Source: an uncultured Gammaproteobacteria bacterium (GTDB lineage: Bacteria > Patescibacteriota > Patescibacteriia > XYB2-FULL-38-15). Taken from it: a DNA stretch of 64,000 bases. The position numbers were made by a program, and so were the translations under genes. Under the pieces are notes generated by a model that ran no database searches, was not told the DNA's origin, and saw only the letters and a list, made by a program, of their open reading frames with translations. The stretch is taken from the NCBI GenBank assembly GCA_965231095.1, contig OZ246416.1, forward strand, positions 741,595 to 805,594. The letters run 5' to 3'. This document shows, piece by piece, positions 1-64,000 of this stretch; within the stretch, counting starts at the first letter, position 1; each line of letters begins with the position of its first letter.

Positions 1-2
1 CC

Positions 3-653
3 TCTGGGGCCGGCGGAACAAATTTCGGAGTTTACGGTGACGTAACTTCCGCGGCAGGTTGGGCGGGATATTTTACCGGTGGTAATGGACTTTATGCTTC
101 AAGATTTAGCATTGCCGATACAACGAGCGCAACAGCCTACAACACGATTGGCGCTCCCGGGGCGACGCATACGGCAGCCGGAGAAATTGAAAACGCGTCA
201 GATCTTTTTATCGCTGATGATTTGGAAATCGGCGGCACTGGTTGGTCAACCGGTGGTTATACTGACTTGGCGGAAATGATTGCCTACACGGGAGTTGGCG
301 AGGCCGGCGACCTGATTGTGATTGATAAAAATAGCGACAACACGGCAAAAATTGCGACCGAGCCATACGACAAAAGTGTTTTGGGAGTAATTTCCGAAAA
401 ACCGAGTTTGGTTATTACTGGCGGAATCAAGGAAGGAAAATTGTTGGCTATAGCCGGGAGAATTCCGACCAAGGTGTCAAACATAAATGGCGCAATCTAT
501 CGCGGAGATTTATTGACAACATCTTCGCTTGCTGGTTACGCCATGAAAGCGACCGAAGCCGGACCAATTGTCGGCAAGGCATTGGGCGAGTGCAATGAAA
601 GAGAATGTAATATCTGGGTTTTCTTGAATGTTAGTTGGTACGGTGGGAATTAG
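3..653 (+). CDS. hypothetical Gly-rich protein, C-terminal fragment (5-prime end outside window)
   Basis: The frame is open from window start with no in-frame start or stop before 222. The translation is Gly/Thr-rich and adhesin/tail-fibre-like and ends at 653. The track ORF 222..653 is only the portion after the first TTG. Confidence 0.45.
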   Translation, partial: SGAGGTNFGVYGDVTSAAGWAGYFTGGNGLYASRFSIADTTSATAYNTIGAPGATHTAAGEIENASDLFIADDLEIGGTGWSTGGYTDLAEMIAYTGVGEAGDLIVIDKNSDNTAKIATEPYDKSVLGVISEKPSLVITGGIKEGKLLAIAGRIPTKVSNINGAIYRGDLLTTSSLAGYAMKATEAGPIVGKALGECNERECNIWVFLNVSWYGGN

Positions 654-735
654 AGGTTGGAAGATAGAAGTTTGAAATTTAGAAAAATAGCTCCTCGCCC
701 AACGGCGGGGAGTTTTGTTTATGATAAGATGAGGA

Positions 736-764
736 TTGACAAAAGGCAAAAAATGTGTTATTAT
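736..764 (+). promoter_or_regulatory. sigma70-like promoter, TTGACA-17-TATTAT
   Basis: Exact TTGACA at 736-741, 17-nt spacer, TATTAT at 759-764. It lies upstream of a GC-rich leader and the lipoprotein ORF. Confidence 0.5.
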
Positions 765-928
765 AAACTGTAAAATTAAGGAGTGGAGATTAGGTGAAAT
801 TGGCGCTAAAATTAGCCATTTTCGGGTGATCTTCACAAAGATGTGAACAACCGTTCCGCCAACGTGCGGAACAAGGCCGCCTTCGTCCCGCGATGCGGGA
901 CTTCGGCAAGCCAAGGAGGGCTTGACAA

Positions 929-1555
929 ATGAAGAAGGGAACGACGATGATCGTGGCGCTCGGGTTCGTGTTTCTCGGCGGTTGCTACGAGAGCTACCAG
1001 CGGTACGGTACGGACATGACGCCGCTCGAGACCTGCGTGGTCGCGGTGACCACGAATGCGCTGGACGGCGCGGACGTCACGGTCGACGGTGAGCCGATCG
1101 ACGGCGAGGTGGAACTCGCGGTTGGCTCGACACACACCTTCGCCGCTTCGGCGATCGGATACTTCCCGACAAGCGTGGTTGTGGAAGTGGCCGACGAGTG
1201 TGCACCGGTCGAGATTCAGCTCCTGCCGAACCTGAACGGCTGGTACGACCTCGTGCTTGATGGCCGGAGCTACCGTCGGTTCACGATGCAGATCCGCCAA
1301 GATGAGGGGAGCGAAGACCTCGTCGCCGACATCTGGCGGGAGGGAACTCCTGCGTCGGAACATCCCTACCAGCATTTCGCCGGCGCCGTTACCTACGACA
1401 GGGATGTTCATCTCCTCTCCGAAGATTCTGCGAGGCTGGATCTTTGGGGGGTGTGGACGCCGCCACGTCTCGGTGGGATCGCTCGGATCGGGGGCGGATT
1501 CAACTACCTGTCCACTGATGAGGACGGCGACTGGCTCGCCGAGTCGCGGCCGTAG
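929..1555 (+). CDS. GC-rich lipoprotein (signal peptide with LGGC lipobox), unknown function
   Basis: N-terminus is MKKGTTMIVALGFVFLGGC. Codon usage is strongly G/C-ending, unlike neighbours. Own promoter, SD AAGGAGGG and downstream hairpin terminator. Confidence 0.6.
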   Translation: MKKGTTMIVALGFVFLGGCYESYQRYGTDMTPLETCVVAVTTNALDGADVTVDGEPIDGEVELAVGSTHTFAASAIGYFPTSVVVEVADECAPVEIQLLPNLNGWYDLVLDGRSYRRFTMQIRQDEGSEDLVADIWREGTPASEHPYQHFAGAVTYDRDVHLLSEDSARLDLWGVWTPPRLGGIARIGGGFNYLSTDEDGDWLAESRP

Positions 1556-1572
1556 CATCGGTCGCACTCAAA

Positions 1573-1632
1573 CCGGCATCTGGCAGAACGTTTGCAAACA
1601 AGCAACGTCTCTGTCAGGTGCCGGACTTTTTT
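1573..1632 (+). terminator. intrinsic terminator-like hairpin plus T-run
   Basis: ccggcatctggcag...ctgtcaggtgccgg followed by TTTTTTATT. Confidence 0.4.
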
Positions 1633-1982
1633 ATTAACTGGCCAAAAATTTTGGAGCCGCAGGCGAAAAAAATTTTTCTGGCAGTTAATAACCCCGTTAG
1701 AAGTAAAGGTTATTAAAACAGATAAACAAAATAATTTTAATAAAATATTCTTTGCTCCGCCGAGAGGGTGGATTTACATAAACTTCTAATGGGGTATTTC
1801 CGCCCTCCCCTCACCCCTCCCATCAAGGGAGGGGAATTTAAATTGTGGATGAAATTTTTCTTGACTTAATTTTTATGTTATAATTACTTAATATAAATTA
1901 AATGCGGTACGGAGGAATGTGAATTAACATGCGAGTAAAATTATATGTTCGCATGCATTCGTATATTCGCATCGCATAAATT

Positions 1983-4331
1983 ATGAATACCCTCGCACAC
2001 ATCTGTGACAAATTGGTAAAAATTTGTCTTTCTCTTTTGGTTTTTGTTTTGCCGATTTTCTTTTTGCCGTGGACTTTTGAGGCGTTGGATTTTAATAAAC
2101 AAAATCTGCTTGTTGTTTTGACACTGCTCGCCGGCCTGGCTTGGCTTGGAAAAATGGTGGCTTCAAGGCAAGTTATTTTACGCCGCAGTTTTTTGAATGT
2201 CCTTATTCTGGTGTACGCGGCGATTTATACTCTTTCAACAATTTTTTCTCTGGATAAAATCAGAAGTTTTATCGGCTCTTCCGGTTTGGAAAAAGAGGGG
2301 CTTGTGACAGTTCTCTGTTTCGTAGTTTTGTATTTTGTTATCATCAACAATTTCCGCGACATGAAGGCGGTGAAAAATTTGCTTTATTCATTTCTTTTGG
2401 GCGCGGGACTTGTGACTATCTGGACATTGCTTTCTTTCTTGGGCGTCTTGCCCGCCTTGCTTGTCCCAAGCCAGGCTCTAAATTCAGTGGGTACGCTAAA
2501 CGCCCTGGGAGTTTTTCTTGCCGCCGCGTTTGTTTTGCTTTGCCCCTTGTTTTTGGGCGGTGAGGCGGAAAAGGCGGCTGGCCGTAAAAAAGCCCTGATC
2601 ATGAATATCGTGATGGCAATTTTTGCCGCGTTCATGATTTTTATTTTAGCAACAATTGATAACTGGACAGTTTGGACAATATTTATTCCGGCAGTTGCTT
2701 TGGTTTTAGCTTTTGCGATAATCCGGGCTCATGAAATAAAAAATTTGGGGTGGTTGTCTTTGCCTATGGCGGCGTTTGTCGTGGCGGTTTTATTATTTTT
2801 TATCAATACGCCAATCACTTCGCGGCTTCCGGCGGAAATCATGCCGTCTTTTTCCGCGAGTAGCGGGATTGCAAGGGATACTCTTCGCGAGTCGCCGCTT
2901 TTGGGGTCGGGGCCCAGCACTTTTGTTTTTGATTATGCAAAGTACAAACCGGCCGGCGTTAATGAAACCCAGCTTTGGGATGTAAAATTTGACCGCTCCG
3001 CTTCAAGAGTTTCAACCATGCTTACAACCACCGGGCTTTTCGGAATTATTTCATGGTTGTTCGTGGTTGTTTTTGTCGGCGTTTTGTTTGTTTCAAATTT
3101 AATCAAGGAAAAATCCGGAGTGTTGTGGCTGAATCAGTTGGCGGTTGGGTCAGCGTGGTTTGCCCTGCTCCTTGGAAAATTTCTCTATTCTTCAAATTTG
3201 ACTTTGGAATTTTCTTTTTGGATCTTGACGGCGATTTTGGTGGTAATGACTTCGCATAAATTCTGGGAAATTTCTTTGGGGAGCGCGCCTCGCGTTTCCT
3301 TGATCTTGTCTTTTATTTTGGCAATGGGTTTGATTATCGCGGCTTCATCTTTTTATCTTATTGGCGAACGATACGCGGCTGACGCGAAGTTTGTCCAGGC
3401 GATAAACTCTTTCAATAAAGGAGAAGAATTAAGCAAGGCGACAGAACTTTTGAATCAAGCGGCGTTGTTGAATCAACGCAACGATGTTTATCTCAGAAAT
3501 TTGGCGCAAAGTTTACAGGCGGAAATTAGTCAAGAATTGTCTTCGGAGGCAACAGAGGAAAATGTGAAAAAAATTCAGGATCTGGTGGCGGCGGATATTA
3601 ATGTAGCCAAGCGCGCGACAGAAATTTCTCCAAAAAATTCCGCCAACTGGGCGGCTCTGGCATCAATTTACCAAACGGTTATGCCGATTATTTCCGGAGC
3701 GGACGAGTGGGCGATAGCTTCCTGGCAGAAGGCAATTGAGCTTGAACCGACGAGTCCTTATCTCTATGCCGAGCTGGGAAAAACGTACGCCGCTCTCGCC
3801 GATTTGCTCGCGCCGAATCTCCAATCAAAAGATGATAAAGTTAAAGCCGAGGCCGAAACAAAAATTAAAGAAAATTTAGCCAAAGCCGAAGAGCAACTCA
3901 ACAAGGCGATTGAAACAAAGACTGATTACGCGCCGGCTCATTTTGAACTGGCCATGGTCTATAGCCGGCAGGGGAAGATAGAGGAGGCGATTAAAAAACT
4001 TGAGGCGATCAAAGCTGATCTGCCGAGCGACATTGGCGTGGCGTTTCAGCTCGGACTTCTCTACGCGCAGAATAAAGAATTGAATAAAGCCGTTGCCGAA
4101 CTAGAACGAGCCGTGGAGCTTGCGCCGGCTTTTGCCAACGCTCGTTGGTATTTGGCCGCGATTTACGAAGAGCAGGGCAAGAAAGATTTAGCACTCAGAG
4201 AGCTGGAAGAAATTTTAAAGACCAATCCGGATAACGAAATTGTAAAACAAAAAATTGACGCTCTGAAAAATCCGCCGGCTCCCGGCGCGGCATTGCCGGA
4301 ACCAATTTCTGAAGCAACGCCGGCCGAGTAG
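1983..4331 (+). CDS. polytopic membrane protein with C-terminal TPR repeats (O-antigen ligase/polymerase-like)
   Basis: Roughly 12 hydrophobic segments in the N-terminal 450 aa. The C-terminal about 300 aa are TPR-like repeats (AxxLxxAxxL, YxxLG patterns). Confidence 0.55.
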   Translation: MNTLAHICDKLVKICLSLLVFVLPIFFLPWTFEALDFNKQNLLVVLTLLAGLAWLGKMVASRQVILRRSFLNVLILVYAAIYTLSTIFSLDKIRSFIGSSGLEKEGLVTVLCFVVLYFVIINNFRDMKAVKNLLYSFLLGAGLVTIWTLLSFLGVLPALLVPSQALNSVGTLNALGVFLAAAFVLLCPLFLGGEAEKAAGRKKALIMNIVMAIFAAFMIFILATIDNWTVWTIFIPAVALVLAFAIIRAHEIKNLGWLSLPMAAFVVAVLLFFINTPITSRLPAEIMPSFSASSGIARDTLRESPLLGSGPSTFVFDYAKYKPAGVNETQLWDVKFDRSASRVSTMLTTTGLFGIISWLFVVVFVGVLFVSNLIKEKSGVLWLNQLAVGSAWFALLLGKFLYSSNLTLEFSFWILTAILVVMTSHKFWEISLGSAPRVSLILSFILAMGLIIAASSFYLIGERYAADAKFVQAINSFNKGEELSKATELLNQAALLNQRNDVYLRNLAQSLQAEISQELSSEATEENVKKIQDLVAADINVAKRATEISPKNSANWAALASIYQTVMPIISGADEWAIASWQKAIELEPTSPYLYAELGKTYAALADLLAPNLQSKDDKVKAEAETKIKENLAKAEEQLNKAIETKTDYAPAHFELAMVYSRQGKIEEAIKKLEAIKADLPSDIGVAFQLGLLYAQNKELNKAVAELERAVELAPAFANARWYLAAIYEEQGKKDLALRELEEILKTNPDNEIVKQKIDALKNPPAPGAALPEPISEATPAE

Positions 4332-4405
4332 GAGTTGAGAGGTGATTGACAATTTTGGGGGTTAAATGTAATCTAGAAAAACCTCCTGCCAGGATTTTTG
4401 GACCT

Positions 4406-4476
4406 GGGCCTATAGTATAGTAGTAAAACGCCTCCATGGCATGGAGGAGTCGAGGGTGCGATTCCCTCTAGGTCCA
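4406..4476 (+). tRNA. tRNA-like gene, probably tRNA-Ala(GGC); atypical D-arm
   Basis: 7-bp acceptor stem with G3:U70. Anticodon stem CCTCC/GGAGG with loop ATGGCAT (anticodon GGC). T-arm GAGGG-TGCGATT-CCCTC. The D-region does not fold canonically. Confidence 0.45.
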
Positions 4477-4529
4477 TAGATTCCGGCGGGAGGTTTTTAA
4501 ATTGGTGCTGACAACTAATAACTAAAATT

Positions 4530-5624
4530 ATGTCTTTCAAGGTCGGGATTGTTGGTTTACCAAATGTTGGGAAGTCAACCCTTTTTAAAGCGTTGACTCG
4601 TAAGCAGGTGGACATTGCCAATTATCCCTTTTGTACGATTGAACCAAATGTCGGGACGGTCGCCGTGCCTGATTTTCGTTTACAAAAATTGAATGATTTT
4701 TATAATTCAGCAAAAATCGTCCCGACCGTGATTGAATTTGTGGACATTGCCGGTTTGGTAAAGGGAGCGCACGAAGGTCAGGGTTTGGGAAATAAATTCT
4801 TGTCGCATATTAGGGAAGTTGATGCCGTCTGCCAGGTGATTCGGGCATTTGAAGATCCAAATGTAATTCACGTGGACGGAAAAATTAATCCCGTTTCTGA
4901 TTTGGAAGTTATAAATTTGGAATTAATTTTTGCCGACGAAGATTCAGTGAAAAAACGGTTGGCGAGTCTAGAGAGCGAGCTTAAGAGCGGAAAAGAAAAA
5001 AATCTTTTAAAAACCAAAGAGACGCTTTTAAAAATTAAAGATGGTTTGGAAAAGGGAGTAATGGCTGCGGGGCTGGGGCTTGATTCGGAAGAAAAGTTTT
5101 TAGTGAAAGAATTGAATTTGTTATCTTTGAAGCCGGCGCTTTATGTATTAAATGTGGCCGAGGAGGATACCAAGGCGGATAAAAATGAAATTATAAAAAA
5201 ATTTAATTTGCCGCTTGATTCGGAAAAAGTAATTTTGGTGTCGGCGAAAATTGAAGCGGAGCTGGCCGAGCTTCCGCCCGAAGAGGCAAAAAATTATTTA
5301 AAGGAATTGGGGTTGGAAGAGTCGGGTTTAGATAAACTGATTCGGGCAAGTTATCATGAATTAAATTTGATTACATTTTTTACCGCCGGACCGAAGGAAG
5401 CCCATGCCTGGACGATTGTCCGGGGAACCTCGGCGCCGCAGGCCGCCGGGAAAATTCATTCTGATTTTGAACGGGGATTTATCGCGGCGGAAGTTATTAA
5501 TTGGAAAGATTTATTGGATGCCGGTGGCGATGTCGGCGCGAAAGAAAAGGGGCTGATTAGGTTAGAGGGGAAAGAGTATGTGATGAAAGATGGGGAGGTG
5601 GTGGAATTTAGATTCAATGTATAA
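4530..5624 (+). CDS. ychF: ribosome-binding ATPase YchF
   Basis: N-terminal GIVGLPNVGKSTLF P-loop, Obg-like GTPase fold, and TGS-like C-terminus with conserved IHSDFERGFIAAEV motif. Confidence 0.93.
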   Translation: MSFKVGIVGLPNVGKSTLFKALTRKQVDIANYPFCTIEPNVGTVAVPDFRLQKLNDFYNSAKIVPTVIEFVDIAGLVKGAHEGQGLGNKFLSHIREVDAVCQVIRAFEDPNVIHVDGKINPVSDLEVINLELIFADEDSVKKRLASLESELKSGKEKNLLKTKETLLKIKDGLEKGVMAAGLGLDSEEKFLVKELNLLSLKPALYVLNVAEEDTKADKNEIIKKFNLPLDSEKVILVSAKIEAELAELPPEEAKNYLKELGLEESGLDKLIRASYHELNLITFFTAGPKEAHAWTIVRGTSAPQAAGKIHSDFERGFIAAEVINWKDLLDAGGDVGAKEKGLIRLEGKEYVMKDGEVVEFRFNV

Positions 5625-5630
5625 TAAAAA

Positions 5631-5659
5631 AATCTCCTCGTTTGACGAAGAGATTTTTT
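5631..5659. terminator. bidirectional intrinsic terminator
   Basis: atctcctcg-tttga-cgaagagat hairpin flanked by an A-run and a T-run. Confidence 0.5.
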
Positions 5660-5667
5660 AGTAAAAT

Positions 5668-6897
5668 TTATTTTTGAGTGAAAATTAGTATTTCTCTAAA
5701 AACTTTTTGGTCGGGGCGGAAGTAAAGAATGGAATTGCGCGGAGTGGTTTCTAAAAATGGGTATTTTTTAAATTCTTCGGGTAGTGGGTCGGCAACGGTA
5801 AAGCCGATTTTTTTTATTTCATCAATAATAGGTAAAAAGAAATCCTGCTTTTCTGTATGGAAAACCGGGAAGAGCATAACGATTTTGCCGGCAGGTTTAA
5901 GAATTTTTTTAAATTCCCGGAAAGCGGCAAGATATAATTCCGAAAGTTCTTTGATAATTTGTTGAATTTTTTCCGGCGGCTCGTTACCGTGAAGAGGCGG
6001 GCCCAAGTACGGCTCGGTGACAATGGCATCAACTGATTGTGGTGGAAGCTTTTTGGATAATTCCCGAACATCCGTTTCGATTAACTGATAACCGTCGGCA
6101 GATAACTGATAACTATTTTTTAGCCATTCCAAGTTTTCTTTTGCTCCGGCTAAAGTTTCAGCGTTAATATCCGAACCGATTAAATTTTCATAGCCCCAAA
6201 GTAGAGCTTCTTCCAAAATTGTTCCAAAACCGCAAAAGGGATCGATGATAGCGGAATCTTTTTTAACTTGCGCAAAATTTAACATTGTTTTAGCGAGTTT
6301 GGGCGGCATTAAGCCAACGCGCATGCTTCGAGCCGGCCGGCCGTAGTCGCGGAAACTCAAATCTTCAAATTCTTGGACAGCCAAGGTTTTGCCAAAATAA
6401 ATTTTTTCTTTTCCAATTAAAAAAACCAATTCAGCGCCGGCCTCAGTCAGTAATTTATTTTTTTTCACCACCACGGAACTTAAATTATCTTCTCTTGAAG
6501 TCACCCACCTGGCTTGAATTTTTATGCCCTTAAGCAAATTTTTGATTTCCATCGCCTGATTTTTTATTTTCTGACTTTCTTTTTTAAGATGCGCGGTGGA
6601 AACAGATTCTTCCAATTTGTAAAAACTAAAACCAAAATAGATTTTTTTAGCTGGAGAGTTTTTCAAAATTTCGGCGATATCTTCCGCGGAGATATCGGGC
6701 GATTCTTCTAGAATTTTCCCAAACTTTAGCGTGCCGCCGAGGCGGGACATAATTTCTTCGGCCGGAAGTTCATTTTTAACGTCAACCACGGCGGCTTGGG
6801 CTGTGAGGTGTAAAAATTTTGCTTGGTTGCCTAAAACCGCGCCGAGCTCGGCGCCCGATAAAGTTGGATTTCTGCCTAAAATAAAGAAGTATTTCAT
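5668..6897 (-). CDS. THUMP-type RNA methyltransferase (class I SAM MTase, DPF/CGFGT and NPPY-like EPYLG motifs)
   Basis: Motifs DPFCGFGT and TEPYLG are typical of the RlmL/Trm14 family. The start is chosen at MKYFFILG (6897); the track ORF extends to 6969. Confidence 0.65.
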   Translation of the reverse strand: MKYFFILGRNPTLSGAELGAVLGNQAKFLHLTAQAAVVDVKNELPAEEIMSRLGGTLKFGKILEESPDISAEDIAEILKNSPAKKIYFGFSFYKLEESVSTAHLKKESQKIKNQAMEIKNLLKGIKIQARWVTSREDNLSSVVVKKNKLLTEAGAELVFLIGKEKIYFGKTLAVQEFEDLSFRDYGRPARSMRVGLMPPKLAKTMLNFAQVKKDSAIIDPFCGFGTILEEALLWGYENLIGSDINAETLAGAKENLEWLKNSYQLSADGYQLIETDVRELSKKLPPQSVDAIVTEPYLGPPLHGNEPPEKIQQIIKELSELYLAAFREFKKILKPAGKIVMLFPVFHTEKQDFFLPIIDEIKKIGFTVADPLPEEFKKYPFLETTPRNSILYFRPDQKVFREILIFTQK

Positions 6898-7065
6898 ATT
6901 GCCAATAATTGTTAATTTTCGCGAATGGCGCGAATTTGATTTTATTGTATTATACCATTTATGGGGCATCTTGCGTAATTTTTGAGGTTATGATAAAGTT
7001 GTAGAAACTAATTTTAGATCTCCGCGTAAAATCTGCGTTTAGATCTGCTTACATTATATATTAAT

Positions 7066-7509
7066 ATGAAACACTACGAATTATTGTACATCCTCCCCGG
7101 AAAATACACCGAGGAAGAGATGGAGGGCATCAGCGTAAAAATCAATGAATTAGTAAAAAAGCACGGCGGGGAAATTACCTCATCCGATAATTTAGGTTCA
7201 AAAAAATTGGCCTATCCTATTGGTGACGCCCAGGTAGGAAATTATTTAGTTGTGGAATTTAACAACGAGCCGGAAAATATCAAAAAACTCGGAGGGGAAT
7301 TAAAGTTAACTCCCGAAGTTTTGCGATTTGCCATTGTTTTTAAAAAGTTAAAAACCCAAGAAGAGATAGAGGCGGAAAAAGTTAGAAAAGAAAAAATGGC
7401 GGCCAGAGATTTAAAAAAGGAAGAGGAAAAAACAGAGTCGGCGCCAAAAGTCAGTTTAGAAGAATTGGATAAGAAGCTCGGAGAAATTCTTGAAGGAGAT
7501 ATTATTTAA
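7066..7509 (+). CDS. rpsF: 30S ribosomal protein S6 (with acidic/Lys-rich C-terminal extension)
   Basis: MKHYELLYILPG ... GNYLVVEF. Conserved rpsF-ssb-rpsR arrangement. Confidence 0.9.
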   Translation: MKHYELLYILPGKYTEEEMEGISVKINELVKKHGGEITSSDNLGSKKLAYPIGDAQVGNYLVVEFNNEPENIKKLGGELKLTPEVLRFAIVFKKLKTQEEIEAEKVRKEKMAARDLKKEEEKTESAPKVSLEELDKKLGEILEGDII

Positions 7510-7536
7510 AACAACTAACAGCTAACGTTTAACCTT

Positions 7537-7989
7537 ATGAATTTAAATAAAGCGATGATTATCGGAAACGTCACTCGCGACCCGGAGGTTAAAACAACTC
7601 CTTCCGGTCAGAGCGTAACTTCTTTTTCCGTGGCGACCAACCGTGTTTGGACAAACGCCCAAGGACAAAAACAAGAGGCGGTAGAATATCATAATATCGT
7701 CGCCTGGGGAAAGTTGGCGGAAATTTGCGGGCAGTATTTAAATAAAGGTAAAAAGATTTACGTTGAAGGGCGGCTTCAGACACGGGATTGGCAGGGGCAA
7801 GACGGGGTGAAAAGATATAAAACCGAAATTGTCGCCGAGAATATGATTATGTTGGACCGCGGCGGCGCCGCGGGGGGCGCGGGAGGCGGCGAGCGGGTAA
7901 CGTCTGCGGCAAGCCAACCGGCGGAAGAGCAGGGTCCGGCCGAAGAACCGCAAGAAGAAGAAATTAAAGTTGAAAATATTCCTTTTTAA
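7537..7989 (+). CDS. ssb: single-stranded DNA-binding protein
   Basis: OB-fold N-terminus (MIIGNVTRDPEV...YHNIVAWGKLAE), Gly-rich linker and acidic tail ending IPF. Confidence 0.9.
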   Translation: MNLNKAMIIGNVTRDPEVKTTPSGQSVTSFSVATNRVWTNAQGQKQEAVEYHNIVAWGKLAEICGQYLNKGKKIYVEGRLQTRDWQGQDGVKRYKTEIVAENMIMLDRGGAAGGAGGGERVTSAASQPAEEQGPAEEPQEEEIKVENIPF

Positions 7990-8039
7990 TTTTGCAAAGA
8001 CGCAAGGAGCCGCAGAAATAAAAAACGCGGCGTAAAATT

Positions 8040-8306
8040 GTGTCAAAGAATAAAAAAATAATAACTATGATGAGACGTCAAAATACAAGCGCAACAGCTG
8101 CCACAAAGAAGGCCTGCTATTTCTGCGCCACAAATGTTAAGGAGATTGATTTTAAAGATGAAACAACTCTCAAAAAATTTATTTCATCTTACGGAAAAAT
8201 TGTTCCGCGCCGAAGAAGCGGGGTTTGCTCCAAGCATCAGCGCAAATTGGCCCTGGCGATAAAACGCGCGAGAATTCTCGGGATTTTACCTTTCACAAAT
8301 AAGTAA
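8040..8306 (+). CDS. rpsR: 30S ribosomal protein S18
   Basis: CYFC...IDFKD...LKKFIS..GKIVPRRRSGVCSKHQRKLALAIKRAR. The start may be at 8067. Confidence 0.85.
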   Translation: MSKNKKIITMMRRQNTSATAATKKACYFCATNVKEIDFKDETTLKKFISSYGKIVPRRRSGVCSKHQRKLALAIKRARILGILPFTNK

Positions 8307-8381
8307 TATGGCAAAGAGATAAAATCCACTCTTTAAAACCGGAGTGGATTTTGTAATGAGTTAAGCGAAAAAAGAAATTTT

Positions 8382-9455
8382 ATGGCGCCTAATTGGATGA
8401 TGCTAAAAAAAGAAAAAGCGCGGCAAGAAAAATTTTTTATAAGAGCAAAGATCCTTTCATTGATCAGGGATTTTTTCAAAAAAGAAAATTTTTTGGAAGT
8501 GGAGACACCAAGCCTTGTAAAACTTCCGGGAATGGAGCCGCATCTTGACCCGCTGAAGGTTTTTGCGCCGGCCTCGGGCGGCCGAGAGGAGGGTTACCTC
8601 ATAACTTCGCCGGAATACGCCATGAAAAAAATTTTGGCGGCGGGGTTTAAAAATATTTTTCAGATTTGTAAAAGTTTTCGCGGAGGGGAGGCGGCGGATA
8701 AATTACATAATCCAGAATTCACGATTTTAGAGTGGTACCGAGCGCGCGCTGATTACGAGGATATAATGTATGACGTGGAAAATTTATTTAAACACATAGC
8801 CATCAATTTAAATTTAAACGAACGTGCAAATTCAAAATTCAAAATTCAAAATTCAAAATTACAGATCAAATATCAAAATCAAAAAATAGATTTAACGCCG
8901 CCCTGGCCGAGATTGACAGTGAAGGCCGCATTCAAAAAATATGCTAAAATAGATTTAGATAAAGCGCTGACTCGCGAATCAATGGCGCAAGCGGCAAAAG
9001 AGAAGGGTTATGATGTTTTTGGAGATGATAGTTTTGATGATATTTTCTTTAAAATATTTTTGAGTGAAATCGAAGCCCGTTTGGGCCGGGGAAAGCCGAC
9101 AATCCTTTATGACTGGCCCGCGCGGATGGCGGCGTTAGCTCGTCTTAAAAAGAACGATCCGCGGTATGCCGAAAGATTTGAAGTTTATATTGGCGGGCTG
9201 GAATTGGGGAACGCCTTTTCGGAATTGGTGGATTCGGCCGAACAGCGGGGGAGGCTGGTCGCGGAAAGAAATTTAAGGAAAAATTTGGGAAAAGAAATTT
9301 ATGATATTGATGAGGATTTTTTGAGGGCGCTTCAAGATGTCCCTCCCTCCGGCGGAATAGCTATGGGAATTGATCGAATTGTGATGTTATTTACCGACGC
9401 GAAAAGCATTGATGAAATTTTATTTTTTCCAGCTAAGGAAATTTTCAAATCTTAA
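8382..9455 (+). CDS. epmA: EF-P lysine ligase EpmA (PoxA/GenX, truncated class II LysRS paralog)
   Basis: Class II aaRS core motifs (ETPSL, FRGGEAADKLHNPEFT, GGIAMGIDR). No anticodon-binding domain. Immediately upstream of efp. Confidence 0.8.
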   Translation: MAPNWMMLKKEKARQEKFFIRAKILSLIRDFFKKENFLEVETPSLVKLPGMEPHLDPLKVFAPASGGREEGYLITSPEYAMKKILAAGFKNIFQICKSFRGGEAADKLHNPEFTILEWYRARADYEDIMYDVENLFKHIAINLNLNERANSKFKIQNSKLQIKYQNQKIDLTPPWPRLTVKAAFKKYAKIDLDKALTRESMAQAAKEKGYDVFGDDSFDDIFFKIFLSEIEARLGRGKPTILYDWPARMAALARLKKNDPRYAERFEVYIGGLELGNAFSELVDSAEQRGRLVAERNLRKNLGKEIYDIDEDFLRALQDVPPSGGIAMGIDRIVMLFTDAKSIDEILFFPAKEIFKS

Positions 9456-9485
9456 ATCTAAAATCTTAAATCTAAAATTAAATTT

Positions 9486-10052
9486 ATGGCTTCAACGCAA
9501 GACATTAAAAGAGGCGTGGTAATTTTATGGAAAAATGATCCGCATCTGGTAACGGAATTTGAACATATTATGCCGGGCAAGGGCTCTGCTTTTGTGCGGA
9601 CAAAATTAAAAAATTTAAAAACGGGAAAAGTTTTAGAAAACACCTTTAAGGTTGGTGAAAAAATTGACTTGGTTGATTTGGAAAAAAGAAAAGTCCAATA
9701 TCTTTACGCGAGTGGGGATAAGTTCGCTTTTATGGATAATAATACTTATGAGCAATTTGAATTGGGCGTTGAGGTTTTGGCGGGGTTTGAAAAATATTTG
9801 AAAGAAGGGTTGGAAATTGTTTTACTTTTTTCCGATGGAACGCCGATTACCTGTGAATTTCCCAAAAAGATTTCTTATAAAGTCACCGAGGCCGATCCGG
9901 GCGTGAAGGGTGACACGGCTTCCGGACGGGTGACAAAAGAAGTTACCATGGAAACCGGTTTAAAAATTCGCGCGCCGCTTTTTATCAAAGAAGGGGATAT
10001 GGTTGTGGTCAATACTGAAACCGGTGATTACGCGGAAAGGGGAGGAGAATAA
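9486..10052 (+). CDS. efp: elongation factor P
   Basis: Three-domain EF-P with KPGKG loop (MPGKGSAFVRTKLKN). Confidence 0.92.
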   Translation: MASTQDIKRGVVILWKNDPHLVTEFEHIMPGKGSAFVRTKLKNLKTGKVLENTFKVGEKIDLVDLEKRKVQYLYASGDKFAFMDNNTYEQFELGVEVLAGFEKYLKEGLEIVLLFSDGTPITCEFPKKISYKVTEADPGVKGDTASGRVTKEVTMETGLKIRAPLFIKEGDMVVVNTETGDYAERGGE

Positions 10053-10067
10053 AAATTGGAAAATTAA

Positions 10068-10099
10068 AAAACCCGCCGATGAGGCGGGTTTTTGTTTTT
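10068..10099 (+). terminator. intrinsic terminator
   Basis: aacccgcc-gatg-aggcgggtt hairpin plus TTTTGTTTTT. Confidence 0.5.
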
Positions 10100-10104
10100 G
10101 ATGT

Positions 10105-11139
10105 CTATTCGGCAGTCTCAGTATTTTCCGCCACGGCCTCGGAGGCGTCCATAACTTTTTTTCTGATTTCCGCCATGAGTTTTGGGTTTTCTTTCAAAAA
10201 TCTCTTCGCTGTTTCTCGGCCGACGCCAAGTTTTGTTTCGCCGTAATTATAGGAATTTCCGCTTTTGTTTATTACCTTGTAAACCACGGAGGTATCAAGC
10301 AAATCGCCGGAAAGAGAAATTCCTTCGTTGTACATAATATCAAATTCACAAAATCTGAAAGGTGGGGCAACTTTATTTTTTACAATTTTTGCCTTAACGC
10401 GATTGCCAATAATTTGGTCACCCTGTTTGATTTGCGCCGCTCGCCGCACTTCTACGCGCACTGATGAGTAAAACTTTAGCGCGGTCCCGCCAGTTGTCGT
10501 TTCCGGATTGCCAAAAACAATCCCGATTTTATGCCGAATCTGATTGATAAAAATTAGGACAGTTTTTGTTTTAGAAATTATGCCAGTCAGCTTACGCAAA
10601 GCCTGAGACATCAATCTCGCTTGTAGCCCCATATGAGAGTCGCCCATCTCTCCCTCAATTTCCGCTTTCGGCACAAGCGCCGCAACCGAATCCACGACAA
10701 TGACGTCAACTCCGCCCGAGCGAACCAGCGTTTCCACAATTTCTAATGCTTGTTCTCCGGTGTCTGGCTGGGAAATTAAGAGCTCGTCGATGTTCACGCC
10801 AATTTTTGTCGCGTATTCCGGATCAAGGGCGTGTTCAGCATCAACAAAAGCCGCGATGCCTCCTACTTTTTGGAGCTCGGCGATAACATGCTGGGCTAAA
10901 GTGGTTTTGCCGCTGGCTTCCGGGCCAAAAATTTCAATAATTCTTCCTCGAGGCATCCCGCCAATTCCTAAAGCCAGGTCAAGGGAAAGGCATCCGGAGG
11001 GAACGGATTCAACTTCCATTTTTTTTGCTTCCCCCAATTTCATTATTGAACCGTCGCCAAATCTTTCTTTTATTTGGCTGATTGCTTCTTCCGCCGCCTT
11101 GAATTTTTCTAAATTTTTTTCTTTGTTTTCTTTGGTCAT
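10105..11139 (-). CDS. recA: recombinase RecA
   Basis: [11 protein letters not shown] Walker A, L1/L2 loops, full-length. Confidence 0.95.
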
Positions 11140-11159
11140 ATTTTTATGGTTTATTTAAA

Positions 11160-11819
11160 TTATTTTAAAATAACTTGCCGATAGATGATGTTTTCTCGAC
11201 TGCGTTTTTTGGCCGCAGAGACTTTAATAATATTTAAACCACTTTTGAGACTGATTACTTCATTAAAATTTCCCGCCGCGTCGGTTTGGATTGCCTGGTC
11301 ATTTATTTTAACATTTACTTCTTTTTCCGTGTAGCCGGCGATTGTGATTGTCGGGTTTTCGGTTGTTAAATTATTTTCCGGGGCGGAGAGAAAAAGGTCC
11401 GGCGGAGAAAAGATGTTATTTATTTCAAAACCAAGATAAGTAAGAAGGGCAAGGACAAAAAGGGCGGCAACGGCGATTTCAATTAGGCGGGGTGTAACCA
11501 AGAATTTTTTGGGAGAGATTTTTTGAAGAAAAGTATTTTTTCCCCCGCGCCCCTCCGCCAAATTTTCTTTTTCAAAAAGTTTTTTTAATCCGCCGAGATC
11601 TAAATTTAAAAAATCAGCATAGACTTCCAAAATTTTTTCAGAATAAACTCCGCCGGGAAGATTTACATAATCTCCCTCCTCAAGAGCGGCCAGCTGCTTC
11701 GCGTGAATATGAGTTTTGTCCGCCGCTTCCCGGAGAGTGAGATTTTGTTCCCGACGGGTTAGAGAAAGAATTTCACCAACAGATTTATTTTTTATTTGAG
11801 TAGTGGAAAATTTATACAT
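11160..11819 (-). CDS. RodZ-like membrane protein with N-terminal XRE-type HTH
   Basis: HTH (LTLREAADKTHIHAKQLAALEEGD), one TM, and an extracytoplasmic C-terminal domain. Start at MYKF. Confidence 0.5.
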   Translation of the reverse strand: MYKFSTTQIKNKSVGEILSLTRREQNLTLREAADKTHIHAKQLAALEEGDYVNLPGGVYSEKILEVYADFLNLDLGGLKKLFEKENLAEGRGGKNTFLQKISPKKFLVTPRLIEIAVAALFVLALLTYLGFEINNIFSPPDLFLSAPENNLTTENPTITIAGYTEKEVNVKINDQAIQTDAAGNFNEVISLKSGLNIIKVSAAKKRSRENIIYRQVILK

Positions 11820-14031
11820 TTTCTTCGGAGTCCTCTTCCTCCGGAGGGTCATCGCTAAAATTATTTTGTTGCGGAGTAGGCACCCCGGCGATTAAAATAT
11901 CGCGCGGTTTCGCGCCGTCTGACGGGCCGATTATTCCTTGTTCTTCCATAAGGTCAAGAAGCCGCGCGGCTCTGGCGTAGCCAACTTTTAACCGGCGCTG
12001 AAGGAGAGAAGCGGAAGCCTTGCCGGCCTGGACAATTACTTCTTTGGCGTCGGAAAGCAACTCGTCGTCAGAGTCATTCCCCAGGTCAAGGCCGGGGACA
12101 GAAATACCAAAGGCCGGCTTTTGCGTAACTTCTTCAAGGTATTCCGGGTCACCTTCATTTTTTAAACAATCAATAACTTTTTTAATTTCATGATCGCGAA
12201 CGAGCGCGCCTTGCAGCCGTTTTGGTTTACCAAGATCCGGGCAGGTGTAAAGCATGTCGCCGCGGCCAAGAAGTTTTTCCGCGCCGGAAGTGTCCAAGAT
12301 TGTTCGCGAATCCATATTGGAAGCCACGGCGAAAGCAATGCGCGTCGTGATATTGGCTTTAATCAAACCGGTGATGATATTAACCGACGGCCGCTGCGTT
12401 GCCAAAATTAAATGAATGCCGACAGCGCGCGCCATTTGTGCCAAACGAATAATCGCGGCCTCAACTTCCGCGGCAGCTACGGCCATCAAGTCAGCCAATT
12501 CATCAATAATTAAAACAAGATACGGCATCTTTTCGCCGGTCTCGCTATTGAAAGCTCCGATGTCGCGTTTGCCGTGTTTGGATAATAATTCAAAGCGGCG
12601 ATCCATTTCTCCGATTACCCATTTTAGGGCGTTTACGGTTTTGACTGTGTCGGTAATAACCGGCGTTAAAAGGTGCGGGATACCATTATAAACCGTAAAT
12701 TCCACACGTTTTGGATCAACCATAATTAAGCGCAAATCATCCGGGCTGTTTTGATAAAGTAAACTGATAATCACGGCGTTTAAGCAGACGCTTTTACCGG
12801 AACCGGTTGAGCCGGCAACTAATAAGTGGGGCATTTTTCCCAAATCAGAAACCCAAACTTTTCCGGAAACATCTTTCCCGAGCGCGACCGTAAGATTTGT
12901 TTTTCTTTGTTTAAATTCTTGCGCCCGCAAAATTTCTTTCAGATTAACCGCCGCAACTTTTTGGTTTGGCACTTCAATGCCAACTAAAGATTTTCCCGGA
13001 ATCGGTGCTTCAATTCTGATCGGATGGGCGGCGAGAGCCAAAGACAAATCATTATGAAGATTTGTAATTTTGGAAAGCTTTACGCCGTCGGCCGGTTTTA
13101 AAGTATATTGCGTCACCGTCGGCCCAACGGAAACGTCGCTCATCTCCACCATAATACCAAAATTCTCCAAAGTTTTTTGGATAATATTCATCTGGGTTTT
13201 TATGTCGCCGCTTGTCGGTTTTTCCGATTGGTCGTCCAGGAGATCAAGAGGCAAATCAATTTTTTTCCGCTCGGTCTTAACAACGATCGGGCTCCCTCCC
13301 GGCAAGAGTCCCGCCTCCGCTTCGCTTGGCACACTTTTATTTTCAAAAGAGGGAGTTGTTGCGGCTGGTGTTTCCGGTAATTCTTTGACGGGTTCATTCC
13401 CTTCTTCAGCGGGAGCTTCTTCTTGTGCTTTTCCGCTAAATTTCATACCCAAAAAGAAGAGCTTAATATTTTGATAAATTTTTTTCCAGAAGTTTCCTTT
13501 TTCAGCGATAGTGTGGAGAGAAGTATTAAAAGTTAAAAGGATTGAAGAAATAAAAATGGCAAAAATAATTAGAATAGTGGCGACCTGTCCCAAAGAAATC
13601 AAAAGAGGATAAGAAAGAATTAATCCCAAATAACCACCGCCGCTCCGAAGGCTGGCAAAAGAAAACGGGTCATCATAGGAAAATCCAAGATGGAGGAGGC
13701 TTTCGATGGAGAGAATTAAAAAGAAAAGTCCGACGTAATTTGACGCGCCAAGTTCGTATTTCTCTCCGTTTAAAATAATATATCCCAGAGCGAGAAAAAC
13801 GATTGGAATCACAAAGCGGCCCAAACCGAAAAAGGAAGACAGAGTGTTATCCAAGTGCTCTCCGGCGCCGCCGGCCAAATTGAAAAGACTTAAAATGCTG
13901 ATTCCGGCCAGGGCGAAAAGAAAAATGATTACAATTCCCCGTTTTGTGTCGGGATTGATTTTTCCGTTACTTCTCCGGCCATTTTTTCTTCCCTCATTTT
14001 TTTCTTCTTTTGAGTATTTTATTTTTGGCAT
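11812..14031 (-). CDS. ftsK: DNA translocase FtsK
   Basis: N-terminal TM segments, linker, motor domain with VAGSTGSGKS Walker A, and C-terminal gamma-domain-like region. Confidence 0.9.
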   Translation of the reverse strand: MPKIKYSKEEKNEGRKNGRRSNGKINPDTKRGIVIIFLFALAGISILSLFNLAGGAGEHLDNTLSSFFGLGRFVIPIVFLALGYIILNGEKYELGASNYVGLFFLILSIESLLHLGFSYDDPFSFASLRSGGGYLGLILSYPLLISLGQVATILIIFAIFISSILLTFNTSLHTIAEKGNFWKKIYQNIKLFFLGMKFSGKAQEEAPAEEGNEPVKELPETPAATTPSFENKSVPSEAEAGLLPGGSPIVVKTERKKIDLPLDLLDDQSEKPTSGDIKTQMNIIQKTLENFGIMVEMSDVSVGPTVTQYTLKPADGVKLSKITNLHNDLSLALAAHPIRIEAPIPGKSLVGIEVPNQKVAAVNLKEILRAQEFKQRKTNLTVALGKDVSGKVWVSDLGKMPHLLVAGSTGSGKSVCLNAVIISLLYQNSPDDLRLIMVDPKRVEFTVYNGIPHLLTPVITDTVKTVNALKWVIGEMDRRFELLSKHGKRDIGAFNSETGEKMPYLVLIIDELADLMAVAAAEVEAAIIRLAQMARAVGIHLILATQRPSVNIITGLIKANITTRIAFAVASNMDSRTILDTSGAEKLLGRGDMLYTCPDLGKPKRLQGALVRDHEIKKVIDCLKNEGDPEYLEEVTQKPAFGISVPGLDLGNDSDDELLSDAKEVIVQAGKASASLLQRRLKVGYARAARLLDLMEEQGIIGPSDGAKPRDILIAGVPTPQQNNFSDDPPEEEDSEENV

Positions 14032-14148
14032 ACCCCCTAAATAAATGATAATTTGTTCTTAAATTATAGTATTATTTAGGTAAAAAGTAAATCCCCACGC
14101 CGATATGTTGGTGTGGGGATAAATCCCGATCGTCAAGGTCTTGACAAG

Positions 14149-14183
14149 GGGAAAAATTTCCTTTAAAGTAACAAAAAATAGCA
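14149..14183 (+). promoter_or_regulatory. sigma70-like promoter, TTGACA-17-TAAAGT
   Basis: ggtcTTGACAaggggaaaaatttccttTAAAGT, in a 430-bp gap between two minus-strand genes. Confidence 0.35.
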
Positions 14184-14189
14184 GAGAAA

Positions 14190-14340
14190 GAACTGGAGGC
14201 AGTGAGCTTGGCTTAGTCTCGCAAAACTGCGGGACGCCAGACTCGGGATTGGTTAAAGTGAAAAATTGAGTGTGCACCCGATTTTTACTATTCCAATCCT
14301 TCCCGACCCCCATTTCTCTTTCTGCTATTTTTCGTTTAAT
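14190..14340 (+). ncRNA. candidate small structured RNA (5-prime and 3-prime ends pair; 6S-like long imperfect hairpin)
   Basis: 5-prime aatagcagagaaag pairs with 3-prime ctctttctgctatt followed by TTTTTCGTTT. Internal complementary segments ctcgggattgg/ccaatccttcccg. Confidence 0.3.
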
Positions 14341-14459
14341 GTTAGCATTTTTTAAGTACTAACATCTAATCATACCATAAAATTATAATTTTGTCAATAC
14401 TCATTGACAAAACCGCCCGGGAAGGCGGTTTTTGGTTTGTTTTAGATTTAATTTTTCTG

Positions 14460-16076
14460 TTATTGATTTTTTACTCTATAAATTGTCACTTCGCTATTTT
14501 GATAAACATTTTCCAGGTATTTATCGTCATTTGGATCAAAGTTGGCCGCGGATTTTTCTTCGGGCCCGAAAAAGAGGTAACTAATATTATGGAGTTTTAA
14601 AAAAGCAAACCTTTCTTCGGTGCGGAAGCTATGGAAAAATTTTTCCAGCCACCCGGCTTTTGTTGCCTGGTCGGCGGTTAGACTCCACTGGCCGGCATAA
14701 ACCGGCCGTAAAGAAATAGCCGGGATGAGATTGCCATTCGCCATGGAGGCCAAGACAACGTTTTCTTCGATTGATTTATTTTTTAACCAGGTCATTGCTT
14801 CGTTTTTATTTTTTGATAAATAGGCTGAATAAATTTGGGGAGGAGCGGAATAGTAAATCAAGTCGTCAATAATTAAGAAATAATTAGAAAGGCCAAAAAT
14901 AATAAAAACAAACCATAGTAAAATTTTTCGTTTATCAAAGTTTTTCTTAAAAATAGCGCTAGTGTCCATTAAATAAAATAAACCAATCGCCGCGAGTAGC
15001 GCCATTATAATTTGTAGCCCAGCCGTCATCCGGCGTTGAAAATTAACCGGAGCATAGATTAAAGTTATTTGGGCGAAAAACCAAGCGAGAAGAAAAAGTG
15101 ATTTTTCGGTTTTTTCTTTTTTAAGAAGAATATAAGCGCCAAAGCCGGCTGAAAGAAAAAGAAAGCCGTAACTTAATAATGTGATGCCAAGAGCGGGGGT
15201 GAGGCAGATGTTTTGCAGAGCAAACTGCTGGCGGGTCCAAAAATTTTTCAAAGTCCAGAGATGATAGATAATTGCCGGAAGGGAAAGCATCAATAAAATA
15301 AAATAGTGCTTCAAAACGTCCCAGCGGATTTTTTTATTTTTCAGACATAAAAATAGAAAGTATAATGTTAAAATTCCGGCGATGGTGGGCGCGTTGTATG
15401 GATGAAATTGAAAAAGAAAAAGTGTGGTAAGCCCGGCACTAAAACTATAATTTTTTTTATTTTTTTCAATTGCAAGAAGCGTCAAAAATAAAGTCGCGAT
15501 AAAAAGCGTGAGTGAAGCGATAAAATGCGGAGAATTATAGATTGTGGAAAAAGTAAAAGCTTCGGGAACCCAGAGGTCCATGGGTAAGGTTGAAGGGGCG
15601 GTAGAAAATAAATTAGAGATAAGCCAAACTACCCATCCGAAGCCCGAAGCAAAAATTAAAAAAAGAAAAGTTATTTTTCTTTTTTTCTCTTCTGTGAAAA
15701 AGTGGGAAATAAAAATATAGGAAACAGCCAAAAAAATTGGGATTAAAAATATTCTCGCGAGTTGGTAGACAACGGGCGCCGAGAGGGAAAATGATTTGGC
15801 GAAAAGACCGACGCCGAGCCAAAATGGATCAAAAATAAATCGTCCTTCGTCCTCGGAAGTATATAAATTTTTAAAAAGAAAATGCCCTTCTTTTGTTTGT
15901 TCAATCCAGGAGTAATAGACAGGAGTATCTATGTGGTCAACAAATTGTAAGCCGAGAAAAACGCTATCGTCGGGGGTAGAAAAAAATCCGAACAATATCG
16001 GGAGAGAGACGACGACAATTAACAGTAAACCCACTAATCCGACAAATTTCCATTCCTTAAAATTAATTTCGGGCAT
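14460..16076 (-). CDS. GT-C fold membrane glycosyltransferase (ArnT/PMT-like)
   Basis: More than 12 TM helices. It is the last gene of the operon with the GT2 and second GT-C genes. Confidence 0.5.
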   Translation of the reverse strand: MPEINFKEWKFVGLVGLLLIVVVSLPILFGFFSTPDDSVFLGLQFVDHIDTPVYYSWIEQTKEGHFLFKNLYTSEDEGRFIFDPFWLGVGLFAKSFSLSAPVVYQLARIFLIPIFLAVSYIFISHFFTEEKKRKITFLFLIFASGFGWVVWLISNLFSTAPSTLPMDLWVPEAFTFSTIYNSPHFIASLTLFIATLFLTLLAIEKNKKNYSFSAGLTTLFLFQFHPYNAPTIAGILTLYFLFLCLKNKKIRWDVLKHYFILLMLSLPAIIYHLWTLKNFWTRQQFALQNICLTPALGITLLSYGFLFLSAGFGAYILLKKEKTEKSLFLLAWFFAQITLIYAPVNFQRRMTAGLQIIMALLAAIGLFYLMDTSAIFKKNFDKRKILLWFVFIIFGLSNYFLIIDDLIYYSAPPQIYSAYLSKNKNEAMTWLKNKSIEENVVLASMANGNLIPAISLRPVYAGQWSLTADQATKAGWLEKFFHSFRTEERFAFLKLHNISYLFFGPEEKSAANFDPNDDKYLENVYQNSEVTIYRVKNQ

Positions 16077-16782
16077 GGGATTTTTTTAGGCGCCAAATTT
16101 CTTTTAAATATCCAAGAGAAACTTTTAGAAAACTCACTCGGCTCCTACGGCCGATTTTTTTGTGTTCAGTCCAAATGACGGGGATTTCTTTCACGCGATA
16201 ATTTTGTTTTTCCGCCAACACTATCATTTCCGTGTCAAAAAACCATTCATTATTTTTTATTTGCGGCAGAATATTTTTAATGACTTTATAATTCACGGCT
16301 TTAAAACCGCAGGGTGCGTCTTTTATTTTTGAGCGCAGAGCCAGACGTAAAATAAAGCGGTATGCCCGAGAAATAAATTTTCGGAGTAATGATCTTTTAA
16401 CTTTAGAATCTTTGTGAAAACGCGCGCCGGCGGCGAGGTCGTAATTTTCCCGGCCAATCGCAGAAATTAAATCGGGCAAAGTAGAAAGATCGGTCGCTAA
16501 ATCCGCGTCCATAAAAACGTAAATGTCGGAGTTAACACTTTCCCAGGCGGCGCGGATGGCGCGGCCTTTTCCTTTTTGAGGAATATGTAAATATTTTATT
16601 CCCCCCAAACTTTTTTCCAGATCTTGTCCGATTTTTCCGGTTTGGTCAATGGAATTATTGTCGGCAATAATAATTTGCCAATCGTCAAAGATATTTTTTT
16701 TTAAGAAATCATAAAGTTTTATGGCGTTCTCCGCTAAAATTGATTCTTCGTTATAAACTGGAATGGCAATTAAAATTCTCAT
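16063..16782 (-). CDS. family 2 glycosyltransferase (polyprenyl-phosphate sugar synthase, DPM1/GtrB-like)
   Basis: IPVYNEE, ADNNSID, DAD motifs of GT2. Confidence 0.85.
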   Translation of the reverse strand: MRILIAIPVYNEESILAENAIKLYDFLKKNIFDDWQIIIADNNSIDQTGKIGQDLEKSLGGIKYLHIPQKGKGRAIRAAWESVNSDIYVFMDADLATDLSTLPDLISAIGRENYDLAAGARFHKDSKVKRSLLRKFISRAYRFILRLALRSKIKDAPCGFKAVNYKVIKNILPQIKNNEWFFDTEMIVLAEKQNYRVKEIPVIWTEHKKIGRRSRVSFLKVSLGYLKEIWRLKKSHARN

Positions 16783-18425
16783 TATGGTATTAGTTTATAA
16801 ACTTTTCCCTCGTCATCTTTATAAACCATTGTAAAATGCCCGTCGCTTTTTAAATTATTTTCCAAGGCAACGTGATCTTTATCCACAAAAACATATTCGG
16901 AATGAAAATCATTTTTTACAATTTCGGAAATGTTCGGGCGTCGGCCGGTCGTAATATCAACCCAAACTTTATGCAGGTCTTTATCATAATCATACATAAA
17001 GGTTGGGTCAAGGCCGGCAATATAATAATTATGAGTATTATAATAGAAAAGCGCGGGAAAATCATCCCAGTCATTATGGAAAATAATTGCTCCTTCTGGG
17101 GTATTATTTTTTAACCATTCAGCCACGCCGCGGTATTTATAAATTGATCCACCAGAAAGATAAAGTTGTTTTATTGACCAAATATTTCTTCCAGCCGTAA
17201 AAGGTGTCATAAACAAAATATAAATAATAGCAAGACTCGAAAGAATTTTTCTTTTCTGCCGCCAAGCATTAATCGCAGGCAGATATTTTTTTATTAAAGA
17301 AAGGGGCTGGCTCAAAATAAAAGCGGAGGCAAGAGTAGCAAAGGGAATAAAGTATTCAACATTACGGCGGGAGCGTAAAGTTAGGGCGAGAAAAAAAAGT
17401 GCAAGAAAGGTAAGGGTAAGGGTCTTAACTTTCATTTCAGGATTTATTACAGAAGATTTTTCATGACTCGTAAAATTTTTAAGAAAATTTACAAAAACTA
17501 CGGCAAAAGAAAGAATCAGCAAAATAAAAATAAAAGAAGAGTTGGCGATAAGGTCGCCCAAACCGTACGGATACCACTCGGCTCCTACGCCGATTTTATT
17601 TTGGTAATTAATGACGGCGATTTTGATAATTTGCTGCCAATAAAAAGATAAATTTTTTGGAAAAAAGGGATTAATAATGAGACCGGCTAAAAGTCCTCCG
17701 AAACAGGCCGTGAAAAGTTTGATGTTGTCTTTTAAAAAAATATTCTTAAATAAATTTACAATTTCCAATTTCCAATTTTCAATCAATTCAATAATTTTGA
17801 CTTTTGACTTTTGACTTTTGACTTTCTGGCTATGGAAGAAAAGCGTTTTAATAAGTGAATCGCTAAAAATATAAAAAATTGTCAGTACTAAAATTAATGG
17901 CCAACCGCCGTAAGTCCAGACATAAATAAATGAAAGAACAAAAAGCGGCCAAAGTTTTCGGTGGAAAATAAAATAAAGTCCAAAGAGTAAAATGATGAGC
18001 GAAAGCGAAGAGGCTTTGGCCAGGTTTATCCTGAAAATAAGCGGGCTTGAAACGAGGAGAATCAGGGAATAAAAAATTGCGCCTTTGACGCGGAATTTTT
18101 TAAGAAACCAGTAAAAAGTTAAAATTAGGGCCGCGGCGGAAAGGGCGGTAAAAAGTTTTATCCCAACTAATGGATCAAAAAAAGTGACGAAAGGAACGAG
18201 GGTGGCGTGGTAGAGAAAATGGTGGTCGGCGAAATTATCTTTTAAAACGGTAAATTGCAGCCAAGGAAATTCCGTAGTGACTCCTTGGTCGCGAATTAAG
18301 ACTGCCATCTTCGCGTGGTAAAAAGAATCGGGGTCGGGGAAAGTCGGAGAAATTTGAAAGTACGAAAAAAGAGAAAACGCGACGATGAAAAGCAAAAGAT
18401 ATTTTAACAATTCTGTTTTTTTCAT
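16782..18425 (-). CDS. GT-C fold membrane glycosyltransferase with extracytoplasmic C-terminal domain
   Basis: Polytopic N-terminal region and a soluble C-terminal roughly 120 aa. Contains an in-frame TTTTGAC x4 repeat. Confidence 0.5.
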   Translation of the reverse strand: MKKTELLKYLLLFIVAFSLFSYFQISPTFPDPDSFYHAKMAVLIRDQGVTTEFPWLQFTVLKDNFADHHFLYHATLVPFVTFFDPLVGIKLFTALSAAALILTFYWFLKKFRVKGAIFYSLILLVSSPLIFRINLAKASSLSLIILLFGLYFIFHRKLWPLFVLSFIYVWTYGGWPLILVLTIFYIFSDSLIKTLFFHSQKVKSQKSKVKIIELIENWKLEIVNLFKNIFLKDNIKLFTACFGGLLAGLIINPFFPKNLSFYWQQIIKIAVINYQNKIGVGAEWYPYGLGDLIANSSFIFILLILSFAVVFVNFLKNFTSHEKSSVINPEMKVKTLTLTFLALFFLALTLRSRRNVEYFIPFATLASAFILSQPLSLIKKYLPAINAWRQKRKILSSLAIIYILFMTPFTAGRNIWSIKQLYLSGGSIYKYRGVAEWLKNNTPEGAIIFHNDWDDFPALFYYNTHNYYIAGLDPTFMYDYDKDLHKVWVDITTGRRPNISEIVKNDFHSEYVFVDKDHVALENNLKSDGHFTMVYKDDEGKVYKLIP

Positions 18426-18457
18426 CGGTCAGTTTCCTCCTTTAAAATCTTTTATGT

Positions 18458-19480
18458 TTAGCCGAGTTGTTTTTTAAAAAAATCAACCCAGGGGACGGGG
18501 GAGGGATCTAAATTATAATCCATTGCCAGATAAAAACTGGCGTAATTGCCGAAGAGTAAGGTTTCTATTGATTGCTGGAATTTTGTTTTGGTTTTGGGCC
18601 GGTATTCAATAAAATCAATTTTATTCTTTCGCAAAACTTCTTTTAAAATTTGATATCTTTTTTGGTTTCGCGGATGGTAAAGGTTGGAATTTATAAGAAT
18701 GAATTTTAAATTTTTATTGGCGGCCGGATTTTTCAGGCCCTCCATCAAATGGTGGTTTAATTCAGGAAGTTCAAAGTAAGTCGCGAAACATTTAGCGTTT
18801 TCATTGATTTGATTTGTAAACACATGAGCGTTGCCAATCAAAAATTCCGAAGCAACGATGACAGGGATTTTATTTTTTAATTCTTCCGCGAAAGTTTTGG
18901 CCGTGCCGTCTTCGTGATTTAGGAGAATAATGGCTTGATTAATTTCTTTCTCTTCAATTTTCAAGAGGCCGCACTTTGCCAGGAGGCCGAGTTGTCCGAA
19001 GATCGAATATCCCAGACCCATGCGAGGCTGGTTTGACGGATTATAAGTTGGTTTGAAAATATAGGCTGGGTATTTGTTGTCGCGCAAAAATTTTTCCAAC
19101 TTTCCGCCAGCAGCCAGGCCTAAAATTCTCGCTTTTCTTTTTTTACCTTCAGTGGCAGCGGCTAAAGTTTCTTCCGTGTTGCCCGAGTAACTGGAAAGAA
19201 TCAGAAGGGTTTTTGGCCCGACATAAGCGGGCAGAGTATAGCCTCGAACAATTTCCACAGGCAGCTTTAATTTATCAGCGAAAAGAAATTGGATAAAATG
19301 TCCGCCCAGGGCCGAGCCGCCCATTCCGGAAACGACAATATTTTCCACGCCGCGGTAACTGGCAGGAATTTTTATTTTTTTAACGTCTCGCCACGCCTCG
19401 GCGCATTGTTTACCCAAAAGTTTAATTGACCCGAGGAGATTTGATTTGTCTAATTTTTTGATTTGTTGTTGGGAAATCAT
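18458..19480 (-). CDS. bifunctional phosphoglucose/phosphomannose isomerase (SIS domain, archaeal type)
   Basis: VSGMGGSALGG and SYSGNTEE SIS motifs. Confidence 0.8.
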   Translation of the reverse strand: MISQQQIKKLDKSNLLGSIKLLGKQCAEAWRDVKKIKIPASYRGVENIVVSGMGGSALGGHFIQFLFADKLKLPVEIVRGYTLPAYVGPKTLLILSSYSGNTEETLAAATEGKKRKARILGLAAGGKLEKFLRDNKYPAYIFKPTYNPSNQPRMGLGYSIFGQLGLLAKCGLLKIEEKEINQAIILLNHEDGTAKTFAEELKNKIPVIVASEFLIGNAHVFTNQINENAKCFATYFELPELNHHLMEGLKNPAANKNLKFILINSNLYHPRNQKRYQILKEVLRKNKIDFIEYRPKTKTKFQQSIETLLFGNYASFYLAMDYNLDPSPVPWVDFFKKQLG

Positions 19481-19573
19481 GTTTGCAAAGTCATTATTTA
19501 TTTATCTATTTTAACACTTTTATGACAAATAAAAAAGCCCGGCCGGACGGCTGGGCAAAAATGCGGCGTTTGG

Positions 19574-20839
19574 TTATTTATTAAGTAATTTTTTTCGCCG
19601 GAGAAGCTTATGATACCTAATGGCAAAACGGTGGGCTTCGTCGCGGACGTGGAGAAAAATATCTTTGTGCAATTCGGCGACGCGAATGAGTTCCGGATTT
19701 TGAGGATCAACGAGCAGGCGATCTTGTTTTCGATCAAAACCCTTGGCGACGCCGAGCACGGGGATTTTTATTTTTTTCTCGTCTAAAATTTTTTGCACGG
19801 CATTGATTTGTCCCCAGCCGCCGTCGACGAGAATTAAATTTGGAAGTGACCAATTGGAGTGCACCAGTCGGCGCGTCATTATTTCTTTCATCATGCCGAC
19901 GTCATTCGGTGTAGTAAGGGTTTTGATGCGGAATTTTCTATATTCATTTTTAGCTGGTTTGCCTTCGTTAAAAACAACCATACTGCCCGTGGCGGAGGTG
20001 CCGCTGATATTTGAAATATCATAACCCTCAATCCGGCCAAAAATATTAATGTTTTTCTTTTCGCTGTTAACCGTTAATTGTTTACTGTCAACTGTTAATA
20101 CTGCGACGTCTTGAATATGCTCCAAGGAAAAAATTTGGTTGCGGAGCCGCGCCGCTGTTTCAAAATCTTCCTCGCGGCTGGCGGCAGTCATTTCTTTTTT
20201 TAAATTTTTTATAATTTTTTCTTTTTTCCCTTCGAAAAACAAAATCAAATTGCGAATCAAGCGGCGATAATCTTTTTGTGAAATTAAATCAGCGCAAGGT
20301 GCCGGACATTGTTTTAGATGATAATGCAAACACGGCCGTTTCGGCGTTGAGACGCAATCGCGGAAAGGGAAAATTCTCCGGCGTAAAATATCCAGCGCGG
20401 CGCGGAGCGATGAAGCGCTTGTGTATGGTCCGAAAAGCTTGATAATCTGTTTTTTTTCTTTCGGTGTCATCCGTTTTAATTCCAAACCGCGTAGCAAAAA
20501 GATTCTCGGAAATTTTTCGCGCGTGAAAGCCACATAAAGGAATGACCTGTCATCTTTTTCTTTAACATTATATTTTGGTAGATATTTTTTTATGAGATTG
20601 GCTTCTAAAATAAGCGCTTCAATCACGGTGGGAGTTTTTTTATAATCAATGTCAGAAATTTCCGTGACCAAGTTTTCCAGGCGTCGGTCGTGGGGCCGCG
20701 TAAAATAACTTCCGACGCGATCGCGGAGCGAAGTGGCTTTCCCGACATAAATAATTTTACCCGCGGCGTTTTTCATTAAATATACGCCCGGGGTTTTGGG
20801 AAATTTTTTAATTTTATTTTTTATCAGCATTTGATTCAT
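19574..20839 (-). CDS. uvrC: excinuclease ABC subunit C, compact form lacking C-terminal HhH domain
   Basis: GIY-YIG N-terminus (PGVYLMKN...IIYVGKATSLRDRV), Cys-rich region, and RNase H-like domain ending ...DEAHRFAIRYH. Confidence 0.85.
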   Translation of the reverse strand: MNQMLIKNKIKKFPKTPGVYLMKNAAGKIIYVGKATSLRDRVGSYFTRPHDRRLENLVTEISDIDYKKTPTVIEALILEANLIKKYLPKYNVKEKDDRSFLYVAFTREKFPRIFLLRGLELKRMTPKEKKQIIKLFGPYTSASSLRAALDILRRRIFPFRDCVSTPKRPCLHYHLKQCPAPCADLISQKDYRRLIRNLILFFEGKKEKIIKNLKKEMTAASREEDFETAARLRNQIFSLEHIQDVAVLTVDSKQLTVNSEKKNINIFGRIEGYDISNISGTSATGSMVVFNEGKPAKNEYRKFRIKTLTTPNDVGMMKEIMTRRLVHSNWSLPNLILVDGGWGQINAVQKILDEKKIKIPVLGVAKGFDRKQDRLLVDPQNPELIRVAELHKDIFLHVRDEAHRFAIRYHKLLRRKKLLNK

Positions 20840-20843
20840 ACGG

Positions 20844-20873
20844 TTGACAGTTTGGGGGACTTTGTTTTAAGAT
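20844..20873 (+). promoter_or_regulatory. sigma70-like promoter, TTGACA-17/18-TAAGAT
   Basis: TTGACA at 20844-20849. Divergent from the uvrC start. Confidence 0.4.
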
Positions 20874-20897
20874 AAATTTGCGAAGGGAGGGTGACGC

Positions 20898-21161
20898 ATG
20901 AAAATCGTCCTCATCAAGAGGAGCTGGCTAGGGGGATGGGTTCTTTCCCTCTACGACCTCGGTGCGAGCAAATACGTTGGAAACGAATTATTCATCCTGC
21001 CAGGGAACGATGATCTCGTCGCGAAGCAGCTCACGGCAGTTCTCGGCGAATTCGGTAAGGACGCCAGGGTTGTCGGCATCATGGATACTCTCAAGGAACT
21101 CTGTGCGAGATACGGCGTTGCCGTGAATCCGAAATGGAGAACTCACCGTGTTCCGAAGTAG
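20898..21161 (+). CDS. GC-rich small hypothetical protein (87 aa)
   Basis: SD GGGAGGG is 6 nt upstream of the ATG. Composition unlike flanking uvrC/uvrA. Confidence 0.45.
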   Translation: MKIVLIKRSWLGGWVLSLYDLGASKYVGNELFILPGNDDLVAKQLTAVLGEFGKDARVVGIMDTLKELCARYGVAVNPKWRTHRVPK

Positions 21162-21197
21162 GGGGGCGGTACAAACGGTTACAAGAAATTGTGGCCG

Positions 21198-23858
21198 TTA
21201 TTTTTTACTCAAAATTTTTTTCAGATATTGTCCGGTGTATGATTTTGGATTTTTTGCCAAATCTTCCGGAGTGCCGGTCGCGAGCAATTGTCCGCCCGCG
21301 TCGCCGCCGTCGGGTCCGAGGTCAATAACCCAATCCGCTGTTTTTATAAAATCCAAATTATGTTCAATTACAACAACGGTGTTTCCCAGGCTGACTAAGC
21401 GATGTAGTACTTCCAATAATTTTTCCACGTCGGCATAGTGCAGGCCAACTGTCGGTTCATCCAAGATATAAATCGTCCGGCCGGTGGAACGGCGGGCAAG
21501 CTCAGCCCCGAGTTTTATTCTTTGCGCCTCGCCGCCCGATAGTGTTGTCGCCGCCTGTCCGAGCGTTAGATATTGTAAACCGACTTCGCGAAGAATTTTC
21601 AGCCGATCATAAACCGGAGGAATATTTTTGAAAAATCCTTCGGCCTCTTCGATCGTCATCTGTAAAATTTCGTGAATATTTTTTTCTTTGTATTTTATGG
21701 CCAACGTCTCCCGGTCAAAACGGGTGCCGTTGCAGACCGGACAGGTGACGTAAACCGCTGGCAAAAAATGCATTTCAATTTTAATCAAGCCGGCGCCTTC
21801 GCAATTTTCACAACGTCCGCCGGGCACATTAAAACTGAAACGCCCCGGTTGATAGCCTCTGGCGCGGGCTTCGGGCAGGGCGGTAAAAAGTTCGCGGATG
21901 TGAGTCCAAGCGCCGGTGTAGGTGACCGGGTTTGAGCGCGGAGTGCGGCCGATTGGTGATTGGTCAATGACAATAACTTTATCCAAATAATCCAGCCCTT
22001 CAATCCGAGCATGTTTTCCCATTTGCCAGCCGGTGTGGTTGAGTTTATTGGAGAGGCCCCTATACAATATATCATTTATAAGCGTACTTTTTCCCGAGCC
22101 GGAAACGCCGGTCACACAAACAAAACGTTTCAGCGGAATTTTAACATCAATATTTTTTAAATTATTTTCCGTGGCGCCGACGATTTTAATTTGCCCCGAA
22201 GAAAAATATTTTTTTTCCGCATCAACATGGCGGCGTTTTTCGGGAATTTTAATTTCTTTATCTCCGCGCAAATAAGCCGCGGTCAGAGATTTTTTATCTT
22301 GCAGGACATCGGGCATAGGACCGGCCGCGACAATTTCTCCGCCGTGTACGCCGGCGCCCGGGCCGAGATCAACCAAATAATCAGCCATCCAAATTGTTTC
22401 CGGATCGTGTTCAACAACAATCACCGTGTTTCCGATATCGCGTAAATTTGCGAGCGTCGCCAATAATTTTTCATTATCTTTGGGATGAAGACCAATTGTC
22501 GGTTCGTCTAAAATGTAGAGCGCGCCGACCAGCCGCGAGCCAACCTGCGATGCCAGACGAATGCGTTGCGCTTCGCCGCCGGAAAGGGTGCCGGCCGTGC
22601 GGCCCAGAGTTAAATATCCCAAGCCGACGTTTAGCATAAATTCCAATCGGTTCATAATTTCTTTTAAAACGGTTTCCGCGATTTCTAAATCCGTTTCACC
22701 TAATTTTTGTAGAGTTACTCCATTTTTTTCTTTGCCAGATAACGCGGCAAAAAAAGTGCGCGCTTCTTCAATCGACATTTTTGTCACCTCTACAATATTT
22801 TTTTTGCCGACTAAAACAAATAAACTTTCTCTCCGAAGGCGCACTCCGCCGCAATCAGGACAAACTTTTTCAGAAAATAAAGATTCGGTGCCAAGGCCAT
22901 GACAAGTCGGACAGGCGCCGTAAGGACTATTGAAAGAAAAAAGGCGCGGTTCAATTTCCGGAAAAGAAAATCCGTCGTCCGGGCAAGAATATTTTGCCGA
23001 CATTATCATTTCTTCGCCATTATCCAAAATAGTCGTCACCACTCCCTGGCCGTATTTTAGCGCGCTCTCCACCGCTTCGGCTAAACGCGCCCGCAAGCCC
23101 TTATTATTTTCAAGCGGCCAGCCGAGCGTCACGCGGTCCACGACCAAATCAATGTTGTGTTGTTTGTAGCGAGCCAGAACAATTTTATTTTTTAAATCTC
23201 TGAATTTTCCGTTGACGCGCACTTCGGAAAAACCGTCGTTGTATAAATCATAAAGTAATTGATAATATTCTCCTTTTCGTCCGCGGACAACCGGGGCGAG
23301 AATGGTGATCGTGTCATTCTGAGTGACCGCAGGGAGCGAAGAATCTCCCGCGAATGCGGGTTTCCGGGACAAGCCCGGAGATCCTTCGCTACGCTCAGGA
23401 TGACGAGACGCGTCATGAATTTCCGTAGTTTTTTTCAAAATCAAATCAACCATTTCTTCGGCCGTCATTTTTTTAATTTCTTTTCCGCAGATTGGACAAT
23501 GTGGCTTGCCAACGCGCGCGAAAAGAACGCGAAGATAATCATAAATTTCCGTGATGGTCGCGACCGTGGAGCGGGGATTGGCGCTGTGGGCTTTTTGGTC
23601 AATGGAAATCGCCGGCGAGAGTCCTTCAATTTCGTCAACGTCGGGTTTGTCCATTTGTCCTAAAAATTGCCGGGCGTAGGCCGATAGTGATTCAACATAG
23701 CGCCGCTGGCCTTCGGCAAAAATCGTATCAAAAGCCAAGGAAGATTTTCCCGAACCGGAAAGTCCGGTAAAAACCGTCATTTTATTTCGCGGAATTTCCA
23801 GAGATACATTTTTTAAATTATGTTCTCGAGCTCCTTTAATTATAATTTTATCTTGCAT
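21198..23858 (-). CDS. uvrA: excinuclease ABC subunit A, with in-frame insertion of a GC-rich palindromic element
   Basis: Two ABC ATPase modules ([36 protein letters not shown] x2) and Zn-finger Cys pairs. Confidence 0.93.
23313..23404. repeat. GTCATT...AATGAC palindromic element, in-frame inside uvrA
   Basis: gtcattctgag...gcgaagaatctcc-cgcgaatgcggg-...ggagatccttcgc...ctcaggatgac. Same architecture as the copies at 42438, 44314, 62361 and 63036. Confidence 0.5.
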
Positions 23859-23863
23859 AATAT

Positions 23864-23892
23864 TGACTTATTTTAATATATTTGTAATAATT
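23864..23892 (+). promoter_or_regulatory. promoter-like TTGACT-16-TAATAA driving the GC-rich insert 23920-24180
   Basis: TTGACTtattttaatatatttgTAATAAT. Downstream is the mini-ORF ATG at 23959 with SD GAAGGAGG. Confidence 0.3.
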
Positions 23893-24179
23893 TATTTTGT
23901 ACGGTTTTGGTTTGCCGTTTGGCGGACCACCGTCCGAGGAAGAAGGAGGTGGGAAGGGAATGAATCACGAGTTCGTGCGCGTTCGTTCGCAGGGTCCGCC
24001 GGGTCGTTCGTCCTGATCCCTCAACGCCGAATTGGGAGGAGGTGACAGGTCGAGGGTACCCTTGACACGGGACGGAGGTCGTCGGTTTAGCGGCTTAAGT
24101 GTCGCCGCAGAAATGTGAATCGGCGAAAGCTCCGGCAGCCCTCAAATCTTCTTTTTCCCACCCAGTCCCCGGGACGCGT

Positions 24180-26186
24180 TCACTCGCGTTTCGGGGCTTT
24201 TTTTAATACTTTTATTTCATCTCGTAGCAGTGCAGCTAATTCAAACTCTAGATTCTGCGCCGCGGCCCTCATTTGCTTTTCTTTTTCTTTGATTATTTCT
24301 TCAAGATTTTTTCCTTTTTGGGCGGCGAGATCCAGATCCAAAATACTTTTAACTTTTTCTGTTTTAGTTTCCTCGCCAATAATGTCTTTAATTTTCTTTT
24401 CAATCGTGCGCGGCGTAATGCCGTGTTTTTTGTTATAGGCAATTTGCGTTTTTCGCCGGCGAAAAGTTTCTTTAATCGCTCGTTCCATGGAGCCGGTCAT
24501 TTGGTCCGCATAAAGAATAACCTGCCCGCGAACATTGCGGGCTGCTCGGCCGATTGTCTGGATGAGTGAAGTTTCACTTCGTAAAAATCCTTCTTTGTCC
24601 GCGTCCAAAATGGCGACGAGCGTCACTTCCGGCAAATCAAGCCCTTCGCGCAATAAATTAACGCCAACCAAAATATCAAATTTTCCTCGGCGAAATTCGG
24701 TCAGAATTTTTATCCGATCTAAAGTTTCCACTTCGCTGTGAATATATTTTACTTTAATTTTTTTCTCCGTTAGATAATCGGTTAAATCCTCGGCCATTTT
24801 TTTGGTTAAAGTTGTGACCATCACCCGTTCATTACGCCCGACGCGCTCGATAATTCTGTCCATTAAATCATCAACTTGGGATTTTTCGCCGGGATTTCTT
24901 GGCGTGATCGGTTTAACAATAATTTCCGGATCAATCAGGCCGGTTGGGCGAATAATTTGCTCAACAATTTGCGAACTTTTTTCCAGTTCATAATTGGCCG
25001 GCGTGGCAGAAGTATAAATTGTCTGCGGTATCCGCGTTTCAAATTCCCCGAATTTTAACGGCCGGTTGTCGGCGGCGGAAGGCAGACGAAAACCGAATTC
25101 AACCAAGGCGCGCTTTCGTGAAGCGTCGCCTTCATACATTCCGGAAAGTTGCGGCACGGTGACGTGGGATTCGTCAATTACCATTAACCAATTTTTATCT
25201 TTTCCAAAGTAATCGAGCAAGGTTTCCGGCGGTTCGCCCGCCTCGCGGCCCGACAGGTGCCGTGAATAATTTTCAATCCCGTGGCAATAGCCGACTTCTT
25301 TTATCATTTCCAAATCGTAATTTGTTCGGCGCTCTAATCTTTCCGCCTCAAGCAATTTTCCGTTTTTATTAAAATATTCCAAACGGTCTTTTAATTCTGC
25401 CTGGATAGTTTTAAACGCCCGTTCACGTTCCGGGCCAAGCGTCACGAAGTGTTTTGCCGGAAAAATCCAGACATCGGCCGGCTCATCTTTTATTTTTCGC
25501 GTCACCGGATCAATCGCAAAGATTTTATTTATTTTTTGCGCGCTTGATTCCACTCGATAAATAATTTCTTGGTTCACCGGCATGATTTCTAAAGTTTCCC
25601 CGCGCAAACGAAATTCGCCGCGTTTCAAATCAGAATTTGTCCGATTAAATTGCATGGTGATTAATTGGCTTAACAAATCCGTGCGGGTAATAGTTTGGCT
25701 AGTACTCAAATGTAAAACAATTTTTTCATAAGTTTCCGGTGCGCCCAAACCATAAATGCAAGAAACTGAAGCAACAATAATCACGTCGCGGCGAGTGAGC
25801 AAGGCCTGGGTCGCGGCGTGGCGGAGGCGGTCAATTTCGTCGTTGATCATTGACTCCTTTTCAATATAAGTATCGGTTCGCGGCAAGTAGGCTTCGGGTT
25901 GATAATAATCGTAATAAGAGACAAAATATTCCACGGCATTATCCGGGAAAAATTCGCGGAACTCATTGCAGAGTTGGGCCGCCAAAGTTTTGTTGTGGGC
26001 GATGACGAGGGTGGGTTTGTTAATTTTCGCGATAACATTGGCTACAGTAAAAGTTTTGCCCGAACCGGTCACACCAAGCAACGTTTGGTGGCCGTAGTTT
26101 TTTTTCAAACCATTAACAAGTTTGGTGATGGCTTCTGGTTGATCACCCGATGGTTTGAATTTGGATTTTAATTTGAATTTGTTCAT
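24180..26186 (-). CDS. uvrB: excinuclease ABC subunit B
   Basis: [21 protein letters not shown]-terminus, [10 protein letters not shown] Walker A, helicase motifs, and C-terminal UVR domain. Start chosen at 26186. Confidence 0.93.
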
Positions 26187-26316
26187 ATACGCAAAAAATT
26201 CCCCAAGATTCCTCCTCACTAGGGAGGAGCGGGGCATGTTTGTAAAGAAACAGAAATCTTTCCGTTCTTATTGTAAACGTATAGTAACACGAAAAATTTT
26301 GTTTGTCAACAGCGAC

Positions 26317-26345
26317 TTGACAAATTAGATTTTGTGGCTTAAAAT
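26317..26345 (+). promoter_or_regulatory. sigma70-like promoter, TTGACA-17-TAAAAT, with ttgtcaa/ttgacaa inverted repeat over -35
   Basis: gtttgtcaacagcgacTTGACAaattagattttgtggctTAAAAT. Confidence 0.5.
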
Positions 26346-26379
26346 ATAAAATCACGGATAATAAGGGGAGGAAAGGAGG

Positions 26380-27156
26380 ATGGCCGTGAGTGAGGAAAAT
26401 GGAAAAGAAAAGGGGTCCGACTCGGAAGAGCAGTCGCCTTCGGGCGAAGAGACGTTGAACGGAGCGACTGGGCGCTATGACCTGCCCGGCGAAGGTTCAG
26501 AAGGCGAGCTTCTCGCGAGGAAGGTTAGGGAGGCCTCGATCAAGAAGTTCGAGGTCGGGGAGCACCTCTTCCACGCGGGACAGCCGGCTACTTGCTTCTG
26601 GATGATCAGGTCGGGTAGGGTCGCTCAGTACAAGGGCGAAACCCGAATCAGTGAAATGGGCCCGAATCGTTTTCTCGGGATGAGGACCTTCATGCTCGGC
26701 GGGAAGTTTGAGACGACAGCTCAGGTCATAGAGCCGAGCAAGATCATTGAGCTCGGCCAGGCATTCCTCGAGGATTTTCTCAAGTTGCCGACCGCGGTAC
26801 TGGCATTTCTTAAGGAACAGGAGCTGGAGCTCTTCCGTCTCACAGAGGCCGGCCGACGGTGCGACATCTTCCTTGTTGCTGCTCGAGAGGAGAACACTCG
26901 ACTCAAAGAGCAGCTGAAGCGGGGAGTGAAAGCCACTGCGGGGAATGGCGCTGTTGGCGAATTGACTCTGCAAGAAGTGAAAGCTAAGGTCAATGCAGCG
27001 TCAAAGGCTCTGGATGATCTGGCTAAGAGTGGATCCGTCCCCTGGAAAGTTTTGCAGAAGGAGGAAAGCTTCCTGCTGCTTTACCTTGCCATCAAGGATG
27101 CGGCGGAGAAGCTTGGGGGAATTGACCTTTCCAGCCGTGCCAGTCGTCACGAGTAG
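26380..27156 (+). CDS. GC-rich stand-alone cyclic-nucleotide-binding (CAP effector domain) protein, no HTH
   Basis: cNMP-binding fold signature FEVGEHLFHAGQPATCFWMIRSGRV...GPNRFLGMRTFMLGG. Acidic N-terminus and coiled-coil C-terminus. SD GGAAAGGAGG. Confidence 0.6.
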   Translation: MAVSEENGKEKGSDSEEQSPSGEETLNGATGRYDLPGEGSEGELLARKVREASIKKFEVGEHLFHAGQPATCFWMIRSGRVAQYKGETRISEMGPNRFLGMRTFMLGGKFETTAQVIEPSKIIELGQAFLEDFLKLPTAVLAFLKEQELELFRLTEAGRRCDIFLVAAREENTRLKEQLKRGVKATAGNGAVGELTLQEVKAKVNAASKALDDLAKSGSVPWKVLQKEESFLLLYLAIKDAAEKLGGIDLSSRASRHE

Positions 27157-27172
27157 GAGGATCTCGCCGGTT

Positions 27173-27207
27173 GTGTGAAAACGCAGCCGGCTTTTTTTAT
27201 TTTGCAA
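27173..27207 (+). terminator. intrinsic terminator
   Basis: gccggttgtgtgaaaacgcagccggc plus TTTTTTTATTTT. Confidence 0.5.
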
Positions 27208-27214
27208 AAACGCA

Positions 27215-27256
27215 GAAATTTTTCATAAAAAAATCCCACACCAAGTTGTGATGTGG
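27215..27256 (-). terminator. intrinsic terminator for the convergent gene
   Basis: cccacatcacaacttggtgtggg hairpin followed (minus strand) by TTTTTTTAT. Confidence 0.45.
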
Positions 27257-27298
27257 GTTGCCGAGATTTTTGGTCTCGGCAAAGAGGAGGACGTCCGG

Positions 27299-28057
27299 TC
27301 ACGGCTCGGGCGGAGGGCAGCCGGTTATCGGACACTTGGCTGCGGTCCACTCGCCGAGGTCATCGCCGGTTGATTCGCTGACGACTCGGCCGACGACGTG
27401 TTCGTGATCCGCGAACTCGCCGGTGTAGCGGTAGTCGCCGGAAGTGAATTCAATTTGCCGGCCGTTGATTTCCGGCTCAAAAGAAGCGGCGAGGAGTTTT
27501 CGTCCGTTTTGGGAAACGTGGAGTTCGAACGCGAAGGGGAAAGTCGCCCCTTGAATTATCCAGTTTCCTTCGGCATTTATCACCGCTCGGATGGTGCGCG
27601 GAGCGCTGCAGACTTCGGGGACGCACGGCGCGCATCCGCTTCCGCCGAGGTAGTTTCTGCAGTCGTTTGTGGCGCAAACTCGGATTGTTGTTTCCGGTTC
27701 GCCCTCGCCGCCGGAATCCAAAATGTCAACCAGAGTGGAAATGATGGCCGAAGCGTCGCGGTAGGTTTCGGGGTCAGCGTCAATAGTCGCAAGATGGACA
27801 AGTTCCGAATCAACAATTTGCCACTCCACTCTCTTGAACGTGTCCATGCCCCGCCCGTTGATGACGCGGGCGAGAAGCTTGTAGTCGTCGGTGTTAGTTT
27901 CATCTCCGACCGGAACAGCCGACGCGCCATCTTCACTGCTGCCCGAAACTGCCACGGCTGTCGCGATATAGAATTCTCCGGGACAGAGTTCCATGTAGGT
28001 TTCCCGGCAGCCGAAGAAAACCGCGGAAAGAACCACGAACGTAATTTTTGTCTTCAT
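27299..28057 (-). CDS. GC-rich Cys-rich secreted lipoprotein, unknown function
   Basis: Signal peptide MKTKITFVVLSAVFFGC. Cys cluster CATNDCRNYLGGSGCAPCVPEVC. SD AAAGGAGGAAG. Confidence 0.55.
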   Translation of the reverse strand: MKTKITFVVLSAVFFGCRETYMELCPGEFYIATAVAVSGSSEDGASAVPVGDETNTDDYKLLARVINGRGMDTFKRVEWQIVDSELVHLATIDADPETYRDASAIISTLVDILDSGGEGEPETTIRVCATNDCRNYLGGSGCAPCVPEVCSAPRTIRAVINAEGNWIIQGATFPFAFELHVSQNGRKLLAASFEPEINGRQIEFTSGDYRYTGEFADHEHVVGRVVSESTGDDLGEWTAAKCPITGCPPPEP

Positions 28058-28128
28058 GAGCTTCCTCCTTTGCTCATTTTTATTTTAACAAAATTGTAAT
28101 AAAATTAAAATATTTATGATAATAAAAA

Positions 28129-28180
28129 AACGGAAGGCCTGCGCGACGTCTGTGACGCCCTGCAAACCTTCCGGTTGGTC
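28129..28180 (-). terminator. intrinsic terminator immediately upstream of 27299-28057 gene (attenuator-like)
   Basis: Minus strand: cggaaggtttgcagggcgtcacagacgtcgcgcaggccttccg plus TTTTTTTATTAT. Confidence 0.45.
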
Positions 28181-28840
28181 TCTTGGGAGTTATCCTTTGT
28201 TTTCGGATCTCACCCGTGAGACCGTGGTCGAGCGACTGTGCCCAACCTGTTCGGGAATTTAATCCCTACTTTTGTGCCCGTTTTGCCCGTCGGGCGGCGG
28301 GGCGCGATTTTTTAAACCGGAATGACTGGACACTTTTGCCAGCCCGCGGTCTTAACGAGGTAATCGCTACTTTGCGCGGCAGTCGCTGCTTTGCGCAAGG
28401 AGCGCCGTACTTGCGACCTCGTCGCGCTACCCCGACTGGTAAATTCCGCTTGGGGCGCATTCCATTTTGTCCCCAAACTCTGGTTTCCCGTCCACCAGGG
28501 ATCAGACAATTTCATTGCTGTTGCCGCGCCGTCTGCCGGGGCGCTTTAGTTCAGCTTGAGCCGCAACGCCCAGCTCTGCCAGGCTCGCATCACACTCCCT
28601 TTCCATGCCAGATTTACTGGAGAAGGCGAAGAGGTGGAGTCGCCAATTTACCAAAAGACGACGACCCCGATCGTTGACCCGCGGTTGCAGGCCAGCCAAG
28701 TCAATGGGCAGACCAATTTGTGTTTGCCGCGCCAGTCTGCCGTGGCGCTTTACTAATTCATTCCCGTGCCCTATTCCTCCTTCCACAAAGAAAAATAATT
28801 ATTTATTCAGCTTTATGGAAAGAGGCATTTGCGCAAAGAA
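28181..28840 (-). ncRNA. candidate large GC-rich structured RNA or leader (about 650 nt)
   Basis: Bounded by a minus-strand TTGACA-17-TATTAT promoter (28875-28847) and the terminator at 28180-28129. No convincing ORF. Two roughly 50-nt internal direct repeats (28516-28560 and 28722-28760). Confidence 0.25.
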
Positions 28841-28846
28841 TTTTTA

Positions 28847-28875
28847 ATAATATCATGGCCTTTATTTTTTGTCAA
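28847..28875 (-). promoter_or_regulatory. sigma70-like promoter on minus strand, TTGACA-17-TATTAT
   Basis: Minus strand reads TTGACAaaaaataaaggccatgaTATTAT. Confidence 0.4.
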
Positions 28876-29174
28876 GAGTTTCTATAAAACAAAAAAGGCC
28901 GCTTAGCCCCTCTTGTTAATTCTCCTAAAATTAGCAACAGCAACAAGAACATCCTTTTAATCTTTTGGTGTGTTTGCGTAATTCTTTGCCCTTTTTAGTA
29001 TTTTTTAAAGCCTGCTTTGTTCTGGCTTTCGCCGCGCTGTTTTGTCCCATATGTTTTGGATTAGTTATTTAATAAATTTATTTTGCCATATTTTTAGCGA
29101 GTGGTCAACTTCATTGATTTTTAATGATAAATATTGTATGATTAAATACGCATTAAGTCCTAACTTTAAAAGTT

Positions 29175-29945
29175 ATGTGGAACACTTTAATTACAATCGG
29201 CGTTATCGTTCTCGCGATTCTTTTGGCTTCCATCCGCCAAATCAACCAGTATCAGCGGGGCGTAAAATTCACGATGGGTCGATATACCGGAGTCATGGCG
29301 CCGGGCTGGCGTCTAGTGATTCCCGTTTTTCAAACCGCCAGAAAAGTTGATATGAGAATCAAGGCGGTTGACGTTCCGGATCAGGAAGCGATTACCAAAG
29401 ATAATATTTCCGTCCGCGTGAACGCCGTGATTTATTACAAAGTCCGCGACGCGAATCAAGTGATTATTGAAGTGGAAGATTTTGGTTATGCCACTTCGCA
29501 ACTTGCTCAAACGACGATGAGAAATGTGGTCGGCGAAGTGAATCTTGATGAATTACTTTCCAGCCGCGAAGCCATCGCGGAAAAAATTAGAGAAATCGTG
29601 GACAAGGCCACTGATGCCTGGGGGATTGAAGTTCATTCGGTGGAATTGAAAGATGTGACTTTGCCGGAAGAAATGAAACGAGTCATTGGCAAACAAGCCG
29701 AGGCGGAACGGGAAAAGAGATCGGTAATTATTAAAGCCGAAGGTGAAGTTATCGCCGCGGAAAATTTAGCCAAAGCGGCGCAGACTTTAGCCGCGTCTGA
29801 CGGGGCGCTGCATCTTCGCACTTTGAGCACGATTAATGATGTAAGTTCGGACCAATCAAATACAATTGTTTTTGCTATTCCGCTTGAAGTTTTGCGGGCG
29901 TTTGAAAGAATGGGGAGAAAAGATAAAGAAAAAGAGCAGGCGTAA
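29175..29945 (+). CDS. SPFH/band 7 family membrane protein (stomatin-like)
   Basis: N-terminal TM, then the SPFH domain (QYQRGVKFTMGRY...ISVRVNAVIYYKV). Confidence 0.85.
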   Translation: MWNTLITIGVIVLAILLASIRQINQYQRGVKFTMGRYTGVMAPGWRLVIPVFQTARKVDMRIKAVDVPDQEAITKDNISVRVNAVIYYKVRDANQVIIEVEDFGYATSQLAQTTMRNVVGEVNLDELLSSREAIAEKIREIVDKATDAWGIEVHSVELKDVTLPEEMKRVIGKQAEAEREKRSVIIKAEGEVIAAENLAKAAQTLAASDGALHLRTLSTINDVSSDQSNTIVFAIPLEVLRAFERMGRKDKEKEQA

Positions 29946-29998
29946 AAATATATTAAAAAACGTCCTGGGAAATCCGGGGCGTTTTTATTTTTATAAAT

Positions 29999-30415
29999 TT
30001 ATTTTATTCCGTGTTCATTAAAAAATTCCGTGTAGTGTTTATCCATTAAAGTGACGTGCCCCAAGAGCCAATCCACGGCAAAATCGGAAAGTTCGCGACC
30101 GATTTTTTTTACGTCCGCGTTCGGACTTTGTGCTTTGGCTAAAAATTCTTTTATTTTTTCACGGTAGCGGTTGTGCTCGGCAATATGAAGTTCGCTTCCC
30201 GGAAATTTGTATTCTTCAAAATAAGTTTCTTCGGAAGAGAAGTGTAGTGAGGCGTAGTTGCTAAACTCAATTAGGCTCATTAATATTTTTTCTTGGCTGA
30301 TCTCGTCTTGCATGGAGAAGGCGTCAATTTGGTTTGCAAGATCAATATAACGTTTGTGTTGGTCATCAAAAACTTTTACGCCAACGCTGTAATTTTCGTT
30401 CCAAGTGAAAGGCAT
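29999..30415 (-). CDS. hemerythrin-like metal-binding protein (bacteriohemerythrin)
   Basis: MPFTWNENYSVGVKVFDDQHKRYIDL... with H/E iron ligands at hemerythrin spacing. Confidence 0.8.
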   Translation of the reverse strand: MPFTWNENYSVGVKVFDDQHKRYIDLANQIDAFSMQDEISQEKILMSLIEFSNYASLHFSSEETYFEEYKFPGSELHIAEHNRYREKIKEFLAKAQSPNADVKKIGRELSDFAVDWLLGHVTLMDKHYTEFFNEHGIK

Positions 30416-30534
30416 AGTATTTTTTAAAATTAATTTTTAAGTATATTTATATTACAACAAAAAATATTTTTGGGCAAGATAAAAAATCTCCCACAAGAGT
30501 GTTCTCGTGGGAGTAGCGGTGCGTATCGGGCGCA

Positions 30535-30867
30535 TCAAGTGCAGCCGTGGGGGACATGGCCGGGATGGCCGATGGGGTGGGCGCAGATCTCATCGTCCCA
30601 TTCCTTGATCGCGCGATCTTCGGCTTCTTCGGCGAGACGGCGTTCCTCGGCTTGTCGCGCCAGAAGGTCTTCTAGGGTTTCTGGGCGCAAGAGGTCGCCG
30701 GCGCGGAGCGTCCGCGGGACACGCTTCTTCTTACGGCTCTTGCGGCGCGTGATTGCGACATCGGCTCGTCCGCCCGATCGGTTTGTGGCAGGCGTGAGAG
30801 GAACCGCAGTCTGTCGGCACCCCTCATGGAATGCTTGCACGCCCCTTTGTTTTTGACGGGAACTCAT
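30535..30867 (-). CDS. GC-rich basic small protein (110 aa), unknown
   Basis: SD AAGGAGG. Arg/Lys-rich, with C-terminal HPIGHPGHVPHGC. Divergent from 31054-31308. Confidence 0.45.
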   Translation of the reverse strand: MSSRQKQRGVQAFHEGCRQTAVPLTPATNRSGGRADVAITRRKSRKKKRVPRTLRAGDLLRPETLEDLLARQAEERRLAEEAEDRAIKEWDDEICAHPIGHPGHVPHGCT

Positions 30868-30955
30868 GTCAAGTCCTCCTTCTTGTCCGCTCTTGGCGGA
30901 TTTTTTCGCTGATTAAAGTTTAGCATTTTAAAAATTTTTGTAAATATAAAAATTC

Positions 30956-30984
30956 TTGACAAATTTTTAAAAAAGCTTTATTGT
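30956..30984 (+). promoter_or_regulatory. sigma70-like promoter, TTGACA-17-TATTGT
   Basis: TTGACAaatttttaaaaaagcttTATTGT. Confidence 0.4.
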
Positions 30985-31053
30985 ATAAAGCCGATAGTTT
31001 TTTTGCGGGGCAAGGCTCCAAAAGGAGAGGAGGAGGAGACGGACGGAAGGTTC

Positions 31054-31308
31054 ATGGATCTGACGAGGGACAGAAGGCTTCACCTGACGGATTTTCTCAA
31101 GACGCACGTCGGGCGCGGCGAGGAAATCGTCGCGATCAAGGAGGTGCCGGTCGACAACCACGTGCGAGTGGCGCGTGAAGAGGACGGGACCACGAGTTTC
31201 GTCGTGGTCTACGTGACCGAGGTCGGACCGGAAAGGGTCGTGGCGCGGGGTCTGCGCGACGGCGAGTTCGCTTTCAGCCCCGACTATCCCTGCATCGTGC
31301 GCGTGTAG
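31054..31308 (+). CDS. GC-rich small hypothetical protein (84 aa)
   Basis: SD GGAGGAGGAGGAG then ATG at 31054. The track ORF starts earlier at 31003. Confidence 0.45.
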   Translation: MDLTRDRRLHLTDFLKTHVGRGEEIVAIKEVPVDNHVRVAREEDGTTSFVVVYVTEVGPERVVARGLRDGEFAFSPDYPCIVRV

Positions 31309-31332
31309 TCTCCGCGGTAGTACAACCAATTC

Positions 31333-31365
31333 GGCTCGTAGCCACCTGAAATATGGTGGCTTTTT
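31333..31365 (+). terminator. intrinsic terminator
   Basis: agccacc-tgaaatat-ggtggct plus TTTTTTTAT. Confidence 0.5.
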
Positions 31366-31437
31366 TTATATAATTTTTCAAACAAAAACACCTCGCCCTA
31401 ATGACGAGATGTTTTTATGCGTGGTGTAGGGAAGTAT

Positions 31438-31884
31438 TCAGAGTTTTGGACGGAGTGAAGATTCGGGAGGAACTGCTATTTTTCTTTTTTCAAACCAGCC
31501 AATCAAAAATAAAATTCCCACAAGAAACGCCGGCGCGCCGACTATCAGCGAAATGGTAAAAGAGATGTACCAGGGTTCGGCGTCCATTCGTGTAAGTGAA
31601 AAAATTATGTGTAATATACTCGCGAGAATAAAAGTGACCCCGCCAACAATTTCATATTTCCACGAGATTATGAGAATGATCAACAATATCAAGGCGGGGA
31701 TATTATGCATAAACAAACCGAGGGCTATTTGTCCGAAAGTCAGCCCTGGTTCAAAAACATCCAGTGAAAACATCATTAAAAAAATAACAAAGATTATTGA
31801 TAATATCCTTGGCGCCCAATATATAAATTTATTAATTTTTTTATCCATACATTTATTATACTCTACTTTCCAAAACCAAAACAC
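31438..31884 (-). CDS. small polytopic membrane protein
   Basis: Four hydrophobic segments. Confidence 0.45.
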   Translation of the reverse strand: MFWFWKVEYNKCMDKKINKFIYWAPRILSIIFVIFLMMFSLDVFEPGLTFGQIALGLFMHNIPALILLIILIISWKYEIVGGVTFILASILHIIFSLTRMDAEPWYISFTISLIVGAPAFLVGILFLIGWFEKRKIAVPPESSLRPKL

Positions 31885-31997
31885 CTCCCGCGAAGGAGAT
31901 GTTTTGGTGGGGTCACGTAGTGGAGTCTATTGGAACTATTTTTAGAAGTTTAAACGGAGATATCTATATTCCCCAACTCACTGGCTGAGATTGAAAT

Positions 31998-32783
31998 TTA
32001 TTTTATCTTGGTCCAAGTGCCGCATCTTGAGGATTTGAAACCTTTATCGGTGGCGGCTATCGTTACAACTGCTGATGAGTCCGTATTTTCATTTGCGATT
32101 ATATCACCAAGGGCACCACTGAATCCCCGTAATCTTGAATAATAACAACCCTCGCTGCCGCTGCTTCTATAGGTGCCTGGCGAGATATCAGTTCCTATAA
32201 TAAAAATCCCATCTCCAAAGGTGGTTTGATCTGTGGTAATTGCCGAGAGGTCTTGCGTCCATATTCCGCAACGAGATGATTTAAAGCCCTTATCAGTGGC
32301 GGCGATTGTTACGACGGCGGGAGCATCCGTATTTTCGTTAGCAATGATTTCACTTAACGATCCACCAAAACCGCTAAGACGAGAATAATAGCAACCAGAT
32401 GAAGCTACCCGAGTTCGATAAGTTCCTGGTTGGATGTCTGTTCCGACGATATGATTACCGTCTCCAAAATGAGGTTTTGATAGCGCCTCTTGCAAGGCTT
32501 TTTCTTCGGCTTCACGTCTAGCTTGTTCCTCGGGGCTTAATTGTGCAGTTTCAGTTTCGATTTGAGTCGTATCTGGAGATTGAGACATTGATTCTTTCTT
32601 GCTCGTATCTGCCGTTAGCCCAAACAAAACAAAAGAGGCGAGAGCGGCAATGCCAAATATTAAACCAATTTTCTTTCTCGTGACGCCGCTTTTAATAAGG
32701 CGCGAAAATAATGTTGGTTTAATTAGTCCAATTATTAGACAAACGAACGAAGTGAGAAATAAAAGTAAAAATAAATTGTCCAT
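31998..32783 (-). CDS. membrane-anchored protein with two tandem roughly 75-aa repeats
   Basis: N-terminal TM. The unit GDG.HI.GTDI.PGTYR...GCYYSRL.GF.G.L..IIANENTD..AVVTIAATDKGFKSSRCG occurs twice. Confidence 0.55.
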   Translation of the reverse strand: MDNLFLLLFLTSFVCLIIGLIKPTLFSRLIKSGVTRKKIGLIFGIAALASFVLFGLTADTSKKESMSQSPDTTQIETETAQLSPEEQARREAEEKALQEALSKPHFGDGNHIVGTDIQPGTYRTRVASSGCYYSRLSGFGGSLSEIIANENTDAPAVVTIAATDKGFKSSRCGIWTQDLSAITTDQTTFGDGIFIIGTDISPGTYRSSGSEGCYYSRLRGFSGALGDIIANENTDSSAVVTIAATDKGFKSSRCGTWTKIK

Positions 32784-32814
32784 AATATTTCTTTAATTTT
32801 TTAAATATTATAAC

Positions 32815-33015
32815 TTAATCTATAAGACCACTTGCGCCATGTTTTCCGAGAAATAAAGGTAAGGCGGAAAATAACCCTACGCCTATCCAATACCAGACCG
32901 GCAAAGTAAATAGAGTAAAAGGTGATCCGGTAATTCCTATCCGAGTAATAAGAACAAAGCATAAAAATAGAACGAGAGAAGCAGTAATTCTTTTTCTTAA
33001 ATTGTTATTTTTCAT
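32815..33015 (-). CDS. small membrane protein
   Basis: Two hydrophobic helices; weak. Confidence 0.3.
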   Translation of the reverse strand: MKNNNLRKRITASLVLFLCFVLITRIGITGSPFTLFTLPVWYWIGVGLFSALPLFLGKHGASGLID

Positions 33016-33027
33016 AAATTATTTTTG

Positions 33028-33987
33028 CTAAATGTTTTTTATTTCTTTTTGGCTATAATTTTCGACGCCCCATACTCTAGATGTAATATTCAACAAATAA
33101 ATTTCAATACCGAAAGTTATCATCAGGGTGATTGGAATAGCCAGTTGTAAATAATTGAATAAATACAATATTGCTAAAATGATGTAAGAAATTTGTGATA
33201 TATACACGCCCAAAATTGAGGCAAGGGCGTCGGGGCCCTCTTTACTAGCCATATAACTAAGTGGACCAGTAGCAATGCCGTAGCCAAATAAGAGAAATGG
33301 AAAGATATTTATGCTAAGTTTTTCGGCTGACGAAACTGCATAGCCAAAAATATAGAAAGTATAAAATAAAATAACAAAATGAGTAATCAACATCGAGATA
33401 AAACCGATTACTAGTGCAAATATTTTTTTATTTTTTGTATAAGCATAGGTTACCAAACCCGCTAGGGGTATTTCTATCAACAAAACGATTGAAAAAATGA
33501 AGGGAGCAATTATATCAATTAAAATACCACTAACAACCAATCCCCATTGTCTTAAAAATAACAACCATATTGCCCCTGCTATTATTCCGAAAAAGTTTAG
33601 AAAAATTATTGGATAGATTGTAACTTTAAGAATATTAGAAAAAATATTTTCGATAGTATCAGTTTTACCCTGGATATCTAGATAGGCGTAGTAGGACAAG
33701 GCTAGCTGAATAAGCCACCTTATTATTTCCGCGATCGCGTCATCGTAGCTATATAAGAAAATGTTTGGTAAAAAGAACAATAAAAAAACAACGATCGCCT
33801 TTTTCCAAGAATAATATAAAAAACCGAAGGCACCAAAAATAAAAACTAGAATAGCGCCTAGCCAGGGGTTCTTCTTCTTTTCTACCTTAAGCGTTTTTTT
33901 AATTTCATCCGAATCAATCTTCACTCCACACTCTATACAAAATTGTCCATTGTCTAAAATTTTAGTGCCGCATCGTTCGCAAAACAT
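33028..33987 (-). CDS. Zn-ribbon (CxxC-x-CxxC) polytopic membrane protein, paralog 1
   Basis: MFCERCGTKILDNGQFCIECG then multiple TM helices. Confidence 0.55.
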   Translation of the reverse strand: MFCERCGTKILDNGQFCIECGVKIDSDEIKKTLKVEKKKNPWLGAILVFIFGAFGFLYYSWKKAIVVFLLFFLPNIFLYSYDDAIAEIIRWLIQLALSYYAYLDIQGKTDTIENIFSNILKVTIYPIIFLNFFGIIAGAIWLLFLRQWGLVVSGILIDIIAPFIFSIVLLIEIPLAGLVTYAYTKNKKIFALVIGFISMLITHFVILFYTFYIFGYAVSSAEKLSINIFPFLLFGYGIATGPLSYMASKEGPDALASILGVYISQISYIILAILYLFNYLQLAIPITLMITFGIEIYLLNITSRVWGVENYSQKEIKNI

Positions 33988-33996
33988 TATTATAAA

Positions 33997-34575
33997 TTAG
34001 TTGATAAATAGTTGGTTAAAATTTTTACCTGCTCTAAATATATTGTCGATATCATTATTAAACAAATCAAAAAGTTGACCGAAAACTTCTTTAGAATATT
34101 GGCCGGTATAGATCCCTTCAAATCTTAATGTAACTAGTCCTTCATTTGTTATATCATAAAATGCTCTAGCGCAGTTGAAAGATTTATTTGCGTTATTAAT
34201 AAAATCGCCCATTTTATCATTCCATTTTTTATTTGTAGTTAGACTGATTTTTAATAGCATTACATTCGGGATTAAACTAAAGATGGCCATATTATTCCGT
34301 TGGTCGTGATTCGCAAAAAGGACATCTTTCTCGCCGCCTATTTTTGCTTTTTCAATTACGGTTTTATATCCAAGAAAACTAAGATGGTTACTGATATCGT
34401 CAAGGACCGAAGAGCCACGTTTAATTTCTTCTTTATTTGGGATATTTACCTTGCTTCCACACTTCGGACAAAATTTTGAATTTTCGGGCGTCTCGAAATT
34501 GCAATTTTGACAGTTCATAAGTTTTAAGTTAAATAATTTAATAATTAGAAAAATTTTTTCAATTCTTTTTGCCAA
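33997..34575 (-). CDS. Zn-ribbon domain protein, paralog 2 (soluble C-terminal domain)
   Basis: CQNCNFETPENSKFCPKCG N-terminus. Confidence 0.5.
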   Translation of the reverse strand: MAKRIEKIFLIIKLFNLKLMNCQNCNFETPENSKFCPKCGSKVNIPNKEEIKRGSSVLDDISNHLSFLGYKTVIEKAKIGGEKDVLFANHDQRNNMAIFSLIPNVMLLKISLTTNKKWNDKMGDFINNANKSFNCARAFYDITNEGLVTLRFEGIYTGQYSKEVFGQLFDLFNNDIDNIFRAGKNFNQLFIN

Positions 34576-34937
34576 TCGGGCTTTCGGCCTAACATAACAT
34601 AAAGAAAAGAAATTTTAATCAGTCTAATAATTGCTAAATAAATCACTAGCGTTAGTAGTGAATACCAAAATGCTTTTTCGCTTGTATCAACGGTAGAGCG
34701 AGTTAAATAATCATAGGACGACCTATTTTCCTCCCAAGCAATCAAAATAACTAGTGGCAGAGGAAAATATAAAAGGATATAAAAAATTTTAGCTAGCCGA
34801 TACCACCATCGCTCATCGGGGCGAGACACGGACTTTATTTTTTGTGTAGGTTCAGTATCCGGCGAAGTAGGGCGCCCGCACTTTATACAAAATTTATCAG
34901 TTTCGTTTAGGGGAGCGCCGCAATATGTGCAAAACAT
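34545..34937 (-). CDS. Zn-ribbon membrane protein, paralog 3
   Basis: MFCTYCGAPLNETDKFCIKCG plus two TM helices. Confidence 0.5.
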   Translation of the reverse strand: MFCTYCGAPLNETDKFCIKCGRPTSPDTEPTQKIKSVSRPDERWWYRLAKIFYILLYFPLPLVILIAWEENRSSYDYLTRSTVDTSEKAFWYSLLTLVIYLAIIRLIKISFLYVMLGRKPDWQKELKKFF

Positions 34938-34939
34938 AT

Positions 34940-36070
34940 TTAGGGGTTGAATTTAAAGGAATTAATAAAATTAGACAATTTTATATCGGTCGATAGAGTG
35001 TCATTATCTGTGAAATAATCCAGAGAGATATTATACAGACGGTTGCCATTAAATAATAAAATTCCTTTTAAAATTTCGCTGTCAATCCGTATTTCATATT
35101 TTAATGCCCCCTTACCTAGTAGTTGTTCAAAATTACTAGAGATTAGTTTAGTATCTTCTACATTATTTAGCATTCCATTTAGCGCCCCCTCAAGGCCGGC
35201 AGATACATTGAAATCTTCTAAAGTGTCGTCTATCCTTGGATCAGAATATTCATAAATAAAAACGTAGTAAGTCATTTCGTTCTTAGAAGAGGAATAAGTA
35301 ATCGTTTTTGTTTGACCAATATCTTCATCAAATGTCACTTCTTCTTTTTGTTGAGGTTGGTCCGGAAAGGTTATGGAAAATTTTTGATCAATTGAGGTAA
35401 ATTCGTAATTAGCCGGAGTAGATTGGTTTGAGTTGGTTGTATTGGTTGAGCCATTCGATTGAAAATAGAAATACAACCAAACGCTTAATATCGTTACTGC
35501 GCCAATACACGCCACAATGAAAATTATAAATTTCTTCCAAAAAAGTTTATTGCTTTCTTGCCGCGCCATTTTTTGTTCTTTGCTAAAAGACAACGACGCT
35601 GGCGGCAGCTTTTCTCCAGCGATAATCTTTAGTGGTTCTACAATTTCTGGATAAAACCAGATCCAACTGAGGGGAGCGAGTAGAATGGTAAAAATAGCAT
35701 TGGCACGAGAAATTTTTTCGGCTCGGAGAACTATTACACAGTAGACAACAAAATATACTAGCAATGCCAAATACGCCCAAAAAATTAAAGCGTAAACGTC
35801 AACATCAATATCTGCCGCAGCTCTCGTTAAAATCATGCCGATAAACACAGAGACAAACAGTATTCTTAATCGAAGTAAATATTTTTTTGCCTCGTCAACG
35901 CTTTTTATATTTGTATGTGCCATGTATTGTTCCGCCGTCATGCCGGGAGTTGAGATTTTGGTTTGATCGGCTGAGGACGCTGTCTCGGTCGTCTCTAGTG
36001 CTTTGCCACAATTATGGCAAAATTTACTGTCAGTCGAAGTTTGTTTTTGGCCGCAATTTTTACAAAACAT
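34940..36070 (-). CDS. Zn-ribbon membrane protein, paralog 4, with extracytoplasmic C-terminal domain
   Basis: MFCKNCGQKQTSTDSKFCHNCG, TM helices, and a soluble C-terminal domain. Confidence 0.55.
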   Translation of the reverse strand: MFCKNCGQKQTSTDSKFCHNCGKALETTETASSADQTKISTPGMTAEQYMAHTNIKSVDEAKKYLLRLRILFVSVFIGMILTRAAADIDVDVYALIFWAYLALLVYFVVYCVIVLRAEKISRANAIFTILLAPLSWIWFYPEIVEPLKIIAGEKLPPASLSFSKEQKMARQESNKLFWKKFIIFIVACIGAVTILSVWLYFYFQSNGSTNTTNSNQSTPANYEFTSIDQKFSITFPDQPQQKEEVTFDEDIGQTKTITYSSSKNEMTYYVFIYEYSDPRIDDTLEDFNVSAGLEGALNGMLNNVEDTKLISSNFEQLLGKGALKYEIRIDSEILKGILLFNGNRLYNISLDYFTDNDTLSTDIKLSNFINSFKFNP

Positions 36071-36092
36071 AATTTTAGATTAAAAAATAAAA

Positions 36093-36120
36093 CACCCCCT
36101 GCGGTGTTTTTTGTTATCTT
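36093..36120 (-). terminator. bidirectional terminator hairpin
   Basis: aacaccccctgcggtgtt flanked by an A-run and a T-run. Confidence 0.45.
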
Positions 36121-36381
36121 TCTTCTATTATATTAATACTCATATTTTTAAATTATACCACTAATTATAATTTATAAACACAAAGCTCCCCGTCAGCTAG
36201 CAACCTTTCGGCCGCCCATACCCCTTTCGGGATATGACCCATCCCTGAGTCACTGAACGAGGAGCTCAATGTCAGGGATGGGTTTTGGAACCATGCCTCG
36301 CGGAGGGAGCGAGGTTTAGGCTTTTTTGTTGTATTTATATTTTAGCAAGAAAAGCTGAGTAATGGAAATGATGATTTAATC

Positions 36382-36627
36382 TTATAACTCTTTTTTGATT
36401 TCTCCCCATGTTATCCCGCTGTATTGTTCAATCTCCTTTAAGATGTAGCATAAAACGTCTTTTCGTAATTTGGACGGAATAGTGATCGATTTTTGTGTTC
36501 TGGGCCAGAGCGCCTTGTAATGACTTCCATCTCCGCCCTTAGTATTAATAACAAAACCAAGACGTTTTAAGGCCTTGGTAAATTTTTTTCTTTTTATTTC
36601 CCCGGGTAATTCGCTAAGAGAAGGCAT
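36382..36627 (-). CDS. HicA/YcfA-like mRNA-interferase toxin family protein
   Basis: KKFTKALKRLGFVINTKGGDGSHYKALWP...ITIPSKLRKDVLCYILKEI matches the HicA fold pattern. Start chosen at MPSLSEL. Confidence 0.5.
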   Translation of the reverse strand: MPSLSELPGEIKRKKFTKALKRLGFVINTKGGDGSHYKALWPRTQKSITIPSKLRKDVLCYILKEIEQYSGITWGEIKKEL

Positions 36628-36985
36628 ATTCTTCTTTTTTCTCTTCGGTCCTACGAATATCTGCCTCTTTTGCGTAGGACGACGGGACTTCAAAAGAGGT
36701 AAGAATGGCATCTTTTACTTTTTTATCTAATTCTTCTGGATTTTTCCCGAAGGTTATTATAGACCCATATCTAAAATTTGTGCTAGTAGCGACAATTACG
36801 TTACCTTCTTTTTTGTTTTTAAAATTTATAGGGCCGTATACTCTAAAATAATGATTTAATTCGGAGAGGCCCCGGGGGACAATTGTTTCACCTAGTATAA
36901 ATTTAAAGAAAGCGTCTTTTGTTTTCTTTAGTATTGGCATAATGGGCAATTTTAGCACGTTATCTTTATAAGTCAAGTATAACAT
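36614..36985 (-). CDS. hypothetical protein, possible HicB-like antitoxin partner
   Basis: Overlaps the HicA-like start by 14 nt. Weak RNase H-like HicB resemblance. Start chosen at MLYLTYKDN. Confidence 0.3.
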   Translation of the reverse strand: MLYLTYKDNVLKLPIMPILKKTKDAFFKFILGETIVPRGLSELNHYFRVYGPINFKNKKEGNVIVATSTNFRYGSIITFGKNPEELDKKVKDAILTSFEVPSSYAKEADIRRTEEKKEEYAFS

Positions 36986-37088
36986 AGTTTGTTGTTTAGC
37001 ACCAATATTAAAGCATTGATTTTTTATAAGAAATTGGTAAAGTTTAGATACGGTGGTTTGATAATGAAAATGAAAATATAACATTATT

Positions 37089-37844
37089 ATGAACAAAAAA
37101 GAATCAGAGGTGTGGATAGCCAAATATCATAAAAAAATTGAAGAATATTATTTATCGCAGGGCTACAAGAAAGTTTGGAATTATTTTTTGGCAATTACTA
37201 AAACGGATTATTTTTTACAAACGATAGGGGAATTGAGAAAAAAATATAATATACCGCCGGAAGGGTTCAAGCCTAAAGATAAGCACTATCTTTTTCCACC
37301 GTCCGGAGTCAGTTTTGAAGACTCCAAAAAGATGAGAGATGAGATAAGGGATAAAATATGCAAAAAATATAAGCTGCACGGTTTTGATTACGGCGAGGTG
37401 ATACAAGAATATGTATATTATGGTTTTTTCCATCCGATATCCCAGATTAATGCTTGCGGTTTATTTTATACTTATGATTTTATTTTGGATAAGAAAGAAC
37501 CCTTTGACGAGATGGTCCAAGAAAGCGATGATTTGGCTTACCCCATTGCGATAAGAATGAGTCCTTATGCCACTCAAAGGGATTTAATCAATTACATAAA
37601 AATAGTTTGGGATAATGAAATAGATTTTTTACGGAAAAAATACGCAGATCCCAATATCAAAATCGGGAAAATAAAATCTAGAAAAATAAGTATTCAAGAA
37701 AGAAATGATTTTATATACAAACATAGAGATAAGCCATTAAAAGAAATTATGAGGGTTCTAAATAGGGAGAGGGGGATATTATTAGACTGGGGCCATATTG
37801 CTAAAATAATATCCCTTGAAAGAAAAAGAAGAAAAGAAGTGTAG
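37089..37844 (+). CDS. hypothetical protein (251 aa)
   Basis: Long ORF with AT-rich host-like codon usage; no recognisable motif. Confidence 0.45.
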   Translation: MNKKESEVWIAKYHKKIEEYYLSQGYKKVWNYFLAITKTDYFLQTIGELRKKYNIPPEGFKPKDKHYLFPPSGVSFEDSKKMRDEIRDKICKKYKLHGFDYGEVIQEYVYYGFFHPISQINACGLFYTYDFILDKKEPFDEMVQESDDLAYPIAIRMSPYATQRDLINYIKIVWDNEIDFLRKKYADPNIKIGKIKSRKISIQERNDFIYKHRDKPLKEIMRVLNRERGILLDWGHIAKIISLERKRRKEV

Positions 37845-37924
37845 TACAGAAAATTCTTATTTAAAAAATATAAAAAAGAGTAGCCTAAAATAAAAGGCTG
37901 CTTTTTTATTAATCTAAAATTTTT

Positions 37925-38176
37925 ATGAACAAAAAATTACAAGAAAAAGATTTTTTTAAAACTTCCGATTTGGCTTTGTGCGCGGCACTTTGCTACTGCG
38001 GCTACAAAGTGGAAGCCGTAGACCGACAAAATCCGACAAAAGTGATTTTTCTCATTAAAAGGGACGAGGAGTTGGACGATCTTATTCGTCTTTACTTTAC
38101 CCATGAACTCAAGGTAGAACCATTGAGTTTTTTTAATTGTCTTAAGGAAATAAAAACCAGGATTTATAACATCTAA
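37925..38176 (+). CDS. small hypothetical protein (83 aa)
   Basis: ORF preceded by an AT-rich spacer. Confidence 0.45.
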   Translation: MNKKLQEKDFFKTSDLALCAALCYCGYKVEAVDRQNPTKVIFLIKRDEELDDLIRLYFTHELKVEPLSFFNCLKEIKTRIYNI

Positions 38177-38359
38177 CTAAAATGTTGACGGACGTGCAGA
38201 CAACCGAATTTCAGCGGCTATATAAAAAATGTTTTGGCCGAGAGATCAGCCGCCAAGAAGCCTACGAGAAAGGGATTAAACTTGTTCGTATTATTGAATT
38301 AATGTTCAAAAGTTCAAAATCTAGTCCCGGATTAATTAATCAAAATAAATATTAAAATT

Positions 38360-38614
38360 ATGAAGTCATTAGGGCGAAGATTTAAAAACATCGTAAGCAA
38401 AAATCCTCTTTGGAGCTCCCTCGTTTGTTTTACGGAGGCAGTGAATGGGCAGGGATTTGGTCGACAGACGATCCATCGTTGGTTTCAAAATTTGGTGGAA
38501 AAAGATGATTACAATTTGGGAGACAAAAGAAATATTCTGGCCCATCTTGAGGATTTGTCAAAAGTGGCTGAGGACGACAAAAAACGAGGTCAATTTTGCC
38601 CGCCACGAAGTTAA
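38360..38614 (+). CDS. small hypothetical protein (84 aa)
   Basis: ORF only. Confidence 0.3.
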   Translation: MKSLGRRFKNIVSKNPLWSSLVCFTEAVNGQGFGRQTIHRWFQNLVEKDDYNLGDKRNILAHLEDLSKVAEDDKKRGQFCPPRS

Positions 38615-38638
38615 TTTTACAAGTATGAGTAAATTACT

Positions 38639-38968
38639 ATGACCATAAATATTGATGATTTAAAATTCAAATTCAAATTTAAAGACGACCCGGAAATGCC
38701 CGCTACGATGGTTTTAATAATCGGGCAATTTGAAGTTAGGGGCTTTAGGGTTTTTAAAACGAAGTTTGTGGAGAATACTGGTCGGTATTATATAAAACCG
38801 CCCGCAAATAGGACGGGCAGCGGCAAATGGGTAGATATATTCTGGGTTAACGTGCCAAAAGACTGGAAGTTGCTGGAAAAACTCGCCCTTGAGCAGTTCG
38901 AGAAAGAGCAAGAGGAAAAACTCTTGGGAGAATTCGGATGCACAGAGAAGGGAGAATCACCAGTATAG
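38639..38968 (+). CDS. small hypothetical protein (109 aa)
   Basis: ORF starts 4 nt after the previous stop. Confidence 0.4.
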   Translation: MTINIDDLKFKFKFKDDPEMPATMVLIIGQFEVRGFRVFKTKFVENTGRYYIKPPANRTGSGKWVDIFWVNVPKDWKLLEKLALEQFEKEQEEKLLGEFGCTEKGESPV

Positions 38969-39396
38969 TAATATAATACTATATTACTAAAATAGGACTA
39001 TATAGTTTTATTCCTTTAAGGTGATAATACTTTAGTATATTACTTTTATAGTGTAAGAGAATTAATATAGATTAAAAAATCAAAAAAATCAGAAATAATG
39101 ATTATAGGAAAACATTGGACGATCCGCCTATCAAAAATAGTGGAAAATTATGGGAATAGACGCTGATAAACAGTATAAAAAACAGTTAGAATTTAGGTTT
39201 TTAGGTTTTTAACCTAAATTTGAAAAGTCGTTGTTTTTCAATTTTTCAAGTTTTTAGTTAATCCAAACTAATTTCCGATTATTTCGGTTGAATAACGGCT
39301 TAATGGGTTAAACTGCGATGCCACAGAAATTGGTGGATACTGGTGACATGAAGCCTATTTGGAGTAGTTTTTAAAAAGTGGTATAATATAAGCGTT

Positions 39397-39500
39397 GACC
39401 CAGTTTCAAACTAAATCCGCGAGATTTTTTGTAGATTTCTGCCCTTTAAGGGGCGGTCTGCCAGAAGCCTATCCTCGCGGAGAAGCAACTGGGTCAACCA
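39397..39500 (+). promoter_or_regulatory. structured leader / inverted-repeat site upstream of recombinase gene
   Basis: 12-bp inverted repeat GTTGACCCAGTT...AACTGGGTCAAC enclosing nested stems ccgcgag/ctcgcgg and gcccttt-aaggggc. An extended -10 TGGTATAAT lies at 39378-39386. Confidence 0.35.
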
Positions 39501-39533
39501 GACCGTCCCTTTTGGTTTTTAAATTAAAATTAT

Positions 39534-41150
39534 ATGCAACAAATCAACGCCAAAATTAAATTTTTTCTCTATGCTCGGAAATCGTCGGAGAGTGAGGACC
39601 GGCAGGTGCAGTCTATTGAGGATCAGGTTAATAAACTGAAAGAGTTGGCAAAAGATTTTGATTTAGAAGTCGTAAAAATTTTTACTGAGGCGAAGTCTGC
39701 TAAACAGCCAAATAACAGACCGGTATTTGAAGAGATGCTCGGTAAGATTGAACAAGGTGAGGCCGATGGGATTTTATGTTGGCAAATAAATCGTTTATCT
39801 AGAAATCCGGTGGATAGCGGGAGAATAAACTGGATGCTCCAGCAGGGAGTCATAAAAGTTATTAGAACCGTTGATCGCCAGTATCTCCCAGAGGATAATG
39901 TTTTGATGTTTAGTGTGGAAAGCGGAATGGCAAACCAGTTTATTTTAGATTTAAGAAAAAATACAAAAAGGGGATTGAACGGCAAGGCAGAGAGAGGATG
40001 GTTTCCCTCAAAGGCGCCGCAAGGATATTTAAACGACGCATTAAACAAAACAATCATTAAAGATCCGGAAAGATTTGCCTTGATTAGAAAAATGTGGGAT
40101 TTACTTTTGACTGGGAATTTTTTAATCCCTCAGATTTTAAAAATTGTCAATGATGAGTGGGGCTACCGCACGGAAAAAACTAAAAGAGAGGGAGATCGGC
40201 CGCTTTCCATGAGCGGGCTTTACAGATTATTTCATGATCTGTTTTACACCGGCTATTTTAAATATGACGGCAAGTTATACAAAGGCAACCACGAGGCAAT
40301 GATTACGATGGGGGAGTTTGAGCGAGCACAGGAAATTTTACATAAAAAAGAAAAACCGCGACATGCAACGCATGAGTTTGCTTTCACTGGTATTATTAGG
40401 TGCGGATATTGTGGATGTTTGGTAACCGCCGAAGAAAAGAAAAAATTTATTAAAAGTAAAAATGAATATGCAAAATATGTTTATTATCACTGCTCAAAAA
40501 AGAAACGGGAAATAGATTGTCGGGAGCCAGCGATTCGATTAAAAGATTTAGAAGAGCAGATCGTCCAAGAGATTAGCAAATACACAATATCAGAAGATTT
40601 TAAAAATTGGACGTTGGGAGTTTTAAAAGAAAAAAATAGTAAAGAGGTTGAAAGCCGGAGCCAGGCCTACGAAATGACAAATAAAACTTATATTGATTTA
40701 CAAAAGCAGTTAGATAATTTAACGGAGTTACGGATCAAGGAAATGATTAGCGACGGGGAATTTACGGCTAAAAGGTTAGAACTGCAAGAGAAAATAACAA
40801 AGATAAGGGAGGTGTTGAACCAAACGCAGGATCGCGGACAAAATTGGGTTGAGTTGGTTGAGCGGGCGTTTAATTTTGCCGCCCATGCTAGAGAGGCGTT
40901 TATAAAAGGCGATTTGCAAACCAAAAGAGAAATTTTATCGGCCCTGGGCCAAACTTATATTTTGAAGAGTGGGAGTTTGCGGATAGAGCCAGTGGAGTGG
41001 CTCGTGCCCATTTCTAACTTCCTGGAAACAGGGAAAAAACAGGCAAAAGGGTTAGAACCGGCGAATTTTGTTTCAAACAAAACAAAAACACCTCGCCCTG
41101 ATGACGAGATGTTTTTATGGGGTGGCTACTGGGAGTTGAACCCAGGCTAG
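39534..41150 (+). CDS. large serine recombinase (resolvase/invertase catalytic domain plus recombinase and zinc-ribbon domains)
   Basis: N-terminal YARKSSESEDRQ...GILCWQINRLSRN catalytic region and C-terminal Cys-rich (CGYCGC...HCS) Zn-ribbon. The annotated 3-prime end runs into the terminator and tRNA-His, so the true stop is uncertain. Confidence 0.8.
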   Translation: MQQINAKIKFFLYARKSSESEDRQVQSIEDQVNKLKELAKDFDLEVVKIFTEAKSAKQPNNRPVFEEMLGKIEQGEADGILCWQINRLSRNPVDSGRINWMLQQGVIKVIRTVDRQYLPEDNVLMFSVESGMANQFILDLRKNTKRGLNGKAERGWFPSKAPQGYLNDALNKTIIKDPERFALIRKMWDLLLTGNFLIPQILKIVNDEWGYRTEKTKREGDRPLSMSGLYRLFHDLFYTGYFKYDGKLYKGNHEAMITMGEFERAQEILHKKEKPRHATHEFAFTGIIRCGYCGCLVTAEEKKKFIKSKNEYAKYVYYHCSKKKREIDCREPAIRLKDLEEQIVQEISKYTISEDFKNWTLGVLKEKNSKEVESRSQAYEMTNKTYIDLQKQLDNLTELRIKEMISDGEFTAKRLELQEKITKIREVLNQTQDRGQNWVELVERAFNFAAHAREAFIKGDLQTKREILSALGQTYILKSGSLRIEPVEWLVPISNFLETGKKQAKGLEPANFVSNKTKTPRPDDEMFLWGGYWELNPG

Positions 41151-41191
41151 CGGGACCACAACCCGCTGTTCTACCGTTAAACTATAGCCAC
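41117..41191 (-). tRNA. tRNA-His (GTG)
   Basis: Minus strand: GGTGGCTATAGTTTAACGGTAGAACAGCGGGTTGTGGTCCCGCTAGCCTGGGTTCAACTCCCAGTAGCCACC. Anticodon loop TTGTGGT. Confidence 0.8.
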
Positions 41192-41194
41192 CAT

Positions 41195-41266
41195 ATGCGC
41201 CCGCGAGGAATCGAACCTCGATATCCAGCTTAGAAGGCTAGTGTTCTATCCATTAAACTACGGGCG
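41195..41266 (-). tRNA. tRNA-Arg (TCT)
   Basis: Minus strand: GCGCCCGTAGTTTAATGGATAGAACACTAGCCTTCTAAGCTGGATATCGAGGTTCGATTCCTCGCGGGCGCA. Confidence 0.8.
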
Positions 41267-41325
41267 CGTAATGTTAAAAAAGTATTTTTTATTTTAGCAA
41301 AAAATTTTTTCGTTGTCAAGGATTT

Positions 41326-42243
41326 TTACTTACCACGCCGCCGGCCGTGAAAACTTTTGTGGACATCGCGAAGTTGTTGATTGGTAATATGGGTATAAAT
41401 TTGGGTGGTCGTAATTGATGAATGGCCGAGCATGGCCTGGACCGAACGGATGTCGGCGCCGTTCATCAGCAAATCGGTGGCGTAAGAATGGCGCATGGTG
41501 TGCGGCGTCACTTTTTTGGTGATGCCGGCGATTTTGGAATATTTTTTCACCAGCCGTTCCACGCTCCGGGGAGTGAGCGCGCCTTCACTCTCGTGCGCCC
41601 GGTCGTGGGAGACGAATAAAAACGGTGAAACATCTTGGCGCGCTTCCAGATATTTTTTGATCCAAAATCTTGATTGGTTTGATAAAAAGACCACGCGCGG
41701 TTTGTCGCCCTTGCCGCGAACGGTAAATTCATCTTTTTTCAAATTAACTTGTTCTTTTTTTAAATTTGCCAATTCGGAAACGCGGAGCCCGGTGGAAAAA
41801 AGCATTTCAATAATTGCCTTGTCTCTTTGTTTAATAATTTCCGGGGAGTCGGCCAGAGTTGGCGCTTCAAGGATTCTTTCTAAATCAGAACCTTCCAAAA
41901 AATCAACAATTCTCTCCGGCATTTTTCCCAATTCTATCTTTTCCGCGGATAAAGTTTTGATGTCGCGTTTGGCCAGATATTTTAGAAAAGCCCGGAGAGC
42001 AATCAGATGATAGTTCTGAGTATTTTTTTTCAGAGCGCGGCCGTGCTCGTCGGTAAAACGATTAAGCCAAAGGCGATACTGCCGGACTTTTTCCTGGGTG
42101 ATGGCCGAGGGAGAAACGTCGCCGCCCCAGAGAGCGAAACGTTTTAAATAAAAATCATAATTCCGGATAGTTTTATCCGAACGGTTTCTTTCTATCTCCA
42201 GGTATTCTAGAAATTGAGTTATGAGGGTGTTAAGTTGCGCCAT
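41326..42243 (-). CDS. tyrosine recombinase XerC/XerD family
   Basis: C-terminal catalytic motifs ...HTMRHSYATDLLMNGADIRSVQAMLGHSSITTTQIYTH. Confidence 0.85.
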   Translation of the reverse strand: MAQLNTLITQFLEYLEIERNRSDKTIRNYDFYLKRFALWGGDVSPSAITQEKVRQYRLWLNRFTDEHGRALKKNTQNYHLIALRAFLKYLAKRDIKTLSAEKIELGKMPERIVDFLEGSDLERILEAPTLADSPEIIKQRDKAIIEMLFSTGLRVSELANLKKEQVNLKKDEFTVRGKGDKPRVVFLSNQSRFWIKKYLEARQDVSPFLFVSHDRAHESEGALTPRSVERLVKKYSKIAGITKKVTPHTMRHSYATDLLMNGADIRSVQAMLGHSSITTTQIYTHITNQQLRDVHKSFHGRRRGK

Positions 42244-42323
42244 AAAATACTATATACAATATACTAGAGACTAAATACACAATTAAGCGTCGTACAATTT
42301 TATTTTATCCTAAAATCAACGGC

Positions 42324-42352
42324 TTGACAAATTCTCAAAAACGTGTTATTAT
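42324..42352 (+). promoter_or_regulatory. sigma70-like promoter, TTGACA-17-TATTAT, near-identical to the one at 736
   Basis: TTGACAaattctcaaaaacgtgtTATTATaaa, compared with 736 TTGACAaaaggcaaaaaatgtgtTATTATaaa. Confidence 0.5.
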
Positions 42353-42437
42353 AAAATGTTGAATAATCGTTCTTTTTAAGCTATAATTTGGCTAAAATAA
42401 GGATAAATTTCTATCTTTCTTTTGGCGGTTTTACACT

Positions 42438-42518
42438 GTCATTGCGAGGACCCGCCGAATAGGCGGGGACGCGGCAATCCCACGGTTATGAGATTGCTTC
42501 GCTGCGGCTCGCAATGAC
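42438..42518. repeat. GTCATTGCGAGG...CTCGCAATGAC palindromic element, copy A (in 5-prime leader of DGR target)
   Basis: Shares termini and the core gacgcggcaatcccac...gagattgcttcgctgcggctcgcaatgac with copy B at 44314-44414. Confidence 0.6.
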
Positions 42519-42624
42519 AAAAGAACAGACCCTCAAAAGAAGGCTGGGAATGAAAACCCAAGCCAACCTCCGGGCCACTTCGGTTCGGAGTATCCGCCTA
42601 CTTTGGGTGGAAAGGAAATGAGTC

Positions 42625-43332
42625 ATGAAGGAACGGAAGGCGTCGTGGCGGAGTATCGTGGCGATGCTGGGCGATCTGGACGAGCCGGAACTCCTGGCCC
42701 TTGCGGACAATCCGCAGGAGGTTGGGAAACTGGCGCGGGAGCTCGTCGCCCGGGCGGTGGAGAGCATCTTCTTCACCCCTGTCTCGGACAAGGATCTCGC
42801 CGAGGAACTCCGCGGCCTCGCCGCGAAGTGGCGGCGTCTGGCGGCCGAACTCGGCTACGCCGGGCCCGTGGCCTGGAAGGTCAAAGCCGGCTTCACCCTG
42901 AAGCAGCACGCCCCGAAGGCCGGACCGTGCGAGCAGAACTTCGCCTACCTCCGGGACTGGGAATTCCGGAACGACGAAGCCACGAAGGACGGCATCGTCT
43001 TCTGGATCCCGCGGCTCCTGCCGGGAAGCACGGCGAAGACCGTGAACGAACAGATGAAGCTCCTCGCCGATCTCCGGCAGAGGAACGATCTGCCCGCCAC
43101 CCACCTCACCTCGTTCGGTTCGGCGGCGCTCCTCGCCGGCCTCGTCCTCGCCCACTTCAAGATCACGGGCGAGCGGGTGCCTCTGGACCGCTACTGGGTC
43201 CGGACCGACACCCGGCGCGCGGACGGCATCCGTCTCGGTCTCGGCGACTTCGACGAGAGCGGCCTCTGCTGCTACTCCTACTGGGGCGACTACCGGTACG
43301 TCGACTTGGGCTGCTTCGCTCTGGGGGTGTAA
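42625..43332 (+). CDS. DGR variable (target) protein, GC-rich, 235 aa
   Basis: The C-terminal 117 nt are the VR. No signal peptide. ATG at 42625 preceded by GGAAAGGAAATG. Confidence 0.7.
   Translation: MKERKASWRSIVAMLGDLDEPELLALADNPQEVGKLARELVARAVESIFFTPVSDKDLAEELRGLAAKWRRLAAELGYAGPVAWKVKAGFTLKQHAPKAGPCEQNFAYLRDWEFRNDEATKDGIVFWIPRLLPGSTAKTVNEQMKLLADLRQRNDLPATHLTSFGSAALLAGLVLAHFKITGERVPLDRYWVRTDTRRADGIRLGLGDFDESGLCCYSYWGDYRYVDLGCFALGV
43215..43330 (+). repeat. DGR variable region (VR)
   Basis: Aligns to the TR with about 17 substitutions at TR adenines, one T-to-G near the 3-prime end, and a one-codon gap. Confidence 0.75.
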
Positions 43333-43341
43333 TGGTGCTTG

Positions 43342-43361
43342 GAGCCTAGGACACTAGGCTC
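43342..43361 (+). other. GC hairpin immediately downstream of VR (8-bp stem, GACA loop)
   Basis: GAGCCTAG-GACA-CTAGGCTC, 10 nt after the stop. DGR targets commonly carry such a hairpin needed for homing. Confidence 0.55.
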
Positions 43362-43375
43362 TTGGCCCAGCCCTC

Positions 43376-43420
43376 GGACGCTTGGACCCTGACGCGAGAA
43401 ATCGTGTTGGGGTCTTTTTT
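43376..43420 (+). terminator. terminator-like hairpin plus T-run
   Basis: ggaccc-tgacgcgagaaatcgtgtt-ggggtc plus TTTTTTTATT. Confidence 0.4.
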
Positions 43421-43753
43421 TATTATCAAGTGAGTGAGAGAAATGAAGTCGCAATTTCATTTCCGAGCGAGCGCAGATAATATGTAATATTTCTAAATTA
43501 TGATATAGTTTAAAACTGCGTCGCAAGATGCCGTCGCCCGTGGGCGACGGCCGGCAGGACAAGATATTTGTTGGGCCGGAATGGCGTTGTCTTTATTGAT
43601 CGCGCCAGCGCGCCGGCAGATATCTAAAGAGAACATTGTACACACCCCGTGCCGTAAGTTAGCGGGCTTAAAGACCGCGAATAAAATACAGCTTGGAGAG
43701 TATTCAACAAGCAGTGGCGCGGACGACTTACGGCATATTTTAAAGTTGACCCT

Positions 43754-43872
43754 GAACGCGAACGGCAACCGTCTCGATCTCGGCAACTTCGACGAGAGCG
43801 GCCTCAACTGCGACAACTACAACTGGGACGACAACCGGAACGACAACTTGGGCTGCTTCGCTCTGATGGTGT
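43754..43872 (+). repeat. DGR template repeat (TR)
   Basis: Encodes ...NANGNRLDLGNFDESGLNCDNYNWDDNRNDNLGCFAL with about 10 AAC codons. Followed by hairpin aagaaggcggg-tttgt-cccgccttctt. Confidence 0.75.
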
Positions 43873-43879
43873 GTAGAAA

Positions 43880-43910
43880 AAAGAAGGCGGGTTTGTCCCG
43901 CCTTCTTTTA
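43880..43910. terminator. bidirectional hairpin after TR and at avd 3-prime end
   Basis: aagaaggcgggtttgtcccgccttctt. Confidence 0.4.
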
Positions 43911-44318
43911 ATGAGAAGATTTTTTAAAAATATTTATCCACCCGCCAATCATTTTTCCGGAGGCGGCGAGCGGCAAGGAAAGGGCGGAATATTTTTTATA
44001 GTCTAATCCGTTCAATTCCCAAAGAGTTTTAAGAAAAAATTTCAGACAGTCAAGTTTGGCGCTTAATTTTTGAATGATTTTTGATTTATCTTCGCGGTTC
44101 GCGTAGCCGGCGAGAAGCGTAAGTTCCAAACAATCGGTAAAAAGATTATCAATTTTCACGCCAAGCGAGAAACGGGTCAGGCGCGGCAGGCGGGAAAGAA
44201 AAGAGTGCCAAAGTTTGTACGCCTCGCTAAATTTCGCGAGAAGCGGCAGGTCGGTTTGTGAAGCGTTGGGGGGGGGGATTAGAGGAATAGAATTGGGGCA
44301 TAGGGTTGTTAGCGTCAT
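43908..44318 (-). CDS. avd: DGR accessory variability determinant (Avd, four-helix-bundle family)
   Basis: SEAYKLWHSFLSRLPRLTRFSLGVKIDNLFTDCLELTLLAGYANREDKSKIIQKLSAKLDCLKFFLKTLWEL...LPLAASGKMIGGWINIFKK matches the Avd pattern (LP.K......Q..R...SI..NI.EG ... IGKMLGGWI). The start is uncertain. Confidence 0.65.
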   Translation of the reverse strand: MTLTTLCPNSIPLIPPPNASQTDLPLLAKFSEAYKLWHSFLSRLPRLTRFSLGVKIDNLFTDCLELTLLAGYANREDKSKIIQKLSAKLDCLKFFLKTLWELNGLDYKKYSALSLPLAASGKMIGGWINIFKKSSH

Positions 44319-44414
44319 TGCGAGGGGTCCGCCAAAGTTTTGCGGCGCAAAATTTAGGCGGATGACGCGGCAATCCCACTGTCCGGAGATTGCTTCGCTG
44401 CGGCTCGCAATGAC
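44314..44414. repeat. GTCATTGCGAGG...CTCGCAATGAC palindromic element, copy B (between avd start and RT start)
   Basis: Same termini as copy A; the internal hairpin differs (ccgccaaagttttgcggcgcaaaatttaggcgg). Confidence 0.6.
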
Positions 44415-44428
44415 AATTATTGATAATT

Positions 44429-45457
44429 ATGAAAAAGCAATTAGATAAAATCTTTGAAGAAATTATTTCCTTAGAAAATTTGTTTTTGGCCTGGCAAGAA
44501 TTTTTGGTCGGTAAAAAGAAGAAAAGGGATGTGCAAGAGTTTTTCCGGCATCTGGCTGATAACATTTTAGCGCTTCACGAAGATTTAGCCAATAAAACTT
44601 ATCGCCACGGCGGGTATGAAAGTTTTTATGTCAACGATCCCAAGCGCCGCCATATCCATAAAGCCAGCGTCCGCGACAGATTATTACACCACGCCGTCTA
44701 TAAAATTCTCTATCCGTTTTTTGAAAAAACTTTTATTGCTGATTCATATTCTTGCCGACTTGGTAAAGGAACACATCGGGCACTCAATCGTTTCCGGGCG
44801 GTGGCTTTTCGCGTAAGCAAAAACCACACAAGGACGGTTTGGGTTTTGAAATGTGATATTAAAAAGTTTTTTGCGAGCATTAATCATAAAGTTTTGTCGG
44901 AAATTTTAAGAGAATATATTCCGGATAAAAATATTGTTTGGTTGTTGAAAAATATTATTGGAAGTTTTGTCACCAGCCCCCTCACCCCAACCCTCTCCCC
45001 GAATGGGCGAGGGGACATTGGCCTGCCGCTTGGGAATTTGACCTCGCAGCTTTTTGCCAATGTTTATATGAATGTTTTTGATCAATGGGTGAAACATAAA
45101 CTGAAAACCCAAAATTACTTACGCTACGCCGACGACTTTGTTTTCCTGTCAGAAAATCGCGAGCAACTTTTGAAGATTGTCCCACAAGCAGAAAAGTTTT
45201 TGGCGGAAAAGTTAAAATTAACTTTTCACCCCGAGAAGATTTTTTTTAAAACTTTTGCTTCGGGTGTTGATTTTTTGGGGTGGGTGAATTTCCCGCGTCA
45301 TCGCGTCTTGCGGCGGACAACCGAGCGGCGGATGTTCGCGCGCATTTTGGAAAATCCCGCGCCAGAAACCATGCAGTCGTATTTAGGCCTTCTGAAGCAC
45401 GGAAACACTTTTGGAGTACATCGGCAGGCGCTTATAAAGTATTGGTTATGGCGGTAG
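44429..45457 (+). CDS. DGR reverse transcriptase
   Basis: RT motifs: RHIHKASVRDRLLHHAVY, the GLPLGNLTSQLFANVYMN DGR hallmark, and the YADDFVFL catalytic box. Start chosen at the ATG at 44429; the track starts at TTG 44420. Confidence 0.9.
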   Translation: MKKQLDKIFEEIISLENLFLAWQEFLVGKKKKRDVQEFFRHLADNILALHEDLANKTYRHGGYESFYVNDPKRRHIHKASVRDRLLHHAVYKILYPFFEKTFIADSYSCRLGKGTHRALNRFRAVAFRVSKNHTRTVWVLKCDIKKFFASINHKVLSEILREYIPDKNIVWLLKNIIGSFVTSPLTPTLSPNGRGDIGLPLGNLTSQLFANVYMNVFDQWVKHKLKTQNYLRYADDFVFLSENREQLLKIVPQAEKFLAEKLKLTFHPEKIFFKTFASGVDFLGWVNFPRHRVLRRTTERRMFARILENPAPETMQSYLGLLKHGNTFGVHRQALIKYWLWR

Positions 45458-45575
45458 ATGAATTTTTTCAATAATCCTTGCCAAATAAAAAAGGCTGTGT
45501 TAATATATGAAAGTAATTTATTAATGACGGTTGGCTGGGCCAGGGAGTGGGTGGACTCGGCAACCCGTGACAAAA

Positions 45576-45836
45576 ATGTTAGACAAAAAAGCAAAAGACA
45601 AAATTATTGAAAAATTTCGGATTCACGCGACCGACACCGGTTCGCCGCAAGTCCAGGTCGCTATTTTGACCGCGGAAATTAAAGAATTGGTGGAGCACCT
45701 GAAAGAACACAAAAAAGATTTTTCTTCTCGGCGCGGTCTTTTGAAAAAAGTCGGTGAAAGACGCCGGCTATTGAAATATTTGGAGCGAGAAGATAAAAAG
45801 GGTCATGCCGAGCTCATGGAAAAATTAAAATTATAA
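45576..45836 (+). CDS. rpsO: 30S ribosomal protein S15
   Basis: [69 protein letters not shown]. Start at 45576; the track ORF starts at 45531. Confidence 0.9.
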
Positions 45837-45842
45837 TTTTAG

Positions 45843-45868
45843 AGCCCCTCCTCTCGGAGGGGTTTTCG
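45843..45868 (+). terminator. intrinsic terminator
   Basis: cccctcc-tctc-ggagggg plus TTTTCG. Confidence 0.5.
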
Positions 45869-45892
45869 TCTAAAAAATAAGGAGGAAATTTT

Positions 45893-46414
45893 ATGGTAAC
45901 TTATAAAGAACAACGCGTCGGAGTTTTTATTGACGTGCAAAACATGTATTATTCCGCGAAAAACCTTTACAACGCAAAGGTTAATTTTGGAAATATTTTA
46001 GAAACGGCGGTTGGCAACAGAAAATTAATCCGCGCCATCGCTTATGTCGTGAAAACTAAAACCGGCGAGGAAAAAGTTTTTTTTGAAGCGTTGGAAAAAT
46101 TAGGTCTGGAAACTCGGGAAAAAGAATTGATGGTCTACGACGGCGCGAAAAAAGCAGATTGGGATGTGGGAATTTGTATTGACTCTATTGCCCTGGCGGA
46201 AAGACTGGACGTGATCGTTATTGTTTCCGGTGACGGAGATTTTATTCCGCTCGTGCAATATTTAAAGATGAACAAGGGTTGCCGGGTGGAATCAATTGCT
46301 TTTCGCGAAACGACATCCAGCAAGCTCGTAGAAACAGTTGACAATTTTGTAGATTTGAGCCATGATAAAAGACGCTATTTGATTAGCGGGAGGACGAAGA
46401 GAACGATCATTTAA
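45893..46414 (+). CDS. NYN domain (LabA-like, PIN-fold) protein
   Basis: VGVFIDVQNMYYS...VIVIVSGDGDFIPLV is typical of the NYN/DUF88 family. Confidence 0.75.
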   Translation: MVTYKEQRVGVFIDVQNMYYSAKNLYNAKVNFGNILETAVGNRKLIRAIAYVVKTKTGEEKVFFEALEKLGLETREKELMVYDGAKKADWDVGICIDSIALAERLDVIVIVSGDGDFIPLVQYLKMNKGCRVESIAFRETTSSKLVETVDNFVDLSHDKRRYLISGRTKRTII

Positions 46415-46440
46415 AAATTATAAAATTTATTAATAACTTT

Positions 46441-46500
46441 GGCCGTCAGACAAGTAGGCTTCTTCTGGGTAACCAGAAGTCTGAAGTTTGACGGCCAGAA
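46441..46500 (+). promoter_or_regulatory. long hairpin in pnp leader (RNase III-type processing/autoregulation site candidate)
   Basis: ggccgtcagac...cttcttctgg-gtaacc-agaagtctgaag...gtttgacggcc. Confidence 0.4.
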
Positions 46501-46509
46501 CAAAAAATT

Positions 46510-48690
46510 ATGGTAAAAAAATTCGAGTTGGAGTGGGGAGGAAAGAATTTGATTGTGGAGACCGGAAAATTCGCCGGACAAGCGAACGGCAGCTGCACGG
46601 TTCGCTACGGCGATACGTTGGTTTTGGCTACAGCTACAATGTCGGGAAATCAGAGGGAAGGAATTAATTTTTTTCCTTTGATGGTTGAGTACGAAGAAAA
46701 ACTTTACGCGGCGGGAAAAATAAAAGGTTCTCGTTTTATAAAACGCGAGGGCCGTCCGACCGATGAAGCGATTTTAACAGCGCGGCTGATTGATCGTGCG
46801 ATCAGGCCGTTTTTTGATGACCGGATGAGAAATGATATCCAGGTTGTCGCTTCAACATTGTCTTGGGATCAAGAAAATGATCCGGACATTCCAGCGTTGG
46901 TTGGCGCTTCAATCGCTCTTTCCATTTCCAATATTCCCTGGAAGGGACCAATCGCCGCGGTGCGCGTCGGGCAAGTAAACGGTGAATGGGTTTTGAATCC
47001 GTCTTATGAAGCGCGAAGCAAAAGCGCGATGGATATCGTTGTCGCCGGCACGGAAGAAAAAGTTTGTATGCTTGAAGCCGGAGCCAATGAAGTTTTGGAG
47101 GCAGATGTTTTGGAAGGAATAAAATTTGGGCAAAAACATTTGAAAAAAGTTATAGAGTTGATTGAGAAAATCCGTGAAGAAATTGGAAAAACAAAAATTT
47201 CCATCGTGGAGGAAGATTTGGAGGCGGCGGCGGAAAAAGAAGGATTAAAAAATAAAGTTAAAGAATTTTTACGCGAGAAACTTGCGACTTGCCTTTTTGA
47301 CAGTAAAAAAGAAAACAAGGCGTCGCGCCAGGAAGTTTTGGATAAATTGGAACACGACCTTGAAGAATATTTAAAAGAAGAGGGGATTGGCAAAGATCGC
47401 CGCAAAGACGCGATGGGATTTTTCTATGGAGTTGTTGAAGAAGAAATCAGCCGGGTAATTTTAGAAAAAGAATTGAGGGTTGATTGCCGATCATTGCTTG
47501 ATATCCGGCCGCTTGGCGCGGAAGTGTCTCTTTTGCCGCGCACTCATGGTTCAGGATATTTTACGCGCGGTGATACGCACGTTTTGTCCGCCGTAACGCT
47601 CGGTTCGCCGGGTGATGAGCAAACTTTGGACGGAATGGAAACAAACGGCAAAAAAAGATTTATGCATCATTATAATTTTCCGCCCTTCTCGGTTGGTGAA
47701 GCTTCGCCAATGCGCGGACCGGGCCGGCGGGAAATTGGTCATGGCGCTCTGGCGGAACGCGCTCTTATTCCGGTTTTGCCGAAGACGGAAGATTTTCCAT
47801 ACACTATTCGCGTGGTCTCTGAAGTTTTAAGTTCCAACGGATCATCTTCCATGGCTTCAACTTGCGCTTCAACTTTGGCCTTGATGGACGCGGGCGTGCC
47901 GCTCAAATCTCCGGTGGCCGGAATTGCCATGGGACTTGCGTCGGATGAAAAAGGAAATTTTAAAATTTTAACCGACCTTCAGGATTTGGAAGATAGCAAA
48001 GGCGGCATGGATTTTAAAATCGCCGGAACAAGAACCGGGGTGACCGCCATTCAGATGGATACAAAAACTTTGGGTTTAACGCAAGAGATGGTGGAAAAAA
48101 CTTTGACGCAAGGCCGCGAAGCAAGAATGAAAATTTTGGACGTGATGGAGAGCGCGATTGCCGCGCCGCGACCGGAGCTTTCGCAATATGCTCCGAGAAT
48201 CATTACCTTTAAAATTAATCCGGATAGAATTCGCGACGTGATTGGTCCCGGCGGAAAAATCATTAATGAAATTATTGACGCGACCGGCGTATCAATCGAT
48301 ATTGAAAATGACGGAACAGTGGTAATTTGTTCATCTCAACCGCCGGCGTTGGATAAAGCCGTGGCTTGGGTTAAGAGTTTGACGCAAGAGGCGGAAGTCG
48401 GAGAAATTTATCAAGGACCGGTGACACGCATTTTGGACTTTGGTGCGTTCGTGGAAATTTTTCCGCACAAAGACGGGTTGGTTCATATTTCCGAACTCGC
48501 GCCTTATCGCGTGGATAAAGTCACGGACATTGTAAAAATCGGCGACGTGGTCCGCGTGAAAGTGATAAAGATTGATGAACAGGGCCGAGTTGATCTTTCA
48601 ATCAAACGATTACAAGAAAATGGAGAGCGTAACGGTGGACACGATGGAGGCAGCGGACGCCCGCCGCGCCAGGATCGCCCGAGAAGGTAG
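46510..48690 (+). CDS. pnp: polynucleotide phosphorylase
   Basis: Two RNase PH domains, KH and S1 domains; C-terminal Gly/Arg-rich tail. Confidence 0.93.
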   Translation: MVKKFELEWGGKNLIVETGKFAGQANGSCTVRYGDTLVLATATMSGNQREGINFFPLMVEYEEKLYAAGKIKGSRFIKREGRPTDEAILTARLIDRAIRPFFDDRMRNDIQVVASTLSWDQENDPDIPALVGASIALSISNIPWKGPIAAVRVGQVNGEWVLNPSYEARSKSAMDIVVAGTEEKVCMLEAGANEVLEADVLEGIKFGQKHLKKVIELIEKIREEIGKTKISIVEEDLEAAAEKEGLKNKVKEFLREKLATCLFDSKKENKASRQEVLDKLEHDLEEYLKEEGIGKDRRKDAMGFFYGVVEEEISRVILEKELRVDCRSLLDIRPLGAEVSLLPRTHGSGYFTRGDTHVLSAVTLGSPGDEQTLDGMETNGKKRFMHHYNFPPFSVGEASPMRGPGRREIGHGALAERALIPVLPKTEDFPYTIRVVSEVLSSNGSSSMASTCASTLALMDAGVPLKSPVAGIAMGLASDEKGNFKILTDLQDLEDSKGGMDFKIAGTRTGVTAIQMDTKTLGLTQEMVEKTLTQGREARMKILDVMESAIAAPRPELSQYAPRIITFKINPDRIRDVIGPGGKIINEIIDATGVSIDIENDGTVVICSSQPPALDKAVAWVKSLTQEAEVGEIYQGPVTRILDFGAFVEIFPHKDGLVHISELAPYRVDKVTDIVKIGDVVRVKVIKIDEQGRVDLSIKRLQENGERNGGHDGGSGRPPRQDRPRR

Positions 48691-48773
48691 GGCAAGCCCT
48701 TTTCCGTTTTGTTTGGGTTTGCAAAATAGTATTTGTGTTTACCACCTCACTAGTTAAAAATAAACATGAAATA

Positions 48774-49868
48774 ATGTTTTTTGAATTCTTTAAAAAGTTG
48801 GAAACAAAAACCTTGCTCATTGCGGCAGGGTTTTTGGTTCTCACAGGAGTTTTGGGATTTTCTTTTTGGTTTTATTTTAATTTTTTAAAGAGCGACAATT
48901 TTTTGGAGGCGGTACCGGCGGAAGCGGCGATATATTGGCAGAGTGATTTTAGCGGAGGAGCGGATGAGGCTTGGCTTTGGGCGATGGGGAGGACGGCGCT
49001 CTCACGCGACGCGGCCCAGCAAATTAAATTTTTGGAAGAAGTTGTCGCGCCGGAAGCGGGAAGATTGGGCTTTGCTATTTTGCCGGATTTTTCAGATTTT
49101 ATTTTTATTGGCCAGATGACTGACGAGAGTTTTTATTCCCTTAAAAACAGATTGGAAGAATTAAATTATCATTATATTTTTGGGGACAAGAAAAGAGTGA
49201 TAATTTCCAATTCAAGATTTGGGTTAGAAAAGGCGGCGGCGGTCTTGGGCCATGAAAAAAAATCTTTGGCCGATGATAAAATGAAACTGTTTTCTTTCAA
49301 TAAGGCAAAACGGCATTCCTCCTCGCAAATTTATTTTGGAGAAAATTTCAAAATTGGAGATTTCCGCGCCATGCTTTGGTTTTCCGACTTCTGGTCAAAT
49401 AATAAATTGGTCGTGGCCCCGAAGGGCGAGAGGGAGTCGCCGCAAAATTTGGCGGATTTTAGTTTTTTGGCCGTTTCAGATGATAAATATTTAAAGAATG
49501 GTATGGAGGAGATAATAAAAGATGATTTGTCCGTATTATTTCCGGAGGTTCAAGATAAAACTTTGCCTGACGGAACAAAAGTTAAAGAACTTTTGGCCAA
49601 TCCGGATATTTTTGTGTTTCAGAACGAAGAGATTCTTGGTATGCCAGTGCATTATCTTTCCGCGGGAGCCCTGAATCAAGAATTTTTAGTTGGAAGAGAA
49701 GGCCAGCGGGTAATATTTAGTGATTCGACGGAAAGTTTGCAAGATTTTTTAGTGAACACTCGCCGCAAGCCGGATTATTATGGTAAAAGTTTGGGAGAGT
49801 TGATTATGGATTGTCTGAAATCGGTTACACCTGATTTTAGTGGGATAATTTTTGAGATAAATTTGTAA
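48774..49868 (+). CDS. membrane-anchored hypothetical protein
   Basis: N-terminal TM (LLIAAGFLVLTGVLGFSFWFYF) then a soluble domain. Start chosen at MFFEFF. Confidence 0.5.
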   Translation: MFFEFFKKLETKTLLIAAGFLVLTGVLGFSFWFYFNFLKSDNFLEAVPAEAAIYWQSDFSGGADEAWLWAMGRTALSRDAAQQIKFLEEVVAPEAGRLGFAILPDFSDFIFIGQMTDESFYSLKNRLEELNYHYIFGDKKRVIISNSRFGLEKAAAVLGHEKKSLADDKMKLFSFNKAKRHSSSQIYFGENFKIGDFRAMLWFSDFWSNNKLVVAPKGERESPQNLADFSFLAVSDDKYLKNGMEEIIKDDLSVLFPEVQDKTLPDGTKVKELLANPDIFVFQNEEILGMPVHYLSAGALNQEFLVGREGQRVIFSDSTESLQDFLVNTRRKPDYYGKSLGELIMDCLKSVTPDFSGIIFEINL

Positions 49869-50069
49869 AAAATTCCAGCAACGTACGAAAGGGAGGTGGA
49901 AGAGTAGACCGATTAGAGTAATGTTTAAAGATTTTTCGCTTGTAAGAAGATATTTGAGCGTAAATTTCGTGTATTGTGGATAACTTGTGAACAGACATTG
50001 TATTGATTTGGGGATAACTCGGGACATATTTATTATTTAAAATTATTTTTCTTTTAAATAAGCCAAAGT

Positions 50070-50104
50070 TTAGGGATTGACAAGAATGATGATTTCATGA
50101 TATA
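50070..50104 (+). promoter_or_regulatory. sigma70-like promoter, TTGACA-18-TATAAT
   Basis: gggaTTGACAagaatgatgatttcatgaTATAATaatc. Confidence 0.45.
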
Positions 50105-50110
50105 ATAATC

Positions 50111-50432
50111 ATAGAACATTGAAACCAGAGACGTTTCGCCGAACAGTCGGCGCAATTTCTCTCTTCTCTACTCTTCGTCAAAGGTCTTCGGCTGGCAAGA
50201 CCTGACCTTAAAACAAAAACAAAAATTATCTTTTCGGTGAGTTCCCCTCTGGAGTTCACCATAAGAATGGTAGAGGAGCACTTCGCTTTGAAGTCAGCAA
50301 AAAGCGTTCCTTCCCCAAGACCGGTATCTCTTTAATCCTCTTCGGAGGACAAAAGGGTGTGTCGAGGGGCACAAGGGCGCAACGGCCATTTATTAATTAT
50401 ATTATATAAGGGCGCAGTTGCGCCCTTTTAAA
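50111..50432 (+). ncRNA. candidate roughly 320-nt noncoding RNA (promoter to intrinsic terminator, no ORF)
   Basis: Multiple local hairpins (cgccga-acag-tcggcg; ggtcttcggctggcaagacc; cctc-ttcg-gagg). Terminator gggcgcagttgcgccc plus TTTT at 50408-50432. The downstream dksA-like gene has its own promoter. Confidence 0.35.
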
Positions 50433-50487
50433 GTTGTTGAAGGTTGGGCACTCGGAAAATACGCGGTGGAAGGCATCTCTTTGCCCC

Positions 50488-50522
50488 TTGAAATAAATCG
50501 TCCTTTTATGTATACTTTATTA
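50488..50522 (+). promoter_or_regulatory. promoter TTGAAA-17-TATACT
   Basis: cTTGAAAtaaatcgtccttttatgTATACTtta. Confidence 0.4.
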
Positions 50523-50554
50523 AGGGGAGTATTTTATTAATTAAGGTTAAATCT

Positions 50555-50938
50555 ATGGCAGAAAATAATGCTTTTGATAAAGAATTTATAGAAAAAATAA
50601 AAAACCAGCTTTTGGCGGAAAAAAGCCGCTTGGAAAAAGAGCTGGCGGAATTTACGCAGAAAAATCCGCACAATGCCGCTGATTATGATGCGAACTTTCC
50701 GACCATTGGCGACGCGGAAGATGAAAACGCGGCCGAAGTCGCCACTTATGGCGATAATTTAACTTTAGAGAGAACGCTTGAATCAGCCCTGCGCGATGTG
50801 AATGCCGCCCTAAAACGAATTGAGGAAGGGAATTATGGAATTTGTAAATATTGCGGCAAACCGATAGATCCGAAACGCTTGGAAGCGCGCCCGGCATCAT
50901 CAGCTTGTATGGAATGCAAATCCAAGTTTAGCAAATAA
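50555..50938 (+). CDS. DksA/TraR-family C4 zinc-finger protein
   Basis: Coiled-coil N-terminus and C-terminal CKYCGKPIDPKRLEARPASSACMEC. Confidence 0.8.
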   Translation: MAENNAFDKEFIEKIKNQLLAEKSRLEKELAEFTQKNPHNAADYDANFPTIGDAEDENAAEVATYGDNLTLERTLESALRDVNAALKRIEEGNYGICKYCGKPIDPKRLEARPASSACMECKSKFSK

Positions 50939-50948
50939 GATTTCCCAA

Positions 50949-51425
50949 ATGTCATTTTTTAGAAAAATAATGCTTATCAATTTTTTGGTAAGCATTTTGT
51001 TTTTGGCTGACCGCCTGACAAAGTGGTTGGCGGAGAAAATTCCCGCGGGAGGAGTTTTTTTATTTTCGGAAAAATTCGTCGGGTTAAAATTTTATAAAAA
51101 TTTTAATTTGATTTTTAATATTGCGCTGCCGGGATGGGTGATGTACGGATTGATTTTTATAATTTTGGCGAGTCTTCTTTGGTTGCTTGTGAAAAATTAC
51201 CGAAAGAAAAATGCTTTTCTAATTTTTTCTTTGAGCTTGATTGTGATTGGAGCGATAAGTAATTTGATTGACCGGTTATATTTTGGATTTGTGGTGGATT
51301 TTTTAAGTTTTTTTGATTATTCAATTTTTAATTTATCCGACGTTTACATTGTTGGGGGGGTGGGATTGATTTTGATCTGGGAACTGGCAGACAAAAAATT
51401 GAAAATTGTAAATTGTAAATTGTAA
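50949..51425 (+). CDS. lspA: lipoprotein signal peptidase II
   Basis: Four TM helices; NLIDRLYFGFVVDFLSF and LSDVYIVGGVGLIL motifs. Confidence 0.85.
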   Translation: MSFFRKIMLINFLVSILFLADRLTKWLAEKIPAGGVFLFSEKFVGLKFYKNFNLIFNIALPGWVMYGLIFIILASLLWLLVKNYRKKNAFLIFSLSLIVIGAISNLIDRLYFGFVVDFLSFFDYSIFNLSDVYIVGGVGLILIWELADKKLKIVNCKL

Positions 51426-51436
51426 ATTTTTGGAAT

Positions 51437-53038
51437 ATGTCTTCAAAAATTTTATCCGCGGCAATCGTGGGTTTGGACGCCGAGCTTGTGGAAGTGGAAG
51501 CCGACATCTCGCCCGGGCTTAGCCATTTTACCATTGTTGGTTTGCCGGATATGGCCGTGCAGGAATCGCGCGAGCGGGTGCGGGCGGCGATAAAAAACAG
51601 TGATCTCCCATTTCCCCGAACTCGCGTCACGGTGAATCTTGCTCCGGCTGATTTAAAAAAGGAAGGCCCGTCTTATGATTTGCCGATTGCCATCGCCATT
51701 CTTTTGGCTTCAAAATTTCTGTCGTTGCCGGAAAAAACAAAGGAGAGTGAAATAAAAAATTTGGAAATTTTGCCGGAAAAGAAAACTACGGCCAATCTTT
51801 TTTGTCCGGACGCGCTTTTCGTTGGCGAGTTGGCGCTTGATGGAATTTTGCGGCCGGTAAACGGAATCTTGGCCATTGCCGCGGCCGCCCGGGGGCGCGG
51901 AATAAAAATTTTATATGTTCCCGAAGCGAACGCCCGCGAAGCGAGCTTGATTGAGAATTTGGAAATTATTTCCGTAAAAAACATTTTTCAGCTAGTGGCG
52001 CATTTGGCGGGAAAAAATTTGATCGTGCCGTTTTCTCGCGAAGAACCTTTTGACTTTAGGGATCCCGCGAGTTTGGATGAGGAAAATTTTGATATGGCCT
52101 ATGTCCGCGGACAGGAATATGCCAAGCGCGCCCTGGAAATTGTCGCCGCCGGCGGGCATAATCTCCTGATGTCCGGCCCGCCCGGTTCGGGAAAAACATT
52201 ATTATCAAAAACACTGCCGTCAATTTTACCGGCGCTCACGATTGACGAAGCGCTTGAAGTGACGCGGATTTATTCCGTCGCCGGGCTCCTGCCGCCGGAT
52301 CTTCCGCTTATGATTCGTCGGCCGTTTCGGAGCCCGCACCATACCGCCTCAAATGTTTCGCTTGTGGGCGGAGGGACTTGGCCGCGGCCGGGAGAAGTGA
52401 GCTTGGCCCATCGCGGCATATTGTTTTTGGACGAACTTCCGGAATTTAATCGCGCCGTGCTTGAAAGTTTGCGCCAGCCGCTTGAAGACGGGATGGTGAC
52501 GATTTCCCGCGCGGCCGGCAGCCTGCAGTTTCCGGCAAAATTTATCTTGGTCGCGGCCAGAAACCCATGTCCCTGCGGCTACAACACCGATCCGGAAAAA
52601 TTTTGTACTTGTTCGCCGTCAACAATTTTACGTTATCAGAAAAAAATATCCGGGCCGCTTTTGGACAGAATTGATTTACACATTGAAGTGCCGCGAGTAA
52701 AGTTTGAAAAATTAGCTGAAGAAAAAGTGGCGGAAAGTTCCGCGGAAATTAAAAAACGCGCCGAGCGGGCGCGGAGTTTGCAGAGGGAAAGATATAAGGG
52801 CTGTAGGATTTTGACCAATGCCGAGCTGTCATCAAAATTGATTAAAGATTTCTGCCAGATTGACGGTCCGAGTCAGGAGTTTTTAAAAAATGCCGTGACG
52901 CAGCTGCGGTTATCGGCTCGAGCTTATTATCGTCTCCTAAAAATTTCTCGGACCATTGCCGATCTCTCCGGCGAAGAAAAAATTTTATTGCCGCACGTGG
53001 CCGAAGCTCTGCAATACCGGACAAAAGCGGCGGAATGA
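51437..53038 (+). CDS. Mg-chelatase-like AAA+ ATPase YifB/ComM
   Basis: Lon-like N-terminus, MSGPPGSGKTLLSK Walker A, ChlI-type Zn motif CPCGY...C.C, and C-terminal helical domain. Confidence 0.9.
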   Translation: MSSKILSAAIVGLDAELVEVEADISPGLSHFTIVGLPDMAVQESRERVRAAIKNSDLPFPRTRVTVNLAPADLKKEGPSYDLPIAIAILLASKFLSLPEKTKESEIKNLEILPEKKTTANLFCPDALFVGELALDGILRPVNGILAIAAAARGRGIKILYVPEANAREASLIENLEIISVKNIFQLVAHLAGKNLIVPFSREEPFDFRDPASLDEENFDMAYVRGQEYAKRALEIVAAGGHNLLMSGPPGSGKTLLSKTLPSILPALTIDEALEVTRIYSVAGLLPPDLPLMIRRPFRSPHHTASNVSLVGGGTWPRPGEVSLAHRGILFLDELPEFNRAVLESLRQPLEDGMVTISRAAGSLQFPAKFILVAARNPCPCGYNTDPEKFCTCSPSTILRYQKKISGPLLDRIDLHIEVPRVKFEKLAEEKVAESSAEIKKRAERARSLQRERYKGCRILTNAELSSKLIKDFCQIDGPSQEFLKNAVTQLRLSARAYYRLLKISRTIADLSGEEKILLPHVAEALQYRTKAAE

Positions 53039-53061
53039 GAAAGTAAAAATAAATAAATAAA

Positions 53062-53090
53062 AACGCCGGTGGACCGCCGGTGTTTTTATA
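53062..53090. terminator. bidirectional intrinsic terminator
   Basis: aaaaacgccggtggaccgccggtgttttta. Confidence 0.5.
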
Positions 53091-53097
53091 ATATTAT

Positions 53098-54471
53098 TTA
53101 TTTGATGTAATTCAGCGGGTTGTAAATTTTTCCGTTGATTCTAACTTCAAAATGTAAGTGTGGTCCGGTGGAGCGGCCGGTTGAACCCTCCGCGCCAATT
53201 TCTTGCCCCCGTTTTACTGTTTCTCCCACTTCAACAAATATTTTTGAAAAATGTCCGTAAAGAGTTACAACTCCTCCGCCATGATTAATCATCACATTAT
53301 ACCCATATCCGGTTTTGAGATATTGGACGCGAGAAACTACGCCGTCGTCAGCGGAGCGAATTGAGGTGCCGGACGGGCAAGCGATATCAACGCCAGTATG
53401 CCGCCAGCCGAAATATTGGGAAATGCGGCTGCAGCCGTTTGGCCAGAGCATTTTTCCGCTGGTTGGGACAATGGATGAAGAAGGAATATTAACAGAATTT
53501 CTCGCGGCGATGGTTCGCGGAGTCGGCGGGGGCGGCGGAACTTTGCCCTCGGGAACAACTAAATATTCGCCGATTTTAATGTCGCTTGAGTCAGGTAGAG
53601 CATTAAAGGATAATATTTTTTCCGATTCAGAACTGTAATATTTGGCAATCTTATCAACCGTATCGCCGCTTTTAACTTTATGCAAAACGCCGCTTGTGGG
53701 CAAAATCACTAATTTATCTCCCGGACGAATTGTACTGCGACTTGTTAAATTGTTGGCCCAGAGAACCGTGTTCACACTAATACTAAACTTTTCCGCGATC
53801 GTACCAATAGAATCTCCTCCTTCAACTAGATATTCAATAACTTTAGTTCTGGTAGATTCATTTATGGAAGAAGGCAGGTTTGGATTTAAAAGTGCGCCTT
53901 CGTCGCCGACCGAGGCAATAGGCAGCTCACCGATAAGATCGTCGGTGCCAAGATTTGAGGCGAGAGGGGCAGCTTCCAATTCTGATTCAAGATAATTTGT
54001 TGCTTTCGTCGTTTCGCCCAAATCGGCCATTTCTTGGACATAGCCAAGAGATTCGTAATCTCCGCTGTAGGTTAGGGAATAAAGAATACTCTTTTGCCCA
54101 ACTTGTTCCGAGTTTTCGAGGGAGGCCGCCTTGGCGCTTAAACTTGAGGCAACGGAAAGGAGGGTTATTAGGGCGATAATGGAATGAGTGACATAACGGC
54201 GGGTCAGAGGATAAATAATTTTATCTTTGATCGGGCCGTAAATTTTATCCCACCAACTTATTTTTACAAAAAGAGCAATTTTATAAATTTTTACCGCAAA
54301 TGAAAAAAGGACAGTTTTAGCCAGCCACCGTAGTGGTTTCGCGACTGTCCAGGTCAGGAGGAAAACGGTGAGGTTTTTAAGATGTACTAGTCCGTTCAAG
54401 AGGCCAACCAGAATCTTGATGCCGGCTTTTTTCAGCAAGAATAAAGCGTTTTGAGCCATATTATAATTCAA
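53098..54471 (-). CDS. M23 family metallopeptidase with LysM domains
   Basis: C-terminal HxxxD...HLHFE M23 signature. Two LysM-like repeats (DTVDKIAKYY..., DSIGTIAEKF...). N-terminal TM. Confidence 0.85.
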   Translation of the reverse strand: MNYNMAQNALFLLKKAGIKILVGLLNGLVHLKNLTVFLLTWTVAKPLRWLAKTVLFSFAVKIYKIALFVKISWWDKIYGPIKDKIIYPLTRRYVTHSIIALITLLSVASSLSAKAASLENSEQVGQKSILYSLTYSGDYESLGYVQEMADLGETTKATNYLESELEAAPLASNLGTDDLIGELPIASVGDEGALLNPNLPSSINESTRTKVIEYLVEGGDSIGTIAEKFSISVNTVLWANNLTSRSTIRPGDKLVILPTSGVLHKVKSGDTVDKIAKYYSSESEKILSFNALPDSSDIKIGEYLVVPEGKVPPPPPTPRTIAARNSVNIPSSSIVPTSGKMLWPNGCSRISQYFGWRHTGVDIACPSGTSIRSADDGVVSRVQYLKTGYGYNVMINHGGGVVTLYGHFSKIFVEVGETVKRGQEIGAEGSTGRSTGPHLHFEVRINGKIYNPLNYIK

Positions 54472-54669
54472 TTGTTAGTATATCAGAAAGGGGGCGAGGT
54501 GTCAATGATAATGGCAGCTCAAGTTTCTGGATCACCGGATCAAGGCCACTCGTGGCTTTAAGATTGAGGATGACAAAATGAGGGAAAACACCCTTTACAA
54601 TTTTTAGGTTTTAATGTAAATTTAATAAATAACTTTTAACAATTAACAGCTAACAATTAACAAATTTGT

Positions 54670-56691
54670 ATGATTTACTCTCTGCTTTTCGCTCTGGGTG
54701 CGGCGGTTGTCGCCATCGTTTTTGGGTTTATTCTCATGCGGTGGATTTTACGCCTTCCGGCCGGAGATGAAAAAATGCAATCAATTGCCAGGGCCATCCA
54801 AGAAGGGGCCAAGGCCTATTTGAATCGGCAGTATAAAACCGTGGCAATTGTCGCGGCCGTTTTATTTATTCTGCTTTTGTTCCTTGGAATTTACGCGTCG
54901 CTCGGATTTTTAGTTGGTGCGGCGGCTTCGGCTCTGGCTGGATATCTCGGAATGTATATTTCCGTGCGGGCCAATGTCCGGACAACCGAGGCGGCAAAGA
55001 GCGGATTAAAAAATGCTTTGAATGTCGCTTTTCGCGGCGGGACAGTAACGGGCTTGTTTGTTGTCGGTCTGGCCCTGCTTGCCGTGACTGGATTTTTTAT
55101 GCTTTTGGTTTACGGATTTAAACAAGATGCGGCGGATGCGGTTAAAGCCCTCGTTGGATTAGGATTTGGCGGTTCGTTAATTTCAGTGTTCGCTCGTTTG
55201 GGCGGTGGCATTTACACCAAAGGCGCGGATGTCGGGGCGGATCTCGTGGGAAAAGTTGAAGCTGGTATTCCGGAAGATGATCCGAGAAATCCGGCGGTGA
55301 TTGCCGATAATGTTGGTGATAATGTTGGCGATTGCGCGGGCATGGCCGCGGATCTTTTTGAAACATATGCCGTCTCGGCGATTGCCGCGATGTTGCTCGG
55401 CGTGTTGCTCTTACCAAATTTTTCTAACGCCCTGATTTATCCTTTGGTTTTGGGCGGGGTGGCAATTGTTTGTTCAATCATTGGAACATTTTTTGTCCGG
55501 CTTGGAAAAAAGCAGGGGATCATGGCGGCGCTTTACAAAGGATTGGTGGCGAGTGCCGTGCTCGCAGCCGCGGCGTTTTATCCGATTACCGCGTGGATCA
55601 TGAAAGGCAACGGATCATTTGAAGTTTGGAAATTATATGTCGTGTCGCTCGTCGGTATTATCATAACTTTTGGCATGATGGCCATTACCGAATATTATAC
55701 TTCAAAAAAATATCGGCCGGTGCGGGAAATTGCCAAGGCGTCAACAACAGGACACGGGACAAATATTATCACTGGTCTCGCGATGTCTATGGAATCAACT
55801 GCCATGCCAGTCCTTTTGATTGTCGCGGGAATTTTGGTTTCATTTTGGCTCGCGGGAATTTACGGGGTGGCGATCGCGGTGATGACCATGTTATCAATGA
55901 CAGGAATTATTGTGGCGATTGACGCGTTTGGTCCAATCACGGACAACGCTGGCGGCATTGCCGAAATGGCCGGGCTTCCCAAAGAAGTTCGCGACGTCAC
56001 CGATCCCTTGGACGCGGTGGGCAACACGACCAAGGCCGTGACCAAAGCTTATGCCATTGCTTCCGCGGGTCTCGCGGCGCTTGTACTTTTTGCATCTTAC
56101 GTCCATGAAATTACGGCGCTCGGATTTAGTGATAAAGTTTTTGATTTGTCTGATCCAAAAATTATTGCCGGATTATTTATCGGCGGTTTGCTTCCATATT
56201 TATTTGGTTCCATGGCCATGCGGGCGGTCGGCAAGGCCGGGGGAAAAGTGGTTGATGAAGTGCGACGCCAGTGGAAAGAAATTCCTGGTCTGATGGAAGG
56301 TACAGCCAAAGCCGATTACGCGGCTTGCGTGGATATTGTTACAAAGTCAGCGATTCGCCAAATGATTGTGCCGGCTCTTTTGCCGGTTGTCGCCCCGATT
56401 TTGGTTGGTTTGCTTTTGGGACCGAAAGCCCTTGGAGGATTATTGGTGGGTTCGATCGTGACAGGAATTTTTGTCGGAATTTCTATGACTTCGGGCGGCG
56501 CGGCTTGGGATAATTCCAAAAAATTTATTGAAGAAGGAAATTTTGGCGGCAAAGGATCTTTTGCCCATCAGGCGGCAGTGACCGGCGACACGGTTGGCGA
56601 TCCATACAAAGACACAGCCGGGCCGGCGATTAACCCGATGATAAAAGTGTTAAATATTGTTGCGCTTTTGATTATTGGATTTTTGATCTAA
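54670..56691 (+). CDS. hppA: membrane-bound H+/Na+-translocating pyrophosphatase
   Basis: [40 protein letters not shown] and [15 protein letters not shown] motifs. Confidence 0.93.
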
Positions 56692-56705
56692 CGGCAAAAA
56701 AGAAA

Positions 56706-56737
56706 AAATCCCGCTCGTTTAAAACGGGCGGGATTTG
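56706..56737 (+). terminator. intrinsic terminator
   Basis: aaatcccgc-tcgtttaaaac-gggcgggattt. Confidence 0.5.
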
Positions 56738-56740
56738 AAT

Positions 56741-56769
56741 TTGACAAAAAATTGGCCGTCAGTTAGAAT
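56741..56769 (+). promoter_or_regulatory. sigma70-like promoter, TTGACA-17-TAGAAT
   Basis: TTGACAaaaaattggccgtcagtTAGAAT. Confidence 0.45.
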
Positions 56770-56999
56770 GGGTTCATATGGAAGTTGGGAAGTTAAGAAT
56801 TTTGATTAGCATTATTATTTCTGACCCAGGGCGGTCTAGGCGTTTTTAATCTTTGTAAATTAAAAATGAACTGGCCGCCAAACGCGGTCAGTTTTCTTTT
56901 TAAAAGAGGTTTGTCTCTCCAAAATAGTCGCGAAAAATTTCGCCGCTGTTTTGGGGAGGGAAGGGCATGGGTGCAAGAGGCACCGGGAGGAGGAGAAAT

Positions 57000-57561
57000 G
57001 GGAAAAGAAGATGAGGTGAGGGTTTGCCGGGTGCATGATGGCGTGATGATGGTTTTCCGTCCGGACGGGTTTCACTGTTTGAAGTGCCAGGAGCTGGCCG
57101 CCAAGGAGAGCGTGATTGTGGCCGCTTGCCCGCACTGCTACGAGTCGCTACTCGTGCCCAGGCCCTTGATCGAGGGGTTACCGTCGGTCTGCCTCCAGTG
57201 GCAGAACGCCGACGAGTTCAAGGCTACGATTGCGGGCCTTCTCTACGTTTCGTCGAGACGGGACAGCGTAGAGTTGATTTCCGTGCCGCCGATCGAGAGG
57301 GGTGAAGTGCTCCGCCTTTCCTGCCCGCGCTGCATGAAGGCTCTGCCCCTGGCCTCTGATCCGGAATGTCGGATCTGCGGAGCAAGGGTGGTGGTGATCG
57401 ACGATCGGTACCCCCACGGAAGGGACGGGAGGAGTAAGCGCTGGGTCTGCAGCCGTCGCGGTTGCTCCGGGCACCATTTCGGCGAGGAAGGGCCGAGTCT
57501 CGATGCCCAGGTGGTGGCCATGATGGCGCAGAGAAGACTTAGCGCCGACGAAACGATGTAG
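57000..57561 (+). CDS. GC-rich Cys-rich (multiple CxxC) zinc-ribbon protein, 187 aa
   Basis: SD GGGAGGAGGAG then ATG at 57000. CxxC pairs CLKC, CPHC, CPRC, CRIC, CSRRGC. A 230-nt leader contains a hairpin-plus-T-run element (actggccgc-caaa-cgcggtcagt tttt). Confidence 0.5.
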
Positions 57562-57600
57562 GAGGGATGACCTAAAGCACAAAAAAGTGAAATAGGTCCA

Positions 57601-57655
57601 GGGCGAATCTGTAAAGTCACGTCATGCGTGATGGAGCAGGTTCGCCCGCTTTTTT
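57601..57655 (+). terminator. intrinsic terminator
   Basis: gggcgaatctg...caggttcgccc plus TTTTTTTATTT. Confidence 0.45.
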
Positions 57656-57666
57656 TATTTAACCCT

Positions 57667-57695
57667 TGACAAGATTTTTATATATGTTAAAATAA
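57667..57695 (+). promoter_or_regulatory. promoter TTGACA-16/17-TAAAAT
   Basis: cTTGACAagatttttatatatgtTAAAATaacc. Confidence 0.4.
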
Positions 57696-57699
57696 CCAG

Positions 57700-57836
57700 T
57701 TGGATTATTGGACTAAAAAACCACCGGAAACCTGCAGACACGACAAGCACGGGGGTTAATCCTGCGTTCGCCTGGCCTTGGCTCGGCAAAACGCGGGAAT
57801 AACTCTCTTGTCTGCAGATTCCCGGTGGCTTTTGTT
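57700..57836 (+). ncRNA. candidate roughly 135-nt sRNA with closing 5-prime/3-prime stem and intrinsic terminator
   Basis: 5-prime ccaccggaaacctgcagaca pairs with 3-prime tgtctgcagattcccggtgg plus CTTTTGTTTTT. It is convergent with vanW, so it is not its leader. Confidence 0.35.
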
Positions 57837-57837
57837 T

Positions 57838-59838
57838 TTAAAAAGTAAGAGGAAGTAGAGCCGGGTCAGGAATTCCGTCCGGGCTCGTGGGGATTGTCGG
57901 CGTTTCGGGGGGAGTCGGAGTCGGTTCTTTTCCCACTAAACAAACCGCGCTCCAGGGAACGTAGTGGCTTGACCAGGTTTCGGTTTTTATTTCTCCATCT
58001 TTATAAGTAATGGTGCGGTCAAATTCCGCGTCCGCGCCGGTGTGCGCCCGTTCCGTGCATTTTTTAACTCCCGGAGCAAGATCGGCGGTTTCAATAATTT
58101 TTGTCGGACCGGGACTGACAAAGTTGAAAACTCTTGGCGTGGTCATTTCCACTTTGCGCCCGTCGGGCGTGCCCCAGAGTTCAAAAGTTAATTCATCTCC
58201 GTCAATTCTTGTTTGGAGTAGCAGGTAAGCAGGTGTGTCATTTACAAATTTTAAATCAGGACGAGGGCTATAAATGGTCGCATCCATTCCGGCCGGTTCA
58301 TAATAAACTACGCGATAGGAATGCGGCCGGCGTTCGGTGATGGGCAATCCGGCATCAAGCGCTACGCGGAAAGCAGTTGTCCCAATTTGGCAGAGGCCCC
58401 CGCCGTACTCGGGGATAGTTTTATCGCCTTTGATAACAAGCTCCGGAAGATAGCCAGTAGAAGCATCAATCTCCCCCAAGGTTTTAACTAAAGAAAATTC
58501 TTCGCCCGGAGCGATTAAAACACCGTTTAATTTTGTCGCCCCGACTTTGATGTTATGGCGGCGATTTGTCGGGCTGCCGGAGAAATCAGATGTGCCCGTC
58601 CCGACCAATTCTTGAATTCCCAAATTGTTGATAGTGCCGATGGGAACTTGCGGCGCGGTAATTGTCACAATCATCTGAATAATTTCTTCTTTGTCCGGTA
58701 CGGGATTTTTTGGGCAAGCGGCTTGAATTTTTGTTTCATCAAAATTTTTTACATAGTTGTTTAAAAGATCATAGCTCGCTTCAATATTTAATTCTTTTCC
58801 GCCCTGATGCAATTGGAATTCTTCAACCAAGCCGTTTTCTATTGTGAATTTCGCGTTTTGCGGGAGAACGTCAATTTCGGCAGCCAACTTTTTTAAATAT
58901 TCCTCAACTTTTTCTTTATTCAACCCGACGGTTAGCCCATCTTTTGTTTGTTGGAATTCAAAGTTATCTCTTAGCTCAGCTTGATTTATAACCCAGGTTT
59001 TTTTTGTTTCGCCCAAAGCCAGAAAACACAGCCCGGCTAATTTTTCGGCGCGACCCGCGGCGAGGGCGGTTTCAGCTTTTTTTATTTTTGCTTTTTCCGC
59101 AGTCAGTTCAAGTTTGGCGGGCGAGTCAATCAATTTAGAGATTTTAAGAAAAGCATCATTGATAGCAAAAGAATAATTAAAAGTGCGGCCGTCTTGCTCA
59201 TCGCTCACCACGACTTGTGTGCCATTTCCGTTTTTAACATAATTTATTTTTGCGTCTTGCGGTTCTTTTTCCAAATAGCCAAAACTTTCTTTCAAAACTT
59301 TTATCATTTCATCTTCATTGATTTGGTATTTCAGGGGAATACTTTTTCCAAGCAGTAAAAATTTTACCTGGTTTCCGAGATTGGCCAGAAAATTTTTATT
59401 GCGGCCGAGGGCGAAAGCTTCTTTTACGGTTTGTTCGTTCTCTAAAGAAAAAACCGTTCGGGAAAGATCAGGATCATTGGCGGCCGTGACAAGAGGAGCA
59501 AGCGAGGCGGTTTTATTTTGATAAACAAAAGTGACGCCTTCTTCATTAAATTTTTTTGTCGCTTCCCGAAGCGCCACCATTGCCTCGTCTTTTGTTTTTC
59601 CACCGAGTTTTAAATCATTGATTTTTATGCCGGGATATATTTTATCAGAAAATATTTTTTCAAAGCCAAACGCCGTGCCGGCCGGCAGGACGACGAGCAA
59701 TAAAAAAATGGCGATAATAATTTTCAGCCATTTTTTAACGACAAATTTTTTCGGAAGTTCCGCGGTTATTTTCTGTGAAACTGGGTCTGGAGATTTGTTA
59801 AGTTCCTTTTTGCCCATCTTTGTTTTGTAAAATTTCAT
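57838..59838 (-). CDS. VanW family protein with N-terminal TM and peptidoglycan-binding-like domains
   Basis: VanW core ...EYGGGLCQIGTTAFRVALDAGLPITERRPHSY...; Pro/Thr-rich C-terminal tail. Confidence 0.85.
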   Translation of the reverse strand: MKFYKTKMGKKELNKSPDPVSQKITAELPKKFVVKKWLKIIIAIFLLLVVLPAGTAFGFEKIFSDKIYPGIKINDLKLGGKTKDEAMVALREATKKFNEEGVTFVYQNKTASLAPLVTAANDPDLSRTVFSLENEQTVKEAFALGRNKNFLANLGNQVKFLLLGKSIPLKYQINEDEMIKVLKESFGYLEKEPQDAKINYVKNGNGTQVVVSDEQDGRTFNYSFAINDAFLKISKLIDSPAKLELTAEKAKIKKAETALAAGRAEKLAGLCFLALGETKKTWVINQAELRDNFEFQQTKDGLTVGLNKEKVEEYLKKLAAEIDVLPQNAKFTIENGLVEEFQLHQGGKELNIEASYDLLNNYVKNFDETKIQAACPKNPVPDKEEIIQMIVTITAPQVPIGTINNLGIQELVGTGTSDFSGSPTNRRHNIKVGATKLNGVLIAPGEEFSLVKTLGEIDASTGYLPELVIKGDKTIPEYGGGLCQIGTTAFRVALDAGLPITERRPHSYRVVYYEPAGMDATIYSPRPDLKFVNDTPAYLLLQTRIDGDELTFELWGTPDGRKVEMTTPRVFNFVSPGPTKIIETADLAPGVKKCTERAHTGADAEFDRTITYKDGEIKTETWSSHYVPWSAVCLVGKEPTPTPPETPTIPTSPDGIPDPALLPLTF

Positions 59839-60034
59839 TCAAAAGAGTTTTGGCCAGTTTTGCCCTTTCTTCTTCATCGGATTGGTTGGTGGAAATTCCG
59901 AGCCGGACGGCCGAGCCTTCTTTCGCGTCTTCTGGCAGGTCAAGTTTTGGCCAGCGAAGTTCTTGCCCATCTTCAGTTTTTATGATGGCGAAATCTTCTT
60001 CAAATCGATCAATTGCCGCTTTTATAAATTTCAT
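59798..60034 (-). CDS. DUF3006-like small protein
   Basis: MKFIKAAIDRFEEDFAIIKTEDGQEL... Confidence 0.5.
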   Translation of the reverse strand: MKFIKAAIDRFEEDFAIIKTEDGQELRWPKLDLPEDAKEGSAVRLGISTNQSDEEERAKLAKTLLNEILQNKDGQKGT

Positions 60035-60038
60035 AAAT

Positions 60039-60476
60039 TTAAAACTCCTCCTTAACTTTAATTTGCGCGTCGGAAATTGCTTTGGGCAAGACGATTGTCA
60101 AAAGCCCGTTTTTTAAAGTGGCTTTTATTTTATCCGCCTTAACGTCTTCGGGCAAAACTATAGTTCGGGAAAATCCGCCCCAATAGCATTCGCGATATAA
60201 ATAATCGGATGAGTTGATATTGGCTTCGGCTTCCCGTTTTCCGCGGATAGTTAAGAGGTCGTTGTTTACAAGAATGTTCAAATCTTCCGGCCGAACGCCG
60301 GCCATGGTTGAACGGACGACAATTTCTTTATCATTATGATAAACATCAACTGAGAGCTGGCCTTCATAATCTTGGGAGAGCCAGGCGCGAGATTCTTCAC
60401 CAGCTTCTCTTTGAACCGGAAAAAAATTTTCCTCTTGAGGAGTTTGATTTTTAGCGGGGAAGAGGTTTTTGAGCAT
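60039..60476 (-). CDS. Hsp20/alpha-crystallin family small heat-shock protein
   Basis: ACD core: GKREAE...YLYRECYWGGFSRTIVLPEDVKADKIKATLKNGLLTIVLPK. Confidence 0.85.
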   Translation of the reverse strand: MLKNLFPAKNQTPQEENFFPVQREAGEESRAWLSQDYEGQLSVDVYHNDKEIVVRSTMAGVRPEDLNILVNNDLLTIRGKREAEANINSSDYLYRECYWGGFSRTIVLPEDVKADKIKATLKNGLLTIVLPKAISDAQIKVKEEF

Positions 60477-60560
60477 AGGCTTGAAATAAGTTATATAATT
60501 GTAGAGGATTTTTAAATAGTTGTCAAAATTTATATTCTTTGTTATTATGGTAAATAACTT

Positions 60561-60635
60561 GGCCCTATCGTCTAGTCTGGTCTAGGACACCACGCTTTCA
60601 ATGTGGTAACACGGGTTCGAATCCCGTTGGGGCTA
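60561..60635 (+). tRNA. tRNA-Glu (TTC)
   Basis: GGCCCTATCGTCTAGTCTGGTCTAGGACACCACGCTTTCAATGTGGTAACACGGGTTCGAATCCCGTTGGGGCTA is near-colinear with canonical bacterial tRNA-Glu. Acceptor has G1:U72 and U6:G67 wobbles. Confidence 0.7.
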
Positions 60636-60804
60636 TTTAAAAAAATCGAGAATTAAAATAAAACTCTGAAAATAATCTAATCAAGAAATGACACCCTGAG
60701 GGATTCGAACCGGGAAGGGGTCGGGAAACGGGAGTTTCCCGATTCGCGGAAATATTAAAACCGCAGGGTTTTAAAACGCAGCGAACGAAGTGAGTAGTGA
60801 GAAT

Positions 60805-60822
60805 TCCCGTTGGGGCTATTTA
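60805..60822 (+). repeat. 18-bp direct duplication of tRNA-Glu 3-prime end (tcccgttggggctattta)
   Basis: Identical to 60623-60640. Bounds a 165-bp hairpin-rich segment (60641-60804). Confidence 0.5.
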
Positions 60823-60839
60823 GGATTAAAAGAAGATAG

Positions 60840-61898
60840 ATGAAAATTTTAGGCATTGAAACGTCTTGCGATGAAACATCAGCGGCAGTTCTTGAAATGA
60901 AGAACGGCCGTTTTTTGGTTTTATCAAATGTTGTTTCTTCACAAATAAAAATTCACGCCAAGTACGGCGGAGTGGTGCCGGAGGTGGCGGCGAGGATGCA
61001 TGTGGAGGCAATTTTGCCGGTCGTGGAAAAAGCGCTCGGAAAAGATGGCCTCGAAAAAATTGATGTGATTGCCGTGGCGGCCGGACCGGGTTTGATCACT
61101 TCGCTTTTAGTGGGAAACGAAACAGCAAAAATTTTGTCTTGGTTTTGGAAAAAGCCGCTTGTCGCATTGAATCATATGGAAGCGCACATTTACGCGAATT
61201 GGCTCGCTAATAAAAAAATAAATTTTCCGGCATTATGCCTTGTGGTGAGCGGGGGACATACAGAATTAATTTTGATGCGCGGGCATGGGAAATATGAAGT
61301 GATTGGCGAGACGCGCGATGACGCAGCCGGAGAATGTTTTGATAAGGCGGCAAAAATTTTGGGGCTCGGGTATCCCGGTGGACCGGCGATTGCAGCAGAA
61401 GCCGCGAGATTTAAGATTGAAGATTTAAGATTTAAGATTGAGTTGCCGCGGCCGATGATTGATACTAAAGATTTTGATTTTTCTTTTTCCGGATTGAAGA
61501 CGGCGGTGCTCTACGCGGCGCGCGATTTAAAAAATAAACACAACCACCCCCAGCCCCTCCTTCAAAAGGAGGGGGGATCCGAATTTGTGCCGGCGATGGC
61601 GCATGAAGTTCAGGAAGCGATCACAGATGTACTTGTGGCTAAAACAATTCAGGCGGCAAAAAAATATAAGGTAAAAACGGTAATGCTTGCTGGCGGCGTT
61701 TCGGCCAATAAGAGGTTGCGCGAGCGATTTGTGGAAGCAATGAAAAGTGAATTACCAAATACGAAATACCAAATACCGGAGACTAAATACTGCACCGACA
61801 ACGCGGCGATGGTTGCGGCAGCCGGATATTTTCACGTCGCGAAAAAAGATTTTACGAGTTGGCAGAAATTAAAAGTTGATCCGAATTGGGAATTATGA
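60840..61898 (+). CDS. tsaD: tRNA N6-adenosine threonylcarbamoyltransferase TsaD
   Basis: Kae1/TsaD fold: GIETSCDETSAAV...HMEAHIYA...GGVSANKRLRE. Carries two in-frame low-complexity insertions. Confidence 0.88.
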   Translation: MKILGIETSCDETSAAVLEMKNGRFLVLSNVVSSQIKIHAKYGGVVPEVAARMHVEAILPVVEKALGKDGLEKIDVIAVAAGPGLITSLLVGNETAKILSWFWKKPLVALNHMEAHIYANWLANKKINFPALCLVVSGGHTELILMRGHGKYEVIGETRDDAAGECFDKAAKILGLGYPGGPAIAAEAARFKIEDLRFKIELPRPMIDTKDFDFSFSGLKTAVLYAARDLKNKHNHPQPLLQKEGGSEFVPAMAHEVQEAITDVLVAKTIQAAKKYKVKTVMLAGGVSANKRLRERFVEAMKSELPNTKYQIPETKYCTDNAAMVAAAGYFHVAKKDFTSWQKLKVDPNWEL

Positions 61899-62332
61899 AA
61901 AAAGTTTTTAAAAATGAAAAAGAAACTTTGGCTTTTGCTGAGAAATTTTCCAAAACGCTCCATGGGGGGGAAGTGGTTGCTCTCGTTGGCGAACTCGGTG
62001 CCGGAAAAACGGTTTTTACGCGTGGGTTGGCGCGCGGGCTGGGAATTAAGCAAAAAATAAAAAGTCCGACATTTTTATTGATGAAAATATACAAAGTAAA
62101 AATTCAAAATTCAAAAGTCAAAAGCTTGGTACACGTGGATGCTTATAGGCTAAGTGGCGCGAACGAACTCGTGGACATTGGGCTCCTAGATTGGCTCGAC
62201 CGGCCGGATACGGTGACGGTGATTGAGTGGGCGGATAAAGTTTCGGAAATTTTGCGCGGAAGAAAAGTGATAAAAATAAAAATGGAATTGGGAAAGAGGG
62301 AAGCGGAGAGGATTGTCAAAACAACAAAATAA
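61886..62332 (+). CDS. tsaE: tRNA threonylcarbamoyladenosine biosynthesis ATPase TsaE
   Basis: GELGAGKTVFTRGLARGLG P-loop; overlaps the tsaD end. Confidence 0.8.
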   Translation: MGIMKKVFKNEKETLAFAEKFSKTLHGGEVVALVGELGAGKTVFTRGLARGLGIKQKIKSPTFLLMKIYKVKIQNSKVKSLVHVDAYRLSGANELVDIGLLDWLDRPDTVTVIEWADKVSEILRGRKVIKIKMELGKREAERIVKTTK

Positions 62333-62360
62333 CAAAATAACAAATAAAAAATTCCTTTAA

Positions 62361-62388
62361 AAGGGATTTTTTTGTCATTCCCGTAAAA
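62361..62388. repeat. short GTCATTCCCG-loop-CGGGAA palindrome
   Basis: ttgtcattcccgtaaaaacgggaaccc. Confidence 0.4.
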
Positions 62389-62450
62389 ACGGGAACCCAG
62401 TAATTTGAATCGGATCACCAATAGAGTTGGGAATGGCATTTAGAAATGGC

Positions 62451-62479
62451 TTGACAGAAATGGAGCGGCATGATATAAA
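62451..62479 (+). promoter_or_regulatory. sigma70-like promoter, TTGACA-17-TATAAA
   Basis: TTGACAgaaatggagcggcatgaTATAAAT. Confidence 0.45.
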
Positions 62480-62518
62480 TTAGAGTCTTAGCGGCGACAG
62501 AGTTAAGGAGGATTGAAG

Positions 62519-62869
62519 ATGGCGAGGACGAAGAAGCCGAACCAAACCGAAGAAGTCGAAATCAATCTGGGAAGGTTGTTACACGAGCAGCTGTGTACCG
62601 GGGATCACGTCGAGATGTGTTTTTGGGACAGGCGCGACTCTTGGGTGATTGGTGGGCCGAATGCTAGTCGCCCCGAGGGCAACGTTTACTGGATGATGGC
62701 CCGCAGAGTCCTCGAGATCGCAAAGCAGAGGGGGCTGACCGCTGCCGATGTGGTCGCGTTTGTCAATGCGTTACGAGAGCGGGTGGATACAGATGGCTAT
62801 TACGGCGCTTCGTACCGTTGCTACCGCCGTCTGTGCCGCCGTTTTCTTAAGTCGGCAAACCGGCGCTAG
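62519..62869 (+). CDS. GC-rich small hypothetical protein (116 aa)
   Basis: SD AAGGAGG then ATG at 62519. Followed by terminator ccgacaag...cttgtcgg plus TTTTTTTATTTT (62872-62916). Confidence 0.45.
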   Translation: MARTKKPNQTEEVEINLGRLLHEQLCTGDHVEMCFWDRRDSWVIGGPNASRPEGNVYWMMARRVLEIAKQRGLTAADVVAFVNALRERVDTDGYYGASYRCYRRLCRRFLKSANRR

Positions 62870-62871
62870 TG

Positions 62872-62916
62872 TTCGGCCGACAAGTTGGTTTCAAGCCTTC
62901 TTGTCGGTCTTTTTTT
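62872..62916 (+). terminator. intrinsic terminator
   Basis: ggccgacaagttggtttcaagccttcttgtcggtc plus TTTTTTTATTTT. Confidence 0.5.
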
Positions 62917-63035
62917 ATTTTCAAAATTTATTGTTCGAGCGAAGTCGAGAACCAATAAGGTTTAGCTTCTCGATTCTCCCGCCAAGGCGGGATCGCTCGA
63001 AGAATAATAAAAACGGCCACTCGGCCGCTTCTGGA

Positions 63036-63085
63036 TTCCCGCCGGAGTTTATCCCGTACTTGATGCGGGACGGGAATGACATTGT
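63036..63085. repeat. ATTCCCG...CGGGAATGAC palindromic element
   Basis: attcccgccggagtttatcccgtacttgatgcgggacgggaatgacattg. Confidence 0.4.
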
Positions 63086-63092
63086 GAAAATT

Positions 63093-64000
63093 TTATTCCG
63101 CCGCGGAGAAAATTTCGGAAACGGAAGTGACGCCGGCCAGGGCTTTCAGTAATCCGTCCTGAACCATGGTCACCATCCCGGCTTTGGTCGCGATCTCTTG
63201 CATTTGATATTCGGAAATTTCGCCCGACAAAATTATTTTTTCAATGTCTTTGCTCATTATCATAATTTCATAAATACCGATTCGGCCCTTGTAGCCGAGA
63301 TTGTTGCACGCGTCGCAACCAGCGCCTTTATAAAATTTCATGGCTGATAAATCTTTTTCATATTTCTCTTTTGCGGTGTTTGGCAATTCATCAAGAATTT
63401 TTTTCACCCGCGCCATATTTTCCGCGTCCAATTTATCTTCCACTTTGCAACTTTCGCAAATTTTTCTGACCAAGCGCTGACCAATCACCGCGTTTAGAGC
63501 CGGCGCCAACAAAAACGGTTTTACGCCCATGGACATAAAGCGGGGAATGGCGCCCGAAGCGCTGTTAGTGTGAATGGTGGAAATTACCAAATGCCCGGTG
63601 AGCGCGGCCTGAATGGCAATGTCGGCGGTTTCAATGTCGCGGATTTCACCGACCATGACGACGTCCGGGTCTTGGCGCAAAATTGATTTCAAACCTTTGG
63701 CAAAAGTATAATCACGGGAATAATCAACTTGGCTTTGATTTATTCCTTCCAATTTATATTCCACCGGATCTTCCAAGGTGATAATTTTTACGCCCGGTTC
63801 GTTTAGTTTATTTAAAATGGAGTAAAGAGTAGTAGTTTTACCAGAACCAGTTGGACCGGTGGTGATAATCATGCCGTTTGGCCGTTCGGTCTGGGCTTTA
63901 ATTTGGGAAAAAGCCGGTTCCCAAAGTCCAAGTCCGTCAAAACTTAGTCCGGCGGTGGAAGGCATTAAGAGCCGCATGACAACCGATTCGCCGTATGAAG
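63093..64000 (-). CDS. type II secretion / type IV pilus assembly ATPase (GspE/PilB family), 3-prime portion; N-terminus beyond window
   Basis: GPTGSGKTTTLYS Walker A, DPVEY, GEIRD, tetracysteine motif CESCK...GCDACN. Confidence 0.85.
   Translation of the reverse strand, partial: SYGESVVMRLLMPSTAGLSFDGLGLWEPAFSQIKAQTERPNGMIITTGPTGSGKTTTLYSILNKLNEPGVKIITLEDPVEYKLEGINQSQVDYSRDYTFAKGLKSILRQDPDVVMVGEIRDIETADIAIQAALTGHLVISTIHTNSASGAIPRFMSMGVKPFLLAPALNAVIGQRLVRKICESCKVEDKLDAENMARVKKILDELPNTAKEKYEKDLSAMKFYKGAGCDACNNLGYKGRIGIYEIMIMSKDIEKIILSGEISEYQMQEIATKAGMVTMVQDGLLKALAGVTSVSEIFSAAE

Follow-up and report, generated by a model that had tools for sequence, protein, structure and literature searches.

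The stretch analysed here (the window, 64,000 nucleotides) derives from a Falkowbacteria-like Patescibacterium (CPR), a small groundwater bacterium, and has an overall GC content of 43.4%. Roughly eleven autonomous transcription units, most of them monocistronic and each placed singly amid core genes, make up about 11.6% of the window. The initial annotation had described GC-rich cassettes in contrast to their flanking genes, and peaks of 0.53–0.64 GC in 500-nt windows coincide exactly with the places it named. GC3 is 0.64–0.89 in nine cassette ORFs versus 0.28–0.53 in ~50 other ORFs, with no overlap. Codon choice is inverted: AAG usage is 0.79 in cassette genes and 0.15 in core genes, and CTC plus CTG usage 0.72 and 0.23, respectively. 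Cys is four-fold enriched in the cassette-encoded proteins.

Unit c929 (736–1640, plus strand) runs autonomously from a promoter (736–764) through a structured 5' leader (771–928) with the Shine–Dalgarno (SD) sequence AAGGAGG and the coding sequence of a lipoprotein with the lipobox LGGC (929–1555; GC3 0.78) to a long-stem terminator (~1570–1640). Across seven genomes, promoter, leader and terminator hardly vary, and the protein is 50–81% identical. Judged from sequence, the leader shows RNA covariation: its structure has 31 pairs with 96% of cells paired and compensatory changes at 10 pairs, a covariation matched by 0 of 500 shuffles. The AF2 model of the protein (pLDDT 85.6) predicts a PEGA/transthyretin-like sandwich and an avidin/lipocalin-like eight-stranded barrel. 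The family comprises 17 homologues among 5.8 × 10⁹ proteins, all from the same clade, and three full-length clusters among 1.84 × 10⁹ representatives.

Several units lie around the uvr genes. Unit c20898 (20844–21206, plus strand; promoter at 20844, SD GGGAGGG, terminator 21174–21206) encodes 87 aa (20898–21161; GC3 0.65); its promoter and SD are kept between uvrA and uvrC in six genomes, where the protein is only 26–46% identical. The mini-ORF region that had been placed at 23920–24180 is indeed a discrete plus-strand unit with an SD and an 18-codon ORF, to be set apart as a mini-ORF/RNA unit (23864–24160; GC 0.53) between uvrA and uvrB. It has a –35 box TTGACT (23864–23869), a –10 box (~23887–23892), the SD GAAGGAGGTGG (23941–23951) and the ORF at 23960–24016. 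Both its 5' and its 3' part are kept in L002, L003 and L004, with varying sequence and length (16–21 aa) of the ORF; the unit is missing from L005 and L006, where uvrB abuts uvrA, and a search of Rfam gave no match. Unit c26380 (26317–27198, plus strand; promoter at 26317, an SD, terminator 27166–27198) encodes a protein with a cNMP-binding domain and a coiled-coil tail (26380–27156; GC3 0.66; Pfam cNMP_binding, E=2e-12). Its orthologues at the same position in L002, L003 and L006 share only 26–29% identity, whereas the adjacent UvrB is 84–91% identical.

Unit c27299 (27227–28110, minus strand) encodes a Cys-rich lipoprotein (27299–28057; GC3 0.64) and has an extended –10 promoter of its own (~28075–28110), the SD AAGGAGG and a terminator (27278–27227). 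The promoter keeps the form TTTTAATTTTATT..TTGnTAAAAT in five genomes, and orthologues occupy the same slot in L002, L003, L004 and L006 (45–56% identity, GC3 0.55–0.76). Next to it lies a GC-rich, apparently non-coding unit of ~715 nt (28124–28875, minus strand; promoter TTGACA at 28875–28870, terminator 28175–28124), in which the SD-like GGAAGGAGG is followed by a 2-codon ORF. This RNA unit is 71–76% identical in nucleotides to those of L002 and L003, 1-nt indels disrupting every ORF, and is absent from L004 and L006. It has an MFE of –292 kcal/mol (z = –7.4); RNAalifold on three sequences predicts 158 pairs, 25 of them with compensatory changes, and a search of Rfam gave no match. The 28.1–28.9 kb stretch had been regarded as a leader of the lipoprotein gene, an assignment rejected on the grounds that it has its own promoter and terminator and that the lipoprotein gene is promoted separately. 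Unit c30535 (30481–30900, minus strand; SD AAGGAGG, terminator 30531–30481) has a putative coding sequence for an Arg/Glu-rich, low-complexity product of 110 aa (30535–30867; GC3 0.64); its GC is 0.63, with GC1 exceeding GC3, a search among the relatives found no orthologue, and whether it is a gene at all is uncertain. Unit c31054 (30956–31367, plus strand; promoter at 30956, terminator 31341–31367) encodes 84 aa (31054–31308, or from 31003; GC3 0.80), with orthologues in L002 (53%, GC3 0.77) and L003 (48%, GC3 0.87). The whole set of units flanking the uvr genes is missing from the more distant L007.

Unit c42625 (42324–43421, plus strand) encodes a DGR variable protein of the C-type-lectin fold. 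It has a promoter at 42324, a 300-nt leader holding a palindromic element (42438–42518), the coding sequence (42625–43332; GC3 0.89) with its VR (43210–43330), the hairpin GAGCCTAG-GACA-CTAGGCTC directly past the stop codon, and a terminator (43385–43421). The remainder of the DGR (43749–45457, plus strand) is not GC-rich except for the TR (43749–43872); it includes a bAvd-like gene (43908–44318, minus strand; bAvd E=6e-9, below Pfam's cut-off), a second palindromic element (44314–44414) and the reverse transcriptase (RT) gene (44420–45457, plus strand; RVT_1 E=3e-25). The target unit and the whole DGR sit at other loci in related genomes, homology starting exactly at the –35 box, and the target family is confined to CPR. 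The target alone is GC-rich within this co-mobile module in three genomes, with a GC3 of 0.89 versus 0.45 for the RT gene in the window and 0.92 versus 0.40 in L071. Since the module relocates as a whole and yet the two genes differ in GC3, the contrast points to a cause specific to the gene and not to a common foreign origin.

Unit c57000 (56741–57657, plus strand; promoter at 56741, SD GGGAGGAGGAG, terminator ~57597–57657) encodes a CxxC/Zn-ribbon protein (56998–57561, or from 56866; GC3 0.70–0.76). Its 225-nt leader contains a terminator hairpin (56870–56905) and an alternative antiterminator pairing, in which, according to RNAalifold, GGCGGTC base-pairs with the terminator's 5' arm; of the long leaders with terminator-like hairpins proposed for c57000 and c27299, this one stands. 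The leader is nearly invariant and the protein 51–69% identical; the gene keeps its place between H+-PPase and VanW in L063 (GC3 0.83) and L064 (GC3 0.68), and only six homologues, all from the same clade, were found among 5.8 × 10⁹ proteins. Unit c62519 (62451–62916, plus strand; promoter at 62451, SD AAGGAGG, terminator 62875–62916) encodes 116 aa (62519–62869, or from 62513; GC3 0.68–0.69) and is missing from the TsaE–T2SSE slot in L063 and L064.

All seven promoters listed in the initial annotation have an exact TTGACA; the spacer, given there as 17 nt, is 17–18 nt, and the second hexamer has 1–3 mismatches to TATAAT. The promoters at 736 and 42324, said to be near-identical over 32 nt, match at 26 of 32 positions and are similar rather than near-identical. 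The same promoter type precedes at least six non-cassette units (50077, 57666 and, on the minus strand, 60526, 54505, 41319 and 14397), and is therefore the general sigma-70 consensus of the organism and not a mark of the cassettes. That the promoters are AT-rich and of the host's own type speaks against a foreign origin. A hairpin followed by a T-run is present downstream of every unit, as had been noted, those of c929 and c57000 being read from the sequence. A strong SD, claimed for each cassette, is found in eight of the nine cassette ORFs (about –11 to –12 kcal/mol against CACCUCCUUU), and the median of core genes is –0.6 kcal/mol versus about –11 in cassettes (Mann–Whitney p=6e-6). An annotation-free scan for an SD plus a start codon returned seven cassette starts and ~3 core starts. 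In seven related loci, for which independent gene calls were used, a strong SD precedes 8 of 14 GC-rich genes versus 9 of 90 others (Fisher p=1.7e-4). Strong SD sites are thus almost confined to the GC-rich units and are lacking in core genes, a property that the initial annotation had not pointed out.

In related genomes the cassettes do occur at the same loci: at least ten independent assemblies have orthologous units, GC-rich too, in these slots, and c929, c27299, c57000, c31054 and c20898 have such orthologues across the subclade, although some slots are empty in some relatives. Cassette proteins are 26–81% identical across relatives and flanking core proteins 74–94%, whereas identity at four-fold sites is similar (0.39–0.57 and 0.40–0.65, respectively), so that the cassettes are of the same age as the core orthologues. 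The common ancestor of the subclade (UvrA at least 85% identical) already carried most of the units in place, and their inheritance has been vertical since. Strong purifying selection acts on their regulatory RNA and DNA, with promoters, 5' leaders and terminators almost unchanged among relatives, while the proteins diverge several times faster than those of the core. The proteins are real, with AF2 pLDDT values reaching 88.9 as well as the 85.6 given above, and with residues conserved across families. As to base changes, the c929 family shows 72% S>W changes versus 59% expected at equilibrium, a net S>W excess is present in every cassette tested, and the equilibrium GC3 estimated from the rates (0.51–0.74) is lower than the current one (0.62–0.90). 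At four-fold sites, S>W/S>S in c929, c57000 and c27299 does not differ from that of core genes. In the DGR target, the terminal branches of the window and L068 carry 20 S>W changes and no W>S change, and S>W/S>S is 0.73 versus 3.1–5.3 in core genes, S>W changes thus being 4–7 times rarer relative to S>S. A model of pure amelioration requires a root GC3 of ~1.0 for the c929 family, which stands at 0.77 today; this requirement and the scarcity of S>W changes in the DGR target count against the reading favoured below.

The units are therefore real, discrete, autonomous transcription units of deviant composition between core genes, as proposed. Since relatives carry these fast-evolving units at matching positions, they are neither recently mobile cassettes nor an assembly error but old accessory genes specific to the lineage. 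They do not form a family: all-against-all BLASTP detected no paralogy, the proteins are mutually unrelated, and end repeats common to the cassettes were sought in the window and not found. The suggestion of horizontal acquisition or mobility agrees with the variable slot occupancy and with the relocation of the DGR target; acquisition was not recent, given the GC-rich same-slot orthologues and a synonymous divergence like that of adjacent core genes. No recombinase, tRNA or direct repeat flanks the units, in contrast to an AT-rich element at 31.4–41.1 kb, which has all three; c929 and c57000 are present in every relative examined, so that insertion was not observed for either. No phage, defence or NCBIfam match to the cassettes and no viral-contig hit was obtained. 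The units are heterogeneous, lineage-restricted accessory genes, including at least two non-coding or mini-ORF RNAs, and nothing links them into a single functional system: their products are two lipoproteins that differ from each other, a cNMP-binding protein, a Zn-ribbon protein, small ORFans, the DGR variable protein and non-coding RNAs.

With moderate confidence, we regard them as moron-like autonomous accessory units of non-core ancestry, vertically inherited within one subclade. Like phage morons as defined in PMC4378225, such a self-contained expression module fits between any two genes, independent of and harmless to neighbouring operons; each consists of a sigma-70 consensus promoter, in many cases a structured 5' leader, then a strong SD, a GC-rich body and an intrinsic terminator. 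Composition, and SD-led initiation against an SD-less core, suggest a gene pool other than the core, plausibly one of higher GC that uses SD sites, for instance other CPR lineages or elements of these, although the searches of 5.8 × 10⁹ proteins with the c929 and c57000 families revealed no donor, all members being from the same clade. The units may have entered as promoter-to-terminator pieces, and their GC excess may now be slowly decaying. A strong SD would be needed because GC-rich, structured mRNAs are presumably unable to initiate by the AU-rich, SD-independent route of the core genes.

A chimera, in which GC-rich fragments of another organism were spliced into a CPR contig during assembly or binning, has nothing but the contrast in composition in its favour; it is excluded, since an independent Logan assembly gives c929 with identical sequence and context, MAGs of many other projects carry the same units in the same contexts, and the junctions fit promoters and terminators exactly. 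The idea of one dispersed system linked in function, with the DGR at its centre and the cassettes as additional targets or partners, is largely refuted and very unlikely. One unit does encode the DGR variable protein and two others surface lipoproteins, which are often diversified by DGRs in other bacteria; but the products are unrelated, only one VR in the window matches the TR, no A-specific differences occur outside it, and cassette orthologues stay in their slots while the DGR sits elsewhere. Local GC-biased gene conversion at recombination hot spots is also unlikely, if somewhat less so. Here, conserved promoter/leader and terminator would serve as homology arms for exchange of the body, and frequent allelic exchange would drive GC enrichment and rapid protein change. 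Conserved flanks around hyperdivergent bodies agree with this, and biased conversion classically shows itself as high GC combined with rapid protein change. The substitution flux, however, is S>W and not W>S, and the bodies have diverged at synonymous sites as much as the core genes beside them, giving no sign of older or exchanged alleles. To our knowledge, the effects of biased conversion reported in bacteria are far smaller than a GC3 shift from 0.45 to 0.9.

A possible, more tentative alternative to moron-like units is an endogenous, maintained expression class, a 'two-dialect genome', in which GC-rich body, GC-ending codons, strong SD and structured leaders would be selected in a native regulon and its mRNAs would be treated unlike the SD-less, AU-rich mRNAs of the core, for example by SD-dependent translation, resistance to an AU-specific RNase or dependence on particular tRNAs. 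It is favoured by a GC3 kept at 0.72–0.82 in seven c929 orthologues despite heavy synonymous divergence, by the DGR target as the only GC-rich gene of its module and the rarity of S>W changes in it, by the strong purifying selection on SD, leaders and promoters, by the native type of the promoters and by the failure to find an outside donor in protein searches. The net S>W excess, the core-like four-fold S>W/S>S of c929, c57000 and c27299 and the variable slot occupancy argue against it, and no regulatory motif common to the units beyond the general promoter consensus was found. The persistent GC-richness would reflect slow amelioration or, alternatively, an expression class that is maintained; if the latter is true, the composition of these genes would be functional and not a relic of transfer.

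The GC content of the window is 43.4%, and over 500 nt it reaches 0.53-0.64 at 1.0-1.5, 26.5-28.5, 30.5-31.5, 42.5-43.5, 57.0-57.5 and 62.5-63.0 kb. Uniform GC content at the third codon position (GC3), named beforehand as an argument against GC-rich units, was not found: GC3 is 0.64-0.89 in nine open reading frames (ORFs) of the single-gene units, each designated here by the start of its coding sequence (c929 and so on), versus 0.28-0.53 in all other ORFs of the window, and the usual coding signature among these nine is GC3 > GC1 > GC2. Codon preference is inverted between the units and the core genes, AAG being used at 0.79 versus 0.15, GAG at 0.52 versus 0.21, AAC at 0.69 versus 0.29 and CTC plus CTG at 0.72 versus 0.23. 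The encoded proteins show a four-fold enrichment in cysteine. The contrast of these units with their neighbours, described by the initial annotation, is thus borne out by the 500-nt GC profile, by GC3 per ORF and by codon choice.

The transcription signals were also confirmed. An exact TTGACA and a TATAAT-like hexamer were found at all seven positions where promoters had been placed, with 17 or 18 nt up to the -10 hexamer in the promoters of the units, and a hairpin with a T-run follows every unit. The same type of promoter precedes at least six other transcription units, which indicates that it is the general consensus of the organism. A strong Shine-Dalgarno (SD) site is predicted for eight of the nine ORFs in the units, versus a predicted median of -0.6 kcal/mol for the core. 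Because the core start sites had been set mechanically, the test was repeated free of annotation, by scanning for GGAGG, AGGAG or GAGGT located 4-10 nt before the start codon of an ORF of at least 40 codons. Such sites were detected at seven starts in the units and at only about three genuine core starts. When genes were called independently in seven related loci, a strong SD preceded 8 of the 14 GC-rich genes and 9 of the 90 others (Fisher p=1.7e-4). The few core starts with a GGAGG-type site are those of 16782-18425(-), 45893-46414 and 59798-60034(-); in core genes including those for ribosomal proteins, the SD is essentially missing and the start codon is preceded by an A-rich sequence.

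Bacteroidota are an SD-poor lineage, in which a few genes retain an SD. The anti-SD motif has been reported to be missing in part of Parcubacteria, and the nearly SD-less core genes of the window fit this reported loss or weak use of SD/anti-SD pairing (PMC9297842). What would set the window apart from SD-poor lineages is a distinct, compositionally deviant minority of genes with apparently perfect and conserved SD sites. A literature search for SD usage or GC-rich gene classes in CPR bacteria retrieved only the report on anti-SD loss in Parcubacteria (PMC9297842), and no description of an SD/SD-less split inside one genome was found in the literature searched.

Some of the units are non-coding. 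The region from the minus-strand promoter at 28875 to the lipoprotein gene 27299-28057 (c27299) had been misread as the leader of this gene; it ends at a strong terminator of its own (28175-28124), after which the lipoprotein gene has a separate extended -10 promoter kept in five genomes. The unit in question, 28124-28875(-), shares 71-76% nucleotide identity with the related loci L002 and L003, yet every ORF in it is broken by 1-nt indels. It folds at -292 kcal/mol (z = -7.4), and the consensus fold of the three sequences contains 158 pairs, 25 of them with compensatory changes. It is read as a non-coding unit of about 715 nt, not as a leader. One metagenome scan with an invariant 23-mer of this RNA as the query returned one contig, of the L003 lineage and identical in sequence, so that the power of the covariation remains that of three sequences. 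The 'mini-ORF region' between uvrA and uvrB was also misread: it is a plus-strand unit (23864-24160) with a promoter, an SD, a variable ORF of 16-21 codons and a conserved 3' part. A very short ORF opening with ATG-AAY lies near the 5' end of three GC-rich units (56868-56876, 28760-28752(-) and 23960-23965), which reads MN-stop in both the 715-nt RNA and the c57000 leader, and MNHEF... in the uvrA-uvrB unit; this may be a coincidence or a common leader-peptide feature.

Two protein-coding units have structured leaders. That of c929 forms two helices of 31 pairs, in which 96% of the cells of the alignment are paired and 10 pairs show compensatory changes; none of 500 shuffles was as good, register-shifted controls collapse, and the covarying helices end at the SD. 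In the leader of c57000, the 5' arm of a terminator hairpin that carries a U-tract can alternatively pair with a segment further upstream, the two pairings being mutually exclusive, although covariation is minimal (three sequences, one compensatory pair). The two are alike to attenuation leaders and riboswitches, c57000 in its terminator hairpin with alternative pairing and c929 in its covarying helices, and would seem to differ from the known ones in the lack of an Rfam match even at E up to 1. Rfam searches of the whole window and of 27.9-29.3 kb, run with the gathering threshold and with E values up to 1, gave no match in any unit, leaders and 715-nt RNA alike.

Several other elements were observed along the window. 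An sRNA-like unit at 57666-57840(+), without an Rfam match, has the promoter TTGACA-N16-TAAAAT, after which about 125 nt form an extended hairpin (-60.7 kcal/mol) ending in a T-run; it is near-invariant in L063 and L064, with the compensatory changes ACCACCGG/CCGGTGGC versus ACCGCCGG/CTGGCGGT. An intergenic stretch of about 430 nt, 14031-14460(-), with a consensus promoter at 14397(-) and an 84-codon 'ORF' (14059-14313), is kept in L006 (19485-19694) and could encode a small protein or an RNA that has escaped annotation. A TTGAC promoter and a terminator of its own flank a conserved ORF of 39 amino acids at 28931-29050(-), MGQNSAAKARTKQALKNTKKGKELRKHTKRLKGCSCCCC. Five genomes have this ORF, with changes at third positions; its product is basic with a C-terminal Cys cluster, and the gene is not GC-rich. 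Hairpins of the form CCCTCTCCC-loop-GGGAGAGGG ('GGGAGAGGG' repeats) edge several GC-rich units, at about 1860-1930 in the window and at unit borders in L059, L061 and L068, and may be REP-like elements or terminators.

The initial annotation regarded the units as a family of cassettes, possibly a linked system. In an all-against-all BLASTP comparison of the nine proteins, similarity was confined to the level of signal peptides, and no shared repeats were found at the unit ends; thus there is no paralogy on which a family could be founded. Pfam recognizes only cNMP_binding in c26380 and a weak Zn-ribbon in c57000, searches of the units against PHROGs and NCBIfam yielded nothing, and the only PADLOC hit is a weak PycC match on c26380, due to its cNMP-binding domain. 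Scans of IMG/VR with the c42625 and c929 families found nothing. The c929 protein is a conserved lipoprotein, for which a confident structural model predicts a PEGA/transthyretin-like sandwich together with an eight-stranded avidin/lipocalin-like barrel; this two-domain architecture occurs in only three clusters among 1.84e9 representatives. The c57000 family has six members.

The unit at 42324-43421 encodes the target (c42625) of a DGR. Its variable repeat (VR, 43210-43330) differs from the template repeat (TR, 43749-43872) at adenines of the TR, the adenine content being 0.25 in the TR and 0.12 in the VR, and the codon changes are AAC to TGC, TAC or GAC and GAC to GGC or GTC. The protein displays the VR on a C-type lectin/FGE-like fold. 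The cognate reverse transcriptase (RT) is encoded nearby at 44420-45457 (RVT_1, E=3e-25), as is the accessory Avd, by a bAvd-like gene at 43908-44318(-) whose match (E=6e-9, 36.8 bits) is under the 40-bit cut-off; the related contig L071 has the same architecture. A hairpin, GAGCCTAG-GACA-CTAGGCTC, lies 12 nt past the target stop codon and is kept in L068, and it is a candidate target-recognition hairpin. The target family comprises at least 147 members, all from Patescibacteria, without a Pfam model. This protein can be compared with the reference DGR variable proteins of the C-type lectin/FGE fold, TvpA (2y3c), Mtd (1yu0) and TaqVP (5vf4), from which it differs in having no Pfam match, in belonging to a CPR-specific family and in lacking a signal peptide. 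The window DGR further differs from them in that the VR is one codon short of the TR and the Avd-like gene is on the opposite strand, and in that GC3 of the target (0.89 in the window, 0.92 in L071) far exceeds that of its own RT (0.45 and 0.40). With the VR taken as 43210-43332 and the TR as 43749-43875, the VR again falls one codon short, while the L068 VR has the TR length; the DGR may not have refreshed the window VR recently. Further DGR targets were sought, and only one VR in the window matches the TR, which counts against the units being one system centred on the DGR. The window contains two copies of a palindromic element, GTCATTGCGAG...GCGGCAATC...GATTGCTTCG...CTCGCAATGAC (42438-42518 and 44314-44414), one in the target leader and one just upstream of the RT, bracketing the target and the TR. 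This element is also seen beside GC-rich units in relatives (L068 9812-9900, L071 7811, L059 about 2600-2740, L065 about 40-70) and could represent either an RNA element associated with the DGR or a dispersed repeat.

UvrA orthologues with 81-90% identity are found in Patescibacteria MAGs, two of which are named Candidatus Falkowbacteria, and the occurrence of most of the units at the same loci in related genomes, proposed as a check, was established there. Between uvrB and the SPFH/Band-7 gene, L002, L003, L004 and L006 carry orthologues of both the cNMP protein and the lipoprotein; their uvrA-uvrC slot contains a small gene, and c31054 orthologues are present too. All of these orthologues are GC-rich at home as well (GC3 0.55-0.87 versus 0.34-0.50 for their neighbours). 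Six more genomes have c929 orthologues between the same 860-amino-acid protein and TPR protein, and GC3 of these is 0.72-0.82 versus 0.41-0.51 for the TPR gene. The orthologues of c57000, with GC3 values of 0.83 and 0.68, are flanked by H+-PPase and VanW. A chimeric assembly is excluded, since a Logan contig assembled independently encodes an identical c929 protein in the same surroundings and all units examined recur in the same context in MAGs of unrelated projects.

Identity at four-fold sites is alike in orthologues of the units (0.39-0.57) and of the core (0.40-0.65), and the units are accordingly as old as the divergence of these genomes. Identity of their proteins to orthologues is 26-29% for c26380, 26-46% for c20898, 45-56% for c27299 and 48-54% for c31054, compared with 84-91% for the core neighbour UvrB, and 50-81% for c929 compared with 74-88% for the neighbouring TPR protein. 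The regulatory parts behave in the opposite way: the promoter, leader and terminator of c929 are near-invariant in seven genomes, the promoter and SD of c20898 are kept in six and the leader of c57000 in three. Occupancy varies. The c62519 unit is missing from its slot in L063 and L064, the uvrA-uvrB unit in L005 and L006, and the set flanking the uvr genes in the more distant L007; the 715-nt unit is replaced or missing in L004 and L006. Both c929 and c57000 are present in every relative examined, and no empty slot was observed for either. At slots other than these, relatives have further single genes that are GC-rich. In addition, unannotated stretches of raised GC were seen at unit slots, at 15273-15623 of L063 (352 nt, the c62519 slot) and at 8820-10000 of L007 (1.18 kb, between uvrB and uvrA), and these may be other non-coding units. 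The target unit of the DGR, including its promoter and leader, is found in L068 with 83% protein identity and, for the target, about 90% identity in nucleotides, between the genes for the small and large subunits of NiFe-hydrogenase and without an RT within 10 kb; homology extends from the -35 box to about 60 nt past the stop codon. The whole module (target, TR, Avd and RT) occurs in L071 with different flanking genes, and a 51% homologue of the target lies between secY and map in L069.

A moron is usually a single coding region with its own promoter and terminator, located between genes that are adjacent in relatives and deviant in composition (PMC4378225). All units are monocistronic with their own promoter and terminator, their composition is unlike that of adjacent genes in the window and in relatives, and their neighbours are adjacent in relatives in the cases of c62519, the uvrA-uvrB unit, the 28-kb RNA unit and, versus L007, the units flanking the uvr genes. 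In these signals, in deviant composition and, for some units, in slot variation they resemble the morons of lambdoid and Mu-like phages. Unlike morons, they are located on a bacterial chromosome with housekeeping neighbours (uvrABC, ribosomal proteins, YchF, H+-PPase and TsaD/E), without PHROG matches or, for the c42625 and c929 families, relatives in IMG/VR; most are old and syntenic across the subclade rather than sporadic, some are non-coding, and their GC is higher than that of the host. Acquired DNA is usually AT-richer than the host.

The atypical composition, the lineage-restricted families and the presence varying among relatives are shared with genomic islets and ORFan accessory genes. 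The units are nevertheless one gene each, without integrase, tRNA or repeat boundaries, and mostly conserved in position with core-like synonymous divergence. Horizontally acquired or mobile mini-cassettes had been suggested initially; recent transfer is contradicted by the same-slot orthologues in the subclade and by this synonymous divergence, and no flanking repeats or recombinases were found at the units. Integron gene cassettes were likewise rejected, since the units are dispersed, have their own promoters and share no common imperfect inverted repeat at their ends; the tyrosine recombinase gene at 41326-42243 is kept in L004 and L006 as a core xerC/D-like gene. The sole classical island in the window is 31380-41119, about 9.7 kb of AT-rich DNA (GC 0.30-0.40) with genes SD-less like the core, bounded by 40-nt direct repeats (31380-31419 and 41080-41119, 98% identical), adjoining tRNA-His and tRNA-Arg and containing a large serine recombinase gene (39534-41150). 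The xerD-like gene stands directly beside the orthologue of 31438-31884 in L004 and L006, and thus this region is an integrated mobile element. A LOOT RNA (RF03000; 85.5 bits versus a gathering score of 46.4) lies inside it at 36199-36322(-). Collectively, the units are neither a sequence family, one system, recent transfers nor an artefact, and are best described as moron-like, autonomous, GC-rich, SD-led accessory transcription units, mostly passed on vertically in a single Falkowbacteria subclade, in which units are occasionally gained, lost or relocated.

In the c929 family, 72% of the inferred changes between S (G/C) and W (A/T) are S>W by Fitch counts, intermediate between the 59% simulated for a stationary model and the 85% simulated for pure decay with GC3 of 1.0 at the root; four-taxon 3:1 parsimony counts of GC3 stationarity are confounded by saturation. 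The terminal branches of the DGR target in the window and L068 show 20 S>W and 0 W>S changes. In this gene G-C interchanges (33) exceed S>W changes (24), and the S>W/S>S ratio is 4-7 times lower than in core genes. Three-taxon counts give a net S>W flux, with depletion of S>W relative to S>S in the DGR target only, and at four-fold sites in c929, c57000 and c27299 this depletion is weak or absent. From these counts, the GC excess seems to be eroding, though for the DGR target at least the pace is below that expected under core-like pressure; it may be a foreign relic or the mark of a maintained class. Adenine-specific, DGR-like depletion was considered as the cause of the high GC and rejected, as sense-strand A is not depleted relative to T beyond the core pattern. 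A rather speculative reading, which we consider improbable, is that the genome uses 'two dialects', a core that is AT-rich at synonymous sites and SD-less, and dispersed lineage-specific genes and RNAs kept GC-rich with perfect SD sites and covarying leaders, GC and SD being selected as marks of a separately controlled expression class rather than leftovers of transfer. Translation of such a class might depend on availability of the anti-SD; alternatively, its RNAs might resist AU-specific RNases, or the tRNAs for GC-ending codons might limit it. The class would comprise the rapidly evolving proteins of the cell surface and of sensing, the DGR target among them.

The uncultured CPR bacteria have tiny genomes and are presumed to live attached to hosts. 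To our knowledge, their flexible genes and the expression of these are largely unknown. In one Falkowbacteria subclade, a flexible compartment is recognisable from sequence alone, as GC-rich, SD-led single-gene units in a genome otherwise AT-biased and SD-less, and it contains surface lipoproteins and the DGR variable protein, the likeliest mediators of host contact. These genes, old and inherited vertically, would be flagged in error by screens that use composition to detect contamination or recent horizontal transfer. Should the contrast extend to the whole genome, it would offer a simple means of selecting the host-interaction and accessory genes from MAGs of this kind, a natural setting in which to study SD-dependent and SD-independent initiation in one cell, and a set of unclassified conserved RNAs, namely the structured RNA of about 715 nt, the attenuator-type leader, the covarying 5' UTR and the hairpin RNA of about 125 nt.

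Follow-up and report, generated by a model that had tools for sequence, protein, structure and literature searches.

Three separate transcription units, rather than one regulated module, probably make up this part of the window (the whole 64,000-nt stretch of DNA analyzed here), and one of the three is likely a stand-alone gene for a noncoding RNA (ncRNA) that would act in trans. Judged from sequence comparisons, this is a genuine structured ncRNA, narrowly distributed and not classified until now, and the two protein genes beside it, coding for a predicted lipoprotein and for a convergently transcribed protein with a cNMP_binding domain, are ordinary genes of a Patescibacteria clade. In the first unit, the RNA would be transcribed on the minus strand from a consensus sigma-70-type promoter and ended by a strong intrinsic terminator (28840 to 28124), and it would fold into P1, two paralogous H-type pseudoknots with A-rich third loops, P3, and P4, with an optional ∼330-nt 3′ domain. 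It may act in trans through this folded shape and not on the neighboring gene, serving as a protein-binding scaffold or part of a ribonucleoprotein (RNP), with catalysis a less likely role. The lipoprotein gene, with its own predicted promoter, would be the second unit, and the convergent gene, coding for a putative sensor barrel of the CRP/FNR type in which the residues that contact cNMP are lost, would be the third. Coordinates of all features are given in Table 1.

Table 1. Features of the three predicted transcription units and their flanks, ordered by window position
Feature	Position	Strand	Basis
cNMP_binding-domain protein, 258 aa; acidic N-terminus, helical C-terminus, no HTH	26380..27156	+	Pfam, alignments
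Back-to-back intrinsic terminators of the convergent genes	27166..27257	.	Hairpins 27166-27191 (+) and 27257-27235 (-), both with a T-run after the stem
Predicted lipoprotein, 252 aa; two Ig-like beta-sandwich domains, conserved cysteines	27299..28057	-	14 homologues, alignment, AF2
TGTTAAAAT, extended -10-like element TGnTAARAT, putative lipoprotein-gene promoter	28082..28090	-	Conservation
Structured ncRNA gene, long form, ∼717 nt	28124..28840	-	Homologues, covariation, no Rfam match, no conserved ORF
RNA intrinsic terminator, long GC-rich hairpin, then 7 U	28124..28174	-	Sequence
RNA 3′ extension, long forms only	28175..28502	-	Alignment
Pseudoknot B, internal paralogue of pseudoknot A	28503..28545	-	Direct repeat, 204 nt spacing
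P6 hairpin, GNRA-like loop, optional in the family	28568..28584	-	88.9% paired, one compensatory pair
P4 hairpin GGGGUCGU...GCGACUCC	28636..28668	-	Covariation
P3 position; in the window a divergent hairpin UUGAC...GUCAA	28674..28705	-	Alignment
Pseudoknot A; S1 GCGCC/GGCGC, S2 GGCAGAC/GUCUGCC, A-rich loop 3	28707..28749	-	Covariation of S2
P1, long 5′ hairpin; 3′ strand is the invariant SD-like GGAAGGAGG	28774..28826	-	Covariation, MFE fold
RNA promoter, TTGACA-17-TATTAT with TG extension	28847..28875	-	11/12 consensus matches
Upstream neighbor outside the RNA, conserved 39-aa basic ORF with Cys-rich tail and own terminator	28931..29050	-	Context

The initial annotation described a convergent gene pair separated by back-to-back terminators, a minus-strand promoter, and ∼700 nt of GC-rich noncoding sequence closed by a hairpin and T-run, and all of these elements are present. 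The RNA stretch has a GC content of 54.7% compared with 43.4% for the whole window, and its terminator hairpin (28176-28128) and T-run end 56 nt before the GGAGG at 28068-28064. Promoter-like sites are more frequent than expected across the 3.3 kb scanned (11 found, 2.3 expected), and the -35 TTGACA is present with identical spacing in all 13 members of the RNA family. All 13 also have a terminator with a hairpin and U-run, each built from different sequence, with stems of 10-20 bp and 6-8 U. Shuffle-tested folding (MFE) gives a z of -6.8 for the minus strand versus -3.2 for the plus strand. With a predicted promoter and terminator of its own, no conserved reading frame, and compensatory pairs above controls, the stretch has the general features of an ncRNA gene. 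Consensus signals underlie the predicted 5′ end, which is placed from the promoter, and the presumed efficiency of termination and abundance of the RNA. Model R1 scores 82.6 bits at the window RNA and finds no second copy in the window.

The predicted fold is well supported by covariation. In the 13-sequence alignment, pairing holds in 96.6% of cells and compensatory changes occur at 16 of 51 pairs, a level that none of 500 shuffles reached, and slid controls pair in 46-56% of cells; in an 11-sequence alignment, the paired fraction is 96.7%, both sides have changed at 15 pairs, none of 500 shuffles scores as high, and slid controls give 42-57%. Because 72 of the 668 cells are G-U pairs, identical helices on the antisense strand would pair in 85.9% of cells. 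P1 has 20 pairs, 9 of them changed on both sides, with 94.6% of cells paired, and it is also present in the MFE fold, and P4 has eight pairs, two of them compensatory (UA<->CG and CG<->UA), with 99% of cells paired. In pseudoknot A, S1 is invariant; S2 has one position varying as U-A/C-G/U-G and another as G-C/G-U/A-U, and L253 and L254 each have one mismatch in S2, at a pair common to both. The P3 consensus, GCGGGAUUSG...CSAAU-G-CCCGC, has three covarying pairs, and this canonical form is kept in the closest relative, L254; P3 is divergent in the window copy. Pseudoknot B, the second-best match of model R1, has 93.8% of cells paired and a single covarying pair (A-U/G-C/G-U), and 52 of 500 shuffles reach its score. 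The sequences compared represent ∼10 lineages.

P5 and P6 vary across the family, P6 is missing from L076, L229, L253, and L254, and no P5 conserved across the long forms could be defined. The first 75 nt of the 3′ extension (P7 and P8) hardly differ between the long forms that were aligned. Partners were sought for the variable J1 segment, for AUGCG/AUGUA, and for the conserved GCUCAAGG, the last as a possible kissing contact of the P3 loop with the P6 loop; these pairings did not hold consistently across lineages and were rejected. RNAalifold also proposes a long-range pairing of the pseudoknot A GCGCC with the pseudoknot B GGCGC, which is less favored and was set aside, as neither of these stems varies and covariation supports the local stem-2 pairings.

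The family consists of 13 sequences, the window RNA and 12 metagenomic homologues, from ∼10 independent lineages of a single uncultivated Patescibacteria clade, which were located upstream of lipoprotein orthologues and by motif scan. The scan of genome and metagenome collections returned 237 pattern matches, of which ∼230 are chance occurrences in GC-rich genomes as judged by blastn, and scans of viral contigs gave no homologue and one chance match in a GC-rich phage. The homologues share the promoter, terminator, and fold and all lie at one locus, adjoining and co-oriented with the lipoprotein gene; this constant adjacency fits read-through cis-regulation as well as it does vertical inheritance. 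RNA length is modular, ranging from 380 to 780 nt, the long forms carrying the additional 3′ domain. The RNA is missing from four lineages, from which five loci were fetched (L004, L005, L009, and L006 with its near-duplicate L007); model R1 has no match in them, and all retain the lipoprotein gene and its TGnTAARAT element. These loci demonstrate, as far as sequence can, that the RNA is dispensable in close relatives. In four related loci, the slot of the RNA is filled by an oppositely oriented gene for a small protein, and its products match no Pfam, NCBIfam, or PADLOC family; this ORF, as found in L004-type loci, was rejected as an RNA homologue, since model R1 finds nothing there.

The RNA has no relative among Rfam families. 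The Rfam search that the initial annotation proposed for this region, run with Rfam 15 (4227 families) on the region, 16 kb around it, the whole window, and four homologous loci, gave no family match and nothing relevant at E≤10, the output consisting of scattered low scores (snoRNA, miRNA, rli60), none common to the homologues. None of the models for OLE, ROOL, GOLLD, HEARO, raiA, RNase P, tmRNA, 6S, SRP, riboswitches, and group I/II introns comes near its gathering threshold, ARAGORN reports no tmRNA in the window with permuted forms included, and the literature searched on structured or large ncRNAs of Patescibacteria/CPR gave no description of this RNA, nor of any other large structured RNA of unassigned function from Patescibacteria. 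The family is thus new with respect to the 4227 Rfam families, and the category of orphan structured ncRNAs is itself a familiar one.

The initial annotation interpreted the ∼700 nt as a leader with an attenuator-like terminator, and a very long cis-acting 5′ leader of this kind, riboswitch-like or protein controlled, now appears unlikely. Like riboswitch, T-box, and attenuator leaders, the RNA is directly upstream of a gene on the same strand (13/13), has an intrinsic terminator, which lies 60-230 nt ahead of the start codon, and contains pseudoknots that recall ligand-binding aptamer folds in general shape. However, it is much longer than these leaders, matches no riboswitch or aptamer model, and has a terminator whose stem and U-run lengths also speak against attenuation, and in the alignments no conserved upstream sequence complementary to the 5′ arm of the terminator, and no antiterminator alternative, is seen by eye. 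The long and short forms differ by ∼330 nt just before the terminator, unlike a conserved expression platform. Moreover, the lipoprotein gene has a separate predicted promoter: TGnTAARAT lies downstream of the RNA terminator and ahead of the lipoprotein SD. Of the 15 loci shown, 13 have it ∼25-35 nt before the ATG, and the four RNA-less loci are all among them; the exceptions are L008, with a diverged form, and L010, which is not comparable (annotated start). L251 has in addition a separate TTGACA promoter downstream of the RNA terminator. Leader and gene are also not always together, as the gene occurs without the RNA in four lineages, and L229 keeps the RNA with most of the lipoprotein gene deleted.

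It is more improbable still that the RNA and the small-protein gene are interchangeable, self-contained cassettes in a recombination-prone slot, with the RNA serving the cassette (for example in addiction, exclusion, or mobility) and not the host. In its favor, the lipoprotein tree intermixes RNA-type with ORF-type loci, each cassette has its own TTGACA promoter and terminator between common flanks, and the RNA, lipoprotein, and cNMP-like genes all have a GC content of 55-57% against 43% for the window. Yet the tree is a rough neighbor-joining (NJ) tree of one protein, the small ORF belongs to no known family, no integrase, transposase, repeats, or target duplications lie beside the slot, and there is neither another copy in the window nor a homologue in viral contigs.

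A coding origin, whether as degraded or frameshifted sequence, which the initial annotation had allowed for, or as an mRNA for a small peptide (a 13-14-codon ORF after the SD-like GGAGG, or a 94-aa GTG ORF at 28502-28786 annotated here by gene callers), is largely refuted and very improbable: the SD-like motif is strong, with a start codon 13 nt downstream in all 13 sequences (12 AUG/GUG and one CUG, in L008) and an open 13-14-codon frame in 8 of the first 11, but in the window, L011, and L013 this frame meets a stop after 2-3 codons, the 94-aa ORF is not conserved, the antisense stop-free frames were likewise rejected as coding, there are many indels of 1, 2, and 5 nt, translated matches hop frames even between near-identical relatives, and variation is compensatory in helices and not three-periodic.

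As a stand-alone ncRNA, it most resembles in general character the OLE, ROOL, GOLLD, and raiA motif RNAs, which are likewise several hundred nucleotides long and GC rich relative to the genome, with covarying helices and pseudoknots, and which on study showed unexpected architectures or physiology (PMC12286853, PMC11109978). It also shares with them a separate promoter and terminator, the lack of coding capacity, and a function that is not deducible from sequence. It differs from these RNAs in having no covariance match at E≤10, in its restriction to 13 sequences at one locus in one clade, in its modular length, and in its replacement by a protein gene in close relatives. tmRNA is a multi-pseudoknot RNA of 350-400 nt, similar in size to the short form, which likewise has several H-type pseudoknots and, in some members, a short frame after an SD-like element. 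Unlike tmRNA, the RNA has no tRNA-like acceptor/T-arm domain, and it is missing from close relatives and is therefore not essential.

Large structured bacterial RNAs without an assigned function are rare, and we tentatively consider that these sequences, 0.4-0.8 kb long, doubly pseudoknotted, and CPR-specific, could form a new class of large RNA that works through its three-dimensional fold, as an RNP scaffold, a self-assembling RNA, or a ribozyme, with a standing like that of OLE, ROOL, and GOLLD. If so, the exchange of the RNA for a small protein gene at this slot in sister lineages could reflect functions that an RNA and a protein can each provide. The genomes of Patescibacteria are tiny and can hold little sequence that is not needed, so an RNA of 400-800 nt with a strong predicted promoter likely matters to the cell. 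The narrow distribution limits the reach of the family. The ∼380-nt short form is tractable for chemical probing or cryo-EM despite the uncultivated hosts. The locus also advises caution in annotation, since a 94-aa ORF was called on the RNA, and what is read as a long GC-rich "leader" ending in a terminator can be an independent gene.

The 252-aa protein is a predicted lipoprotein, in agreement with the signal peptide, lipobox, and Cys cluster noted initially. Its N-terminus has MKTK, a hydrophobic stretch, and [LF]GC, in which Cys16 is invariant and Gly15 is present in at least 90% of members, and C127, C132, C144, and C149 are conserved. The AF2 model (pLDDT 82.8) is that of a putative tandem Ig-like surface protein, with weak matches to the S-layer domains of SbsC and Sap (TM ∼0.33).

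The convergent gene codes for a stand-alone CAP-type barrel, as initially annotated: residues 55-135 match Pfam PF00027 (E 2.2e-12; 47.2 bits, gathering cutoff 27.5), which is also the precomputed assignment of 9/9 family members, and no HTH family, including HTH_Crp_2, is found at E≤1. The domain assignment therefore holds, but the proposed role in cyclic-nucleotide signaling is doubtful because the canonical phosphate-binding Glu and Arg are absent. In CAP, PKA, and PKG, the phosphate-binding cassette reads G-E-x-A-L...P-R-[ST]-A, with a ribose-binding Glu and a phosphate-binding Arg. The 258-aa protein has G-M-R...F-E-T-T-A in place of G-E-x...P-R-[ST]-A; alignment to PKG, its best solved relative by PDB profile, puts Met101 opposite Glu, Thr112 opposite Arg, and Glu111 opposite Pro, and M101, E111, and T112 are invariant in the family, so that the protein is unlikely to be a functional cAMP/cGMP receptor. 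A Pycsar- or CBASS-type effector is not indicated by its neighbors (uvrB, the lipoprotein, Band_7, and hemerythrin), among which there is no adjacent cyclase, and the PADLOC PycC model matches the CNB domain only, at 21 bits. The next-best solved relatives are DNR-type sensors (E 5e-6, over residues 41-143 only). Like DNR (PDB 2z69 and 3dkw), a CRP/FNR sensor that does not bind cNMP, the protein has a cNMP_binding-type beta barrel followed by a long helix; unlike DNR, it lacks the C-terminal winged-helix DNA-binding domain, has an acidic N-terminal tail, and has a C-terminal region that is helical in a low-confidence model (pLDDT 47), which is too poor for a fold search. The two proteins show no functional link beyond inherited synteny in one clade, which does not bear out the ligand-regulated secreted-factor module suggested at first. 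The genes do co-occur, as a check proposed with that suggestion asked, and the cNMP-like gene adjoins the lipoprotein gene at every locus with DNA reaching past the latter.

The GC-rich stretch of about 717 nt upstream of the lipoprotein gene, which the initial annotation took for a leader ending in an attenuator, is predicted instead to be a separate RNA gene: it has its own promoter and terminator, a promoter-like element for the lipoprotein gene lies downstream of it, and the RNA and the gene are separable. A re-scan finds both ORFs, the convergent terminators, the minus-strand promoter, and the noncoding stretch where they had been reported. The closing hairpin, with 23-nt arms followed by a T-run, lies 56 nt before the SD of the lipoprotein gene, and between the two is a conserved TTTGNTAARAT, which reads as an extended -10 element (TGnTAARAT). 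This same element precedes the lipoprotein gene in four related loci (L004, L005, L006, and L009) in which a covariance-model search finds no RNA, and locus L251 has an additional TTGACA promoter 3' of the RNA terminator. Locus L229 (3346-4419) retains the RNA, with an internal deletion in the 3' domain, and most of its lipoprotein gene is deleted, leaving only a C-terminal remnant (...KCPPTGC). Control of the lipoprotein gene in cis by read-through of the RNA is a minority alternative that we regard as improbable, and no conserved sequence competing with the terminator 5' arm is seen by inspection.

Coordinates of features of the RNA locus and its relatives
Feature	Sequence	Coordinates	Strand	Source
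Promoter TTGACA-17-TACTAT	window	26309-26281	-	uvrB/cNMP intergenic
Promoter TTGACA-17-TAAAAT	window	26317-26345	+	uvrB/cNMP intergenic
cNMP-like protein, 258 aa	window	26380-27156	+	
Intrinsic terminator, cNMP-like gene	window	27166-27191	+	terminator scan
Intrinsic terminator, lipoprotein gene	window	27257-27235	-	terminator scan
Lipoprotein, 252 aa	window	27299-28057	-	
Hairpin and T-run closing noncoding stretch	window	28176-28128	-	
94-aa GTG-start ORF	window	28502-28786	-	public gene calls
94-aa GTG-start ORF	L001	7535-7819		public gene calls
P5 region	window	28591-28635	-	
P1	window	28774-28826	-	
RNA promoter TTGACA-17-TATTAT, TG extension	window	28875-28847	-	promoter scan
39-aa ORF	window	28931-29050	-	
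LOOT RNA (RF03000)	window	36199-36322	-	Rfam
72-93-aa slot ORF	L004	5629-5856	opposite to lipoprotein	
72-93-aa slot ORF	L005	4354-4617	opposite to lipoprotein	
72-93-aa slot ORF	L006	5601-5819	opposite to lipoprotein	
72-93-aa slot ORF	L009	3576-3857	opposite to lipoprotein	

The lipoprotein has 14 homologue clusters, whose contigs were fetched for locus comparison, and those that are long enough share the order Band_7, a basic 38- to 42-aa ORF, a gap, the lipoprotein, a convergent cNMP-like gene, uvrB, and uvrA. The gap is a homologue of the window's noncoding stretch in L008, L010, L011/L013, L253, and L254. Within the RNA a motif of ∼45 nt is duplicated at a spacing of 204 nt, and a scan of genome and metagenome collections for this motif gave 237 matches, among which 7 loci are true homologues by blastn; all seven have the same synteny as the window, and one is from a MAG labelled Patescibacteria group bacterium. 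Each of the 13 RNA sequences follows a TTGACA -35 box with a -10 box 17 to 18 nt away and closes with a GC-rich hairpin and 6 to 8 U residues, the hairpin sequence differing between lineages. There are short (377 to 397 nt) and long (667 to 782 nt) forms and one intermediate (448 nt), with the long forms carrying an extra 3' domain.

The folding energy of the stretch is below that of shuffled sequences, and much more so on the minus strand (z of -6.8) than on the plus strand (z of -3.2). In a 13-sequence alignment of the 5' core, scoring hairpins P1, P3, and P4 and both stems of pseudoknot A, standard pairs fill 96.6% of 651 cells and both-sided changes occur in 16 of 51 pairs, a covariation reached by none of 500 shuffles; sliding the 3' partners by 1 to 3 columns drops pairing to 46 to 56%. 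An 11-sequence alignment that adds P6 and stem 1 of pseudoknot B agrees. Pseudoknot A stem 2 varies as U-A/C-G/U-G at one pair and G-C/G-U/A-U at another, with one mismatch each in L253 and L254 at the central pair. In pseudoknot B 93.8% of cells are paired and a single pair covaries, which is weak when taken alone; the same fold is supported by the paralogy of this element with pseudoknot A. G-U pairs occupy 72 of 668 cells, and the same helices on the opposite strand would pair in 85.9% rather than 96.7%; this asymmetry, together with the promoter and terminator, fixes minus as the predicted functional strand. The window copy is somewhat derived, with P3 replaced by a different hairpin and a shortened P3-P4 joiner, and its closest relative, L254, has a canonical P3. 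The window copy scores 82.6 bits with a covariance model spanning pseudoknot A to P4 (118 to 160 bits for other members), and the window yields no further copy with this model, only a faint echo at pseudoknot B. In both P1 and the P5 region, an SD-like strand of purines (GGAAGGAGG; GGGAG in the window copy and GAGGUGG in the majority of homologues) is paired with pyrimidines resembling the 16S anti-SD tail (CCUCUUUCC; CACCUCU), and these strands could in principle exchange partners.

An RNA that acts in trans through its fold, as a protein-binding scaffold or RNP component, would fit the size, the strong promoter and stable terminator hairpin, the two pseudoknots with A-rich loops, the GNRA-like loop on P6, the modular peripheral domains, and the dispensability in sister lineages; a ribozyme or self-assembling RNA seems less likely. 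The large orphan RNAs OLE, ROOL, GOLLD, and raiA are the closest known and are alike in general character but differ in sequence and structure. The Rfam search proposed for the region matches no family at an E value of ≤10, and literature searches turn up no account of such an RNA in Patescibacteria; we rate it as a putative new family with no known relative; its very narrow distribution limits its interest. A protein-coding role is very unlikely, as stop-free frames on both strands, expected at high GC, are not conserved, translated matches jump frame even among near-identical relatives, and gaps of 1, 2, or 5 nt occur often, upholding the earlier noncoding call. The annotated 94-aa ORF on the RNA, which homologues do not conserve, is most likely a mis-annotation. 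Downstream of the invariant SD-like GGAGG in P1 is a short frame with an AUG, GUG, or CUG start; 8 of the first 11 sequences keep it open for 13 to 14 codons, and in the window, L011, and L013 a stop comes after 2 to 3 codons. ARAGORN finds no tmRNA in the window.

In the four RNA-less loci the slot is occupied by a conserved ORF with its own TTGACA promoter and terminator, for which a family search gives no known family. In a rough neighbor-joining tree of the lipoprotein, RNA-type loci are on all major branches with ORF-type loci (L004; L005 and L009; L006) interleaved among them, and thus the RNA is probably ancestral and was replaced more than once, suggesting repeated cassette exchange.

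The cNMP-like protein matches Pfam cNMP_binding (E value of 2.2e-12, residues 55 to 135) and no HTH family even at an E value of ≤1, as the initial annotation had proposed. Its family has only 9 clusters, all in one clade, and among solved structures its best relatives are the cyclic-nucleotide-binding domains of PKG and the sensor domain of DNR. The Glu and Arg of the canonical cassette (CAP, PKA, and PKG) contact the ribose 2'-OH and cyclic phosphate. Alignment with PKG sets G-M-R-T-F...F-E-T-T-A against the canonical G-E-R-A-L...P-R-T-A, with Met101 at the Glu position and Thr112 at the Arg position, alongside Glu111, all invariant across the family, and canonical cNMP binding is therefore unlikely. 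A 21-bit match to a PADLOC PycC model reflects the shared domain only. In the structure model of this protein, which is of poor quality (pLDDT 46.8), a long helix and a C-terminal helical region are all that can be seen. The lipoprotein has no Pfam family, and its model is good (pLDDT 82.8), with two beta-sandwich domains weakly resembling the Ig-like domains of S-layer proteins (TM about 0.33); invariant positions include the signal-peptide Cys and at least four further cysteines. The two genes always occur together, but in a single clade with fixed uvrB synteny, so that co-occurrence does not demonstrate a functional link.

The 39-aa ORF (MGQNSAAKARTKQALKNTKKGKELRKHTKRLKGCSCCCC) has its own terminator, is present in loci with and without the RNA, and has no Pfam, NCBIfam, or PADLOC family; across 12 loci its first 32 residues, which are basic, hardly vary, and its Cys-rich tail is variable. 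The block from 26380 to 28840 is GC-rich (cNMP-like gene, 56.4%; lipoprotein gene, 57.3%; RNA, 54.7%; window, 43.4%), and uvrB and Band_7 on either side have values close to that of the window as a whole. Divergent consensus promoters occupy the uvrB/cNMP intergenic region (26281-26345). The window also contains another orphan RNA motif, LOOT, which scores 85.5 bits (gathering score, 46.4).

Follow-up and report, generated by a model that had tools for sequence, protein, structure and literature searches.

Prediction of a large, highly structured non-coding RNA of an uncatalogued family in one lineage of Patescibacteria

Introduction

Few bacterial RNAs of more than approximately 400 nt are known to adopt intricate conserved folds, namely the rRNAs, RNase P, tmRNA, group I and group II introns, OLE, GOLLD, ROOL, and HEARO/omega RNA, and most of the large bacterial RNAs that have been characterized are ribozymes, ribonucleoprotein cores, or self-assembling particles. 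Patescibacteria, whose genomes comprise approximately 1 Mb, are mostly uncultured, and to our knowledge, their non-coding RNA content has barely been explored; our literature search found no description of an RNA of such size from the CPR.

The described systems that come closest to the locus reported here are the orphan large RNAs OLE (RF01071), ROOL (RF03087), GOLLD (RF01998), and raiA (RF03072). They are encoded by stand-alone genes of several hundred nt with their own promoter and terminator, contain many covarying helices, pseudoknots, and invariant nucleotides, and are patchily distributed, while GOLLD additionally has a modular organization with a variable and a conserved half. The RNA described in this study, from a 64,000-nt stretch of DNA (hereafter the window), resembles them in each of these respects, its promoter and terminator being predicted. 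OLE, ROOL, and GOLLD form homo-oligomers (PMC12286853), and the self-complementary GCGCC/GGCGC stems of the window RNA may likewise permit pairing between molecules. However, the window RNA matches none of the 4 covariance models at E ≤ 10, belongs to a different phylum (Patescibacteria), has a much narrower distribution (7 orthologous copies of one locus), and is found neither with associated protein genes such as oapA-C nor in a phage context. As judged from its sequence, it is kin in kind to OLE, ROOL, GOLLD, and raiA and a member of none of them. We consider it likely that the locus is transcribed independently of its neighbours and encodes a large non-coding RNA with extensive structure, representing an uncatalogued family that occurs in one family-level lineage of Patescibacteria.

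Results

A separate predicted transcription unit on the minus strand

From approximately 28841 to 28124, the minus strand carries a separate predicted transcription unit, which consists of a promoter, an RNA of approximately 715 nt, and a strong intrinsic terminator (Table 1). An earlier reading of the region, made from the letters alone (the sequence-only reading), had assigned to it a minus-strand promoter and a minus-strand terminator of the form cggaagg...ccttccg plus T7, and both signals are present. The promoter matches 11 of 12 positions and has a TG extension, ranking at the top of 6 promoter-like sites in 27800-29300 (2.0 expected from shuffles), and the RNA is predicted to start near 28841. 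In the terminator hairpin, 8 of the 18 pairs show compensatory changes in the alignment of 4 sequences that covers the 3' part of the RNA, and the U-run is kept in all homologs. A simple terminator scan did not list this hairpin (28131-28173), which presumably exceeds the stem and loop limits of the scan. Across the alignment of 7 homologs, promoter and terminator are both conserved.

The description of the region as GC-rich was likewise borne out, as the RNA body has a G+C content of 54%, compared to 30-40% in the AT-rich flanks, while the earlier length of approximately 650 nt has to be extended to the approximately 715 nt of the predicted unit. The minimum free energy (MFE) of folding, compared with shuffled controls, corresponds to z = -5.6 for the minus strand and z = -2.9 for the plus strand, and the z-scores of the homologs range from -4.3 to -11. 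The positions of promoter and terminator, along with the high frequency of G-U pairs, identify the minus strand as the coding strand of the RNA.

Table 1. Features of the RNA locus in the window and its homologs at related loci. Coordinates refer to the window unless a locus is named.
Feature	Coordinates	Strand	Remarks
Predicted sigma-70-type promoter of the RNA	28847..28875	-	TTGACA-17-TGaTATTAT, near-consensus
Promoter -35, TTGACA	28875-28870	-	Invariant in 7/7 homologs (alignment)
Promoter -10, TATTAT, with TG extension and 17-nt spacer	28852-28847	-	TAnnnT-like -10 and equal spacing in homologs
Whole predicted transcript, ~715 nt	28124..28841	-	Long form of the structured non-coding RNA family; homologs found; no Rfam match; MFE z = -5.6
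P1, 5'-terminal hairpin, ~24 bp	28776..28826	-	24 pairs, 10 with compensatory changes; 91% of cells paired
Pseudoknot unit 1	28707..28751	-	S1 and S2 with A-rich linker between; second repeat of the sequence-only reading
Unit 1, S1	GCGCC 28748-28744 / GGCGC 28733-28729	-	Invariant, 7/7
Unit 1, S2	loop GGCAGAC 28741-28735 / downstream GUCUGCC 28713-28707	-	96% paired
Variable middle of the 5' core	28545..28706	-	P3, P4, and a lineage-variable hairpin; helices 92-98% paired; 4 pairs compensatory
Pseudoknot unit 2	28496..28547	-	S1 and S2; first repeat of the sequence-only reading
Unit 2, S1	GCGCC 28544-28540 / GGCGC 28530-28526	-	Invariant, 7/7
Unit 2, S2	GGCAGAC 28537-28531 / GUCUG..CC 28507-28498	-	Invariant in long forms
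Near-invariant 59-nt central block, GUCUGAUCCCUGGUGGACGGGAAACCAGAGUUUGGGGACAAAAUGGAAUGCGCCCCAAG	28449..28507	-	Conserved in 5 sequences
3' domain	28177..28448	-	Several hairpins and a long-range helix; long forms only
Predicted intrinsic terminator	28124..28173	-	18-bp interrupted G+C-rich hairpin 28173-28131, then U7 28130-28124; inverted repeat with 23-nt arms
Extended -10 promoter of the downstream lipoprotein gene, TGTTAAAAT	28082..28090	-	Outside the RNA; gene ATG at 28057
Full-length homolog	L006:7280-8050		Identical to L083
Full-length homolog	L086:1393-2236		
Full-length homolog	L095:1635-2421		
Partial homolog	L089		5' two-thirds kept, then a different 3' part
Short forms	L094, L096		5' core (half) only, terminator directly after

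Homologs at one orthologous locus and their distribution

Homologs were identified by synteny. The gene downstream of the RNA encodes a 252-aa lipoprotein, for which 14 relatives were found in a large protein collection; the contigs of these relatives were fetched and then searched with nhmmer. This recovered the RNA as 6 orthologous copies, which together with the window gave a set of 7 sequences (Table 1). All copies sit between a conserved 39-aa ORF adjoining the gene for a Band_7 protein and the lipoprotein gene, whose orientation they share. UvrB, which is also encoded in the flanks of the RNA locus, assigns the window to Patescibacteria; its best matches, at amino-acid identities of up to 90%, were metagenome-assembled genomes labelled Falkowbacteria or "Patescibacteria group".

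The RNA has a modular organization, with a 5' core of approximately 350 nt that persists on its own in 2 genomes and to which the long form adds the near-invariant block of 59 nt and a 3' domain (approximately 270 nt). In L096, a short form, the terminator still resembles the long form at its 3' end, which suggests that short forms arose by internal deletion and kept promoter and terminator along with the 5' core. At 6 of 13 related loci (L003, L004, L087, L088, L091, and L092), the RNA is absent, and in its place most of these loci have a short ORF of high G+C content on the other strand. Such a proportion of RNA-less loci would also be in keeping with an element that is dispensable or selfish. 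Loci with and without the RNA are interspersed in a neighbour-joining lipoprotein tree, a pattern which implies that the RNA was ancestral and then underwent at least 4 losses and 2 conversions from the long to the short form. Repeated losses show the function to be accessory rather than essential.

Searches for further copies with nhmmer profiles of the 5' core and of the 3' module, as well as a scan with a pseudoknot descriptor, revealed none in 99 loci and the window. Outside the RNA, the repeat/pseudoknot motif was found neither in the 64-kb window nor in 1.57 Mb of related loci, and thus is not a dispersed REP- or MITE-like repeat there. The exact pattern of the repeat motif had no match in GTDB genomes or JGI metagenomes and a single chance match, in a coding region, in viral sequences. 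A degenerate pattern of the conserved hairpin loop retrieved from metagenomes a copy identical to L006 and 2 chance matches in coding sequences, and had no match in viral contigs; 2 further motif scans of viral contigs returned one chance match and none, respectively, and blastn against phage and plasmid collections gave no match. As far as these searches reach, the RNA family appears confined to one family-level lineage of Patescibacteria.

A conserved fold supported by compensatory changes

The sequence-only reading had proposed comparative alignment of homologous regions as a check on a structured RNA, and such an alignment reveals a common fold that is kept through compensatory changes rather than the lack of conserved secondary structure that would have spoken against it. 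We counted paired cells and compensatory pairs in the structure model and compared them with models whose pairing partners were slid by 1-3 columns as well as with 500 shuffles. It should be noted that all covariation statistics rest on a small tree, since the set comprises 7 sequences from one orthologous locus. For the 5' core (7 sequences), 93.9% of cells were paired, compared to 40-56% in the slid models, with 18 compensatory pairs compared to 2-7, and none of the 500 shuffles attained any of the 5 observed measures. The 3' domain (4 sequences) behaved similarly, with 96.3% of cells paired compared to 33-51%, 16 compensatory pairs compared to 1-4, and none of the 500 shuffles reaching the observed values.

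The model of the 5' core comprises P1, 2 H-type pseudoknot units, P3, P4, and, in 2 genomes, a hairpin in the linker of unit 1. The 3' strand of P1 is an invariant Shine-Dalgarno (SD)-like purine strand, GGAAGGAGGU, after which no conserved ORF was found among the 7 homologs. A pairing of this strand with the segment CACCUCU after P4, which would have formed an internal anti-Shine-Dalgarno, was considered and dropped, as the CACCUCU segment is not conserved. The variable middle of the core differs between relatives by indels of 19-27 nt.

Both pseudoknot units were first noticed as direct repeats. The sequence-only reading had reported 2 such repeats of approximately 50 nt; they are real and, within the window, restricted to this RNA, but shorter than thought, with approximately 31 nt in common, including one indel. 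Their 18-nt cores (28531-28548 and 28735-28752) are 94% identical, and the repeats are 204 nt apart, while no tandem array was detected in the RNA by TRF. In the structure model, the 2 repeats are 2 homologous H-type pseudoknot units. The S1 stem GCGCC/GGCGC is identical in all 14 unit instances, and the partner of S2, GUCUGCC, lies 12-27 nt downstream of the loop GGCAGAC. S2 of unit 1 covaries at 2 positions (UA in 5 and CG in 2 sequences at one, GC in 3, GU in 3, and AU in 1 at the other), and S2 of unit 2 stays paired in the short forms, as GCAGGC/GCCUGU in L094 and as GCAGGC/GUCUGC in L096. The additional hairpin in the linker of unit 1, which is found in L086 and L089, covaries as well. 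As the S1 stems and the central block never vary, covariation leaves their pairing unproven. Moreover, the consensus structure preferred by RNAalifold pairs unit 1 with unit 2, and in these models, such a long-range pairing would be equally compatible with the invariance of S1 as the local pseudoknots.

The central block differs between the window and L006 only by one substitution and one 1-nt indel. It remains almost unchanged in 5 genomes, compared to four-fold degenerate sites of the neighbouring Band_7 gene that are only 41-65% identical. According to the model, the block probably folds into a third pseudoknot (CUGGU/ACCAG and GACGGG/CCNGUC) and a hairpin with a conserved 15-nt loop; in the 5 sequences, 98% of cells are paired, with a single compensatory change, in GACGGG/CCNGUC.

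Comparison with known RNA families

A search of the whole window against Rfam 15 gave no match to the region at gathering score, and at E ≤ 10, the region itself returned only noise matches in its AT-rich ends. For 5 homologous loci, searched at E ≤ 5, the RNA bodies were empty and scattered sub-threshold matches fell on terminators or flanks. These searches, which had been suggested as a check on the original interpretation and were run on the window, the region, and the homologous loci, thus revealed no family, including OLE, ROOL, GOLLD, raiA, HEARO, RNase P, SRP, 6S, riboswitches, and group I and II introns. ARAGORN detected no tmRNA and only 4 tRNAs in the window. Together, Rfam and ARAGORN uphold the negative result for RNase P, tmRNA, and SRP that had been obtained by eye.

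Three classes of described RNAs share individual features with the window RNA. It is similar to tmRNA (RF00023 and permuted forms) in its size, within the range of 350-700 nt, a series of H-type pseudoknots, and an SD- or mRNA-like element. However, it has no tRNA-like domain, tag reading frame, or Rfam match, and is dispensable and patchy, whereas tmRNA is near-universal. Pseudoknot riboswitches (SAM-II/V, preQ1-II/III, guanidine-III, and fluoride) and tandem aptamers resemble it in their compact pseudoknots of the H-type, whose A-rich third loop can form minor-groove triples in such a topology, in conserved core nucleotides, in 2 similar units per transcript, and in a downstream terminator; in contrast to these, the window RNA matches no riboswitch model, embeds its units in an RNA of 350-715 nt, has no overlapping expression platform, and is followed by a gene with its own promoter. 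With type III antitoxin RNAs (ToxI-like), it shares the order of promoter, repeated pseudoknot-forming units, terminator, and co-oriented gene, but it has only 2 units, which are not arranged head-to-tail across the 204 nt that separate them, and the downstream gene encodes a lipoprotein without a Pfam match or an endoribonuclease signature and is present without the RNA in 6 relatives. As each of the 3 comparisons fails on a defining feature, we rejected them.

Alternative explanations

Could the locus be a decayed or mis-framed protein gene, or an mRNA for one or several small proteins? The region does contain G+C-rich ORFs of 67-164 aa on both strands (164 aa on the plus strand, 94 and 67 aa on the minus strand), the 94-aa ORF has been annotated as a gene in one public assembly, and the SD-like GGAGG lies 13 nt 5' of an AUG that is found in 6 of the 7 homologs. 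However, none of the ORFs has a Pfam match, and no ORF is common to the 7 homologs in position, frame, or length, in line with the earlier statement that no ORF is convincing. A phmmer search of 1.84 billion representative proteins found no relatives of the 164-aa ORF except for a tandem-repeat artefact, and the 94-aa ORF forms a singleton cluster; an ORF with homologs that spans the region, which the sequence-only reading had named as evidence against an RNA, was thus found neither by Pfam nor among these proteins. Depending on the homolog, the mini-ORF behind the AUG is anything between 2 codons and a long overlapping ORF, and in L096 there is no AUG at this position. A small ORF from the AUG 13 nt past the SD-like element, considered as a candidate, was dropped because it is not conserved. 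Furthermore, the indels between homologs (1, 2, 5, 7, 8, 19, 20, and 27 nt) break the reading frame, those of 1 nt falling even within the best-conserved block, and conservation tracks base pairing rather than codons. A protein-coding origin of the locus is, consequently, highly improbable. Homologs in 6 genomes keep the promoter, the terminator, and the covarying fold and share no ORF, which agrees with the large structured RNA that had been the preferred interpretation of the region from the outset.

The option of an unusually long regulatory leader, raised along with it, fared less well. A leader would act in cis on the lipoprotein gene in the manner of a riboswitch or attenuator, with pseudoknots that sense a signal and a terminator that gates read-through. 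The RNA indeed lies directly 5' of this gene in the same orientation in 7 of 7 cases, the short forms place their terminator approximately 10-20 nt after pseudoknot unit 2, reminiscent of an aptamer with its expression platform, and the 2 similar pseudoknots recall tandem aptamers. However, all copies are orthologous, and their adjacency to the lipoprotein gene is therefore inseparable from common descent and amounts to one observation. An extended -10 element (TGnTAAAAT), located between the terminator and the gene, is conserved approximately 20-25 nt 5' of the lipoprotein gene's Shine-Dalgarno sequence, both at RNA-bearing loci and at the RNA-less loci L003 and L004, where it serves the gene on its own. 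Since a strong terminator ends the RNA and the gene keeps this promoter with or without it, a leader is unlikely. Moreover, the terminator of the long form is a stable 18-bp hairpin approximately 350 nt away from the nearest pseudoknot, inspection of L094 and L096 revealed no conserved anti-terminator pairing, and no riboswitch family matches at E ≤ 10. Taken together, a cis-acting leader appears improbable. Quite improbable, too, is a selfish, mobile, or defence element in a variable hotspot, such as an antitoxin-like RNA, an element with a ribozyme, or what is left of the RNA of an intron or retroelement. Such an element would account for the patchy presence among close relatives and for the variability of the site, at or around which relatives have other small ORFs or HD-domain genes, and the succession of promoter, repeats, terminator, and gene superficially resembles a type III toxin-antitoxin locus. 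However, the RNA occupies one constant locus and occurs nowhere else in the window or in 1.57 Mb of related DNA, flanking repeats are absent, no integrase, reverse transcriptase, or nuclease gene was seen nearby, and phage, plasmid, and viral collections contained no match. The widely spaced repeats are not tandem, the product of the downstream gene is a lipoprotein that carries a signal peptide, this gene also occurs at loci that lack the RNA, and the lipoprotein tree fits ancestral presence followed by losses.

Discussion

Considering this evidence, we regard it as very probable that the locus is a gene for a structured non-coding RNA, and as fairly likely that this RNA acts in trans rather than in cis. 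We infer a stable folded molecule, distinct from a leader of the lipoprotein gene, in which the covarying helices would provide the scaffold. The working parts would then be the invariant elements, which might serve as recognition surfaces for a protein, a small ligand, or a second copy of the RNA; these elements are the purine strand GGAAGGAGGU of P1, the central-block loops, and the S1 pseudoknot stems together with their A-rich linkers. The genes around that of the RNA point to no partner protein, and naming any single kind of partner would be tentative at best. The invariance of S1 in its 14 instances suggests that more than one constraint acts on the same nucleotides, and the models would allow the RNA to alternate between pseudoknots formed locally and a duplex formed over a long range or with a second molecule. 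It is doubtful, going by the sequences at hand, that the RNA exceeds a passive scaffold in such a way as to represent a new "ornate" RNA class of CPR/Patescibacteria, with an invariant ligand-binding or catalytic core or with switching or self-assembly driven by S1.

We regard the RNA as a new family within an established kind, the large structured non-coding RNAs, and its narrow distribution and the absence of a functional handle temper its interest for RNA specialists. Nevertheless, a 0.7-kb structured RNA that is under purifying selection in a genome of approximately 1 Mb points to a function worth finding, and its modularity provides natural experiments, in which a given genome has the 5' core alone, has the long form, or has lost the RNA. 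The carriers of the RNA are few in kind, very small in size, and belong to the groundwater Patescibacteria/CPR.

Gene content between the Band_7 and lipoprotein genes

The spacer between the Band_7 gene and the lipoprotein gene, in which the structured RNA is encoded, is a variable hotspot. Some loci additionally show insertions of HD-domain or YfbR-like and DUF559 genes near this spacer. The very basic 39-aa ORF beside Band_7 is kept in all relatives, irrespective of whether they carry the RNA, and the promoter of the RNA lies immediately downstream of it on the same strand. Its C-terminus ends in YCCKCCK in L089, an RNA-carrying locus; a Pfam search of the ORF returned no match, and its sole annotation is hypothetical.

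In relatives lacking the RNA, its place is filled by a G+C-rich ORF of 72-93 aa whose orientation is opposite to that of the lipoprotein gene; L089 carries two such ORFs together with the RNA (see table). The one of these ORFs that was searched against Pfam, that of L003, had no match.

Two independent metagenome contigs, L097 (1-78) and L098 (1-63), both end just 5' of the lipoprotein gene, where the RNA and the variable spacer are situated. This coincidence suggests that the assemblies break here as a result of strain-level variation.

Within the RNA-less locus L004, the segment separating the 39-aa ORF's terminator from the promoter of the lipoprotein gene contains the hexamer CTTGAC with a T-rich stretch after it. 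Judging from its sequence, this hexamer may be what remains of the -35 box of the RNA following a clean deletion.

Location of features in the window and in related loci (L numbers, own coordinates)
Feature	Location	Strand	Detail
39-aa ORF	window 28931-29050	-	C-terminal cysteine run MGQNSAAKARTKQALKNTKKGKELRKHTKRLKGCSCCCC
G+C-rich ORF at the RNA's place	L003:7620-8010	opposite to lipoprotein gene	
G+C-rich ORF at the RNA's place	L087:3629-3856	opposite to lipoprotein gene	
G+C-rich ORF at the RNA's place	L088:3626-3889	opposite to lipoprotein gene	
G+C-rich ORF at the RNA's place	L091:3576-3857	opposite to lipoprotein gene	
G+C-rich ORF at the RNA's place	L092:3601-3819	opposite to lipoprotein gene	
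Two G+C-rich ORFs, RNA present	L089:1135-1648	opposite to lipoprotein gene	
CTTGAC and T-rich stretch	L004:7990-8100		
G+C-rich island	window 30470-30900		
G+C-rich island	window 31000-31330		
LOOT RNA	window 36199-36322	-	RF03000 (Rfam), 85.5 bits (gathering score 46.4)
81-aa ORF, match to HicA toxin family	window ~36385-36627	-	PF07927, E = 5e-7

Other features of the window

Two more G+C-rich islands (62-66% G+C) lie in AT-rich surroundings and contain unannotated ORFs of 110 aa (minus strand) and 84 aa (plus strand), neither of which had a Pfam match; they may encode proteins or additional structured RNAs. Elsewhere in the window, the ORF matching HicA is located directly 5' of the LOOT RNA.
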